This document shows, piece by piece, positions 1-64,000 of a stretch of DNA of 64,000 nucleotides (position 1 is the stretch's first letter; the number at the start of each line of letters is the position of its first letter). Under the pieces are notes generated by a model that searched no databases, was not told where the DNA came from, and saw only the letters and a program-made list of their open reading frames with translations. The DNA is from Torpedo marmorata (taxonomy: Eukaryota). The stretch spans positions 25,296,001 to 25,360,000 of the forward strand of contig OZ360233.1 in NCBI GenBank assembly GCA_977017645.1, written 5' to 3'. The translations under genes and the position numbers were made by a program.

Positions 1-345
1 TGGAGTCCAGAAGAATGGGATGAATTGATTAGAACATCTAAAATTCAGAAGGATATTGGCAGGGTGGATGTGAAGAGGATGATTCCTCTTGTGGGAGAAT
101 CGGGAACTAGGGATCACTGCTTAAAAGTAAAGGGTTGCCAAATTAAAACAGAGATCAGGTCTTTGGAACGGTATCCTTCCAGGACGGTGGAAGCACAGTC
201 TTTGGATATTTGTGAAGGCAGAGGGGGATTGATTCCTGAAAAGCAAGGGATGAAAAGTTATTGAGGGCAGGTGGGAATGTGGAGTTGAGGTTAGAGTGAG
301 ATCAGCCGTGATCCCATAGATGGCAGAGCAAGCTCAAGGGGCAAA
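1..345 (+). mobile_element. Degenerate CR1-type LINE 3' fragment
   Basis: Translation GRVDVKRMIPLVGESGTRDHCLKVKG resembles the CR1 ORF2 C-terminus in the better-preserved copies in this window; boundaries approximate. Confidence 0.65.
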
Positions 346-808
346 GTGTTCAACTCATTCTCCCAACCTGGGCAACAACGTCAGAGAGCCAGCAAAAAAT
401 GTGATGGGAATTTGAAGAAAGCTTGTCCCCAAACATGGTGAGATTGAGGAACTCACTGCTACAGGAGATGGCTGAAGTGAATGATAGAGATGTATTTGAG
501 GGGTGACTAACAGGGTGTGAAGGAGAAGGGAAGAGAGAGGTGCACCAACAGATAACACAACAGGAGTTAGTGTGGGCTGTGAGCAAGTATGCAGCAAGGT
601 TTCATGTCTCAGAGACTAAAACTAAATGGGTCCAGACACAGGAGATGGAATTTCATGTGGAAAATGTGAGCTCATCCACTTTGGTAACAAAAACACAAAA
701 CCAGAGTATTGTTTACAAAGTGAGAGAATGAAAGGTCAGAGGGATCTGGGTGCCCTTGCACAAGAATCAATGAAGTTAACATGCAGGTGAGACAAGCACT
801 TGGGAAGC

Positions 809-2887
809 CACAGAACCATAGAACATTACAGCACAGAAGCAGGCCTCTTCGGCCCTTCTAGTCTGTGCTGAACCATTGTTTTTGCCTAGTCCCACTGACC
901 TGCACCCAGTCCATAGCCCTCCATACCTCTCCCATCCATGTACCTGTCCAAATTCCTCTTAAAAGTTAAAATTGAGCCCACATTCACCACTGCAGCTGGA
1001 AGCTTGTTCCACACCCCCACCACTCTCTGTGTTAAAAAGTTCCCCCTCACGTTCCCCCTAAACTTTTCCCCTTTCACTCTTAACCCATGTCCTCTAGTTT
1101 GTATCTCACCTACCCTCAGTGGAAAAAGCCTATCTACATTTACTCTGTCTATCCCCCTCATAATTTTAAATATCTCTATCAAATCTCCCCTCATTCTTCT
1201 ACGCTCCAGGGAATAAAGTCCTAACCTGTTTCACCTTTCCCTGTAACTCAGTTACTGAAGTCCGGGCAACATCCTAGTAAATCTTCTCTGCACTCTTTCT
1301 ATCTTATTGATATCTTTCCTGTAGTTAGGTGACCAAAACTGCAGACAATACTCCAAATTTGGCCTCACCAATGTCTTATACAACTTTAACATAACATCCC
1401 AACTCCTATACTCAATACTTTGATTTCTGAAGGCCAATATGCCAAAAGCTCTCTTTACAACCCTATCCACGTGTGATGCCACTTTCAGGGAATTATGTAT
1501 CTGTATTCCCAGATCCCTCTGTTCTACCGCACTTCTCAGTGCCCCACCATTTACCATGTATGTCCTTTCTTGGTTTGTCCTTCCAAAATGCAACACCTCA
1601 CACTTGTCTGCATTAAATTCCATCTGCTATTTTTCAGCCCATTTTTCCAGCAGGTCCAGATCCCTCTGCAAGCTTTGAAAACCTTCTTTGCTGTCCACAA
1701 CACCTCCAATCTTAGTGTCATCTGCAAACTTGCTGATCTAATTTACCACATTATCATCCAGATCATTGATATAGATGACAAACAACAATGGTCCCAGCAC
1801 TGATCTCTGAGGCACACCACCAGTCACAGGCCTCCAGTCTGAGAAGCAATCATCCACCACCACTCTCTGGCTTCTCCCATCCAGCCATTGTCGAATCCAG
1901 TTCACTACTTCACCATGAATACGTAGAGTCTGAACCTTCCTGACTAATCTCCCATGCGGGACCTTGTCAAAGTCCTTACTAAAGTCCATGTCGACAACAT
2001 CCACAGCCTTTCCTGGAAACCTCCTCGAAAAACTCTATAAGATTGGTTGAACACGACCTACCACGCACAAAGCCATGTTGACTATCCCTAATCAGTCTAT
2101 GGCTATCCAAATAATTGTATATCCGATCTCTTAGAACTCCTTCCAATAATTTACCTACTACTGACATCAGGCTCACCGGCCTATAATTTCCAGGGTTACT
2201 TTTGGAGCCTTTTTTAAACAATGGAACAACGTGAGCTACCCTTCAATCCTCTGGCACCACACCCGTGGCTAAGGACATTTTAAATATTTCTGCCAGAGCC
2301 CCTGCAATTTCTACCCTTGCCTCCCTCAAGTTCCGAGGGAATATCTTGTCAGGCCCTGGGGATTTATCCACCCTTATTTTCTTTAAGACGGCAAGCACTT
2401 CCTCCTCTTTAATCTGTATAGGTTCCATGACCTCACTGCTTGCTTTCCTTACTTCCAACGACTCTGTGCCCTTTTCCTGAGTGAATACTGATGAAAAAAA
2501 TAAACATTTAAGACCTTTCCTATCTCTTTTGGCTCCATAAAAAGCCGACCACTCTGATCTTCAAGCGGACCAATTTTGTTCCTTACTATCCTTTTGCTCT
2601 TAATATACCTGTAGAAACCCTTAGGATTTTCCTTCACATTGTCTGCCAAAGCAACCTCATGTCTTCTTTTAGCCTTCCTGATTTCTTTCTTGAGGTTCAT
2701 CTTGAATTTTTTGTACTCCTCAAATACCTCATTTGCTCCATGTTGCCTATACCTGTTATACACCTCTCTCTTCCTCTGAACCAGATCCCCAATATCCCTC
2801 GAAAACCAAGGTTCCCTATGCCTTCTAACCTTGCCTTTGATCCTGACAGGAACATACAAACTCTGTACTCTCAAAATTTCACCTTTG
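809..2887 (-). mobile_element. CR1 LINE, 5'-truncated and frameshifted ORF2 (RT), nested in an older + strand CR1 (about 732-808 and 2888-3480)
   Basis: Minus ORFs with [49 protein letters not shown]; short tandem-repeat tail near 809-830; host CR1 resumes at about 2888. Confidence 0.9.
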
Positions 2888-4164
2888 AAGGTGAAGCCAA
2901 TGATATGTTGGTCTTTATTGGAAGAGGATTTGAGTAGAGGAGCAGAGGAAAGTTGCTCCAATTATAGAGAGCCCTTCTGAGACTATACAGTATTTGGAAT
3001 AATAAGTACAGCTCTGAAGGAAGGATCGACGTGATTGAGGGAGTGCAGGGATTGATTTCTGGGATGTGGGCTTGTTGCATGTTAGGCATGAAGCAGGCTG
3101 CATCTCTGCTCTCCACAGTTTGGAACAGCAATGTGTGACCTCATTAAAATATCTGATATTGGTGAGGGTGGATGTTGAGGTGATGTTTCTGCTGGTGGGG
3201 TGTCTGGAACCAAGGGTTACAGTCACATAGTTCTATCACTGAACACCAAGAGGAGGAGAATGTCCTCACCCAGAGTGGAGTGAATCTGTGGAATTCTGGA
3301 CCCAGAGGGCAGTGTAGGCTCAGTCCCCGAGACCATTTAAGGCAGCGATCAATAGACTTCGAGACATGAATAGTTCAAGAGATGTGGGTTTAATGCATAG
3401 AAATGGCACTGAGGTAAAATGTGAACAATGATCTCACTGAATGATGGAGAGGGTGTGTGGGGCTGAATGGGCTCCTCCTCTCTCTGTCTCTCGTGTTCTT
3501 ATATTTCCCACTGCCCTGGATCGACTGGTTCCACAGTGAGTCCTCAGGTTGTAACAGGGAGTTGTCCTGGGGTCCTCTGCCAACACGTGTGGTTTCTGCC
3601 TGCATCAATTTCACCTTCGTCAGTGGGATCACTGTCAGTTTGTGTCAATGGCAGTGGGTTGAGGTCCCACTCCAGTGACTGGATCCCCTGCTGCAGTCTG
3701 GCCCTCCCAGCACAGGACTGAGGGAGGTGCTGCCCTTCCGAGGAAGCATTGAACCGAGGGCATGTCTGTCATGTGAGGTGGATGTGAAGGGTTCAGGAAA
3801 TTCTCCGTCATCCGCGCCAACGTTGATCCCTCAACCAACATCACTGAAACAGCATGTCTGCTCTCTTTATTTCATTGATGTTCAGGGAACTTGCTCTTTG
3901 CAACTCCGAGTCCCAAATTTCCTCCGAGACAACAGTGTCTCCACTTCAAAAAGTACTTTGCTGTCTGTAAACAAGCCCTGGTTTAACAGAACAGTACAGC
4001 ACAGTACAGGCCCTTTTCCCAACCTCACATCCATAATCCTCAATTTTTATTACATCCATTTGCCTTTCCAAGAGTCTTTCAAATGTCCTGATTGTACCAG
4101 CCTCCATTACAGGCACCCACCACTCCCTGTGTAAAAAAACATGCCCCTGATGTCTCCCCTAAAC

Positions 4165-5190
4165 TTTCCTCTCTCTCAGGGGGATATTTGCACACTGAAC
4201 GGTGCATCTCAGTCCCTGTCTCTCAGGGGGATATTCATACACTCACTGGCATCTCTCATTTTCTCTCTTTCAGGGGGATATCTGTACACTGACCAATGTT
4301 TCTCATTTTCTCTCTTTCAGGGGGATATCTATACAGTCCCTCTCTCTCAGGACGATATCTGTACACTGACTAGTGTGTCTCAGCTTCTCTCTCAGGAGGA
4401 TATTTGTACACCTTGAAGAAGGGCTCAGGCCCGAAACGTCCGTTATATATCTTTACCTCATACGGACACTGCGAGACCTGCTGAGTTCCTCCAGCATTTC
4501 TCTGTTTATACTACAATCACAGTGGCTGCCCACTTTCGTGTTTCACTCGAGATTTGTACACTGGTGTCTCCGTGTCCCTCTCCCTCAGGAGGATATAAGT
4601 ACACTGACCGGTATCTCTCAGTCCCTCGCTCTCTCAAAGGGGTTTTCTGTGCACTGACCAGTGTCTCTCAGTTCTCCTCTCAGGAGGATATCTGTCCACT
4701 TACCAGTGTTTCTCAGTCCCTCTCTCAGCGGGATATCTGATCACTGACCAGTGTCTATTACTTTGATGAAGGGCTCAAGCCAGAAACGTCGGTTATGTAT
4801 TTCTACCTTTGCCACATAAAAGGCACTGTTTGACCTGCTGAGTTTCTCCAGCATTTGTGTTTTTTACTTCAACCACAGTGTCTACAGATTTTCGTGATTT
4901 ACTAGTGTCTTTCAGTCGCTCTCCAGGGGGGATATCTGAACACTGACCAGTGTCTCTCAGGGGGATATCTGTGCACTGACTGGTGTCTCTCAGTACCCCT
5001 CTCAGGGGGATATCTGTACACTGACCAGTGTCTCTCAGTACCCCTCTCAGGGGGATATCTGTACACTGACCAGTGTCGCACAGTACCTCTCTCAGGGGGA
5101 TATCTGTACACTGACCAGTGTCTCTCAGTCCCTCTCTCAGGGGTATATCTGTACACTGAGTGGTGTTTCTCAGTACCCCTCTCACGGGGA
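4165..5190. repeat. Tandem array of about 39-bp units (ctctcagggggatatctgtacactgaccagtgtctctcagtacc-like) upstream of the V promoter, interrupted by two short repeats
   Basis: Unit visible repeatedly, cleanest at 4920-5190; repetitive ORF (DTGQCTDIPLR)n. Confidence 0.9.
4412..4548 (+). mobile_element. Short interspersed repeat, probably a Penelope-type terminal fragment; related copies at about 4762-4900, 7101-7240, 7963-8088, 44568-44710
   Basis: Shared motif gaagggctcaggcccgaaacgtc...gacctgctgagttcctccagca; the 7963-8088 copy is flanked by the 14-bp direct repeat tgaacgcagaggat. The family name is inference. Confidence 0.6.
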
Positions 5191-5300
5191 TATGAGTGAA
5201 TTGAAAAGTGTGATAGATCTTTAATCCGGATCTTATCATGACCGCTGACCTGCCGCCTGTTGCAGAGACAAACGTCTTTTGGGGAATTGAAATCTCTGCT

Positions 5301-5398
5301 GGGGGCGGGGACAGGAAGCAGCGCCTCTGGTTTCAGTGGGTGGGAGCCTGTTCAAGCCGCGGCTCCCTCTCTCCCTCTCTCCCTCTTCCCTATTTAAA
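5301..5398 (+). promoter_or_regulatory. Putative V promoter: GC box, Ets-like ACAGGAAG, TATA-like TATTTAAA
   Basis: gggggcgggg 5301-5310, acaggaag 5311-5318, tatttaaa 5391-5398, about 90 bp before the leader ATG in a CpG-rich segment; no ATGCAAAT octamer seen. Confidence 0.5.
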
Positions 5399-5486
5399 CA
5401 GCGCTCACTGCGGCTCCCGACAAAGCCGGTCTGAGCTGAAGCCGCCGATCTGTGGAGTGTCCAAGTCTGGATCAGTGCGCGGGACG

Positions 5487-5532
5487 ATGGGGATCGCTCC
5501 TTATCTCTTTCTCTTTCTGTCCTGTCTGGCAG
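5487..5532 (+). CDS. IgW: IgW heavy chain leader exon (MGIAPYLFLFLSCLA)
   Basis: ATG, hydrophobic signal peptide, phase-1 donor GCAG|gtgggt. Confidence 0.93.
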
Positions 5533-5650
5533 GTGGGTGCCCCCGTGTCTTTACCCCGCCCGCCCGGGGCCGGCTGCTTCTCGGAGACTCTTTGACTCTC
5601 TCCCCGTTGAACCGTTCATTAAAGTCCGCTCTTTTCTCTTTTACTGACAG

Positions 5651-5948
5651 GCGTGCGGTCCGACGTCGTGCTGACACAGCCCGCGTCAGTGGTGAAAAAG
5701 CCCGGGGAGTCCCACAAACTGACCTGTGAGACCAGTGGGTTCAGTCTCAGCAGCTACTACATGCACTGGGTTAAACAGGTCTCCGGGAAAGGGCTGGAAT
5801 GGTTGGTGGCGTATTATTCCGAAAGTTACAAGTATTACGCGCCTGGAATCCAAAACCGATTCACCGCTTCCAAGGGCAGCACCACGGTCAACCTTCAAAT
5901 CAACAGCCTGAGTGTGGGGGACACGGCCACCTATTACTGTGCGAGAGA
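5651..5948 (+). CDS. IgW: IgW VH exon (GVRS DVVLTQPASVVKKPGESHKLTC...WVKQ...DTATYYCAR), unrearranged
   Basis: Acceptor ctgacag|, open frame, both canonical Cys, FR2 Trp, YYCAR; FR1 and short FR3 as recalled for elasmobranch IgW V. Confidence 0.95.
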
Positions 5949-5987
5949 CACAGTGAGAGGAACCAGGGCTGGGCCGCTGCAAAAACC
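5949..5987 (+). promoter_or_regulatory. V recombination signal sequence, 23-bp spacer
   Basis: cacagtg 5949-5955, 23 nt, gcaaaaacc 5979-5987. Confidence 0.95.
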
Positions 5988-6339
5988 CAGCGAGAGCGCC
6001 TGCCCTCAGGGCGCTGAGTGAGAGGGCAGCAGTGATCACCACAGTGATTCCCGGCCTTGCTGTGCCGCCGTCGGCCCTCCCTGGAATAGGAGGCGAGTGG
6101 TCCGCCGGAATTGCCGGGAAGAGAAGGCGGAAGGACCGAGGGGATCACCGGATCGATTCACAGAGCAGGTCGGAGCCAAGCGCCGTGGATGGGACTGGAG
6201 TCACGGAACCAGGAGCACGAAGCTGTGGCCCGTCCCAGGACACACAAAGCTGTGGATGGGAGAGGATCTGTGAGCCGGGGCAGTGTCGGTGCGGTTTAAG
6301 TGAGGAGTGAGTGGGATCGGAGACAGTGAGAGGGGCGGA

Positions 6340-6367
6340 GGTTGTTGTACGGCGGTGTGTCACAGTG
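6340..6367 (-). promoter_or_regulatory. RSS with 12-bp spacer, 5' of the D(J) segment
   Basis: ggttgttgt 6340-6348, 12 nt, cacagtg 6361-6367 (CACTGTG on the minus strand, CAC intact). Confidence 0.9.
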
Positions 6368-6433
6368 ACTATACTGGGTATATTTACTATCTCGACTACT
6401 GGGGGAAAGGAACCTCGCTGACAGTGACTTCAG
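6368..6433 (+). CDS. IgW: Pre-joined D-J segment (YTGYIYYLDYWGKGTSLTVTS)
   Basis: D-like actatactgggtat runs directly into a J with WGxG and donor tcag|gtaag; no intervening RSS. Confidence 0.88.
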
Positions 6434-8446
6434 GTAAGACCCAACTTCTCCATTCCACCCTTCCCCAATTTGTATTTTATTAATTTGCGGTTTGAGCGAA
6501 TCGGTGATTCACCTGAGACCAGTGAGATATTTGGAGCAATTACTTGAATCTCCCCGAGACGGACGGATTCTCCAGAGTGACTGGGATCGGGTTTTCCTGT
6601 CGGCTGCTTTCTTGGTTATAACCGTTAGATTAAGACATGGCTGAGGGAACGGTCCGCAAATGTGTGATCCGGTTAAAGTGTGAATAACCCCAGGGTACAA
6701 GTGGAGGTCAGTCCAGTCCTGTCATGTCCGGTGTGAGGCCCGTCCCAGGACACACAAAGTATTGGGCAGCCCCGGCTGCAGAGAGAATATCCCAGGATTA
6801 AATGATGGGATGAGAGTTTTATTCTCTGATGGGTGGGGAGGTGGGGTAACGGTGGGAAGAATGTTGTCCTTGAGAAAGCAGCGGGAGGGAGCGGTGCAGG
6901 GAAGGAGAGGCAGGAAATTGAACACAAAATTCCTTCATAGGTTCCAGGCTGCTTTGTATTGGTGGGTGGGGGAGGTGGGTGAGGTGTAAATATTCAGTCA
7001 ATGGTCGGTCATCGTGGAGGGTTTATGGGAACTTTTGTTGACGCAGCAATTGTGTGATCTGGATCACACTGACTGCAAGGTGGGAGTAGGTTATGTACAG
7101 GAGTGAAACACGAAGGTCTGCAGATGCTGTGATTATAGTAAATACGCACAGAAAGGCTGGAGGAACTCAGCCGGTCTCGCAGCGTCAATAGGAGGTAACG
7201 ATATTTTACCGACGTTTGGTGTCTGAGCCCTTCTTCAAGGGAAAGCAAAAAAACAGGAAGGCATCGGAATGAAGACTGGAGACTGGAGAGAGAAAGGGGG
7301 AAGGATGGGAGGGGGAGGAGTCCAGACCGAAATGTGTTAGTTGGATATAAGAGGAAAGGTGAGAATTGATATTGGCTCTGTGGAAGGAGACGGGGGAAAG
7401 GGAAGAGAGAGAGAGACAGAACTGGGGGAAAGGCAACAGGGGGAAGAAGTAGTGGGGGTGGAGGTGGGGGGTTTAACCGAAACCGGAGATAACAGTAAAG
7501 AATGAACAGCAGAGATCCTCCTTTCGTCTGGATACGGGGAAAAGCAGTTGGAGCAATGTTTGACTATTCAATTGAGTAATTCGCTCAGTTGAATGGCAAG
7601 CACTGACACAGTTGATGAATAGTCTCGATCTGTGCGCAGTCATTCAATGGAACTATTTATTTTATAAATCCAGAAAACACTCACTCAAAGATATCCCATG
7701 AAATAACCCAGGGCATTCAGAGCCTGAGTTAAACGCAGAATTAAGCTCCCCCTGCACTGTCCTGTCAGTGACGGATCAGATATAAAGTTCCTTTTGAACT
7801 TTCTTCACACTCCCAGAGCACGGGTTTGACACTGGGTGAAGTTCCCTCCACAGTCTCCTGTTATACCCTCCAGAACATTGACGGAAACTGAGACATGGAA
7901 TACAACTCTCCATGTTGTTCTGTCCAACACTCCCAGGGTAAATGCGACTGAACGCAGAGGATAGTAAATCACGAAAATCTGTAGACACCGTGGTTGAAGT
8001 AAAAAACACAAATGCTGGAGAAACTCAGCAGGTCAAACAGTGTCTTTTATGTAGCAAAGGTAGAAATAGATAACCGACGTTTCGGGCTTGAACGCAGAGG
8101 ATTCTTTGGATTGGAAAACAAATTGATGCCGTTTGATGTCGAAAGTTCTCAACAATGAATCGTTTGCACAGTGAGAAAATGTTACTGAATATCCGGTCGA
8201 GATGTGATTTTCAGCAGGACAGATTTCCTTTGTCTTTTCTCTTGAATTGCAATATTTAGAGATGGTCCAGAACTCAAAGCATTTCATTCTACATTGTGTA
8301 TGAACATGGCTCAGAGTTTAGAGTTAATCTGCCTGACTTTTCTGATGTTCTTTCCACTTCCTGAGATCAGGCCAAGTCCAAACCGAGCTGCTGATTCCCA
8401 CATCCCCAGGTTATTCTTTTGGAAAATCCAGCACTCTGTTGTCAAA

Positions 8447-9040
8447 CCCCACTCCACCGCAGCACCGTGCTGCCCATCCAGAAAATCTCCACTCCACCCC
8501 AGCACCCTACTGTCCCACCCAGAAAATCTCCCCTCCACCCAGCACCCTGCTGTCCTACCCAGAAAATCTCCCCTCCACCCCAGCACCCTACTGTCCCACC
8601 CAGAAAATCTCCACTCCACCCCAGCACCCTGCTGTCCCACCCAGAAAATCTCCCCTCCACCCAGCACCCTGCTGTCCCACCCAGAAAATCTCCCCTCCAC
8701 CCAGCACCCTGCTGTCCCACCCAGAAAATCTCCCCTCCACCCCAGCACCCTGCTGTCCCACCCAGCTCCTGTCATCTCCACCCCAGCACCCTGCTGACCC
8801 ACCCAGCTCCTCTCCCCTCTCCACCCCAGCATCCTGCTGACCCACCCAGCTCCTCTCCCCTCTCCACCCCAGCACCCTGCTGACCCACCCAACTCCTCTC
8901 CCCTCTCCATCCCAGCACCCTGCTGTCCCACCCAGCTCCTATCCCCTCTCCACTCCAGCACCCTGCTGTCCCACCCAGCTCCTCTCCCCTCTCCACCCCA
9001 GCACCCTGCTGTCCCACCCAGCTCCCTTCCCCTCTGCACC
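8447..9040. repeat. Minisatellite of 33-35-bp units (ccacccagcaccctgctgtcccacccagaaaatctccc and ...agctcctctcccct variants), C-rich on +
   Basis: About 17 consecutive units directly visible, in the J-CH1 intron. Confidence 0.95.
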
Positions 9041-10164
9041 TGACTCCCTGCTGACAGTTTGATGTGTTTTCCAAGTTCACCTCTTGACCACCATTAGGAA
9101 CACTGATCCAAATTGAACTGCACTTACCATCTGCAGGTCCTGGGATGTAAAAGATCCTCGGATGTAAATCCCACCGACTGACGTTGTGCCTCTTTCACTG
9201 GAGACACTCGGCAGCTCTCGGAGCCTCTGTGGGGAGAGACACAGAGGTTATGTTTCACATCAATGGCCTTTCATCAAACTCCTTCAGTCAGATTTTTGAC
9301 ACCCAGGCTCTTCATTTTTATTTGGATCCTTTTATTTTGTGGAAGCTGATTTGTGTTTTTCATTTACTTTCAAATCCCCAAAACATCCCAAACTATTCCC
9401 CAGCCCATGAGGTGCAGACACGTTGTACACAACTTGTCTGCAGCTTGATCCCACAAAAGGAACCAGGAAAAAGTCCAGTCAGTCTGCTTTAGTGATGTTG
9501 GGAGGGACCACAGTCCCCAAAGCTCTCCTCCCCTGGGGACTCCTCAGCTGAAGACTGACTCTGCTGTGGAATAATGGACAGACATTGATTGGTTGGAGGG
9601 CATCCAGATGATCCCAGGGCTGACATCAATGAAGAGCAGTGAGGTTCCTCAGGTTGGAGCTGATCATCCTTTACTTGAATTGCTGAGTCCTCAGGAAACT
9701 GAGGATCCCCTGGATCAGACAGTGCTGGCAGTGAGTGGCAGTTCCAAAGGGAACCAACAGTGTACAGCCACTTGTACTGCAGTCAGTCCTGGACGTGGAC
9801 AGACCCACTGTACAGGGTTCACTGAGTGGTAGATGCCACTGGGCCATTCACCACACTCCACCACGTGGAGCTGGGCCTTGCTGGACAACCCAGGATTACA
9901 CCAGGGATCCCAACACAATTATTCCCTACCAGGCTGGGCGTGGGAAAAGCCCACAGTCCCCATTCATCTGGGAACTCTCGGCCTGCAGAGCAGGGAAGAT
10001 CATGAGCGATGAAGGATTTCTGGGTACGTTTTGTGGTTTTAATGCACTGTAGATTGCTTATTTTAAACAAAAACTTTCTAAAGTACCTTTTGTGGCTGAA
10101 TTCACGTCAGTTTTAATGTTTCGGACTCATTTCAAATTTGTTATGTTACATGACATGCAACAAA

Positions 10165-11370
10165 AGAACTTGATGAGGGTAGGGTGGTAGATGGGGTCTA
10201 TATGGATTTTAGCAAGGCATTTGACAAGGTCCCCCACGAGTGACTCATCCAGAAAGTCATGAGGCATGGGATCAGTGGAACCTTGGCTGTGTGGATAAAA
10301 AAATTGGCTTGCAGGAAGAAAACAGAGAGTAGTAGTGGATGGAAAGTATTCTGCCTGGAGGTCGGTGACTAGTGGAGTGCCGCAAGGATCTGTTCTGGGA
10401 CCCCTGCTCTTTGTGATTTTTATTAATGACCTGGATGAAGAGGTGGAAGGATGGGTCAGTAAGTTTACGTATGACACGAAGGTTGGAGGAGTTGTGGATG
10501 GAGCTGAAGGTTGTCGAAGTTTACAAGAGGATATAGACAGGGTGCAGATTTGGGCAGAAAAGTGGCAGATGGATTTCAATCCGGATAAGTGTGAGGTGAT
10601 TCATTTTGGAAGGACAAACCAGAAGGCTGAGTACAGGGTTAATGGTTGGTTACTTAGGAGTGTGGATAAACAGAGGAACCTTGGGGTTCAAATCCATACA
10701 TCCCTCAAGGTCGCTGCACAGGTTGATAGGATAGTTAAGAAGGCCTATGGGATGCTGGGCTTCATTAATAGGGGGATTGAGTTCAGGAGTAGAGAGGTCA
10801 TGTTGCAACTCTACAAATCTCTGGTGAGACCACATTTGGAATATTGTGTTCAGTTCTGGTCACCCCATTATAGGAAGGATGTGGAAGCCATGGAGAGGGT
10901 GCAGAGGAGATTTACCAGGATGTTGCCTGGATTGGAAAACAAGTTTTATGAGGCAAGGTTAGCAGAGCTGGGACTTTCCTCTTTGGAGCGTAGAAGGATG
11001 AGAGGAGACTTAATAGAGGTCTACAAAATTATGAGAGGCATAGATAGGGTGGACAGCCAGCACCTGTTTCCTGGGGCAGGAATGGCAAACAACAGAGAAC
11101 ATGTGCACAAAGTTAGGGGAGGTAAGTTTAGGGAAGACATCAGGGGTAAGTTTTTTACACACAGAATTGTGGGTGCCTGGAATGCCTTGCCTGGGATGGT
11201 GGTGGAGGCTGAAACATTAGGGGCATTTAAGAGACTCTTAGACAAGCACATGGATGAAAGAAAAATAGAGGGTTACGGAGTAGGGTGGGTTTAGTACTAT
11301 TTTTTAGGGATATATGGGTCGGCACAACATCGAGGGCTGAAGGGCCTACACTGTGCTGTGGTGTTCTATG
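10165..11370 (+). mobile_element. CR1 LINE 3' part (RT C-terminal half)
   Basis: ORF 10335-11294 with [13 protein letters not shown], mutated FADD (FTYD), RPHLEYC, RGDLIE. Confidence 0.92.
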
Positions 11371-13682
11371 ACAGCTCTGACAGCCCAGGTTTTTCTTGTT
11401 GTCAGGGTGTTCTGGGCCCAGAGACCCAGCAGTGAGACCACACGGTGCTGAGGTCTCGGTGCTCCTCACTGTGAGTCTCCAACATCCAGAGGCCCAGCCA
11501 GGTCCCACCTTTTCCTGTGTGGCAGGGTGGGGAGAGACCCGGCAGCAGGCCAGAACCAGCACCATTCAGCCCGTTGAGTGTGGTTATGGTCCAGCTGGCA
11601 CCGTACCACCTGCCTCCTGTCCTGTGACACTTCACCACAACACAGGTCGGGCTTGTCCTGCTGTTCTACACAAGATGCCTCCCAACAGCCAGTCTGAGTT
11701 CCGCATTTCACGGATTGCTTCAGGCAGACTGATAGGAATTAAAAAGGACAATTTCCCTGCTCTGTCCGTCCTTCTGAATCACCATTTAGTCAGTGATAGA
11801 AACAGTGTGTTTTTTAGGTTCTGACAGTGGCCCTTGAAAATGATTCATGAAGATGCGGCTGGAATTATTCACCATTCACTTCAATCATGCTCATTGCTAT
11901 TTGCTTGATTAATGTCTTCTATTTGAAGCAAGATTTCAATATTGCTTTTTGCTCACACCTTGACAAAGGGCTCAGGCCTGACCATCTCACGGTTGTACAG
12001 CAGAGCCCTCATCCACTGCAATTCAAACTGTCTGATGTCTACTTTCCTGTCAGTCTCCTGCTCCGAGCATTCCCACAAGTTCTTGTCAATTCACAGACTC
12101 AAAATGGGTGATTTTAACCTCGTCCACAATTGACAGGCTGCCATTGGCAGAGGATCTTGAGGTAAAAGACCGGGTGAACACACGGAGTCTTTCCCCTGGG
12201 TAGGAGAATGAGTAACCAGAGGACGTTGGTTTAAGGTGAGAGGGGAGGGATTAAATAGGAACGAGAGGCATAACATTTTTACACAGAGGGTGGTGGGTGT
12301 ATAGAACAGGCTGCCAGAAGAGGAAGTTGAGGCAAGTGCTATTGCAATGTTTTAAGAAAAATTTGGATTGATACGTGGATAAATTTGGAGGGATAGAGGT
12401 GAAAACAGGCAGGTGGGATGAGTGTGGGTCGGACATTCTCGTCTCCTGACACATCCAGCTATCAAATCTGTCATGGAGTCACACAGCTCAGAAACAGACC
12501 CTTCGGCCCAACTCGTCCATGTGCCTCCTTGTCTTTTCCTGACCAGATCCTTGATATCCCTCATTGTCCCAAGTTTCCCACCTCCTGCCAGTTTTCTCCT
12601 GCATTCTAACAGGAATATGTTGGTCCTGAACTCCTCCTATCTCACTTTTGGAAGCCCACTTGCCAGATATCCCTTTATCTGCAAACAAACCATGGTGAGT
12701 GAGGAAAGAGGGGAATGAGCAGGTGTTGCGGTTGCATGCAGAGAGCTGTAAGGGGAGTGGACAGTGGAGATGAAAAGTGGCCAAGGGAGCTGCAATGAAA
12801 ACAGTCCCTTCAGAACACTGGAATGGAAGGGAAGGGGAAGATGCACCTGGTGGTGGAAGCTCATTGAAGGTGGCAGAAATCACAAAGGATGATCTGTTGA
12901 ATGCTGAGGCTGGAGAAGTGGAAGTGTGGAGAAGAGGAGAGGGGGAGTTGGAGCAGATGTGGGGGAAATAGATGAGATGTCGTTTGTCAACACACTGAAC
13001 ATGAAGAAACAAATCAAACAAATCAAGCTATTGAGAAGATGAAAGTAATTAAAACTGAAACCCAGCAATTAACTGAAATAATTACACGATATTTAGTTGC
13101 TCTTTTCCAGTGAAATGAGAACCAGATCTTTCAAGTGAATTCTGCCTCTTAACTGGTGCATTTCCTTACTGGACACTGTGAGCTGTGTATTCCGTGAACG
13201 TTTCAACCTTTCAGGATTCCTGCATTTACTCAGGACTGAGCTCATGTATTTCCAGGTTCCTTTCTTATCCATGTTAACATTCCCTCCTGGTTGGCCACCA
13301 ATTTACACGGGCTGTGTGGATTGAAGCCCTTCCGCAGTTACAATTGGAAAACCTGTAAAGCAGGATCAGATTCACTGTGGGGTCAGTTCAATTGAATTTC
13401 AGAAGAAGAGTCCCCAGGCCCCACTATATCACATATTTGGTATTGAAAAGGTACAGATATTCAGGCCGGTGTAACTTTATTCCATACAACATTACCGGTG
13501 AAGTGTTTTTATTTATTCAATAACCTTCCTGCAAATTCTTCCTTTTTTCTGTGAACTCCAATATTCCGGTGCAAAAAGTTCAATAAGGATCAATAATTGC
13601 ATTTGGGGGAGAGATTGGGTGCAACTTTTGATACTTTATTCAAAATCTCACACGCCAGACATTGGGTCACTGCCTCAGTACT

Positions 13683-14021
13683 CAGGGCTGGATTAAGGCC
13701 AACCGATGCCCTAAGCACAGCCCAACAATGGTTCCCCCTCGACCCTTCCATTGTCTAACTGACAAGACATTAAGACTCAATAAGTGCTGAATGTGAAATA
13801 ATAGATTAAAAATTCAGTTTTCTTCCAGGCCAGACCCCACAACTATATTAAATATAACCTGTATTATATGGTTTTTTTCATTTATTGTTGGGGGCCCTTT
13901 TTGTGGGGCCCTAGTTCAGCTGCACCATGGTAAATCCGGCACTGGAAAAAACTCTGTGGTGTCCCCTTCCCTTGGTGCCCTAATCACGTGCTTATTTTGC
14001 TTAATGGTTAATCCAGGCCTG
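13683..14021. mobile_element. Non-autonomous hAT-type MITE, 339 bp
   Basis: TIRs cagggctggattaa and ttaatccaggcctg (1 mismatch); 8-bp TSD tcagtact at 13675-13682 and 14022-14029. Confidence 0.85.
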
Positions 14022-14084
14022 TCAGTACTGCAGTAGAGAGTCGTTTTATATGCTGTGCTGAAGTCTCCTCTGTGGGATTTTTAA

Positions 14085-14288
14085 ATGTTAAATTTAGACA
14101 GGCCCATGAGCCTGTGCTGCCTAATTACACCCAAATTGACCTACACCCCTGGTATGTTTTGAATGGTGGGAGGAAACCCACACAGACACGAGGAGAACGT
14201 ACAAACTCCTTACAGACAGCGCCGGATTTGAACCCCGGTCGCTGGTGCTGGAACAGCGTTGTGCTACAACTACACTAACCGTGCCACC
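14085..14288 (-). mobile_element. tRNA-derived SINE (V-SINE/HE1-like)
   Basis: Reverse complement resembles the + strand copy at 34853-35115 (B-box-like ggttcaaatcc, gtacgttctcc core). Confidence 0.75.
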
Positions 14289-14489
14289 ATTTGTTGTTCC
14301 CTGGATTGTTCCACGTCTTTCTACCTCAGAGACATGGAGTCCCTGCTGAGAGATGAAGTGGTAAGCCCTTTGTGTAACACGGTAAATGAATTTGGAAATG
14401 ACTGGTTTGATGTATAATAACATGTCCTGCTTCATCTGTTGGTCATGCATTTACTGCCAGAACTGTCTGTGAATTTATTTACTTTTCAG

Positions 14490-14810
14490 AGGTTGAGTCA
14501 TTACCATCAGTCTTCATCGTCCCTCCCTGCCACAGAGGAGCTGACCAAGAGTTCAGCCTCCTGTGTCTGGTCAAGGATTATCAGCCTGAGATCATCAACC
14601 AATCATGGTCCACTACCAGTGGGGACATCACCGGAATCAAGAAATATCCAGCAGTGTTGGGGCAGAATGCAAAGTACACAATGAGCAGCTTGCTCCGAGT
14701 CCCTGCGGCGGATTGGAAAAGCAACAATATCTACTACTGCAAGGCAGAGTACAAGACAAACAAGTTCGTGAAAGTGGCTATCGTGCTAGCAGATATCATG
14801 CCAGCTCAAC
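14490..14810 (+). CDS. IgW: IgW CH1 exon (VESLPSVFIVPPCHRGADQEFSLLCLVKDYQPEIINQSW...YYCKAEYK...IMPAQ); not in the ORF track
   Basis: Hand translation: acceptor ttttcag|, 321 nt open, C1-set Cys/Trp/Cys, extra N-terminal Cys (probable L-chain bond), donor caac|gttagt. Confidence 0.93.
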
Positions 14811-15805
14811 GTTAGTATGAGATTTGATTTGCTATTTAAAACTACATTTCTGTCGAGGGATAAAACTAGAGCAGGAACCTTTGTCAAAAAATGTACAAGG
14901 ATGTCCATTCATCCCTTTGCTCATTTGTTCCATTCCTACAAGCCAGTGGTGCTGCAGCTCATCAAAATAGCCGTGAGAAATTGTGTGGAAATAGATTAAG
15001 AATGAAACGTTCTCCTCCAGTCAGTGACCCTGAGTTTTGGTAGAAGGTACAGGAAGCAATTTGTGCTGAACTGCCTCCATTGTATCCACTCATTTATCGC
15101 ATTTCAGAAGACTCTCCACCATCCCCACCGCCCGGCCCAAGCACCTCCCTCCGGATTAGCTCCTCTACGCAGAACCAGACATAGACATTGGCCACCGTTC
15201 CTGCGCAAGCAGTACGAGTTCAACTTTGCCCCACTCCGCCTGCACTTTTCCCTCAACTCTGTCCTGTCTCCAAGTAAAACTCACACTCCTTGTGAAGATG
15301 ACTGAAGAATCGACATCCCGCACTCTGCTTTATCCATCACCTCCCAGATGTGAACAAATCATTGCCATTAAAACCAAATAATTTCCTCTTGTCCATCTGT
15401 TCTTCTTTCTCATTTAGCTCAAAATTGTGGTTCCCAAACGTCCTGTTCCATCCCATCTGCTCATAACCACAGGATCTGGATTCAGCCATTCCTGTGCATG
15501 GAATGTCCCACCAAACAATCAGATCACCGATGGTCTGCCCATAAAGGCCACTTACTCGTTCATCCCCCTCAACTCTGCAATGTGGGACATACTGGCCTGT
15601 GTTGTACACCTAGAACTCCCAATCACAGCTCTACCCAACATCTCACGATAGGATCCATCATATCGACAGATCATCTGTAAATGAACAGAACTGTTGAGTG
15701 GGCTGCTGTTGGGGCACTTGCAGTGGAGGTGGGGAATGGATTCCACCTACACTGTGGCCAGTTATGTCATCAGTAATATTGCATTAATATTGCATTGTTT
15801 TACAG

Positions 15806-16111
15806 CTCAAAGTCCAAAGCTCATGCCTCTTGTTCCATCCCTGGAGGTTGTCCACAATCAAACAACTGCTATCCTGGGCTGTGTGATATCAGGATTCTCT
15901 CCTGACAAGATTCAGGTGACCTGGAAAAAAGCCGGATCAGAGCAAGTGGGCACTCTTTTCCCTTCCATGAGGAGAACCGATGGTGGGTTTGAAACAGTTG
16001 CCTACCTGATCTTGTCTGTGGACGAATGGACCAGCAAACAGGAATATTCTTGTGAAGTGACCCACGCACCTACCAGCTTCAGTGAGAAGGTCATCATGAG
16101 ATATCAAGGGG
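15806..16111 (+). CDS. IgW: IgW CH2 exon
   Basis: tttacag| QSPKLMPLVPS...LGCVISGFSPD...YSCEVTH...RYQG |gtgagt; 306 nt, phase 1. Confidence 0.95.
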
Positions 16112-16433
16112 GTGAGTGGTGTCTGAAGGAGAATTAATTTACTTACAGTATTCAACGAGCTGACCTCCACCCAATTCATGTCCCTGATGTGAGTGCTGTT
16201 GAGTGATGCATGATGTTTATTCCTTCTACATTTCAAACTAACCCTTTCCATCAGTAATTTTAACCCAATCTGCTGTACAGGACAAGTGAAATTTTGGGTC
16301 TCCTATGCACTTACTCCCACACAATTCTAGTTGCAACTGTGTGGAGTGAAAGGGAAATGGGACATCAAGCAAGATGTGTCCCATCCGATAGACCATCTGG
16401 AGAAAATCTCCATCTTCACTTTTCACTTTTCAG

Positions 16434-16605
16434 TCTCAGTTTCTGGAAAAATATCTCCAGTTGTGTGTTTCAATGAATCTCCACAGTATCCCAACAATCT
16501 CCCCGGCAGGTCATCCACTCACAAAAATGGATATTATTCAGTTGACCCCCCCAAAAAAAACTGGAATTATAACTTGTGACCTTGTTTTCTCTGATCCTCG
16601 ACAAG
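16434..16605 (+). pseudogene. Candidate extra exon between CH2 and the short secretory tail, 172 nt, one base out of frame at a C7A8 run
   Basis: Strong pyrimidine tract plus cag| acceptor; caag|gtacaa donor; open in phase 1 at both ends if one base is removed at 16546-16560. Confidence 0.5.
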
Positions 16606-16762
16606 GTACAACAGGTTATCATTGGTTTGCATTATCTCATCCCGATAGGATGCTGAATACAGAGGATAGAGATAGGGACTGTGTGGAGATACTTCCTTTC
16701 CCAGTGCAGGAAGTAGAGGTGAAAATATCTAGTGGTTAAACCTATGCATCTTCCATTTCCAG

Positions 16763-16875
16763 GCTGTTCGACATGTGTGCCGATATTCTTCCTCCAGACT
16801 AATGTCAATGTGACATTCTCTGATGGTACCACCCGACCGTATCATTGTTCAAAAGGAAAGTGTCAAATAAAGTGA
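16763..16875 (+). CDS. IgW: IgW short-form Cys-rich secretory tail exon (GCSTCVPIFFLQTNVNVTFSDGTTRPYHCSKGKCQIK*)
   Basis: Acceptor tttccag|, phase 1; four Cys and an NVT sequon; matches the recalled IgW-short tail pattern; AATAAA at 16866-16871 overlaps the last codons. Confidence 0.9.
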
Positions 16876-19056
16876 TTGGCTGCGTATCGAATTCGTCATT
16901 GAATTTTATTACAATCCATTTGCTGGATTCAAATCTATCCCATCATATCCTTTGAGATCAAAGTGCAGCAGAGAAAAAAACACCAATTCAAGCTGCCCCG
17001 TCTCCCCTCCACACCTCACGTGTACACTCATTCATTTGTGGACGTTGCTGGTTCAGTGTGATTCAGATCGCAGTCCCACTTCCCTCGACCACATTCCTTC
17101 CAGGTCTGATGCCAGTCAGCAAGAACCAGAAACTACATCTCAGCCAGTGGCTTGGGGCAGGAGGTGATGAAGATGCACAGGGGTGAAATGTCACATTGGC
17201 TCAGTTACAGGATGTGACAACCTGTAAGAAAGAAGGGCCTGTGACAAATCAGTGAGACAAGCCACAGGACCCCACCAGAGACCTGTCCAATCTCACGTGT
17301 TTGGTGTGAAAGGGATGGACAGCAAACATTGGAAGCATTCTGTTCACTCACCTCCTGGACACTGAACTCAGTCCAAGAGAGAAACTCAGTGATCACAAGG
17401 AATGCCACTGAGGGGAGTGTGTTGGTTTAATCACCCAAGGATTAACAGAATAATATCAGCACTTTGTAAAAAGGAGAGCTCTCTAGACACTGTGAGGACT
17501 TATGAGGGGGAATTGCCTCTCACCAGAGACGGCTGAGCATCGGATTGTGTCATTGATATGGGATGGCACTGAACAACAAACAAAAGTCCAACAACATCAC
17601 AGTGCTGATTAAACCAATATTCCTAAAGCAATAACCACGACAGTGCACACCTCACTTTACAAATTTCAGACGACACACTGTGATAAATATGATCTGGACT
17701 AACACCATGCATCTTCTATTTTTTTTAAAAATTGCTCAACACTTGCTAAAAGAAAGAAGGGTTGAGTAAGAGACAACATCATATGTCATCAAATGAAATG
17801 TGTCCTGCCAGACAGGAACAGAGTTCATTACATCTGCTCTAAATACAATCAGAGGCAATGACTCTGAATCTCGTGAAAGTTTCAACCCTGACACAAACAT
17901 AATCACCCTCCTTGAAAAGTGTTTGAGAGCAAACACAGCCCGTGTGGACCAAAGTGACCAATTGTGTAAATGGTGAACTGCAGTGTAACTGACGTGACGA
18001 TGGAGCTTGAGGAGACAAGTGGCATTGCAGAACACAGGGAATGAATGAATCATCTCTTCCTAGCCCAATGATTCTAAAATGAAACAGGAAAGTACATCTA
18101 TTGCAAAAAAATAATCCCAAACTGCAGCAAGAGGGAGACTTCTGTTATTCTCCAGATTTATGCTTTGCTCTGTTGTTGCTGCAGAGTGAGTTGTCCACTA
18201 CTTTCTTTCAAATAGGTCTTTTCAAATATTAAAACACCTCGGCAACTTCACTGGAGCACAGTCACACAAAACTGATTCAAACCCAGAGGACAGGTGCCCC
18301 CAGAGCTCTGTCATAGAGGTGTCATATTCATTGACAATTTCATGTCCCTCATTGATCGCTCTTGAACTGAGGGTCTTGCTGGACCATTTCTGATGGTGAT
18401 CAGGGCTTGGCCAGGTAACTGCAGGTCTGGAGTCACATGCGGCCAGACCAGTTATGGATGACAGATTTCCTCCGCTGATGAACAACAGTGAACCAGATGG
18501 GTTTTTTACACTACAAATACTTTACAATCCCCACCACCAACGACAGCGTTTTATTCCAGAATGCATTCATTAATTTAATTCAAACTGAGGGAATCCCAGC
18601 CTCAGTCCAGACAGAGAAAAGGATTCTCATTGATTCACGATGCTCAGTGGAGGTAACTGATTCCACAGGGGCTCCATGCAAAGAATATATTGAATTGTCT
18701 CTGATGAGAAATATGCACACTTCCCTCTCTTCCAGCTTCACACAAACCTGTGACTGGCTTTGCAGCATCAAAATGTTGCTCAGCCTCTCACATCCCATGT
18801 AGTCCCTGCTCTGAACCTAGTGGTCACAGTCTGGGGAAGGCAATAAAACCCATTTGGCAGGTCCTTTATACTGAGTTTATTTTCCCAGCCAATACTTGCA
18901 GCATATGCAGCAAACTATTCAACCCTTGCGTGTTTCTGTTATCCTATTTCAAATACACTTTGCCACGATATACTTGGATCGGCTCTGACTTTCCATCACA
19001 AACAGAAAAGCTTCCGCTACAATTCTGACATCTCCTGTTTCTGAATTGATCCACAG

Positions 19057-19356
19057 AATTGTTTGTCTCGATTCAAAATCCCTCCATTCAAGAGATGTGG
19101 ATCAACAAAACAGTTACTCTGGTGTGCACAATCATCTCTGCTGATCCGAGCAAGGTCCACATCTCCTGGGAGGTGAACAGGGAGGACAGAAGCGAGGAAG
19201 CTGTGACCCAACAACCCAGAAGGAAAGGGTTCCAAAACACAATAATCAGCCAACTCCAGACCAGCGTGGAGAAGTGGTCCAGTGGGGTGGAGTACACGTG
19301 TTCTGCCGAAGATCATTTATCCTCACCAGTGTCAGCACGGACAAAAAGCACCAAAG
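19057..19356 (+). CDS. IgW: IgW CH3 exon
   Basis: ccacag| ELFVSIQNPSIQEMWINKTVTLVC...YTCSAE...STK |gtgggc; 300 nt. Confidence 0.95.
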
Positions 19357-19441
19357 GTGGGCAAGAGATCATTGATTAAATAACAGACATCAGTGACATT
19401 ACGAGAAAGAGTTCAACATTTTCTTTGCTCTTGTGTTCCAG

Positions 19442-19759
19442 TTGAGACAAAACGTCCTGAGGTCAGACTGCTGCCTCCACCATACGAAGAGTCCAAGCAT
19501 AGGAACACGGCTACTCTCGAGTGTGTTGTCTCGGGATTCTACCCAGACCACATTGACGTCACCTGGAAGAAAGATCACTCCCTGATCTCCTCAAACACCA
19601 GCTCAACACCGACTGCTCTGGAGCAGGCTGGGACTTTCAGTGCCAGCCACTTCCTGACTGTGGGTTCACAGGAGTGGAAGGCAGGCTCAGTCTTCAGCTG
19701 CACAGTGTCTCATCCCTCCTCCAACACCAGCATCACAAAGAAAGTGAGGAACGACCAAG
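19442..19759 (+). CDS. IgW: IgW CH4 exon
   Basis: ttccag| VETKRPEVRLLPP...LECVVSGFYPD...FSCTVSH...NDQ |gtaggg; 318 nt; 85-nt upstream intron. Confidence 0.95.
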
Positions 19760-20538
19760 GTAGGGTCCTGACCCAGTTCATTGTTGACGTTGTTTGTTTT
19801 ATGCTGTAAACTGTGCCAGACAAGCTCAACACGGAAATATGGTGCAGCCCTGTTGTGGTTTTGTGGCTGAACAGATCATCCAGAATCTTGGCCAGAGAAA
19901 TAATTGTATCCCTGAAATTGCTTTCATAACTTGAGCACAATACAAACCATTTCACTGGCCAGGTGCCCTGGAGATCTCAGGTACTCTTCTTCCAAATTGT
20001 CTCTCCTTCTGTCTTTGAATGTAATCTGGGCCTCCGGTCGTGGCCTCAGCGGTGACTGAATTTGCAGCAGGGTAGCACTCTCTCTGCTCCAGCATGGGAA
20101 GAGTTAGCCTGGGCAATGTGTAGAAGCCTCTATGGCTTGAACACAAAACGTTCTGACAAAGCAGCAAGAGATTTCAGTTACACTTCATGGAGGAAAAACG
20201 CATTTTAACGGTTGGAACAAAGATCAAATATTTCTGATGCTTGTATTTTCAAAATATAAAGGAAAAGTGCTGGAATATTTCTCACCTAAAATATTAGCTC
20301 TGCTTCCCTCTGCACAGGTTCAGCCTGAAATGTTTGGAATTTTCTGTTTTTGTTTTAATAAAGTGGCTGGGAGCAGCTTAACTGCCCACGAAACTGTCCA
20401 ACTAAGAGAAGAGACAAACTTGTTCATTGACATTCCTGAGGAGGGTTTACCTTGCCTGCTCAATTGGGGAAACCTCATTCCTTCACCAATGTAGATAAGT
20501 CTCGACTGATCTGATGGGACCAACAAATCATTTGCTGG

Positions 20539-21400
20539 TGTTACAAAATCAAACCAGCAACGACAGAAGACACAATGCAAAAGGGGTAAAATTGAAATTT
20601 ATATTTATTAAAGGCAATTAAACATATAATTTCACAACAATTAACCCCACTATAAACGTCTATAAACACTATTCTTATCTAAAAGGGGTGTGTGTGTGTG
20701 TGTGTGTGTAAAGCCCAGACCATTACAGTCTGTGCCTAACCCTTATGTAAAAATGGAAAAACTTTCCCCAAAAAACCCCAGGTCAGTCATAAAAACAAGT
20801 CAGTCAAAAAAAGAATAATACAGTCCACAAAAATTCACTCTCTAAGTTCAGGTATCAAATTCAGCTCTGTGTGCTGGTAGAAGTACTTCTGAATGAACGT
20901 TGGAGAGAGACAATGACTGTTTATGCTTACAAATACTTGTTTTTCTTCTCTGATGACGTTCCCTTCTTGTGTTTTCATAAGGATTGCGAGTTCAGATCAG
21001 TATACCACTGATTGAGGCGTGTGCTTGGATCTCACAGCTGGTCTCGCTGATCTCACGCCTGTTCTCCACAGAAGTTGCTTTTAACTCAGAATTTCTCTGA
21101 GACAGGAAGCCATGTGCTATTCTTCCAGCCTTTTCTCTGAGATGCACAAGCCTGGATTTGGCTGTGTTCTCTAGCCTTTGCAACTCCAAAACTGCCTGCT
21201 TTTTGCAGAGGTCTGCACCTGCTTTTGCAAAAGTGCAACAAAGTATCTTTTCCACAGCCTGCCTCTCTCTGCTCTCTCTTTCTCTCTGGGTATGCCAAGT
21301 CCTGGGCAAGTTAACTCTTTCAGTACCTGGTCCCAGTGTATACGGCAAAAGACTTCATCCTTCCTGCTGACCGTCAAATGGCCAGTCATGGTCCATAACA
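20539..21400 (-). repeat. 3' LTR
   Basis: Near-identical to 29322-30197; TG...CA ends; contains a (GT)n tract. Confidence 0.93.
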
Positions 21401-22897
21401 CCTCACAACCACAAAGAAAATTTTGGTCTGCAAGAACAAAATTTTGGAAATAATGGAGGTGTCATAATATAAACAAAATCCACAATGTTCATCCACAAAT
21501 ACAAAATATGAACTATTTTCATTGATAAAGTTTAACATCTAGAAAGACAATCAGCAATTACATTATCTTTCCCTTTTATATGTGTTATTACCAAATCATA
21601 TTCTTGCAAAATTAAACTCCAATTCAACAACCGTCGATTCTTATTTTTCATTTTACAAAGAAAAACCAATGGATTATGGTCAGTATACACTATGAGTGGT
21701 TTTTGAGCTGTACAGATATACACATCAAAGTGTTTTAGAGCCAACACAAGAGCCAACAACTCTTTTTCTATGGTTGAATAATTCCTTTGATGATCATTGA
21801 ACTTCTTCGAGAAGTAGGATACCGGATGGTCAATGTCCTCTTCGTTCTTCTTCTGTAACAGCACCACACCCACAGCTTCATCGCTCGCATCCACGACTAA
21901 AGAAAACGGCTGTTCTAAATTAGGTGACTTAAGCACAGGTTGGTGGCATAACATGGCTTTCAATTTGACAAATGCTTCCTGACAACCTGTCGACCATACA
22001 AATTTTTCTTACCTTCTAAGCAAATTTGTGAGAGGGAGTGCAAGATCAGCAAAGTTTTTACAGAACTTGCGGTAGTAGCCAATCATTCCCAGGAACCTCC
22101 TCAGAGTTTCCTTACCAGTTGGAACAGGGAACTCGGAAATAGTCACAACCTTTTCCTCTACTGGCGCCAACTTCCCCTGTCCTACTACATAACTCAGAGA
22201 ATTAACAGTCCCAGGACCCTCTCTGAAACTGATTTTATCTGTCTCCTCCTTACCCATGTCAATAACCAGTACCTCTGGTAAATGTTCAGTCTCTTTGTGT
22301 GGCACCTGTTCAAAATATGGCTTAATCATATTCACATGACAGACCTGTGTGTCTCGTCTGCGATTAGGTGTTTCTATGACATTAATTTTTGACAACTCTA
22401 TAGGGTCCTGAAAATCTAGCCCTAAGAGGATTTGAATGGATGGGAAACAGAACTACTACATTCTCACCAGGTTTAAAAGTTCTCATCTTAGCCTTTCGAT
22501 CATACCAAACCTTCATTCTCTGTTGAGTGGCCTTTAAGTTCTCCTTTGCCATCTCACAAGCCCTATGTAACCGATCCTTAAATTTGGAAACATAATCTAA
22601 CAGATTTAAATGCACATCACTATTAATCCACTGTTCTTTTAATAATCCTAAAGGACCTCTCACCTCATGTCCGAAAACTAACTCAAATGGACTAAAACCA
22701 AGTGATTCTTGGACAGACTCCCTCGCTGCAAATAACAACAAATGAACCCCCTCATCCCAATCCTTTTCCTTTTCACAACAATAGGTTCTAATCATGTTTT
22801 TCAAAGTCGAATGGAACCTCTCCAAGGCCCCTTGACTTTCTGAATGGTACGCAGAGGATACAATCTGTTTAACTCCCAGTCCATCAACCACTAGTTG

Positions 22898-25800
22898 AAA
22901 CATGGACTTTTTTTAAATCTATATGTTACAAATCCAGATGATGAACAATTTATTCAAGATACTTTTTTACATTTATCTGAGGCTAAGGAAAATATTTTAA
23001 TTGGTGGAGATTTTAACTGTTGTCTTAATGCAAATATGGACAAAACTACTAGAACATCTGTTAGACCTAAAATAGTTAAAAGAATGATTAATTTAATGGA
23101 TGACCTGAATCTGGTAGATATCTGGAGGAAGTTAAATCCTAGAGAAAAAGATTATTCATTTTATTCTTTTAGACATAATTCATTTTCAAGGATTGATTTG
23201 TTTTTGATATCTTCACAAGTTCAGGACAGAGTAACTCAAATATCTTATAAAGCAAGAATAATCTCAGATCATTCACCTTTGTTAATGACATGTATAATTC
23301 CAGAGAAAGAAAAAACTGTATATAATTGGAGATTAGATTCTTCTTTATTAAATAGAAAAGACTTTTGTGAATATATAAGAAAAGAAATTCAGGAATTTTT
23401 AAGAATTAATAATAATTCAGTTAATGATAGATTTATAATTTGGGAATCTTTAAAAGCATATTTAAGAGGTTTGATAATAAGTTTCTCGGCAAAAATTAGA
23501 AAAGATTATTTGAAAGAAGAAGAAAAATTGGAAGGGGAGATTGAATTTATGGAAAATGATTTTCAAAGAAATAAAACAATTTTTAAGAGACAACGTTTAA
23601 TTAGGAAAAAACTGCATTATAATATATTACAAACACGAAAAATAGAAAAATTAATTGGTAGAACAAAACAAAGATATTATGAATTGGGAGAAAGAGCACA
23701 TAAAGTTCTAGCATGGCAATTAAAAAAAGAACAAGTTTCTAAAACTATAAATGCTATTAAAAAAAAAGTACTGGTGAAATAACCTATAAACCTCAAGAAA
23801 TAAACGATTCCTTTAGAGAATATTATCAGAATTTATACACTTCACAGATTGATCAAGATGTTACAAAAATTGATAATTTTTTATCTAAAATTACATTGCC
23901 TAAATTAAATAATTTTAATAGAGATTTGTTAGATTTACCTATTACAATGAGAGAAGTAGTTGAAGCTTTATCGACATTGAAAAGTGGTAAATCTCCTGGT
24001 GATGATGGATTTCCGATAGAGTTTTATAAGAAGTTTAAAGATTTACTGATACCTATATATATGGAAGTATTGACTCAAATAAAGGAAACTCATTTATTAC
24101 CGAAAACATTTTTAAATGCTGTTATTACAGTTATACCAAAGAAAGATAGAGATGTATTAAAAACTGAGTCATACAGACCTATATCACTGTTGAATGTAGA
24201 TTATAAATTAATGGCAAAAATTTTGACAAACAGATTAGCTAAGTTTTTACCGCTTTTAATACATTCAGATCAAGCAGGATTTATTAAAAATAGATATTCG
24301 AAGGATAATATAGCAAGATTAATAAGTTTAATTAATTTGCAAAAAAGGAAACAGGATTTACCGTTGGTGATAACATTAGATGCAGAAAAAGCATTTGATA
24401 GATTAGAATGGAAATTTTTATTTAAGGTTTTAGAGAAATATGGGTTTGGAAATACTTTTGTAAATTGGATTAAGACTATATATAAGGAACCTACAGTTAG
24501 AGTAATTACAAATGGTCAGATATCATCTAAATTTTCCTTGACGCAATCAACAAGACAAGGATGTCCTTTATCACCTTTATTTGTATTGGCAATAGAACCG
24601 CTGGCTGAAATGATTAGGAAAGATATCAATATAAATGGGATTAAAGTAGGTGCAGAAGAGCATAAAATTAGTTTATTTGCAGATGATGTATTAATATATA
24701 TGACGAAATCTATTGGATCGCTTCAACAATTAGCTAAGATACTGAGGGAGTATGGTGAGATATCTGGTTATAAAATAAATTCAGATAAGAGTGAAATAAT
24801 GGCTTTATCTCAAGGAGATTATACTAAATGTAAAGAAGTTACAGGATTTAAATGGGCTAAAGAAGCAATTAAATATTTGGGAGTTAAAGTAGATACAAAA
24901 TTGGAAAATTTATATAAATTAAATTATATACCTCTATTTCAGAAATTAAAGAAAGATTTGGAAAATTGGAAAGATTTACCTATAACCCTAATGGGAAGAG
25001 TGAATTGTATTAAAATGAATATCTTTCCAAGAGTTCAATACCTTTTTCAATCTATACCTTTTGGAATTCCTCAAAAATTTTTTAAAGATTTAAAAATCAT
25101 TGTTAGAAAATTTTTATAGAAAGGAAAATTAGCAAGGGTAAGTATGGATAAATTAATTTGGGAATATGAGATGGGTGGATTACAACTCCCCAATTTTCAA
25201 TATTATTTTAAGGCAGCACAATTAAAGTTTATTAATGAATTTTTTGATTTAACTAAATCTACTGCTTGGATTAATATAGAATTGAATAATATAGGGGAAA
25301 GATATAAGGAAGATATTATTTATAAATGGAATTCTAAATTATTATTAGTTAAAAAGAAAAAATCACCGATTATTAAACATTTACTGGAAATCTGGACTCA
25401 GTTAGACAATGAGATAGGACGAAAAGGGTCATTATCTTTGAATATGCCATTGTATCAGAATTTATTGTTACCTTTTTCTATTGATAATCAATTTTTAAAA
25501 CTATGGTTTCAAAAAGGAATTAAGAAGATTAAAGATTGTTTTGAGGCTGGAAGATTTGTTACATTCTCTAGGTTGAAAGAAAAATTTGGAATAACGGATA
25601 ATACGATTTTGGCTTATTATCAGGTTAAAGGATTTTTAGTTGAGAAATTGGGGAATCAATTAATAACTCCAAGACAGGATGGATTAGAATTATTAATTAC
25701 TAATGGAAATGTTAACAAGTTTATATCACTTCAGAGAAAGATGCCTAAGGTAGGATTGCATAAATCAAGATTAAATTGGGAATCAGATTTAAATATTAGT

Positions 25801-26659
25801 ATAGATGAAAAACATTGGAAAGAATTATGTAAATTGAGTATGACCAAAATTATTAATGTTAGATATAGATTAGTACAATATAATTTTTTTCATCAATTAT
25901 ATTTAACACCTAAAAAATTAAAGAAATTTAATCCGGCACTATCAGATATGTGTTTTAGATGTAGGGATGAAATAGGTTCTTTTGTACACTGTACATGGTC
26001 ATGTTTAAAAATTCAAAATTTTTGGTCTAAAGTTAAGGATTGTTTGGATAGAATTTTTAATATTACGGTTCCAATGGACCCTATGTTCTTTTTATTTGGA
26101 GATATTAAAAAATTTAGTATTAGAAATAGATTGAATATGTATCAAATAGAATTTTTACGAATTGTTTTAGCGGTTTCAAAAAAATGTATCGCTATTACTT
26201 GGAAATCAGATTTAGATTTGAGTTTAGATAGATTACATGCAGAATTACGTTCTTGTGTACCATTGGAAAAAATTATATATAATTTACATGATAAATATCA
26301 TTTCTTTTTGAAAATTTGGAGCCCTTATATGAGAATTATGGGTATGAATTAATTCTCTAGAAGTTGGTACCGCTGGCAAAAATAACCTCCCATATATAAA
26401 TAGAATTAGCTTGTAATTTGCTTTCTCCTCACTTTAACTCTTTAATTCTTTATTATTCAACTCTTTTCTTTTTTTTTCTTTATAACTAACATTCTTTTTT
26501 TTTCTTCTTTTTTTTTTAGAATAGTGCTGGGGGGGTTGGGGAGGGGAGGGTGGGAGGTAATATATCACATGTATTTTAAATTATATACTATTTTTGATTC
26601 ATGTATTTTGTGATTTTAAAATTTAAATAAAATTATTTTAAAAAAACCAAAAAAAAAAA
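22898..26659 (+). mobile_element. L1-clade LINE, 5'-truncated within the endonuclease, inserted in the Gypsy integrase
   Basis: GGDFN and SDH (EN), FADD (RT), C-terminal CFRC...HCTWSC, AATAAA plus A tail; TSD aaccactagttg at 22886-22897 and 26660-26671. Confidence 0.95.
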
Positions 26660-29321
26660 AACCACTAGTTGGAAAACGCCTGACATGAAATTACTGCCCT
26701 GATCTGATTGAATTTCCCTTGGCAAACCTACCAAGGTGAAAAACTTTACCATAGCCTTTAGAATTGACTTTGCTTTAATGTTTCTCAGAGGAATGGCCTC
26801 TGGAAATCTGGTGGCTGCACACATAATTGTTAACAAATACTCATTCCCCACTTCGGTTTTGTGCAATGGGCCAACACAGTCCATAATTACTCTCGAAAAA
26901 GGCTCACTGAAAGCAGGGATAGGTTGCAAGGGTGCCACCGGGGGACCCTGATTAGGTTTACCCACCACCTGACAAGTGTGACAGGCCCGGCAAAAGCTTA
27001 CAACCTCCCTTCTCAAACTGGGCCAATAAAATTGTTTCATTGTCTTCCTTATAATTTTCTTCACCCCAAGGTGACCACCTAAGGGTGTACTATGAGCCAA
27101 AGTTATTATTGCATCCCTATATACTTTAGGGATCACAACCTGCTGCACTACTGCCCATTCTTCATTGGCAGGAACATCACATGGTCTCCACTTTCTCATC
27201 AACACCCCATCTTTTTCATAATAACCCACTGGCACCTTTTTAATCTCCTCTTCAGAGAGAACCTTATCCCTCACCTCAGCAAGATCAGGATCGTCCTTTT
27301 GTCTTGCTATTAGCTCCTGTCGGGATAGTGACAAATCTGTGCCTTTAGGTGTCTTATCAGTGGATGGGTGTAATACAGGAGATTGCTCCACCTTTTCCAG
27401 GTTTTCTTGATTATCACTGTCTTTTTCTTTCACCAAGTTATTTTCCACTGCCTTCTCTACAGTGACATTTTTCTTAGACATGGCCCTGGTTATGGCACAT
27501 GCCGGATAAATATCAGAGTCTTTCTCTGACTTATCAATGACTGGCTTAGTGGTCATTCGCACTGCAGGAACTACTTTACCCTTGGCCAAGTCATTGCCTA
27601 ACAACAGTGAGACTCCTTCTACTGGCAACTCTGATCTCACTCCTATTATAACAGGTCCTTCCACCAAGTCTGAGTCCAATACTATTTTGTGCAAAGGAAT
27701 GGACTCAACATCACCACCAATTCCTTTAATTAAATTTATGTCACCGGTGTCAGTAGCTTCACAAAATTCCAAGACACTATCTAACACAAGTGACTGAGCA
27801 GCTCCAGTATCTCGCAAGATTTTCACTGGAACTTGTTTTGATCCTGCCTTAACTGAAACAAAACCATCAGTCACAAAAGGTTTAAGTACATCTTTAACTT
27901 TGTCAGTAAATTTATCTCCTTCCTGGGTGTTATGCCTCTTCTCACTCTGAATGCAAGCATTAGGTGTTGCATCCTTTTCTCTCTTCTTTTTCAACACTGG
28001 ACAGCTTGCTATCATATGACCAGCCTTCCTACAGTGGTGGCAAATGGGACCCGAATGGTTTTCCCTTTTCCACTTTCCGTCATCCCTTTCTTTAACACCA
28101 CTTCCAAATTTACTTTCCACTTGCTTCTGATTATCCACAGTGACCTTTTGGAAAATTCTACCTGACTTCCACTTAGGCTTGTGGGTTAAAGCATATTCAT
28201 CTGCTAACTTAGTTGAATTTTGCCAAGTTTTCACCTCCTTTTCATCTAAGTATGCCTTAATATCCTCAGGAACACACCTTTTTATCTCCTTGATTATTAT
28301 CAATTCTTTCAATTGATTGTAATCATTGTTTACTGCCTTAGATGTGCACCACCGGTCAAAACACTCAACTTTTTCATAGGCAAACTCTGTATAAGATTGG
28401 GTTGCTGATCTTTTTAAATTTCTAAACTTCTGTCTATAAGCCTCTGGAACTAACTCATAAGCCTGGAGTATAGCCTTTTTCACCGTTTCATAATCAGCAG
28501 CTTGCTCCGTGGTAAGAGTACAATAAGCTTGCTGAGCTTTTCCTTTTATTACACTTTGTAACATAAGAGACCATTGGTCTTGTGGCCATTTTAATTTCAC
28601 AGCCACCTTCTCAAAATGTTGGCAGTACTTATCTATTTCTGCCTCCTCAAATGGAGGAACCAACCTAACTTCTCTACTAGCCAAAAACCCCACAACTGAA
28701 CAATGAATTTGATCTTGGTGCTCTTCTTGTCTCCCTTTCATTTTCCAACTTTATCTTTTCCAGCATATACCTCCTATTTCTCTCATCGTTCTCGTGTCTC
28801 TTTAGTTCCAATTCCATGTCTAATTTCTTTTGTTCCAATTCCAATTTCTTTTGTTCCCTGTCTGCCTCTAATTTATTTTGTTCCCTGTCTGCCTCTAATT
28901 TCTTTTGTTCCCTGGCTGCCTCCAATTTCTTTTGTTCCAATTCCAATTTCTTTATTTCCAATTGTATGTTTTCAGAAGGTTTACCCTTGGGAAAATGCTC
29001 CAACACGCTCTCCTCAAATTTTTTTTCTTTTATATAATATTTGACAATTTTTCTCCCAATCTCTGCCTTTTTCATAGATGCTTTTACAGAAGCAATGCCC
29101 AGCTTTGTTGCTATAGCCACTTACTGTTCCTTTTTCGCCTTTTTTAAAGTATCAGGTTCAGGTGATTCCAAAAAATGTTCTACATCCATTGTTGCTGGTT
29201 TTTCATTACACAAACACTAGCTTTTAATTAGCTTTACAAAAGGAATGTCTTAAACTAAACTGAGATTCCTTCAATTACCAAGATGGATTTTGATTCAAAT
29301 CCTCGGACGAGCCCCCAATTT

Positions 29322-29452
29322 TGTTACAAAATCAAACCAGCAACGACAGAAGGGGTAAAATTGAAATTTATATTTATTAAAGACAATTAAACATATAATT
29401 TCACAACAATTAACCCCACTATAAACGTCTATAAACACTATTTTTATCTAAA

Positions 29453-29491
<39 letters not shown>

Positions 29492-30197
29492 GCCCAGACC
29501 ATTACAGTCTGTGCCCAACCCTTATGTAAAAATGGAAAAACTTTCCCCAAAAAACCCCAGGTCAGTCATAAAAACAAGTCAGTCAAAAAAAGAATAATAC
29601 AGTCCACAAAAATTCACTCTCTAAGTTCAGGTTTCAAATTCAGCGCTGTGTGCTGGCAGAAGTACTTCTGAATGAACGTTGGAGAGAGACTATGACTGTT
29701 TATGCTAACAAATACTTGGCTTGTTTTTCTTCTCTGATGACGTTCCCTTCTTGTGTTTTCATAAGGATTGCGAATTCAGATCAGTATACCACTGATTTAG
29801 GCGTGTGCTTGGATCGCACAGCTGGTCTCGCTGATCTCACGCCTGTTCTCCACAAAAGTTGCTTTACCTCAGAATTTCTCTGAGCCAGGAGGCCATGTGC
29901 TATTCTTCCAGCCTTTTCTCTGGGATGCACAAGCCTGGATTTGGCTGTGTTCTCTAGCCTTTGCAACTCCAAAACTGCCTGCTTTTTGCAGAGGTCTGCA
30001 CCTGCTTTTGCAAAAATGCAACAAAGTATCTTTTCCACAGCCTGTCTCTCTCTCTGCTCTCTCTCTCTCTCTCTCTGGGTATGCCAAGTCCTGGGCAAGT
30101 TAACTCTTTCAGTACCTGGTTCCAGTGTATACTCCAAAAGACTTCATCCTTCCTGCTGACCGTCCGCAGTCCAAATGGTCAGTCATGGTCCATAACA
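29322..30197 (-). repeat. 5' LTR
   Basis: Adjacent to the PBS; ends 88 nt before the CH5 exon. Confidence 0.93.
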
Positions 30198-30285
30198 CTG
30201 GAGATGAGCAAGAAATGTTGGTCTCATCAGTGACTCACCCATCCATTAGGGAAAGGTGAAATAATAATTGTGACGTTTCTCCCAG

Positions 30286-30606
30286 GTGACTGTACAGATA
30301 CCCACCCCTCAGTTACTTTAAGGAAACCTTCCTTCGAAGAGATCTGGACGAACAGGACGGCGACCATTCTGTGTGAGGTGGTCCATGGTGATTTAGAGGG
30401 ATTCAGGGTAACCTGGCAGGTGGACGGAAGTGAGAGAGAAGATGGTGTGAGAACTCAGGGTCCAAACAGGAACGGAGGTGAAGACATGATCATCAGCAGA
30501 TTGACGGTCCCCGCTGCAGAGTGGGAGATTGGGACTGAGTACTCGTGCGTGGCGGAGGACAACAGTTTGCCAACACCGGAGAAGAGGTCCATTAAGAAGG
30601 CCACAG
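30286..30606 (+). CDS. IgW: IgW CH5 exon
   Basis: ctcccag| GDCTDTHPSVTLRKPSFEEIW...ILCEVVH...YSCVAE...KAT |gtacgt; 321 nt. Confidence 0.95.
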
Positions 30607-31166
30607 GTACGTGAAGAGAGAGCTCGGTGTGAGTCTGATCTTAGCAAATAGAGGAATGATAATGAGGTTATTGTCATCGACATTGTACAATGTGCAGAGA
30701 AAAGCATGTCACCATCCAGCAGTGTGGTGGACTCAGGAAAGATTAGAGCAGGAGTAGGCCATTCAGCCCTTCATTCCTGCTTAGCCATTCAATATGATCA
30801 CCACAGGTCATCCAAATTGAGTCCCTATTCCTGCCTTCTCTCCATGACCCTTGATCCCTTTACCCTTGGAACTATATCCAGCTCATCCTTGAATATATTT
30901 AATCATTGGGCTTGAACTGCTCTCTGTGGCAGAGAATTCCTCAGGTTCACCATTCTCCAGGTGAAGACATTTTTCCTCTCACACAATCCTCAGCCTGTCA
31001 CCCCTTATCCTGGATTCTGCCGCCATCAGGAACATTCTTTCAGCATCTAGTCTGTCCAACCCTGTTCAGAATGTTAAAACTTCCATGAGACTCCCCACAT
31101 TCTTCTTTGCCCTGTTGAAGGTCTTCTCATGTTGGTCAGAGAATATTAAGGAGCAAAGGAAGACTG

Positions 31167-31845
31167 AAAGTTGAGTCAAACGTAGATAGGGTGGTGAAGA
31201 AAGCATTTGGTATGTTGGCCTTCATAAATCAGAGTATTGAATATAGGAGTTGGGATGTCATGTTGAAGTTGTATAAAGCATTGGTGAGGCCAAATTTGGA
31301 ATAATGTGCGCAGTTTTGGTCGCCGAATTACAGGAAGGATATAAACAGAATAGAGAGAGTGCAGAGGAGATTTACAAGAATGTTGCCTGGGTTTCTGGGT
31401 TTGAGTTATAGGGAAAGGTTGAACAGGCTGGGACTTTATTCCCTGGAGCGTAGAAGGTTGAGGGGTGATTTGATAGAGGTATTTAAAATTATGAAGGGGA
31501 AAGATAGAGTCAATGTGGACAGGCTATTTCCATTGAGAGAGGGGAAGATTCAATCAAGAGGGCATGGATTGAGATTGAAGGGGGAAAAGTTTAGAGGAAA
31601 CATGAGGGGGAATTTCTTCACTCAGAGGGTGGTAGGAGGGTGGAACGAGCTTCTGGCCGAAGTGGTAGATGCAGGTTCAATTTTAATGTTTAAGGAAAAG
31701 TTGGATAGGTATATAGACGAGAGAGGTGTGGAGGGTTATGGGCCGGGTGCGGGTCAGTGGGACGAGTTGGGAGAATGTGTTCGGCATGGATTAGAAGGGC
31801 CGAACTGGCCTGTTTCTGTGCTGTAAACGTTATATGGTTATATGA
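31167..31845 (+). mobile_element. CR1 LINE 3' fragment
   Basis: ORF 31359-31826 QRRFTRMLPG...RGDLIE; tail tatatggttatatg. Confidence 0.9.
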
Positions 31846-32375
31846 ACCCTCCTGAGAAACACATCAGTAAAATCCCAAATCACCACAGCAGCCTCACCCA
31901 AAACCACACTGGTTCCTGCATGGTGAATTCTTGTGATGGTGTTGAGGGAGAAGGATCTGCAGCTTTCAAACCCTGAGGGAGAGACTGAGTCAAGGCAGTG
32001 AGTGGAAGGGCCGGGAGGCTGAGGCACAGACTGAAGTTCAGCAGATCATTGAAGCAGAGGGGGAGATGGAACAAACAGCACAGGATGAGGCAAGTCCAGG
32101 GTCCGACCCACTTTCTGTGGTGTCTCTGTGATCAGTGGCTCCCACTGATTAAACTGAACAGACAAACCTCTCAGGAAGCTCTAAAATGCATCCGATTCAA
32201 TATTTCCACCCTGTACATCCCAACAATGATCAGAAAGGGAAAAGGCTTCAGTGTCAGGTAAAGTGAGATCAGTCGAGTTGTAGAAATTTCCCATGTTGGT
32301 TTGAAAGCACACTGTGTGGGTTAAGCACAGAATTATTGAAAGATTCAGTCTAACTGAGGTTTTTTCTGTTCCCAG

Positions 32376-32761
32376 GTGGAGTTGTGACTTCTCCTCACAT
32401 CTACCTCCTCCCCCCTTCATCAGATGAGTTAGAGGCAGATCAGTCTGCAACCCTGATGTGCCTCGTCAACAAGTTCTCTCCTGCAGACATCTACGTGGCC
32501 TGGATGGCCAATGACACCCTTCTGAAGACTGGGTACGTGAACCAGCCAGTGACCGAGGTCACCAGAAGTGGCTGGAACACGATGACCAGTCAGTTGAAGG
32601 TTTCTCCAGAAGAGTGGAATCGTGGCACCACTTTCTCCTGCCTGGTGGGACATGAGTCGCTCACAACTAATCTGTTCAGAAGCATCAATAAATCTCACAG
32701 CAAACCCACCCTCGTCAATCTCTCACTTGTTCTCACTGATAGTTTTACATCTTGTGCATGA
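32376..32761 (+). CDS. IgW: IgW CH6 exon with long-form secretory tailpiece (...KSHSKPTLVNLSLVLTDSFTSCA*)
   Basis: ttcccag| acceptor; terminal C domain FSCLVGHESL; tailpiece with NLS sequon and penultimate Cys. Confidence 0.96.
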
Positions 32762-32867
32762 TACCTCGTGATTCAATTGTTTTATTAGTTTTATGATAAT
32801 TAACTGTCTGAGAAGATAATTTAACTTTCTATCATGATTAAAATCTGGACCTTTCTGAACAATTGAG

Positions 32868-32873
32868 AATAAA
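32868..32873 (+). terminator. Polyadenylation signal for the long secreted form
   Basis: AATAAA about 107 nt after the CH6 stop. Confidence 0.7.
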
Positions 32874-34852
32874 ATGAGACTCAAGAATTACATTAGCCAC
32901 AAACAGAATTCATCACAAATTTCTGAGCTTCTGCATACCTTTTCAGACGTTGATCAGATTTCAACACTTTCTGCGATCTCAAGATGTGTCAAATCAATGG
33001 AAGTGTTCATGTACCAATAGAAGTTCAATAAATGTAATGTGAAAATGTTATCATTGTGACTGTCCTTTGCTGGTGTGCTTTGAGAGGCAGTAAATGAATA
33101 ATGTGGGATGTGCAGTGTGGAAGATGATGTGCACTTTGGAAGAAATTGGTGTCTTTGGATCGATGATGTGCAAAACCTTCCATGATTGGGTGTCCTTGCA
33201 CCATGCCTGGACCTATCGTAGACTAATGGACAGGGATGGATTGTGATCATTAGTCAACAACTCTACTCTCATTGTGTCATGTGACTGTCAGGGTGACAGA
33301 AGGTGAACTGACAGATCATGGACTTTCCCAGTCCAATTGTCACAATGTACTTGAAGCAAGCTCTCACATAACCAATCAAATATGGCCGGATCTTCTGTAT
33401 TTAATTGTTAGTTGTGTGATAAATATTTGCTCAGGGCCGTGACGAGAACTCTCCTTTTCTTCTTTCGGTCTCATCATGGGATTATTGAGATCTACCTGAG
33501 AAACCTCTGTTCAAAGCCTCATTCTTTCAACACCACTTCCAGTGGTTGATCTGACCCTCTGGACTGTTGGCTTCATTACAGGCTTAAGGCTCTAGAGAGG
33601 AGTTAGAATCCATGATTTTCTGACCAAGACGTGCCATTGCTAACCAGTGAGCCACACGTGACAACTGTGTCCAACAAGGGGCAATCATTGTTTGAGGAGT
33701 CCTTGGCTGCTGCTCACCACGTGTGAACATGTGAAGTCGAATAAAGGGACACCTCAATGTCGGGAACTGTTCCATTCCAATGGCACAGTTAAACTAACTG
33801 AAAGGAAGAGTACGTCTGAAACTCAGCCCCAGAGGTGGTGGAAGCTAAATCATGAGATATATTTAAGGTGGAAATTGTTAAATATTTAAAGATCAAGGAA
33901 TTGAGGGCTTTGGGAAACTGGCACAGAAGTGGAGTTGAGGCCAAAATAGATCAGCCATGATCAGATTGACTGGCTGGGTGGACGTGAAGTGCTTGGTGGT
34001 CCACTCTTGCTCCTGTTTTCTGTTGTTCTTGTGAGATGAATGGAGATGGAGACAGAGAGAATTGCAAACAGAAACAAAAGTTGAAGTGGGAAGGAAATAG
34101 ACCGAGAGAGAGAAATAGCATGTGAAGGAATCAAAGAGGGAAAATAGAATGTGAGGGTGAGAGACACAGACCAAGAAAGGGACAGAGGGAGGCCCTCCAA
34201 TGATTCAATGGCTTCAGTCCCACTCTATGAGACTCACTCCTCACTGTTACCCAGAACATATCTTTTATAGGTTACATCATACCTTATGAACGTCATTGAA
34301 CTTATTAAAGAGGCACTTAAAGCTTTTGAGACAGGAATTTATTGATAGGAGCTCTCTGAGGCATTTGCAAATGTTTCTCATGAGAGACCGTTTGCCACAG
34401 TTACAGCACATGGAATTGAACACAAATTATTGACCGGAATCTGAGACTGGTAGAATGACAAGAAAGAGACTGAAGACACGATGGGTGGGAACTGAACTCA
34501 GCAGGATATGATGATGTGCAACGTCCTGTAATGACCTCAGTTGCTGCCGTAACCATTCATGGAAAGTATTCATGACATAGATGAAAGGATATAAAGGCAT
34601 TTGTCTGGGTTTCCAGCAACAGAAGACGATGGCATTGTAAGCCGCGTGGCAGCAAAGTTTAAAGTGGAGAGAGGGCAATGAATGAAGTGATGGGGACAAT
34701 GACAGCAAAGTGAGATCATTGACATTGACAGGCTTGACGGGTCTGGAAACTTCCTCCAGTCCTATTGTATTCTCCTGACCCACAGGTCAGTGAGGTTTGT
34801 ATGATCTCTACCCTTGAAGAGCCTACAGATATAAGATAGATACTAGGAGATA

Positions 34853-35115
34853 TGGGCGGCACGGTTGGCGTAGCGGTTAGTGCAACTCCTTTACAATGCC
34901 AGCGATGGGGACCGGACATGGTTCGAATCCCACGCTCTCTGTAAGGAGTATGTACGTTCTCCCCATGTCTGCGTGGGTTTTCTCCGGGGGCTCCGGTTTC
35001 CTCCCACCGTTCAAAACGTACCGTGTAGGTTAGGTTAATGGGGTGTAAATTGGGTGGCATGGACACGTAGGGCCGAAATGGCCTGTTACCGTGCTGTATG
35101 TCTAAATTAAAAATT
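34853..35115 (+). mobile_element. tRNA-derived SINE (V-SINE/HE1-like); minus-strand copies at about 35370-35612 and 37262-37508
   Basis: A-box-like tggcgtagcgg, B-box ggttcgaatcc, core gtacgttctccccatgtctgcgtgggttt, AT-rich tail. Confidence 0.8.
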
Positions 35116-38100
35116 AATGTGGAGCTTCCATTTTCCAGATGCAGGGAAGGAGGGTGAAAATGCCTTGCACCTTAACATTCAAATCTTGTTCCAGGCAAAA
35201 CCCTCCATGTTTTTGTGTGTGTGATGCAAGGCAATGTCCCTCTATCGGATCAATCTTAACTGACATTCAGGGATGGTGCTGTGCATCATTGTAAATATTC
35301 GAAAGGGAAGAGTGAAATGAACTGATTGGTATTGAACATATATAAGTGTGCCATTTTGTTGCTAACTCTTTAAATTTAAACATACAGCACGGTAACAGAC
35401 CCTTCCGGCCCAAGAGTCCCTGCCTCCCAAATACACCAATTAACCTACAAACCCTTGTACATTTTTGAACGGTGGGAGGACACTAGAGCACCCAGAGGAA
35501 ACCCCCGCAGACACGGGGAGAACGTATAAACTCATGACAAACAGCGCCAGATTCGAATCCGGGTCGCTGGTGCTGTAATAGCGCTGCACTAACCGCTATG
35601 CTAACCGTGCCGCATAGCAGATATAAATTCAGCCCGCAGCATCCACTGGCATCCTGACGTAACAGAGGGAGGAGCAATCCCCCATTCACACTATCCCTAT
35701 TCCTTGCCCATTTATTTGTGAACACTGTTGGTTCACTGTCACTCAGATCACTGACCCACTGCAGGACCAGATCACTTTTCTGGTCTGACTCCTGTTGAGG
35801 AGAACTGGAAGCCCTCGTTCTCATCCAGAGCCTGTGGGGCAGGAGGTAATGCAGGTGGATGGGGAAGGGTGGTGAACCCTTTCACAAACCTGAACCTGAG
35901 GCAGATTGGTGAGACTGAACACAGGGATCCAACTGGTGCCCTGTCTCCTCCTGTGCATTTAGTTGAAACACTTGGCAGCCAAAGTATCAACCGTGCCATT
36001 TTCATTCCAACCACTGAATTCATTCAAATGCAGAAATATATAATTCCTGAGTTGGCAAAGTGTTTGTTTAAATTCTGCCAAAAGATGAATATAATTAGCC
36101 ACTGGAATAGTATCAGCATTCTCCAACAATAAGGAGGATTGTCCCAACCCTGCCAGGCTTTCTGGCGGTGACTTCTCACCTGGGGCCACTGGACACTGAG
36201 TCTGTGTCACGACTGCAGGACAGGGCTGAACACCTTGCAATTCTTCATATCAGGGCACTGCTGATTGAACCCAAAATCACAAATCATTGGCCAAACTCTG
36301 ACCAATCTCTAATTATAGTTGGTAACAGTCCTCTATTTCTACAATAAACTTTGAAAGAAATTGGCTTCGAACTTATTCAGGTTGAAATGGAAAGAAACAG
36401 AGAACAGTGCTAATTTGGTGCTGAAGAAAAGGTTCTGAGAAGCAGCTCCTCTGCACTGAACATAAGCTCACTTGGAGCCAAAAATGTTGTCCCCTGATAT
36501 CATTGCAGGTTTCAATCTTAACATCCATTCCCCACCAGTCTTGAAGAGCGATTTTAGTCAATGTCGACCAGAGTGAATGTGTGTGTGTGGATGGTGTGCA
36601 GAAAGCCATGAGCTGAGGGATATCTGAAGTGATGGTGCAGCTTTGGTGGACAATTGACAATGCAGAACATGTGCGATAACTTATCAATCCTTCTCTCCTC
36701 ATCCAATGAATCAGGAATGAAATTGGGGGAAAATTTCTCTCTGCAGAAATAATAACCAGACGGAGACCTCTGGCATGATTCTGCACTGCCAATGCAACTA
36801 ATCCTTCTTCCATGCCAGATGGTCATCAACGAGCTCTTTCAAATAGTCCATGAAATATCTGATGCCTGCAAGTATGGAACGGCAGTTAACATAGACTGTC
36901 TACACCGAGGCAGGATCGGGACCAACATCCTGAGGGATCATTTGCTCCTTCTGTTGGGGAGAGTTTAAGGTTTAAGCTAATGTGGAAGGGGGTGGGAATC
37001 CAGGCACAGAGACAGAGGGAAGCAATGCAGAGACCAAAGCAAAAGTAAGAAAAAAGTAAGAGTGGAGTGCAGAAAAGTCAAATGTAAATGAGACAAAGAT
37101 TACGAGAGCCTGAAAGGACAATGAGCGTAGGGCACTTTACCTGAATGCCAGTAGTATTAAAAAAGAATCAGTGAATTTGTGGCACAAATAAGTACAAACG
37201 TGCATGATTTAGTCTCCAGTATGAGTCTTTTTGTGATGGGGTGATGAATCCAGTGGCAGATTTAAATTTAAATTTTGACATACAGCGCGGTAACAGGTCC
37301 TTTCGGCCCACGAGCCTGTGCCGCCCAACTACACCCGATTGACCTACAACCCTCGGTACGTTTTTTGAACTGTGGAAGGAAACCAGAGCACCCGGAGGAA
37401 ACCCACGCAGACACAGGGAGAACATACAAACTCCTTATAGACCGTGCGGGTTTCGATCCCCGGTCTCGATCGCTGGAGCTGTCAGAGCGGAAGCTGACCA
37501 TGCCACCCTGGAATTCTTTGAGGATATAATGAAAGCAATGGATCGAGGGGAAGAAAAAATAGATCAGGTTATTATTAAAATGGTGAATAATTACAGTATG
37601 CTCTCATGCAGAGGGAGTTGGCAGTGCTTGTGAATGAATCACAAAGGTTAATTTGCAGATGCAAGAGGTAATGAAGAAGGGAAATGGGATGTGGGCCTTC
37701 GCTGCTGGAGGGATTGAATTGAAGAGAGGTAGGATCTGCTGCAACTGTACAGGGTACTGGTGAAACCGCACCTGGAGTACTGTGTGCAGTTCGAGTCTCC
37801 TTTTTAAAAAAAATATTTTATTTAAAATTTTTAAATCACGAAATACATAAAGTAAAATATAAAATTATGAAATTATTTGTGATACATTTTCACCCCCCCT
37901 CCCTACCCTCCCCAACCCTCCCAACCCCACTAATCTAATAAAAATATAAAATAAAAATAGAAAAAGAAAAAAAAGAAAGAAAGAGAAGGATAGAGTTAGG
38001 GGAATGCCAATCTATAAACTACTTCTATTATGGAGGTCAAGTATGCCAGTAGACCCAATACCCAGAGACCTTCAAATTCTTAAGCCAACAGCTCTCATAT

Positions 38101-39090
38101 ATGGGCTCCAAATTTAAAAAAAAAAAGATATTTGTTACGTAAATTATAAGTAATTTTTTTCAAGTGGTATACACGAACGAAGTTCTGCATGCCATCTTTC
38201 TAATCCTAAATCTAAATCAGATTTCCATGTAATAGCAATACATTTCTTTGAAACAGCTAAAGCAATTTGCAAAAATTCTATTTGATACATATTTAATTTC
38301 ATCTTAAGACTTAATTTTCTAATATCTCCAAACAAAAATATCATAGGATCCATTGGAAACGTAATTTTAAATACTTTATCTAAAAAATTTTTAACTTTCA
38401 ACCAAAAATCATAAACTTTTGGAGAAAACCATGTAGAATGTACAAAAGATCCTTCTTCTTTATTACATCTAAAACATAAACCTAATAATGTCGCATTAAA
38501 TTTCTTTAATTTTTTAGGTGTTAAATATAATTGATGAAAAAAATGTATAGTACTAATCTATATCTAACATTAATAATCTTCATCATACTTAATTGAGATA
38601 ATTCTTTCCAATGATATTCATCTATTCTTACATTCAAATCTAATTCCCATTTTAATCTTGATTTATGTAATCCTACTTTAGGCATTTTCCTCTGAAACAA
38701 TTTATACATTTGAGAAATAAATTTATTAACATCTCCATTAGTAACTAATAATTCTAATTCATTTTGTCTTGGTAAAATCAAAGCATAACCTAATTTCTCA
38801 ATCAAAAAAGCTCTAATTTGATAATAAGCAAAAAGTGTATTATCTAATATATTAAATTTATCTTTCATTCTTTGAAAAGTAATAAATTTCCCAGCTTCAA
38901 AACAGTCATTAATCTTCTTAATTCCTTTTTGAAACCAAATTTTGAATAATTGATTATTAATAGTAAATGGAATAAGTCCATTTTGATATAAAGGCATCCT
39001 TGAAGAAATCAATCCTTTTCCTCTTATTTCCTTATCCGTCTTATCCATATTTCTAACAAATGTTTAAAAATAGGCAAATTTTTCTTTCTT

Positions 39091-42000
39091 TTTTAAAAAT
39101 ATTTTATTTAAAATTTTAAATCACAAGATACATAAAATAGAATATAAAATTATCAAAATATATGTGATACATTTTCACCCCCCCTCCACTCCCTAACCCC
39201 CCATCCCCACTAAACTAATAAAAATAAAAGTAAAAATAAAAGAAAGAAAGAAAAAGATAAGAGTGAGGGGAATGCCATCTATAAACTAATTCTATTATGG
39301 AGGTCAAAAATGCCAGTGGATCCGATATCCAGAGATCATCAAATCCTTAAACCCACAGCCTTCATATATGGGCTCCAAATTTTTAAGAAAAAATGATATT
39401 TATTACGTAAATTATAAGTAATTTTTTCAAGTGGTATACACGAACGAAGTTCTGCATGCCATCTTTCTCACCCTAAATCTACATCAGATTTCCAAGTAAT
39501 AGCAATGCATTTTTTTGAAACAGCTAAAGCAATTCGCAAAAATTCTACTTGATACATATTTAATTTCTTCTTAATACTAAATTTTTTAATATCTCCAAAC
39601 AAAAATATCATAGGATCCATTGGAAATGTAATTTTAAATACTTTATCTAAAAAATGTTTAACTTTCAACCAAAAATCATAAACTTTTGGACAAAACCATG
39701 TACAATGTACAAAAGACCCTTCCTCTTTATTACATCTAAAACATAAATCTGATAATGCCGGATTAAATTTCTTTAATTTTCATAATTGATGAAAAAAATT
39801 ATATTGTAGTAGCTTCATCTTTTAATTCTAAAGCGAGAGGAGTAGCGATTTTAATCAATAAAAAATTACCATTTAAAATACAATCAGTAGTGACGGATAT
39901 AGCTGGTAGATATGTTTTAGTGCATTGTCAAATTTATTCAGAAATATGGACCTTTTAAAATTTATATATTACAAACCCAGAGGATGAACAATTTATTCAA
40001 GATACTTTTTTACATTTATCTGAGGCTAAGGAAAATATTTTAATTGGAGGAGATTTCAATTGTTGTCTTAATGCAAATATGGATAAAACATCTAGAACAT
40101 CTGTTAGACCTAAGATAGTTAAAAGAATTATTAATTTAATGGATGATCTAAATTTAGTAGATATTTGGAGAAAGTTAAACCCTAGAGAAAAAGATTATTC
40201 ATTTTATTCCTTTCGACATAATTCATTCTCAAGGATTGATTTATTCTTAATATCTTCACAAATTCAAGATAGAATAACTCAAATTTCTTATAAAGCAAGA
40301 ATAATTTCGGACCATTCACCTTTATTAATGATATGTATAATTCCAGAGAAAGAAAAAACTGTATATAACTGGAGATTAGACCCTTCTTTATTAAATAGAA
40401 AAGATTTCTGTGAATATATAAGAAAAGAAATTCAGGAATTTTTAAGAATTAATAATAATTCAGTTGATGATAAGTTTATAATTTGGGAATCTTTAAAAGC
40501 ATATTTAAGAGGATTGATAATAAGCTTCTCGGCAAAAATCAGAAAAGATTATGTGAAAGAAGAAGAAAAACTGGAGGGAGAAATTGAAGTTATGGAAAAA
40601 GATTTTCAAAGAAATAAAACAATTTTTAAGAGACAACGTTTAATTGGGAAAAAATTACATTATAATATATTACAAACTCGAAAAATAGAAAAATTAATTG
40701 GTAGAACAAAGCAAAGATATTATGAATTGGGAGAAAGAGCACATAAAGTTTTAGCATGGCAATTAAAGAAAGAACAAGTTTCTAAAACTATAAATGCTAT
40801 AAAGAAAAGTACTGGAGAAATAACTTATAAACCTCAAGAAATAAATAATTCATTTAAAGAGTATTATCAAAATTTATATACTTCGCAAATGAATCAAGAT
40901 GTTGTAAAAATTGATGATTTTTTAGCCAAAATTACATTGCCCAAATTAAATAGTTTTAATAGAGATTTGTTAGATTTACCAATTACAATGAGAGAAGTAG
41001 GTGAGGCTTTATCATCATTGAATAGTGGTAAATCTCCCGGTGATGATGGATTTCCTGTAGAGTTTTATAAGAAGTTTAAAGATTTATTGATACCTATATA
41101 TATGGAAGTATTAACTCAAATAAGGGAAACTCATTCATTACCGAAAACATTTTTAAATGCTATTATTACAGTTATACCAAAGAAAGATAGATGTATTAAA
41201 AACTGAATCGTATAGGCCTATATCATTGTTAAATGTAGATTATAAATTAATGGCAAAAATCTTGACAAATAGATTAGCTAAGTTTTTACCATTTTTAATA
41301 CATCCAGATCAAGCAGGATTTATCAAAAATAGATATTCAAAGGATAATATAGCAAGATTAATAAGTTTGATTAATTTACAAAAAAAGAAACAGGATTTGC
41401 CGTTAGTGATAGCATTAGATGCAGAAAAAGCATTTGATAGACTAGAATGGAAGTTTTTATTTAAGGTTTTAGAGAAATATGGATTTGGAAATACGTTTAT
41501 AAACTGGATTAAGACTATATATAAGGAACCTACAGCCAGAGTAATTACAAATGGTCAAATATCATCTAAATTCTCTTTGACGCGGTCAACAAGACAAGGA
41601 TGTCCATTGTCACCTGCTTTATTTGTATTGGTAATAGAACCGTTGGCGGAAATGATTAGGAAAGATATTAATATAAATGGGATAAAAGTAGGTGCAGAAG
41701 ATCATAAAATTAGTTTGTTTGCAGATGATGTATTAATATATATGACAAAGTCTATTAAATCACTTCAACAATTAGATAAAATATTGAGGGATTATGGTGA
41801 AATATCTGGATATAAAATAAATTCGGATAAAAGTGAGATAATGGCTTTATCTCAAGGAGACTATACTAAATGTAAAGAAGTTACAAAATTTAAATGGGCT
41901 AAAGAAGCTATTAAATATTTGGGAGTTAAAGTGGATACAAAGTTAGAAAATTTATATAAATTAAATTACATACCTTTATTTCAGAAAATAAAGAAGGATT

Positions 42001-44897
42001 TGGATAATTGGAAAGATTTACCCATAACTTTAATGGGAAGAGTGAATTGTATTAAAATGAATATTTTTCCAAGAGTTCAATATCAATATTCCTCAAAATT
42101 TTTTTAAAGATTTAAAAATTATTATTAGAAAGTTTCTATGGAAAGGAAAATTGGCAAGAGTAAGTATAGATAAATTAACTTGGGAATACGAAATGGGTGG
42201 ATTACAACTTCCTAATTTTCAATATTATTATAAGGCAGCACAATTAAAATTTATAAATGAACTATTTGATTTAACTAAAAACACGGCTTGGATTAATATA
42301 GAATTGAGTAATATAGGAGAAAGAAATAAGGAAGATATTATTTATAAATGGAATTCTAAATTATTATTGATTAAAAAGAAAAAGTCACCGATTATTAAAC
42401 ATCTATTGGAAATTTGGAATCAATTAGATAATGAAATAGGACGAAAAGGATCAATTTCTTTAAATATGCCATTATATCAGAATTTATTATTACCATTTTC
42501 TATTGATAATCAATTTTTAAAATTATGGTATCAAAAAGGAATTAAGAAGATCAAAGATTGTTTTGAGGCAGGAAGATTTGTTACTTTTACTAGATTGAAA
42601 GAAAAATTTGGAATAATGGATAATACAATTTTGGCTTATTATCAAGTTAAAGGATTTTTAGTTGAGAAATTAGGGAATCAATTAATATCCCCTAGACAAG
42701 ATGGGTTAGAGTTATTAATTACTAATGGAAATGTTAACAAATTTATATCGCAAATGTATAAATTACTTCAGAAAAAAATGCTTAAAGTAGGACTACATAA
42801 ATCTAGATTAAATTGGGAATCAGATCTAAATACTAGTATAGATGAACAACACTGGAAAGAACTATGTAAACTGAGTATGACTAAGATTATTAATGTTAGA
42901 TATAGATTAGTACAATATAATTTTTTTCATCAATTATATATAACACCTAAAAAATTAAAGAAATTCAATTCGGCATTGTCAGATATGTGTTTTAGATGTA
43001 AAGATGAAATAGGTTCTTTTGTACATTGTACATGGTCGTGTTTGAAAATTAAAAATTTTTGGTCTAAAGTCAAGGATTTTTTAGATAGAATTCTTAATAT
43101 TACGATTCCAATGGATCCTATGATATTTCTGTTTGGAGATATTAAAAAAATCAGTATTAGAAATAGATTGAATATGTATCAAATAGAATTTTTACGAATT
43201 GTGTTAGCAATTTCAAAAAAATGTATTGCTATTACTTGGAAATCAGACTTAGATTTAAATTTGGATAGATTACATGCAGAGTTACGCTCGTGTATACCAT
43301 TGGAAAAAATTACGTATAATTTACGAGACAAATATCATTTCTTTCTGAAAATTTGGAGCCCATACATGAGAATTATGGGTATGAATTAATTCTCTAGAAG
43401 TTAGTACCGCTGACAAAGTAACCTCCAATATACAAGTAGAGTTAGCTTGAAATAGTTTTCTCCTCACACTAACACTAACTTTCTTAACTTTATTATTCAA
43501 TCTATTTCTTTTCTTTTAACTAACATTTTTATATTCTATTTTTTTTTTTTTTTATTAGATAGCGTGGGAGGGTTGGGGAGGGGAGGGTGGGAAGGGGGGG
43601 TGGTAATATATCACATGTATTTTCAATAATACACTATTTTTTTTGATATATGTATTTTGTGATTTTAAAAAATTAAATAAAATTATTTTAAAAAAATAAA
43701 AAAAAATTATATTGAACTTATCTATATCTAACGTTGATAATCTTCGTCATACTTAATTTACATAATTCTTTCCAGTGATTTTCGTCTATATTTACATTCA
43801 GATCTAATTCCCATTTTAATCTTGATTTATGCAGTCCTACTTTAGGCATTTTCCTCTGAAACAATTTATACATTTGAGAAATAAATTTATTAATATCTCC
43901 ATTAGTAACTAATAATTCTAATTCATTTTGTCTTGGTAAAGTCAAAGCATAACCTAATTTCTCAGTCAAAAAAGCTTTAATTTGATAATAAGCCAGAAAA
44001 GTATTATCTAATACATTAAATTTATCTTTCATTCTTTGAAACGTAATAAATTTCCCAGCTTCAAAACAATCACTAATCTTCTTAACTCCTTTTTGAAACC
44101 AAATTTTAAATAATTGATTATTAATAGTAAATGGAATAAGTTCATTTTGATATAAAGGCATCTTTGAAGAAATTAATCCTTTTGCTCCTATTTCCTTATC
44201 CGTCTTATTCCATATTTCTAACAAATGTTTAAAAATGGGCGAATTCTTCTTTTTTATTGATATTAATTTAGAATCCCATTTATAAATAATTTCTTCTTTG
44301 AGATCTTCTCCTATATTATTTAATTCTATCTTAATCCAAGCAGAAGATTTAGTTGAATCAAAAAAATTCATTGACAAATTTTAATTGAGCTGCTTTATAA
44401 TAATTTTGAAAATTAGGAAGTTGTAAACCACCCATTACATAATTCCAAGTTAATTTTTCCATACCTACTCTTGCTAACTTTCCTTTCCATAAAAATTTCC
44501 TAATATTTAAATTTAAATCTTTAAAAGATTTTTGAGGAATTCCATAAGGAATTGATTGAAAAATATAAAAGTAAACACGAAAATCTGTAGACACCTTGGA
44601 TGAAGTAAAAAACACAAAAGCTGGAGAACTCAGCAGGTCAAACAGTGTCTTTTATGTAGCAAAGGTAGAAATACATAACCGACGTTTCAGGCTTGAGCCC
44701 TTCTTCAAAGTATACTGAATTCTTGGAAAAATATTCATTTTAATACAATTTACCCTTCCCATTAAAGTTATAGGTAAATCTTTCCAATTCTCTAAATCTT
44801 TCTTTATTTTCGCAAATAATGGTAAATAATTTAATTTATATAAATTATCCAATTTTATATCAACCTTTACTCCCAAATATTTAATACCCTCCTTTGG
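39091..44897 (-). mobile_element. Second L1 3' fragment nested in the outer L1
   Basis: New poly-T/3'UTR begins at 39091; near-duplicated target aattttt(t)ctttctt on both sides; ORF2 pieces 39468-39668 and 43718-44876. Confidence 0.8.
39808..43700 (+). mobile_element. Third L1, near-complete but frameshifted ORF2, nested in the second
   Basis: Starts in EN (SSFNSKARGVAIL); ORFs 40079-43389; TSD aaaaaaattatattg at 39792-39806 and 43701-43715. Confidence 0.9.
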
Positions 44898-46473
44898 AAT
44901 TTTTCTTTCTTGTTGATATTAATTTAGAATCCCATTTATAAATAATTTCTTCTTTGGAATCTTCTCCTATATTACTTAATTCTATTTTAATCCAAGCAGA
45001 AGATTAAGTTGAATCAAAAAATTCATTAATAAATTTTAGTTGAGCTGCTTTATAATAATTTTGGAAATTAGGAAGTTGTAAACCACCCATTTCATAATTC
45101 CAAGTTAATTTTTCCATACCTACTCTTGCTAACTTTCCTTTCAATAAAAATTTTCTAATAATTGAATTTAAATCTTAAAATTTTTTTTGAGGAATTCCAT
45201 AAGGAATTGATTGAAAAAGATATTGAATTCTTAGCAAAACATTCATTTTAATACAGTTTACTCTTCCCATTAAAGTTATAGGTAAATTTTTCCAATTTTC
45301 TAAATCTTTCTTTATTTTCACAAATAATGGTAAATAATTTAATTTATATAAATTAGTCAATTTTGTATCGACCCTTATTCCCAAATATTTAATTCCTTCC
45401 TTTGCCCATTTAAATTGTGTGATTTCTTTACATTTACTATAATCCTCTTGTGATAATGCCATAATTTCACTTTTATCAGAGTTAATCTTATATCCAGATA
45501 TTTCCCCATATTCTCTCAATAACAGAGACAATTGTACTAAGGATGTAGTAGATTTTGCCATATATATCAATACATCATCTGCAAACAAACTAATTTTATG
45601 TTCTTCCATTCCAACGTTAATACCAACTATTTTAGGATCTTTTCTAACTAATTCTGCCAAAGGTTCTATCGCCAAAATAAATAATGCTGGTGACAAAGGA
45701 CATCCTTGTCTAGTAGATCGAGTCAAAGGAAATCTTGAAGAAGGTTGTCCATTTGTAACTACTTTAGCTGATGGTTCTTTATATATAGTTTTAATCCAAT
45801 TAATAAATGTATTTCCAAAACCAAATTTCTCCAATACCTTAAATAAAAAATTCCACTCTAATCTATCAAAAGCCTTTTCAGCATCTAAAGATAAAACTAA
45901 TGGTAAATCTTCCTTCTTTTTATGTAAATTGATTAAACTAATCAATCTAGCTATATTATCTTTTGAATATCTATTTTTAATAAAACCAGCTTGATCTACA
46001 TGAATTAAGTCTGGTAAATAACTAGCCATTCTATTTGCTAAAATCTTTGCCATTATCTTGTAATCTAAATTTAATAATGAAATAGGTCTATAAGATTCAG
46101 TTTTAAATACATCTCTATCTGTTTTTGGTATGACTATAATTATTGCATTTTAAAAAGTATCTGGTAAAGAGTGAGTTTCCGTAATTTGATTCAATATACC
46201 TCCATATATGGAGGTATTTCGAGTCTCCTTACTGGTTTGGAAGCGGTGCAGAGGAGGTTCATCAGGTTGATTCCATAGATGAAAGGGTCAGCCTGTAAGG
46301 GGAGATTGAGTCACTGGGACTATAGTCGCTGGAATTAAGAAGAATGAGAGGGGAACTTTCAGAAACGTAAAATTATGAAAGGGATAGATCGTATCATGGC
46401 AGAAAATTTATTTCCACTGGTAGGTGAGACTATATCGAGGGAACCTAACCTCAAGGTTAAGGGCAGTAGATTA

Positions 46474-47251
46474 TTAATGTTAGATATAGATTAGTACAAT
46501 ATAATTTTTTTCATCAATTATATTTAACACCTAAAAAACTAAAGAAATTTAATCCGACATTATCAGGTTTATGTTTTAGATGTAATAAAGAAGAAGGTTC
46601 TTTTGTACATTCTACATGGTTTTGTCCAAAAGTTTATGATTTTTGGTTGAAAGTTAAAAAATTTTTAGATAAAGTATTTAAGATTACATTTCCAATGGAT
46701 CCTATGATACTTTTGTTCGGAGATATTAGAAAATTTAGTATTAAGATGAAATTAAATATGTATCAAATAGAATTTTTGCGAATTGCTTTAGCTGTTTCAA
46801 AGAAATGTATTGCTATTACTTGGAAATCTGATTTAGGATTAGAAAGATGGCATGCAGAACTTCGTTCGTGTATACCACTTGAAAAAATTACTTATAATTT
46901 ACGTAATAAATACCATTTTTCTTAAAAATTTGGAGCCCATATATGAAAGTTGTTGGTTTAAGAATTTGAAGATCTCTGGGTATCGGATCTGCTGACATAC
47001 CTGACCTCCACAATAGAATTAGTTTATAGATGTATGTTTTTTAGATTGGCATCCTCCTTACTCTATCTTTTTCTTTCTTTTTTTTTCTTTCTCTATTTGT
47101 ATTTTATATTTTTTATTTTTATTAGATTAGTAGGGTTGGGGAGGGGAGGGTGGGAGGGGGGGTGAAAATGTATCACAAATATTTTGATAATTTCATATTT
47201 TATTTTATGTATTTTGTGATTTAAAATTTTAAATAAAATATTTTTTTAAAA
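46474..47251 (+). mobile_element. Short L1 3' fragment inserted in CR1
   Basis: 21-bp TSD aaggtt(a/c)agggcagtagatta at 46453-46473 and 47252-47272. Confidence 0.88.
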
Positions 47252-49106
47252 AAGGTTCAGGGCAGTAGATTAAAGATGTAAGTGAGGATTAATTCCTTTT
47301 GACAGAGAGGATTGTATTCACTGGAATTAAGAAAAATGAGAGGGGATCTTATAGAAATATGCAAAATTATAAAACAGATAGATAACAGCGGCAGGAATGT
47401 TCCTCCTCTGACAGGTGAAAGTCAAACAAGGGGACATCTCATGAAGACGGAGGAGTATATTTAGGACAGAGATGATGAGGAACTGCTTTTCAGAGAGCGT
47501 AGCAAATCTGTGGAATTCCCTGTTAAAGGAAGTTGTGGAGACCTGTTCATTAGATCTATTCAAGATAGATTTTTGCGTTGTTGGGGAATCAAGGGTTATG
47601 GGGAACAGACAGGTATTTGGAACTGAGTCCAGGTCCAGTTCAGCTATGATCTTGTTGGATGGCGGAGCAGGCTCAATGGCCTACTCCTGCTCCTATTTAT
47701 GTTCTTTGGTATACCAAACATACCAAGTATTTCACAGATAAACCTGATCCCAAGCCTGAGGACAGGTGCCCAGAAATGTGATTAAAACCATTTGAATCAT
47801 TCACACCATTTGGACCTCAGTGGCAAGGCCATCATTTCAGCCCATCCTGACCTATCCTTGAGGTGAACACTTGCTGGCTCATTCTGAGGACAGTCACAAG
47901 TGGTTCTGGAGTCACATAGTGGCCAGTCCACGAATGGATGGCAGATTTCCTACTCACAAGGAAAGAATGAATCAGATGGTTCAAAGAATCCAGCTCTTAT
48001 TGCCAGAGTTCTTGACACTGGATTTTGTGCAGAATCGATTGTAGAGAACTTGAACTCTCAACTGCTTTGTTAGGATTTGAACACATCTCCAGTCCAGCAG
48101 CTGAATCAATCTGCTACATTACCCCATATAGTCATTGCAAGGAGCAGTTTGAAGAAGGACAGATGGGATTCACTAAGGTTCAGTGAGTGAGTTCCAGTGC
48201 TTGTGACGGCTGAAGGCACAGTCACTGATGCTGTGACAACGGGAGTCCAACTTTCAGAGAGACCAGAGTGGAATTGAATTGTTTATTGCCATGTGTACTG
48301 AGACACAGAGAAAAACTTCATAATGCATGCTATCCAGGTAGGTCAAACCCTCCCAAGAACAGGAAGTAGTACAAGATAAAACAGAGTGTAGTTTAAAGAG
48401 AAAAGATCAGTGAGAACATTGTCAGTAATTCTGACAGTGTGAGAGTTGAAATTAAAGAGAGTGGACTGATTGTGGTGAATGCAAGGAGCGAATCCGCAAG
48501 GAACAGCTCACAAAATGTTGCTACTCTCACGCGCCGTGGAGAATCGTAATGTTTTTCAGAGGGTTGTTTTGTTGGTGAAACATACAGAGATGGCAAGAGG
48601 CATGACCACAGGAGATCTGAATGTCAGCACTGGAGTTTTCACACCAGAGGTATCCCAGGTTCAGTCTGAACAGAGAGGAGGGGCCTCACTCATTCAGCAG
48701 GCCCAATGTCATAAATCAGTCTGCAGACCCACACAGGTGCTGAGACAACAGGAATTCGTGCAATGTTTCCTCTGGTCACAAACTGCATCTTTCACCGCAT
48801 TTCACCTTCTGGAGATTGCACTTATTAACATTAGGGCAGCTAAACGTCCCTCAGCTTGGAAATATCTCACAGACCCTGCTGTGACCCGACTGGTTCCCAG
48901 CGAAATGTGCTCCTGGTGTTTGATTTTATTTTCTCAGTCAATGCTACAAGCAGAGATGAGCAACTCACCATTTAAAAAAACCCTGACTTCATTCTAATAT
49001 ACAGTTTACTGCAGATTGACTCTCAGTTTAAGTCTGGGCCGAAGTTGAGAAGCCAGCTGACACCAGACATAGTCCAGTTTGTAAGTTTTCTATTTCTCAT
49101 CTGCAG

Positions 49107-49405
49107 AATTGTCCGTCTTGTTACAAAATCCATCCACTGAAGAGATTTGGATCAACAAGACCGCTACTCTGGTGTGCCTGGTTGTGGGTGCTGATCTGAG
49201 CCAGGTCGAAATCTACTGGCAGGTGAGCGGAAGGGAGAGAATGAAAGGAAATGTGACCCAACAACCGAGCGAGGAAGGGACACTAAGCAGAGTGATCAGC
49301 CAATTCCAGACCAGTGTGGAGGAGTGGTGCAGTGGGGCAGTGTACACTTGTTCTGCCCAAGGACCTTCTTCATCCTCACCAGTGTCAGCACAGACAGTAC
49401 CAAAG
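49107..49405 (+). pseudogene. IgW: CH3-like exon, copy 1; a 4-nt deletion near the 3' end puts the donor out of phase
   Basis: cagacagtaccaaag versus cagacagagagtaccaaag in copies 2 and 3; 299 nt. Confidence 0.8.
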
Positions 49406-49493
49406 GTGGGCAAAATGTCAGCGATTAGATGGACAACATCTGTGACCTTGAGTAAAAATGTTTACGTCTCCTTTCTTTGCTCGTCTGTTCCAG

Positions 49494-49811
49494 TCGAGAT
49501 AAAAGGGCCTGAGGTCAGACTGCTGCCACCACAACATGAAGACACCAAGAGTAGGAACACGGCCACCCTCGAGTGTGTGGTCTCTGGATTCTACCCGGAC
49601 CTCATAAACGTCACCTGGGAGAAAGACAGCTCCCTGATCTCCTCCAACACCCGCACGACACGGACTGCTCTGGAGCAGGCAGGGACTTTCAGTGCCAGCC
49701 ACTTTCTGACTGTGAGGACAGAGGAGTGGAAGAAAGGCTCGGTCTTCAGCTGCACAGTGTCTCATCCCCCCTCCAACACCAGTATCAGCCGGGAGGTGAA
49801 AAACATGCAAG
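49494..49811 (+). CDS. IgW: CH4-like exon, copy 1, intact
   Basis: 318 nt, ttccag| and |gtacgg, about 77% aa identity to CH4 by hand count; expression unproven. Confidence 0.75.
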
Positions 49812-50349
49812 GTACGGTCCTGGGATTCACTCCAATCTTGACAACCTTTGCCCATGTCACAAACTGGGGCCAAATTAGTTCACTCGTATTGTCGTGGTTG
49901 TGTGAATGAGCTGATAACCTTAATGCATAGATGAGCAACAATTATATTCACTTTCACATCTTCCAAAACACCTCAATAGCCCGTCACAGAGGAGAGCAAT
50001 GCTGCTGTCCTTGACTCTGTTCACAAGCCTCTAGAGAATGGCTTCAATGCACAACTTGATGGGACAGTGTGGGATTTTAAACTACAAAGTAACAACAGGA
50101 AATAAGTTGCCGTTGTCAGTCGAACGGAGAAACTGAAAGGAACATAAAATTAACAGGTTCACTGATGTCCTTTTGTAAAGGACACCTGCCTTCTACACAC
50201 TTTCCCCTTATCCTTCAGACCCACACCAAACTCATCAGTGTCTCTGATAGACCTGGCAAGTCAGTCAGTGGAGCAGAGCAAGAAATGCCGGCCTTGTCAG
50301 CGAGTCTCACCCCACGAACAAAAGATGACATAATGACGGGAAGATCAAG

Positions 50350-50645
50350 GTTTGGACACCAGCATCTCTTCAAAGTTGAGCAAGTCTGCCTGTCCCAGAA
50401 CTGCAAGGGGAGGATGACGTCCACTTTTTGTGAGCAGCGTCTCAGTGATTTCGAGCAGTTCAGGGTAACCTGGGAGATAGATGGAAGTGAAGGCTGCTGG
50501 AAGACTCGGGGCTCAAAGAGGAACAGGGTCAAAGGCATCTCAGCCAACTCATGATCCACTGCAGATTGGGGGAGTGTGGTTGAGTACTTGTCTTTGTTCA
50601 ATTGTTTATCAACACTGGAGAAGAGGTCCATCAGGAAGTCTCAAC
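50350..50645 (+). pseudogene. Decayed CH5 copy 1
   Basis: FCEQRLSDFEQFRVTWEIDGSE...EKRSIRK aligns to CH5 LCEVVHGDLEGFRVTWQVDGSE...EKRSIKK; in-frame stop, second Cys lost. Confidence 0.85.
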
Positions 50646-50974
50646 TCGTCTGAATGGAGCTCAGTTGGAGTCTGTTTGTAATGGGGAGATGTTCAACCAT
50701 CCAGTGTCAGATTTACTGGAGTTCTCTGAGGATATAATGAGCGGAGTGAATAGAGGGGAACAGGTTCATGTTGTGTACTTGGACTTCCAGAAAGTGTTTG
50801 AAAGGTGCAGCATAAATACATCCACGAGATAAGGATGGATGGAGTTGGAGGAAACATATTAGCGTGGATGGACAATTGGTTCACCAATAAAAGGCAGAGA
50901 AGTGAGATAAATGGGTGTTTCACTGGTTGGCAATCAGTGGTGAGTGGAGTAAGTTGTCTATTTCTCATCTGCAG

Positions 50975-51277
50975 CATTGTCTGTCCTTTTACAAAATCCA
51001 TCAACTGAAGAAATTTGGATCAACAAGACTGCTACTCTGGTGTGCCTGGTTGTGGGTGCTGATCTGAGCCAGGTCCAAATCTACTGGCACGTGAGCGGAA
51101 GGGAGAGAATGAAAGGAAATGTGACCCAACAACCGAGAGAGGAAGGGACACTAAGCAGAGTGATCAGCCAATTCCAGACCAGTGTGGAGGAGTGGTGCAG
51201 TGGGGCAGTGTACACTTGTTCTGCCCAAGGATCTTCTTCATCCTCACCAGTGTCAGCACAGACAGAGAGTACCAAAG
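50975..51277 (+). CDS. IgW: CH3-like exon, copy 2, intact
   Basis: 303 nt, ctgcag| and |gtgggc, canonical Cys/Trp; expression unproven. Confidence 0.78.
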
Positions 51278-51365
51278 GTGGGCAAAAGGTCAGCGATTAG
51301 ATGGACAACATCTGTGACCTTGAGTAAAAATGTTTATGTCTCCTTTCTTTGCTCGTCTGTTCCAG

Positions 51366-51683
51366 TCGAGATAAAAGGGCTTGAGGTCAAACTGCTGCCA
51401 CCACCACATGAAGACACCAAGAGTAGGAACACGGCCACCCTCGAGTGTGTGGTCTCTGGATTCTACCCGGACCTCATAAACGTCACCTGGGAGAAAGACA
51501 GCTCCCTGATCTCCTCCAACACCCGCACGACACGGACTGCTCTGGAGCAGGCGGGGACTTTCAGTGCCAGCCACTTTCTGACTGTGAGGACAGAGGAGTG
51601 GAAGAAAGGCTCGGTCTTCAGCTGCACAGTGTCTCATCCCCCCTCCAACACCAGTATCAGCCGGGAGGTGAAAAACATGCAAG
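51366..51683 (+). CDS. IgW: CH4-like exon, copy 2, intact
   Basis: 318 nt, canonical splice sites, open frame. Confidence 0.78.
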
Positions 51684-52221
51684 GTACGGTCCTGGGATTC
51701 ACTCCAATCTTGACAACCTTTGCTCATGTCACAAACTGGGGCCAAATTAGTTCACTCGTATTGTCGTGGTTGTGTGAATGGGCTGATAACCTTAATGCAT
51801 AGATGAGCAACAATTATATTCACTTTCACATCTTCCAAAACACCTCAATAGCCCGTCACAGAGGAGAGCAACGCTGCTGTCCTTGACTCTGTTCACAAGC
51901 CTCTAGAGAATGGCTTCAATGCACAACTTGATGGGACAGTGTGGGATTTTAAACTACAAAGTAACAACAGGAAATAAGTTGCCGTTGTCAGTCGAACGGA
52001 GAAACTGAAAGGAACATAAAATTAACAGGTTCACTGATGTCCTTTTGTAAAGGACACCTGCCTTCTACACTCTTTCCCCTTATCCTTCAGACCCACACCA
52101 AACTCATCAGTGTCTCTGCTAGACCTGGCAAGTCAGTCAGTGGAGCAGAGCAAGAAATGCCGGCCTTGTCAGCGAGTCTCACCCCACGAACAAAAGATGA
52201 CATAATGACGGGAAGATCAAG

Positions 52222-52517
52222 GTTTGGACACCAGCATCTCTTCAAAGTTGAGCAAGTCTGCCTGTCCCAGAACTGCAAGGGGAGGATGACGTCCACTTTT
52301 TGTGAGCAGCGTCTCAGTGATTTCGAGCAGTTCAGGGTAACCTGGGAGATAGATGGAAGTGAAGGCTGCTGGAAGACTCGGGGCTCAAAGAGGAACAGGG
52401 TCAAAGGCGTCTCAGCCAACTCATGATCCACTGCAGATTGGGGGAGTGTGGTTGAGTACTTGTATTTGTTCAATTGTTTATCAACACTGCAGAAGAGGTC
52501 CATCAGGAAGTCTCAAC
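52222..52517 (+). pseudogene. Decayed CH5 copy 2
   Basis: Same lesions as copy 1, offset by 1872 bp. Confidence 0.85.
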
Positions 52518-52846
52518 TCGTCTGAATGGAGCTCAGTTGGAGTCTGTTTGTAATGGGGAGATGTTCAACCATCCAGTGTCAGATTTACTGGAGTTCCCTG
52601 AGGATATAATGAGCGGAGTGAATAGAGGGGAACAGGTTCATGTTGTGTACTTGGACTTCCAGAAAGTGTTTGAAAGGTGCAGCATAAATACATCCACGAG
52701 ATAAGGATGGATGGAGTTGGAGGTAACATATTAGCGTGGATGGACAATTGGTTCACCAATAAAAGGCAGAGAAGTGAGATAAATGGGTGTTTCACTGGTT
52801 GGCAATCAGTGGTGAGTGGAGTAAGTTTTCTATTTCTCATCTGCAG

Positions 52847-53149
52847 AATTGTCTGTCCTTTTACAAAATCCATCCACTGAAGAGATTTGGATCAACAAGA
52901 CCGCTACTCTGGTGTGCCTGGTTGTGGGTGCTGATCTGAGCCAGGTCCAAATCTACTGGCAGGTGAGCGGAAGGGAGAGAATGAAAGGAAATGTGACCCA
53001 ACAACCGAGAGAGGAAGGGACACAAAGTAGAGTGATCAGCCAATTCCAGACCAGTGTGGAGGAGTGGTTCAATGGGGCAGTGTACACTTGTTCGGCCCAA
53101 GGAACTTCTTCATCCTCACCAGTGTCAGCACAGACAGAGAGTACCAAAG
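52847..53149 (+). CDS. IgW: CH3-like exon, copy 3, intact
   Basis: 303 nt, canonical splice sites; about 57% aa identity to CH3 by hand count. Confidence 0.78.
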
Positions 53150-53237
53150 GTGGGCAAAAGGTCAGCGATTAGATGGACAACATCTGTGACCTTGAGTAAA
53201 AATGTTTACGTCTCCTTTCTTTGCTCGTCCGTTCCAG

Positions 53238-53555
53238 TCGAGATAAAAGGGCCTGAGGTCAGACTGCTGCCACCACAACATGAAGACACCAAGAGTAGGA
53301 ACACGGCCACCCTCGAGTGTGTGGTCTCTGGATTCTACCCGGACCTCATAAACGTCACCTGGGAGAAAGACAGCTCCCTGATCTCCTCCAACACCCGCAC
53401 GACACGGACTGCTCTGGAGCAGGCGGGGACTTTCAGTGCCATCCACTTCCTGACTGTGAGGACAGAGGAGTGGAAGAAAGGCTCGGTCTTCAGCTGCACA
53501 GTGTCTCATCCCCCCTCCAACACCAGTATCAGCCGGGAGGTGAAAAACATGCAAG
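53238..53555 (+). CDS. IgW: CH4-like exon, copy 3, intact
   Basis: 318 nt, canonical splice sites, open frame. Confidence 0.78.
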
Positions 53556-54290
53556 GTACGGTCCTGAGATTCACTCCAATCTTGACAACCTTTGCCCATG
53601 TCACAAACTGGGGCCAAGTTAGTTCACTGAAACATCGGTGTGGCATTGTTGTGCTTGAGTGAGTGAGCTGATAACCTCAATGCATAGAACAGCAACAATT
53701 ATATTCACTGATGTGATTTCACATGGAAACATAGAAAACTTACAGCACAATACAGGCCCTTCGGCCCACAAAGTTGTGCCGAACATATCCCTACCTTACA
53801 AATTACTACACTTACCTATAGTCATTTTTCTAAGCTCCACGTACCTATCCAAAACTCTCTTTAAAGACCCTGTCGTATCCGCCTCCACCACATCTTCCAG
53901 ACACCTCAATAGCCCGTCACAGAGGAGAGCAACGCTGCTGTGCTTCATTATGCTCAAAAGCCTCTGGAGAATGGCTTCAACGCCAACTTGAAGGGACAGT
54001 ACAGGAGTTTAAACTAGAAAGCAACAAGAGGAAATAAGTTGCTGTTCTCAGTCGAAGTGATGGCGAAACTGTGAAAGGAACATTAGATTAACAGGTCACT
54101 GATGTCCTTTTGTAAAGGACACCTGCCTTCTACACTCTTTCCCCTTATCCTTCAGTCACACACCAAACTCATCAGTGTCTCTGATAGGCCTGGCAAGTCA
54201 GTCAGTGGAGCAGAGCAAGAAATGCTGGTCTTGTCAGCGACAGTCTCACCCCACGAGAGAAGGATGACATAATGACTACAAGATCAAGGT

Positions 54291-54580
54291 TTGGACACCA
54301 GCATCCCAGAAACTTTGAGCAAGCCTGCCTGTCGCCAGAACTGCAGGAAGAGGATGATGACCACTTTGTGTGAGCTGCCTCTCAGTGATTTTGAGCAGTT
54401 CAGAGTAACCTGGGAGATAGATGGACGTGAAGTGAAGACTCGGGGCTCAAGAGGAACAGGGACAAAGGTGTCTTCAACTGACTCACAGTCCACTGCAGAT
54501 TGGGGGAGTCGGGCTGAGTACTTGTATTTGTTCAATTGTTTGTCAACACTGGAGAAGAAATCCATCACGAAGTTTCAACA
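54291..54580 (+). pseudogene. Decayed CH5 copy 3
   Basis: DTSIPETLSKP...TLCELPLSDFEQFRVTWEIDG...EKKSITK aligns to CH5 with deletions; second Cys lost; no clear splice sites. Confidence 0.85.
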
Positions 54581-55059
54581 TTTCAATGGAGCTCAGTTGG
54601 AGTCTGTTTGCATTAGCGTGATGTACATCCATCCAGAGGCAGGCTGTCCAATATAATTATCCTTTTGTATTCGAGTCCAGGAAGTCCAGGACATGATTAG
54701 TTCACCTATTAATTCTGTTGAGGAAAGAGAAGGTGTCTCCAGAATGTCACTGTTACTTGTATGGAGGGCAGCATGTTGTCACATGGTTCACAATTTGAAC
54801 AGGGTTGTGAATGTAACATTCTGCAGAAGCCCTAATTCACCATTTGTTCTCAAGTGACTGCAGCCGAGAGACCAGTCCTGATCCAATTTACAGGGTTTCA
54901 CATTCTTTGCAGAAGGACAAACACAAGCAACGTTATGGTCGATCTGGAGATGAGATGTTATTTCTGGATTGGTGGTTCACTCCACACTTATTCCCTTCAT
55001 TTTTTCCGTAGAGAGTGGCCAAGAAGGGAAATAAGGATAATCCAGGAAACCTCCAATCT

Positions 55060-55891
55060 GTGGTGGGAAACCTCTCGAAAAGAGACTTTGGGATAGTGTA
55101 TATGTGCACATTTTGAACATCATGGTCAGATTAGGTCAGTCAATTTGGCTTTATGTGGGGCAGATTATGTTTTACTTAGGTGATTGATTTTTTTTTAGGA
55201 AGTGACAAAGTTGGTCGATGAGGGTGGGGAACTGGATGTTGTCCACATGGATTTCAATGAGACATTTGAGAAGGTCCCTCATGGTAGGCTGATCCAGAAA
55301 GATCGGATTCATTAAATCGACGGTGAATGGATCGTCTGGATTCGGAAGTGTCTGGCCCTGAGAAAACAGAGCATAGTTGTAGAAGCCCGTCACCAGTGGT
55401 GTTCCACAGGGAACGGTGTTGGGAATCCTTTTGTTTGTGATGTACATAAATGACCTGGATGAAAATATACGTGTGTGGGTCAGTAAATTTGCAGATGACA
55501 CTGTGGAGTTGTGGACAGTGTAGTGGGCTGTCAAAGAATACAACAGGATGTAGATCAGTTACAGATATGGGCAGAGAAATGGCAGATGGAGTTTGATCCA
55601 GAAAATTGTGAGTTGTTGAACTTTGGGAAGTCAAAATTAATGGGAACATATACAGTTCATGGCAGGACTCTTCAAAGCGTTGATGTGCAGAGGGATCTGG
55701 GAGTACAGATCCACAGCTCCTTAAAAAGTAGATAAGGTGCTAAAGAAGATGTATGGTATGCTTGTCTTCTTTTGGTGGAGCATTCAGTACAAAAGTAAGC
55801 AAGTCACGTTGCAGCTATATAAAACTGGATGGAGTGCACTTGGAGAACTGCATGCAGTAGAATCATGAATGGCATCGAGAGTGTGGACTGT
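55060..55891 (+). mobile_element. Degenerate CR1 LINE, continued at about 59205-59420 after an L1 insertion
   Basis: [22 protein letters not shown] motifs. Confidence 0.8.
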
Positions 55892-58800
55892 AAAGATTTT
55901 TGTGAATATATAAGAAAAGAAATTCAGGAATTTTTAAGAATAAATAATTCGATTAATGATAAATTTATAATTTGGGAATCTTTAAAAGCTTATTTAAGAG
56001 GTTTGATAATAAGTTTTTCGGCAAAAATTAGAAAAGATTATTTGAAAGAAGAAGGAAAATTGGAAAGGGAGATTGAATTTATGGAGAAAGATTTTCAAAG
56101 AAATAAAACCATTTTTAGGAGACAACGTTTAATTAGGAAGAAATTGCATTATAATATATTACAAACTCGAAAAATAGAAAAATTAATTGGTAGAACGAAA
56201 CAAAGATATTATGAATTAGGAGAAAGAGCACATAAAGTTTTAGCATGGCAATTAAAAAAAGAACAAGTTTCTAAAACTATAAATGCTAAAAAAAAAAGTA
56301 CTGGTGAAATAACTTATAAACCTCAGGAAATAAATGAATCTTTTAGAGAATATTATCAGAATTTATATACCTCTCAGATTGATCATGATGATACAAAAAT
56401 TAATAGATTTTTATCCAAAATTACATTACCTAGACTAAATAATTTTAATAGAGATATGTTAGATTTACCTATTACAATGAGAGAAGGAGTTGAAGCTTTA
56501 TCGACATTGAAAAGTGGTAAATCTCCTGGTGATGATGGATTTCCGATGGAGTTCTATAAAGAGTTTAAAGATTTATTGATACCTATATATATGGAAGTAT
56601 TGACTCAAATTAAGGAAACTCATTTATTACCGAAAACCTTTTTGAATGCTATTATTACAGTTATACCAAAGAAAGATAGAGATGTATTAAAAACGGAGTC
56701 ATACAGACCTATATCATTGTTGAATGTAGATTATAAAATAATGGCAAAAATTTTGACAAATAGATTAGCTAAGTATTTACCGATTTTAATACATTCAGAT
56801 CAAGCAGGATTTATTAAAAATAGATATTCGAAAGATAATATAGCAAGATTAATAAGTTTAATTAATTTGCAAAAAAGGAAACAAGATTTGCCGTTGGTGA
56901 TAACATTAGACGCAGAAAAAGCATTTGATAGACTAGAATGGAATTTTTTATTTAAGGTCTTAGAGAAATATGGATTTGGAAATACTTTTATAAATTGGAT
57001 TAAAACTATATATAAAGAACCTACAGCTAGAGTAATTACAAATGGTCAAATATCATCTAAATTCCCCTTGATGAGGTCAACAAGACAAGGATGCCCTTTA
57101 TCACCTGCTTTATTTGTATTGGCAATAGAACCGTTGGCTGAAATGATTAGGAAAGATATTAATATAAATGGGATTAAAGTAGGTACAGAAGAGCATAAAA
57201 TTAGTCTATTTGCAGATGATGTATTAATATATATGACGAAATCTATTGTATCACTTCAACAATTAGCTAAGATATTGAGGGAGTATGGTGAGATATCTGG
57301 TTATAAAATAAATTCGGATAAGAGTGAAATAATGGCTTTATCTCAAGGAGATTATACTAAATGCAAAGAAGTTACAGGATTTAAATGGGCTAAAGAAGGA
57401 ATAAAATATTTGGGAGTTAAAGTAGATACAAAATTGGAAAATTTATATAAATTAAATTATATACCTTTATTTCAGAAAATAAAGAAAGATTTGGAGAATT
57501 GGAAAGATTTACCTATAACTTTAATGGGAAGAGTGAATTGTATTAAAATGAATATTTTTCCAAGAGTTCAATATCTTTTTCAATCTATTCCTTTTGGAAT
57601 TCCTCAAAATTTTTTAAAAGATTTAAAAATTATTATTAGGAAGTTTTTATGGAAGGGAAAATTAGCGAGAGTAAGTATGGATAAATTAACTTGGAATTAC
57701 GAGATGGGTGGATTACAACTCCCCAATTTTTTATATTATTATAAGGCAGCTCAATTAAAGTTTATTAATGAATTTTTTGATTTAACTAAATCTACTGCTT
57801 GGATTAATATAGAATTGAATAATATAGGGGAGAGATATAAAGAAGATATTATTTATAAATGGAATTCTAAATTATTATTAATTAAAAAGAAAAATTTATC
57901 GATTATTAAACATTTCTTGGAAATTTGGACACAGTTAGACAATGAGATAGGACAAAAAGGGTTATTATCTCCAAATACGCCATTGTATCAGAATTTACTA
58001 TTACCTTTTTCTAGTGATAATTAATTTTTAAAATTATGGTTTCAAAAAGGAATTAAGAAGATTAAAGATTGTTTTGAGGCTGGAAGATTTGTTACATTTT
58101 CCAGGCTGAAAGAAAAATTTGGAATATTGGATAATACAATTTTAGCTTATTATCAGGTTAAAGGATTTTTAGTTGAGAAATTGGGGAATCAATTAATAGC
58201 TCCAAGACAGGATGGATTAGAATTATTAATTACTAATGGAAATGTTAACAAATTTATATCACAAATGTATAAATTACTTCAGAGAAAAATGCCTAAGGTA
58301 GGATTTCATAAATCAAGATTAAGATGGGAATCAGACTTAAATATTAATATAGATGAAAAACATTGGAAAGATTTATGTAAATTGAGTATGACTAAAATTA
58401 TTAATGTTAGGTATAGATTAGTACAATATAATTTTTTTCATCAATTATAGTTAACACCTAAAAAATTAAAGAAATTTAATCCGGCATTATCAGATATGTG
58501 TTTTAGATGCAAGGATGAAATTGGTTCTTTTGTTCATTCAACATGGTTATGTCCTAAAATTAAGGATTTTTGGTCTAAAGTTAAAGATTTTTTGGATAGA
58601 ATTTTTAATATTATGGTTCCAATGGACCCTATGTTATTTTTATTTGGAGATATTAAAAAATTTAGTATTAGAAATAGATTAAATATGTATCAAATAGAAT
58701 TTTTGCGAATTGTTTTAGCAGTTTCAAAAAAATGTATTGCTATTACTTGGAAATCAGATTTAGATTTGAATTTAGATAGATTACATGCAGAATTACGTTC

Positions 58801-59204
58801 TTGTATACCATTGGAAAAAATTACATATAATTTACGTAATAAATATCATTTCTTTTTGAAAATTTGGAGCCCATATATGAGAATTATGGGTATGAATTAA
58901 TTCTCTAGAAGTCGGCTCCGCTGGCAAAACTAACCTCCAATATATAAATAGAATTAGCTTGTAATTTGTTTTCTCCTCACTTTAATTCTTTATTATTCAA
59001 TTCTTTTCTTTTTTTTCTTTATAAAAAATATATATATTTTTTTTCTCTTTTTCTTTTATTTAGAGTAGTGGTGGGGGGGTTGGGGAGGGGAGGGTGGGAG
59101 GGGGGGAGGAAATATATCACATGTACTTGGAATGATATATTATTTTTGATTAATGTATTTTGTGATTTTAAAATTTAAATAAAATTAAAAAAAAAAAAAA
59201 AAAA
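55892..59204 (+). mobile_element. L1 LINE, 5'-truncated
   Basis: ORF2 RT and C-terminal Cys motif with stops; poly-A; 15-bp TSD gagagtgtggactgt at 55877-55891 and 59205-59219. Confidence 0.95.
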
Positions 59205-59548
59205 GAGAGTGTGGACTGTCACTGTCTTCTCCCCAGGTTAAAAGTGTAACACACAAGAGAATATGTGTTTAACCTGACACGGAGCAAGTTTTAGCAAGAT
59301 GTGGGAACAAATCTTTCATTCAGACAGTGGTTGGTGCCTGGAACGGGCTGTCAGGGATACTGGTGGAAGCAGATACAATAGTAGCATTTAAGAGACTTCT
59401 GAACAGACACAAGAATATGAAGGAAATGGTGAAAGACTTTACTTTTAGATGTGGTAAGGTCACTCATGATGTAAAAGTTCCCCAGGTTGTTGTAAGAGCA
59501 GAACATTGCAGATGAACATAAAATGAATGAAAGAGGTTATGTTCCCAG

Positions 59549-59712
59549 TAGATTCCCTCTTGAGTCTACCCTATCCATTGGGTGAGATGGAGACGAGTCG
59601 GGTCACCAGGTTCTCGTCAGAGGAGATTGCCATGGACTGGATGGCTAACACACCACTGGCTAACCCCGAATTGATGGTTAACCCTATAACAGTGTGGTTT
59701 ACCTCACTATGA
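59549..59712 (+). pseudogene. Heavily decayed, internally deleted CH6/secretory exon copy
   Basis: gttcccag| acceptor as in CH6; VTRFSSEEIAMDWMAN aligns with VNKFSPADIYVAWMAN; FTSL* with FTSCA*; flanks 59430-59548 and 59930-60040 resemble 32230-32375 and 33060-33170. Confidence 0.7.
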
Positions 59713-61644
59713 AATTGTCCTACACTCGAACAAACAAAACTAAATCCCTTTTCATTAAATGAGAATGAAAATATATTCCATAATTCAATATCAATCATCA
59801 AAAGTTATGAGATGTTGCTGTTACTATTGAAAGTTCTTTGTGTCAGGTCCAACCCTGTGTGAAACCTGTGTCGACCCCACCAGAGGTTAAGTGTATCTAT
59901 GTGTCAATGCACTAAACAAGGAGTCAGTTGAGGGTGTTCCTTGCTGGTGTGTTTTGGGACACAGAAAATGAGGGACTTGGACATGAGGGGTGGAAGGTGC
60001 TGCTGGTTGGGAGGAACAGGTGAACTTGGATCAATGGTTTCCAGTCTATGTTTCACTAGATACATTTATATATCTCTATATGTATATAGTATAGTTTCAC
60101 CCATCTAAAGAATGGAACACTCCCAATACATATGTTTCAAATATAGTGGTAAGGGATACTATATTTAAACTTTGTGAAGGCATTGACTGAACTCATTCAG
60201 AAAATGGAGAGATACAGAGAGAAGGGGTGATAGTTCGGCAGTGAAGAGCTGTGGCCTGCAGCAACGTGGTCAGTGCTGCAGCTATTCACGAGAGTTATCA
60301 ATGGTCGGACAGAAAGCCACATTTCCAAGTTTGTCTCACTCACAAGGCTGGCAGACCATCAGCAGTGCCTCTGGAAGGCTTGAGCAAGAAGCAGAATAAT
60401 AACAGGTCAAATCACTGGGCATTTCTGTGGCAAAAACCAGCAGAATGGTTTCGGGCCAAATAAAGTATTTTCTAAATGGTGCAGAAATGAATGCAGTGAA
60501 GATTCAGAGAGTCCAAGGGCTCCATGTGCAGAGATAATTTACCTTGCAGCAAGCTGGAGAAAAGAATCAAACAGGAAGGGTGGTCTTTATATCAGGACAG
60601 GACAGCAAGAGGGGAGGAGTTATGCTGTAGGTTAGACCACATGTGCAATACTGAGCAGTTTTAGATACCACACCCAAGGAAGGAAATTCCGGCTGGTGGG
60701 AGTGTTGAACAGACCTGGACTCTCAAGGGTAAATTACAAGGTGAGATTGTTAAATGATGGTGTATCCTCTGAAATTTGGAAAGGTGAAGGAAGATACATT
60801 CAATGTTTTCAGAATGTTAAGTGGAACTGACAGAGTTGATTAGAAGAAATTATTTATTTTTGTTTATTTGATTTAGTGTATTGTTTATTGTCACGTGTAC
60901 CGAGATACAGTTTAAAACTGAGTTTTGCGTGCTATCCAGGCATGGCAAAATGTCGCCACTCTCTCGTTCCGTTTTGGGTTCAGGAATTCACTGAAACCCA
61001 CATGGTAAAAACAAAGTATATTGAATAATCATAATGAGTGTCAACTGGGATTCTGGCATTTAACAATACAGGCAAATCAAATTCATGCACAGCAGCATCC
61101 TGCCATTCCAGGAGCCGGCTCGTCATCGGTCGGTGGATGGGAAGTGACTCAAACAGCCGCTCCGTGCTATCAGTTATAGACCGTGTAAGAGCAGCTTCCA
61201 TAAGCACAGTTACCGTCCTGGTTCCGTTACCCTCCCAAGTAGTCGTTGTGCTCCAAGACGTTCAACAGGCTGTGTCTTCAGAATTCCATGAGTTTCCATG
61301 GTACTTGAGTAGCTGTACTTTGTAAATGCAAACCTGCTTCTAAAAAGTACCTCCAGGGACCCCTGGAATATGACAAATGGATTGCAGGTTGAAATAACAG
61401 AGGACAAATTCCTTTTCCTTTGTAATACCTGCTCCTTCAGGTGTAGAATGCTTGCCCTGTTTTGGGAGAAGATACTGTGCTTTGTTCACCAATGAGTGGG
61501 AATGGTGACTGGGTCAAAGATTCACCTTGAACTTGCTCATGTTTCTTCATCACTCTTTGAGGATCAGAACTTTGTCTGAACAGATAACTCTGCCATCCAA
61601 AAAACAAAAAAAGGTGAAGATCAGTCCTGCTACTTTTTCCTCAG

Positions 61645-64000
61645 TTTTTATTTTTTATAATTTTATTTAAATTTTAAAATCACAAAATACATAAGTCAAA
61701 AATAGTATATTATTCAAAATACATGTGATATATTACCTCCCCCCTCCCACCCTCCCCTCCCCAACCCCCCCAGCACTATTCTAAAAAAAAAAGAAAAAAA
61801 AATGTTAGTTATAAAGAAAAAAAAGAAAGAAATGAATAATAAAGAATTAAAGAGTTAAAGTGAGGAGAAAACAAATTACAAACTAATTCTATTTATATAT
61901 TGGAGGTTATTTTTGCCAGCGGTACCAACTTCTAGAGAATTAATTCATACCTATAATTCTCATATATGGGCTCCAAATTTTCAAAAAGAAATGATAATTA
62001 TTCCGTAAATTATACGTAATTTTTTCCAATGGTATACAAGAACGTAATTCTGCATGTAATCTATCTAAATTCATATCTAAATCTGATTTCCAAGTAATAG
62101 CGATACATTTTTTTGAAACCGCTAAGACAATTCGTAAAAATTCTAGTTGATACATATTCAATCTATTTCTAATACTAAATTTTTTAATATCTCCAAATAA
62201 AAATAACATAGGGTCCATTGGAACCGTAATATTAAAAATTCTATCCAAAAAATCTTTAACTTTAGACCAAAAATTTTGAATTTTTAAACATGACCATGTA
62301 CAATGTACAAAAGAACCTATTTCATCCTTACATCTAAAACACATATCTGATAGTGCCGGATTAAATTTCTTTAATTTTTAGGTGTTAAATATAATTGATG
62401 AAAAAAATTATATTGTACTAATCTATATCTAACATTAATAATTTTAGTCATACTCAATTTACATAAATCTTTCCAATGTTTTTCATCTATACTAATATTT
62501 AAATCTGATTCCCATCTTAATCTTGATTTATGAAATCCTACCTTCGGCATTTTTCTCTGAAGTAATTTATACATTTGTGATATAAATTTGTTAACATTTC
62601 CATTCGTAATTAATAATTCTAATCCATCCTGACTTGGAGTTATTAATTGATTCCCCAATTTCTCAACTAAAAATCCTCTAACCTGATAGTAAGCCAAAAT
62701 TGTATTATCCATTATTCCAAATTTTTCTTTCAACCTAGAGAATGTAACAAATCTTCCAGCCTCAAAACAATCTTTAATCTTCTTAATTCCTTTTTGAAAC
62801 CATAGTTTTAAAAATTGATTATCAATAGAAAAAGGTAACAATAAATTCTGATATAATGGCATATTCAGAGACAATGACCCTTTTCGTCCTATCTCGTCGT
62901 CTAACTGAGTCCAGATTTCCAATAAATGTTTAATAATCGGTGATTTTTTCTTTTTAACTAATAATAATTTAGAATTCCATTTATAAATAATATCTTCTTT
63001 ATATCTCTCCCCTATATTATTCAATTCTATATTAATCCAAGCAGTAGATTTAGTTAAATCAAAAAAATCATTAATAAACTTTAATTGAGCTGCCTTATAA
63101 TATTGAAAATTGGGGAGTTGTAATCCACCCATCTCATATTCCCAAGTTAATTTATCCATACTTACTCTTGCTAATTTTCCTTTCCATAGAAATTTTCTAA
63201 TAATAGTTTTTAAATCTTTAAAAAATCTTTGAGGAATTCCAAAAGGAATGGATTGAAAAAGATATTGAACTCTTGGAAAAATATTCATTTTAATACAATT
63301 CACTCTTCCCATTAAGGTAATAGGTAAATCTTTCCAATTCTCCAAATCTTTCTTTATTTTCTGAAATAAAGGTACATAATTTAATTTATATAAATTTTCC
63401 AATTTTGTATCTACTTTAACTCCCAGATATTTAATTCCTTCTTTAGCCCATTTAAATCCTGTAACTTCTTTGCATTTAGTATAATCTCCTTGAGATAAAG
63501 CCATTGTTTCACTCTTATCTGAATTTATTTTGTAACCAGATATCTCACCATACTCCCTCAATATCTTAGCTAATTGTTGAAGCGATCCAATAGATTTCGT
63601 CATATATATTAATACATCATCTGCAAATAAACTAATTTTATGTTCTTCTGCACCCACTTTAATCCCATTTATATTAATATCTTTCCTAATCACTTCAGCC
63701 AACGGCTCTATTGCCAATACAAATAAAGCAGGTGATAAAGGGCATCCTTGTCTTGTTGACCTCAACAAAGGAAATTTAGATGATATCTGACCATTTGTAA
63801 TTACTCTAGCTGTAGGTTCTTTATATATAGTTTTAATCCAATTTATAAAAGTATTCCCAAATCCATATTTCTCTAAAACCTTAAATAAAAAATTCCATTC
63901 TAATCTATCAAATGCTTTTTCTGCGTCTAATGTTATCACCAACGGCAAATCCTGTTTCCTTTTTTGCAAGTTAATTAAACTTATTAATCTTGCTATATTA
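61645..64000 (-). mobile_element. L1 LINE 3' part, runs off the window
   Basis: ORFs 62371-63969 and 61940-62344 near-identical to the other L1 ORF2s; poly-T and 3'UTR from about 61645. Confidence 0.95.

Follow-up and report, generated by a model that had tools for sequence, protein, structure and literature searches.

Introduction

The joining of immunoglobulin gene segments in the germline has long been known, and IgNAR genes of type III carry pre-fused D segments. For cartilaginous fish, the portions of the literature drawn on here list the germline states VD-J, VD-DJ and VDJ (PMC5192425, PMC4279169, PMC8355894). In nurse shark NS4 light chains, RAG-like germline joining has been shown, with about five events that were judged infrequent; the germline-joined light chains are expressed in pups, and heavy-chain germline joins, according to the same source, could not be dissected (PMC2193156). 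In nurse shark IgM, V-DDJ is a normal somatic 2R intermediate of thymocytes and B cells, and the order of joining is not fixed (PMC2435157). The nurse shark gene IgM1gj is described in the reviews drawn on here as fully joined, in frame and dominant in neonates.

Here we compare with these systems a heavy-chain cluster in a 64-kb stretch of ray DNA (the window) and the array to which it belongs. The ray clusters resemble the germline-joined heavy-chain genes of horn shark and skate in cluster layout and in the presence of unjoined, partly joined and fully joined clusters in one genome (PMC5192425, PMC4279169). However, in the horn shark and skate states listed there V is already joined (in PMC5192425, under IgM), whereas in the window V is free, D1, D2 and J are fused, and the isotype is IgW. 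The configuration is that of the nurse shark IgM V-DDJ intermediate, but the latter is somatic, and that of the window stands in an assembled genome and is likely inherited (PMC2435157). The ray array and NS4 share joined genes closely similar to split genes (up to 99% identical in NS4), independent events, excised signals and trimming, and perhaps P bases; NS4, however, is a light chain with one join, whereas the ray array is a heavy-chain array with about 12 joined lineages, multi-step histories and inversions (PMC2193156). No germline V-DDJ cluster and no germline-joined IgW was found in the literature searched, parts of papers that left out key primary ones, and the novelty of the exact V-DDJ IgW state is unproven.

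Results

Organization of the window cluster

The window cluster has the following features:

5391..5398, plus strand, TATA-like box 5' of the leader (motif match, putative function; upstream sequence the same in paralogues)
5487..5532, plus strand, leader exon
5651..5948, plus strand, IgW V exon, open
5949..5987, plus strand, V 23-RSS, intact (heptamer perfect, nonamer with 1 mismatch)
6340..6367, minus strand, D1 5' 12-RSS (1+1 mismatches; same sequence in unjoined paralogues)
6368..6379, plus strand, D1 remnant (14-nt allele of loci L013 and L014 minus 2 nt at the 3' end)
6380..6383, plus strand, D2 remnant (first 4 of 8 nt; a 4-nt match, plus the demand of the 12/23 rule)
6384..6433, plus strand, J (long L013 allele minus 2 nt at the 5' end; GT donor at 6434)
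14490..14810, plus strand, C1 exon
15806..16111, plus strand, C2 exon
16763..16875, plus strand, Cys-rich tail exon for the secreted short form of IgW (2C); resembles the tail of skate protein P0004
19057..19356, plus strand, C3 exon
19442..19759, plus strand, C4 exon
30286..30606, plus strand, C5 exon
32376..32761, plus strand, C6 exon with secretory tailpiece and stop

The 12-RSS at 6340-6367 sits 352 bp past the V 23-RSS and is followed by 66 nt (6368-6433) and the GT donor. Between the V 23-RSS and the end of the 66-nt segment there is no D 3' RSS and no J RSS, only the D1 5' 12-RSS. These positions bear out the first-pass annotation, made from the window alone, which had described a V with a 23-RSS, a gap of about 350 bp and a single 12-RSS. 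The annotation had also read the fused segment as open (YTGYIYYLDYW), and in the J frame the 66 nt are indeed open and encode YTGYIYYLDYWGKGTSLTVTS. A loose scan gave 7 RSS-like matches in 64 kb, among which only the V 23-RSS and the D1 12-RSS abut immunoglobulin segments, and both are found at the same positions in paralogues. One of the others, a 23-RSS-like match at 17598, lies inside the C2-C3 intron with no V ahead and was taken as chance. Minisatellites of 45 bp and 43 bp lie on either side of the V(D)J region (4165-5193 and 8449-9021).

The six C exons are all open, with phase-1 boundaries, and are followed by the secretory tail. A long form with six C domains and a short form with two C domains and a Cys-rich tail are the IgW pattern, as set out in the part of PMC4279169 drawn on here, and the unjoined layout has the composition of an IgW minicluster, in which each cluster has a V, two D segments, a J and C exons of its own. 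By its exon organization, the window gene is an intact IgW (IgX) heavy-chain minicluster; its first-pass assignment to IgW finds support in the six-exon set and the Cys-rich 2C tail exon. A protein search with C2 returned 4 proteins with automatic names only (mu-like, gamma-1-like), the closest being from Narcine bancroftii (65-86% identity) and skate (72%), and the skate short form has a similar tail; these matches make a batoid close to the electric rays the likely source of the DNA. The search with C1 returned no matches, PDB searches returned generic immunoglobulin constant domains only, and two motif scans found no TM exon in the 64-kb window. Contigs of sequencing runs X3 and X4, from another organism and presumed to be RNA, splice J at 6433 to sequence that matches C1. 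The search of sequencing runs listed none recorded as RNA with this sequence. Judged from its sequence, the window gene looks functional.

The constant region has further peculiarities. The 3' end of C1 occurs in two length classes 15 nt apart (in the window and L031-L060), and C1 of the window (14490-14810) lacks one codon carried by the other 29 copies compared. Downstream of the secretory exon, at 49100-53600, are three tandem pairs of C3/C4-like exons with a period of about 1872 bp, beside a decayed C5-like piece near 54300; protein P0001 carries one extra C3/C4-like pair, and the tandem pairs are possibly exons of longer or membrane forms. AT-rich open reading frames lie at 25120-26349, 42061-43386, 46470-46922 and 58451-58897, and resemble what we take to be the 3' part of LINE elements.

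Parse of the fused segment

Unjoined paralogues read V-23 .. 12-D1-22 .. 12-D2-12 .. 23-J and fix the ends of D1, D2 and J and all six signals. Alignment to these unjoined IgW clusters, which the first-pass annotation had proposed as a check, defines the D1, D2 and J ends in the window, with no added bases. The unjoined cluster L013, which differs from the window at 10 of 1020 non-coding positions, has the D1 allele of the window and a long J allele starting YYYLD. Relative to L013, the window lacks 2 nt of D1, retains the first 4 nt of D2, lacks 2 nt of J, and contains zero untemplated bases. The trims at the four coding ends are 2, 0, 4 and 2 nt, and P bases are absent from the window junction, at which all ends are trimmed or flush. 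The junction stands in place of an 804-nt interval, and all breakpoints are 0-4 nt from a heptamer; the inner signals are wholly excised, the coding ends are trimmed, and the 12/23 rule is kept.

Under the 12/23 rule, signals with short spacers pair with signals with long spacers. Since the D1 3' signal (22) and the J signal (23) are both long-spacer signals, D2 is needed as a bridge, and two joins are required; a single D-J join is ruled out by the 22/23 spacers and by the D2 bases. By this parse, the state of the window is V-(D1D2J), with two joins, and not D plus J. The earlier description of a D-like core fused to J without inner RSS was correct in that the segment is fused and has no D 3' and no J RSS, but the fused parts are D1, D2 and J.

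Taken alone, the window would also fit a V-23/12-J layout, in which the 66 nt are an ordinary long J that natively bears a 12-RSS. The layout of the paralogues refutes this reading, to which we assign next to no probability. The D1 12-RSS has 15 genomic copies, which head 8 unjoined, 2 V-D-DJ and 5 V-DDJ clusters; it stands ahead of a free D1 in 10 of the 15, and free J carries a 23-RSS. With the 12-RSS belonging to D1, the description of the segment as pre-joined holds.

The window cluster is a mosaic: V is nearest to L015, the V-D interval is identical to that of L006, and the J side is nearest to L013. Because clusters are mosaic, it may be that another cluster gave rise to the window junction and passed it on by conversion. 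A patch in the V-D1 interval (about 6230-6255) has exactly the sequence of a short piece of the J intron (about 6739-6763) and displaces the usual sequence; among 15 loci, only L006, which is also V-DDJ, shares it.

Joined states across the IgW array

A search of the ray's own genome, in which 40 of 124 candidates were scored and 30 loci taken, was extended by 29 further stretches, so that 59 loci were parsed. On the contig that includes the window (C45), 23 V matches and 23 C1 matches are paired one to one over about 7 Mb. The 23 clusters comprise 7 unjoined (one with an odd V end), 2 V-D-DJ, 2 VD-D-J, 2 VDD-J or V-D2, 3 VD-DJ, 4 V-DDJ and 3 VDDJ; that is, 16 of the 23 are joined partly or fully, in 6 of 7 possible joined states, the V-DD-J state being the one not found among the 23. 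The earlier annotation had overlooked that joining of one kind or another affects most of the array. By a hand count, about 12 junction lineages are distinguishable among the 16 joined clusters, and the 5 V-DDJ clusters genome-wide have 5 different junctions. Full-length C1 matches number 34 genome-wide, and 8 of these are linked by position to unjoined clusters.

The clusters are close relatives. In the 14 loci comparable across all three regions, the divergence of the non-coding flanks from the window is 0.3-2.5%, and around C1, 20 clusters of the contig differ from the window by 1.8-2.7%. The low flank divergence implies that the joining events are recent relative to the divergence of the clusters, with the caveat that conversion may have contributed; a tree of the clusters has weak support and is blurred by conversion. 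Since unjoined copies 98-99% identical to joined ones stand beside them, each junction can be parsed. Between 22.5 and 29.5 Mb of the contig, the array turns from minus to plus strand at the window: nine clusters precede it in minus orientation, and it is the first of 14 in plus orientation. By this strand switch, the window sits at the inversion point of the array.

One out-of-frame VDDJ junction accounts for 20 of the 59 loci parsed (L026, L030, L061-L075 and L080-L082, on many small contigs), amplified in tandem with a spacing of 25-50 kb. Since J matches number 126 and full C1 matches 34, most of the amplified copies are probably without C exons.

Evidence bearing on probable germline RAG events

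Identical junctions are present at separate loci (L010 and L012; L023 and L025; L028 and L029) and in a tandem copy within L090. A V-DDJ cluster (L002) and a VDDJ cluster (L018) have a common DDJ junction and J substitution and are neighbours in the tree (support 0.78), a relation that fits duplication of a V-DDJ cluster followed by the last join in one copy. L083 contains an inversional D2-to-J join; its two heptamers meet head to head in a precise signal joint, and the inverted stretch houses an LTR element. L084 contains both L083 junctions and has lost the part flanked by 12/23 signals, and in L078 an inverted D1D2 is joined to J. Similar LTR-type retroelement sequence lies in or beside the inverted D-J intervals of L083 and L078. 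In L026 and L079, where D2 ends untrimmed, palindromic bases have been added (read by eye). Junctions that paralogues have in common, lineages that advance by steps, and inversions that left a precise signal joint behind suggest that RAG events were repeated and inherited; a germline origin of RAG type, raised in the first-pass annotation, is rated likely.

Unjoined clusters also vary at their coding ends. Eight different J 5' sequences follow a near-invariant 23-RSS (L003-L005, L007, L008, L011, L013-L016, L023, L025, L076 and L077), and one J 5' type starts with the last bases of D2, like the D2-J junction of L009. The variety of J starts suggests either open-and-shut joints or copying by which junctions returned to unjoined clusters. 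On the same contig as the window, the D1 3' end is fused to V in L008, the V RSS that follows is intact, and a full D1 lies further downstream; L016 reads V-D1-D2, then part of the D2 3' RSS, then a repeat of the D1 end and 3' RSS. Both would be explained by conversion tracts that end at heptamers, or by an excised circle that was inserted again.

The window junction itself has 1 match in the assembly, i.e. it is single-copy. The comparison with sequencing runs covered window positions 6200-6700 in four runs, all as contigs and three of them of distant match; the junction was not seen in the contigs of any of the four, contigs being a form of data that drops rare variants and shows presence, not absence. 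Run X1 (presumed DNA; the best match, possibly from another animal or species) has only the unjoined form over 6200-6700, with 813 letters between D1 and J in its contig. A contig of run X3 (another organism) with a loose end at window position 6373 has a D1-D2 join with the D2 3' signal attached, of V-DD-J type. Inheritance of the window's own junction is likely, by extension from the paralogues of the array.

The single copy, the unjoined form in X1 and the commonness of V-DDJ in shark thymocytes, as stated in the part of PMC2435157 drawn on here, would each fit an assembly that had caught a somatic lymphocyte rearrangement or suffered a deletion. However, with a mixture of cells the consensus would come out unjoined, and 16 of 23 clusters would not be joined in various ways; the shared and sequential junctions, and a retroelement in a rearranged interval, require inheritance; and a mis-assembly would not stop at four heptamers and retain the first bases of D2. 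We therefore consider a somatic or assembly origin improbable.

An inherited join could also have been made without germline RAG, if microhomology had led to a deletion or if a rearranged somatic gene or its cDNA had been copied into the germline. Conversion and templated patches are visible in the array, and few bases were added at the junctions. Of 29 distinct junction pieces, 9 can be parsed without any added base and 13 with no more than one, counts for which the automatic parser overcounts added bases where substitutions came later. Against an origin of this kind, every breakpoint keeps the 12/23 rule, and the paralogues contain a precise signal joint and inversional D-to-J joins; a processed cDNA is excluded because the leader intron, V-D interval and J intron are retained. 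We regard such an origin as, if anything, slightly more improbable than a somatic or assembly one, and germline RAG joining as the preferred reading.

Reading frames of the joined clusters

The first-pass annotation had proposed that the join provides a hard-wired, Tyr-rich, semi-invariant CDR3. Selection of the inherited join for such an antibody, probably used in early life, would be in keeping with the intact V, both remaining signals and all C exons, with the open J frame of 5 of 5 V-DDJ segments, and with the fact that, in the window, joining at the single nucleotide that the V end and the D1 start have in common would give an in-frame product (8+32-1=39 nt). However, when 20,000 joins were simulated, 77% had an open J frame, and 5 of 5 open has p of about 0.26; as a mark of selection, the open fused frame is at chance level. 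Moreover, the strings of the five V-DDJ clusters are unrelated, just one of the five would be in frame after such a 1-nt overlap join, and it is an out-of-frame junction, not that of the window, that has been amplified (20 loci). Most of the tyrosines are contributed by the germline J allele, to which the YYLDY part belongs and which L013 carries in unjoined form. The claim of a hard-wired semi-invariant CDR3 is not supported by these comparisons, and we judge selection for it unlikely.

IgM1gj, IgNAR type III and the window are alike in that germline joining narrows CDR3 diversity. In the reviews drawn on here, however, IgM1gj is a fully joined, in-frame VDJ, whereas V of the window is free, and 6 of 6 distinct full VDDJ junctions of its family (L018, L019, L021, L024, the L026 family and L084) are out of frame, all at the same offset (+1), with a chance of about 0.09. 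The frames give a hint that productive full joins may be disfavoured.

Discussion

The reading that we hold with high confidence is that the window contains an intact IgW V-(D1D2J) minicluster, fused by what were likely two RAG events in an ancestor's germline. According to the mechanism that we propose, two RAG cut-and-join events would have fused D1, D2 and J and removed the inner signals, with germ cells or the early embryo as the probable site and presumably little TdT there. One join of V-23 to 12-DDJ in a B cell would then complete the gene; the earlier statement that only one 12/23 event is left, with the D frame fixed to J, agrees with the V 23-RSS and the D1 12-RSS as the sole signals. 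Because DDJ must be read in the J frame, CDR3 would consist of one variable joint and a fixed 3' part, predicted to span up to ten residues before the J tryptophan, minus trimming. With one step instead of three, completion is predicted to be faster, and use perhaps early.

The V-DDJ state of the window is best understood as a single stage, caught in passing, of a recurring and largely neutral drift from unjoined to fully joined clusters, and the array likely documents RAG cutting that took place in germ cells again and again. Ever since germline-joined shark genes were found, it has been asked whether RAG works in germ cells at all, and how frequently. We tentatively put forward, as a hypothesis that we think somewhat likelier to fail than to hold, that RAG is a frequent, ongoing editor of the germline, which over the generations would take IgW clusters step by step from the unjoined to the fully joined state, through deletion and inversion and for the most part with no TdT, and would also remodel unjoined V, D and J ends through open-and-shut joints or copy-back by conversion, with in-frame full joins purged and duplication replacing used-up clusters. 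If this hypothesis is true, the inherited antibody locus is a birth-and-death system driven by its own recombinase.

That only 8 of 34 C1-bearing clusters are still fully unjoined bears on diversity and allelic exclusion in clustered loci. Joined and unjoined heavy-chain clusters are about 1-2.5% apart outside the V exon, and their junctions can be parsed, ordered and typed by PCR. A single V-DDJ cluster is a modest addition to the known germline-joined genes; the array is a system in which it can be tested how often, in what order and by what mechanism heavy-chain segments join in the germline.

What the first reader, a model, noticed from the sequence alone, without database searches (positions are those of the whole stretch)
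36400..60050. Second CH3-CH6 block downstream of the secretory exon: CH3/CH4 kept and triplicated, CH5/CH6 decayed
Seen: intact CH3-like and CH4-like exons with canonical Cys/Trp and phase-1 GT/AG sites (about 57% and 77% aa identity to the main exons) lie next to CH5 and CH6 copies that are barely recognisable. Flanking intron homology indicates one old block duplication. Known: IgW/IgD C regions vary by exon duplication and splicing, and described IgW membrane forms splice from CH2 or CH4 to TM. Inference: the asymmetric decay points to selection on CH3'/CH4'. As they lie 3' of the secretory poly(A) site, they could be reserved for a membrane form, V-C1-C2-C3-C4-(C3'-C4')n-TM or V-C1-C2-(C3'-C4')n-TM. 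That would be a receptor with its own stalk domains and a length set by copy number.
Basis: partly seen in the sequence, partly recalled or inferred. Interest (0 to 1): 0.85.

Follow-up and report, generated by a model that had tools for sequence, protein, structure and literature searches.

The report
Membrane-only IgW stalk exons in rays
In this antibody (IgW) gene, likely of an electric ray, extra copies of two constant-region exons lie after the end of the secreted form and before the membrane anchor; related copies occur in four ray orders, they are found spliced in likely RNA data, and they likely give only the B-cell-surface form a longer stalk.

Summary
Confirmed and extended. The window is an IgW heavy-chain cluster (closest named hits: electric ray Narcine). 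An old CH3-CH6 block duplication lies 3' of the secretory CH6. C3'/C4' are intact and tandemly repeated three times (first C3' frameshifted). CH5' is decayed; CH6' has lost its secretory tail and AATAAA. TM1/TM2 lie downstream, just outside the window. 32 of 33 clusters with both CH6 and TM carry 1-5 pairs between them. C3' forms one clade (100/97) across skate, sawfish, devil rays and electric rays, so it is an ancient ray paralogue, not recent conversion; copies show purifying selection (N/S about 0.55). Contigs of likely RNA runs show C3'-C4' spliced (2 runs), C4'-TM (1 short contig) and the classical CH4-TM bypass (2 runs). Mobula isoforms branch after CH4 into C5-C6 (secreted), C3'-C4'-TM, or TM. 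Best reading: an optional membrane-only stalk cassette chosen by RNA processing. Not shown: tandem use of all copies, the 5' junction in reads, protein. Some skate and sawfish models put C3' upstream of C5-C6. No description found in 8 searches, but key primary papers were unavailable; coelacanth IgW1 is an architectural precedent.

The parts
5651..5947 (+). IgW VH exon with 3' RSS (context)
   Evidence: open frame, sequence, 57-82% aa to V of elasmobranch IgW proteins
6368..6433 (+). already joined D-J segment behind a 12-bp-spacer RSS (context)
14490..14810 (+). CH1 (3' end read from the in-phase GT donor at 14811; inferred)
15806..16111 (+). CH2
16763..16875 (+). Cys-rich short secretory exon; single copy, outside the duplicated block
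   Evidence: tblastn with nurse-shark secreted tail, E 3e-5, one hit per cluster in 3 of 3 clusters; sequence
19057..19356 (+). main CH3
19442..19759 (+). main CH4; its 3' end is joined to TM1 in contigs of X1 and (organism-B version) X2
30286..30606 (+). main CH5
32376..32873 (+). CH6 with secretory tailpiece (stop about 32761) and AATAAA at 32868
36609..36722 (+). remnant of duplicated CH2-CH3 intron (5' part of the block)
   Evidence: 66% to 17974-18084
47905..47979 (+). remnant of duplicated CH2-CH3 intron
   Evidence: 78% to 18426-18500, collinear also in the C43 cluster
49107..49405 (+). C3' copy a, 299 nt, frameshifted by a 4-bp deletion
   Evidence: a second 299-nt copy occurs in a neighbouring cluster
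49494..49811 (+). C4' copy a, intact
50340..50640 (+). psiCH5 copy a (approximate limits)
50975..51277 (+). C3' copy b, intact
51366..51683 (+). C4' copy b, intact
52212..52510 (+). psiCH5 copy b (approximate limits)
52847..53149 (+). C3' copy c, intact
53238..53555 (+). C4' copy c, intact; a C4' end is joined to TM1 in one X5 contig
54206..54606 (+). psiCH5 copy c with flanks
59425..60043 (+). psiCH6 with flanks; secretory tail deleted, poly(A) signal changed to AATGAA. The TM exons follow outside the window: TM1 at G000:C45:25361831-25361973 (L001:1831-1973), TM2 from C45:25364049 (L001:4049)
   Evidence: psiCH6; TM exons:-85% aa to TM of named IgW proteins

Best explanation
C3'-C4' is a conserved pair of IgW constant exons lying between the secretory CH6 exon and the TM exons, and it likely works as an optional, membrane-only stalk that RNA processing adds to the B-cell receptor but not to the secreted antibody. 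Shown: the order CH6-poly(A), (C3'-C4'-psiCH5)n, psiCH6, TM1, TM2; loss of the tail and AATAAA from the duplicated CH6; phase-1 exons; spliced C3'-C4', C4'-TM and CH4-TM junctions in contigs of likely RNA runs. Inferred: a transcript cut at the CH6 poly(A) site (secreted, 6 C domains) or at the short secretory exon never reaches the cassette; a read-through transcript splices the CH4 donor either to TM1 (classical 4-domain receptor) or to a C3' acceptor, giving V-C1-C2-C3-C4-(C3'-C4')n-TM. The block arose once in the ray ancestor; CH5'/CH6' decayed because only the C3-C4 unit that normally precedes TM is useful there; unequal crossing-over now varies n from 0 to 5 between clusters. The likely purpose (untested) is a taller receptor whose membrane-proximal domains evolve free of the demands on the secreted chain.
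For: Position: 32 of 33 clusters with both CH6 and TM hits have the cassette between them; none of 80 C3' copies in the fetched stretches lay 5' of a CH6. Intactness: 74 of 80 C3' and 74 of 80 C4' intact, 75 of 80 C3' of one length, against 11 length classes among 81 psiCH5 in the same units. Selection: distinct variants among copies 18 syn/32 nonsyn for C3' (ratio 0.53, p 0.025) and 21/39 plus 1 stop for C4' (0.57, p 0.035); CH4 vs C4' dN/dS 0.42-0.46, intervals below 0.9. Age: 13 C3' rows from four ray orders are one side of a 100/97 branch; cassette domains are as or more conserved than the main ones in 8 of 8 comparisons with four other rays, more in 7. Splicing: GT..AG joint C3'-C4' in X1 (517-nt contig, 10 differences; the main exons would differ at about 94) and X2; C4' end in front of TM1 in X5. 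Gene models: Mobula isoforms share 1170 aa, then go to C5-C6, C3'-C4'-TM, or TM; C3' is in 11 of 12 TM and 0 of 3 secreted members of that 15-member cluster; skate P0052 and sawfish P0002 models run C6 tail, C3'-C4', TM. No secretory-exon homologue 3' of CH4 in 3 of 3 clusters searched.
Against: C4'-TM rests on one contig with 13 loose letters (15 with the shared AG), below the tool's 31-letter standard for a bridge; the closest organism (X1) showed only CH4-TM in front of TM1. The runs are guessed, not recorded, as RNA, and are contigs. No read showed what splices into C3', nor C4' to the next C3'. CH3 vs C3' dN/dS is 0.81-0.84, interval spanning 1; relative-rate tests were not significant (p 0.08-0.6). 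Copies are not independent, so the p values are rough. Cassette exons are broken more often (12 of 160) than CH3-CH5 (2 of 102), and one otherwise intact cluster (C41, 134.46-134.49 Mb) lacks the cassette. Four models (skate P0019; sawfish P0002, P0003, P0012) place C3'-type exons upstream of C5-C6 or of main-type C3. C4' did not form one clade. Public gene models are predictions; their read support was not seen.
Confidence: 0.78

Rival explanations
1. C3'-C4' is a functional IgW domain pair but not membrane-specific: it also enters secreted chains, through copies 5' of CH6 in other rays or through read-through of C4' into its intron and an intronic poly(A) site.
For: Skate P0019 and sawfish P0002/P0012 models carry C3' ahead of C5-C6. 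Read-through of C4' gives a 33-aa tail ending Cys-Glu in many copies, with AATAAA about 1.05 kb downstream in 42 of 77 copies.
Against: In this genome no C3' was found 5' of CH6. The read-through tail is not conserved in Narcine P0018 and the AATAAA lies in what reads as a LINE remnant (assignment by eye). The upstream models may merge neighbouring clusters (skate C3' in P0019 is 99/100 identical to that in P0052); this could not be tested.
Confidence: 0.13
2. One C3'-C4' pair is functional, but the 1-5 tandem copies are a neutral by-product of unequal crossing-over; splicing uses a single pair, so copy number does not set receptor length. (Compatible with the best explanation; rival to its copy-number step only.)
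For: The unit drags psiCH5 along; copy number varies 0-5 between clusters that are 95-99% alike; 10 of 79 pairs are broken. Mobula models have a single pair; Narcine P0018 shows one.
Against: Internal copies keep frames and splice sites (69 of 79 pairs intact); the sawfish model has two pairs before TM; the X1 contig stops 2 letters past C4', as a branch between C3' and TM (both begin AA) would cause, though those letters were not shown.
Confidence: 0.45
3. The block is a decaying duplicate with leaky splicing; C3'/C4' look intact because of concerted evolution or conversion, and no useful protein results.
For: CH3 vs C3' dN/dS near 0.8; CH4-TM bypass exists; one cluster lacks the cassette.
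Against: Conversion from CH3 would group C3' with each species' own CH3; the tree shows the opposite across four orders. psiCH5 in the same repeated unit has gathered indels while C3'/C4' mostly have not. C3'/C4' are 90-92% identical to Narcine against 86% for CH3/CH4.
Confidence: 0.05

Closest known systems
Elasmobranch IgW (IgX/IgNARC) heavy-chain minicluster, nurse shark / skate / dogfish
   Same: V-D-J-C cluster, six C exons with secretory tail on C6, Cys-rich short secretory exon after C2, TM exons, 4-domain TM form from CH4, C3-C4 pair duplications (reviews PMC5192425, PMC4279169, passages read; proteins).
   Different: Reviews list TM forms of 2 and 4 C domains and 6-8 C exons. In the shark proteins seen here the extra C3-C4 pairs precede C5-C6 and TM follows the same C4 as the secreted form (Chiloscyllium isoforms share 1065 or 811 aa). 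Here a distinct paralogous pair lies 3' of the secretory exon.
Coelacanth IgW1 locus
   Same: Per the review PMC5192425 (passage): exons for the secreted form, then four tandem C3-C4-C5 duplications, then two TM exons. Same layout and presumably the same logic.
   Different: Many V, D and J segments before one C region, three-exon unit; here the unit is C3'-C4' with a dead CH5, in about 33 clusters, with copy number varying by cluster. The C3' tree points to an origin within rays, so likely independent; coelacanth sequences were not in the tree and the primary paper was not available.
Sturgeon/teleost membrane IgD with tandem C-exon repeats; shark UrIg2 C2-C3 repeats
   Same: Two-exon units repeated and homogenised, giving long TM chains (PMC5192425 passage; PMC12227049 section 7).
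   Different: In the passages read, those repeats are not described as set apart from a secreted form by a poly(A) site; UrIg2 does not rearrange.
Human membrane IgE long form (M1' / CemX segment) - recalled, from no call
   Same: Extra extracellular sequence present only in the membrane form through alternative splicing.
   Different: A short non-Ig segment, not whole Ig domains; not repeated.

Membership tests
IgW heavy-chain cluster | One V, D, J and C set in a minicluster, repeated in the genome | tested here: met
   35 CH6 matches and 36 full-length TM matches in G000
IgW heavy-chain cluster | Six C1-set exons with secretory tailpiece on C6 | tested here: met
   domain-by-domain match to named IgW proteins
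IgW heavy-chain cluster | Cys-rich short secretory exon after C2 | tested here: met
   (E 3e-5 in the window, 2e-6 and 3e-6 in two other clusters)
IgW heavy-chain cluster | TM exons 3' of the secretory exon; 4-domain TM form spliced from CH4 | tested here: met
   (27 and 19 loose letters of CH4 before TM1 in X1, X2)
IgW heavy-chain cluster | 2-domain TM form (CH2 to TM) | tested here: inconclusive
   no CH2 end among 3 loose ends in front of TM1; contigs cannot show absence
IgW as described in sharks | Membrane form built only from domains shared with the secreted form | tested here: not met
   C4'-TM in X5; Mobula three-way branch; cassette 3' of CH6 in 32 of 33 clusters
Coelacanth IgW1-type layout | Tandem C-exon duplicates between secretory exon and TM | tested here: met
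   against review passage
Coelacanth IgW1-type layout | Repeated unit of three coding exons (C3-C4-C5) | tested here: not met
   third exon is a pseudo-exon here
Coelacanth IgW1-type layout | Common origin of the duplicates | not tested
   no coelacanth rows; C3' nests among ray sequences
Functional B-cell receptor isoform | Full-length VDJ-C-cassette-TM mRNA and surface protein | not testable with these tools
   only short-read contigs and gene models available

The most novel reading that the evidence does not exclude
All rays build receptor and antibody from partly different constant regions inside one IgW gene: C5-C6 for secretion, an ancient C3'-C4' module (lacking the extra C3 cysteine, usually with a second N-glycan site) for the membrane, and in electric rays each cluster's 0-5 copies set B-cell receptors of 4 to 14 constant domains. 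With coelacanth IgW1 this would be a repeated, independent evolution of a membrane-only stalk in the IgW/IgD lineage.
Probability: 0.38. Interest if true: 0.82.

Novelty: new variant of a known kind. Interest (0 to 1): 0.66.

Why it matters
The function of IgW/IgD is a long-standing open question, and the usual rule is that membrane and secreted forms share their Ig constant domains. A domain pair kept across the ray orders that can only enter the membrane form means selection acts on IgW as a receptor, apart from IgW as an antibody. It gives a direct handle: C3' is a predicted membrane-form-specific epitope for marking IgW-positive B cells (IgW-specific reagents are said to be lacking in PMC5192425), and clusters with 0-5 copies are a natural series for testing how receptor height affects antigen capture and signalling.

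Tried and rejected
First TM motif scan found nothing; a hydropathy scan did. TM upstream of the copies: rejected. Recent gene conversion from CH3/CH4: rejected by the tree. Assembly artefact: rejected; copies differ by 1.5-4% and recur on 8 contigs. A secretory exon 3' of the cassette: none in 3 of 3 clusters. The C4' read-through tail as a tailpiece: judged chance, not conserved in P0018. No RNA holder listed on record for the stretch; runs laid are guessed RNA, and depth was not used to rank expression. The first lay was swamped by repeats, so a C4'-TM joint could not show there. X10 held unspliced contigs reaching into the C3'-C4' intron and X3 no joint. Relative-rate tests not significant. 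C4 tree did not resolve C4' as one clade. A third protein search gave no new protein. PDB search gave only generic Ig C domains, best single-domain hit IgNAR. Earlier scan findings: none. Literature: 8 searches showed no description of this cassette in rays; Zhang 2013, Saha 2014, Amemiya 2013 and Ohta 2006 were not held, and Rumfelt 2004, Anderson 1999 and Smith 2012 were seen only as reference-list entries, so prior description cannot be excluded. No supplements were read. No structure or complex prediction was run.
Full report
What the window is. One IgW heavy-chain cluster on the + strand: V (5651-5947), a joined D-J (6368-6433), CH1, CH2, a Cys-rich short secretory exon (16763-16875), CH3, CH4, CH5 and CH6 with tailpiece and AATAAA at 32868. 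It lies at G000:C45:25296001-25360000 in a 6.2-Gb genome. The closest named proteins are from the electric ray Narcine bancroftii (85-93% per C domain in P0018 and P0027), so an electric ray is likely (inference).

Observation. The tandem unit is C3'-C4'-psiCH5, about 1.87 kb, 96-98.5% alike. psiCH5 scores 231 against a shuffle maximum of 36. psiCH6 is marginal as a local hit (40 vs 39) but clear as a collinear alignment (68 vs mean -5.9, max 36.6); its 3' half with the secretory tail is deleted and AATAAA has become AATGAA. Collinear intron remnants on both sides show one old duplication running from inside the CH2-CH3 intron, 3' of the short secretory exon, to past the CH6 poly(A) site.

TM exons. 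TM1 lies at window-equivalent 65831-65973 and TM2 starts at 68049, both downstream of the block and just outside the window. A search with the nurse-shark secreted tail found one hit per cluster, after CH2, in 3 of 3 clusters and none 3' of CH4. The cassette therefore has no recognisable secretory end behind it.

Genome-wide. G000 has 35 CH6 matches and 38 TM matches, of which two 87-nt partial ones were dropped. Of the 36 TM exons, 34 have at least one C3'-C4' pair upstream in the fetched stretches and 31 at least one intact pair; 69 of 79 pairs are intact; copy number is 1 in 7, 2 in 15, 3 in 8, 4 in 2, 5 in 2 and 0 in 2 (lower bounds where a 10-kb stretch ended). 33 clusters have both CH6 and TM; 32 carry the cassette between them, and one (C41, 134.46-134.49 Mb, fetched whole) lacks it. 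74 of 80 C3' and 74 of 80 C4' are intact, against 34 of 35 CH3, 34 of 34 CH4 and 32 of 33 CH5, so cassette exons break somewhat more often. The 81 psiCH5 copies fall into 11 length classes, the C3' copies into 4, with 75 of 80 at 303 nt.

Selection. CH4 vs C4' dN/dS is 0.42-0.46 (bootstrap upper limits 0.79-0.86); CH3 vs C3' is 0.81-0.84 with intervals spanning 1, a figure that sums both lineages. Among copies (full-length ones; contigs C1, C2, C47, C56 left out, one divergent C4' row dropped), distinct synonymous/non-synonymous variants are 18/32 for C3' (ratio 0.53, p 0.025) and 21/39 plus one stop for C4' (0.57, p 0.035); main CH3 gives 5/21 (1.16), CH4 6/17 (0.88), CH5 12/19 (0.45). Copies share history, so these p values are rough. 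Across species the cassette domains are the more conserved: C3' 90/74/74/70% vs CH3 86/55/68/53%, and C4' 92/75/84/70% vs CH4 86/68/71/70% in Narcine, Rhinoraja, Pristis, Mobula. Relative-rate tests against two sharks were not significant (p 0.08-0.6).

Age. In an IQ-TREE tree of 43 C3 domains (31 of 74 extracted rows left out as redundant repeats or near-copies), the 13 C3' rows from skate, sawfish, devil rays, Narcine and the window are one side of a 100/97 branch, sister to the main ray C3 (86/78), with all ray rows apart from sharks (98/93) (FastTree on all 74 rows gave the same C3' group). This dates the duplication to the ray stem (inference) and excludes recent conversion from CH3. C4' domains mostly stand apart from their own species' main C4 but did not form one clade. 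Every C3' lacks the extra cysteine four residues after the first canonical one that main C3 has in skates, sawfish, mobulids and sharks (electric-ray CH3 has lost it too), and 4 of 5 C3' shown have a second N-glycan site.

Use in RNA. No holder is on record as RNA; those laid are guessed RNA and are contigs, so they show presence only. On a single-copy cluster (L055), X1 and X2 join C3' to C4' across the exact GT..AG intron; the X1 contig has 10 differences in 515 letters, where the main exons would differ at 44 of 197 and 50 of 318. In front of TM1 three loose ends were listed at the exon start: the main CH4 end in X1 (27 letters), a CH4 end in X2 (19 letters; it translates like the main C4 of P0018) and the C4' end in X5 (13 letters). 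All three are under the tool's 31-letter bridge standard; X2 and X5 are one study. An X5 contig that starts two letters ahead of the shared AG fits both ends feeding TM1 (they share four letters), but those letters were not printed. TM1-TM2 joins appear in X1, X2, X3. What splices into C3', and whether C4' splices to the next C3', was not seen.

Gene models. Mobula isoforms share 1170 aa and then continue into C5-C6 (secreted), C3'-C4'-TM, or TM; C3' is in 11 of 12 TM and 0 of 3 secreted members of that cluster. Skate P0052 and sawfish P0002 read through the secretory tail into C3'-C4'-TM, which shows the genomic order, not a real transcript. Narcine P0018/P0050 join CH4 to C3'-C4'. The 7 shark TM proteins seen (5 Chiloscyllium, Mustelus, Squalus) have no C3', and Chiloscyllium TM and secreted isoforms share their last C4. 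Against strict membrane-only use: skate P0019 and sawfish P0002, P0003, P0012 put C3'-type exons upstream of C5-C6 or among main-type pairs; these may be real or merged clusters. These gene models are predictions whose read support I did not see.

Mechanism. Shown: layout, loss of the duplicate's secretory end, phase-1 exons, the three junction types. Inferred from the established poly(A)-versus-splicing switch of Ig heavy chains (recalled): transcripts ending at CH6 or the short secretory exon cannot include the cassette; read-through transcripts splice CH4 to TM1 or to a C3'. Products would be a 4-domain receptor and receptors of 4+2n domains; in this cluster n is at most 2 in frame. CH5'/CH6' likely decayed because TM normally follows a C4. 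The likely role, untested, is a taller stalk and membrane-proximal domains uncoupled from the secreted chain. Confidence 0.78 for a functional, membrane-restricted cassette in this species; about even odds that several copies are used in tandem.

Known context. Reviews describe IgW TM forms of 2 and 4 C domains and clusters of 6-8 C exons (PMC5192425, PMC4279169, PMC6795676: passages). PMC5192425 states that coelacanth IgW1 has four tandem C3-C4-C5 duplications between the secreted exons and TM, a clear precedent in layout. PMC12227049 (passages and section 7) describes homogenised two-exon repeats in UrIg2; the passages of bioRxiv 10.1101/2022.06.22.497154 did not mention the cassette. Eight searches showed no description in rays, but the primary IgW papers were not held and no supplements were seen, so novelty is provisional.

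Verdict. Real, conserved and likely functional; a new variant of a known kind. Interest 0.66.

Noticed in passing
window 6361-6433; same place in the C43 cluster (L020) and the C45 22.5-Mb cluster (L013): D and J are already joined in the window and in the C43 cluster, with different junction letters, but D is unjoined (3' RSS present) in the C45 22.5-Mb cluster: likely independent germline RAG joining after the clusters multiplied.
   Followed up: partly
G000:C45:22.4-29.6 Mb: 23 IgW clusters about 300 kb apart, 9 on the minus strand then 14 on the plus strand, 95-99% alike; about 33 clusters genome-wide, several near the ends of the similar-sized contigs C41-C44. A large, recent IgW expansion.
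   Followed up: partly
window 20539-30198: The CH4-CH5 intron is 10.5 kb here against about 0.86 kb in most clusters, through an LTR-retroelement-like insertion holding an L1.
   Followed up: no
main CH3 and CH4 across 32 clusters: piN/piS is 2.17 (CH3) and 1.41 (CH4) on few variants, against 0.43-0.59 for C3', C4' and CH5: possible relaxed or diversifying selection on the shared domains.
   Followed up: no
G000:C42:119.917-119.933 Mb and C41:134.113-134.124 Mb: Cassette plus TM with no CH6 match nearby: partial duplicates; the C42 one has five intact pairs.
   Followed up: no
window 49085-49906: The 4-bp deletion in C3'a makes C3'a, its 88-nt intron and C4'a one open frame of 274 codons, so retention of that intron would keep the frame; a 299-nt C3' also occurs in the C45 24.93-Mb cluster.
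   Followed up: no
window 22897-26656, 39941-43706, 55892-59204, 61645-64000: Young A+T-rich L1-like copies, 88-94% alike, with long open frames.
   Followed up: no
L055:8537-8679 (TM1) in runs X2 and X5: Two TM1 sequence classes in organism B, differing at about 7 places: possibly two IgW subfamilies.
   Followed up: no
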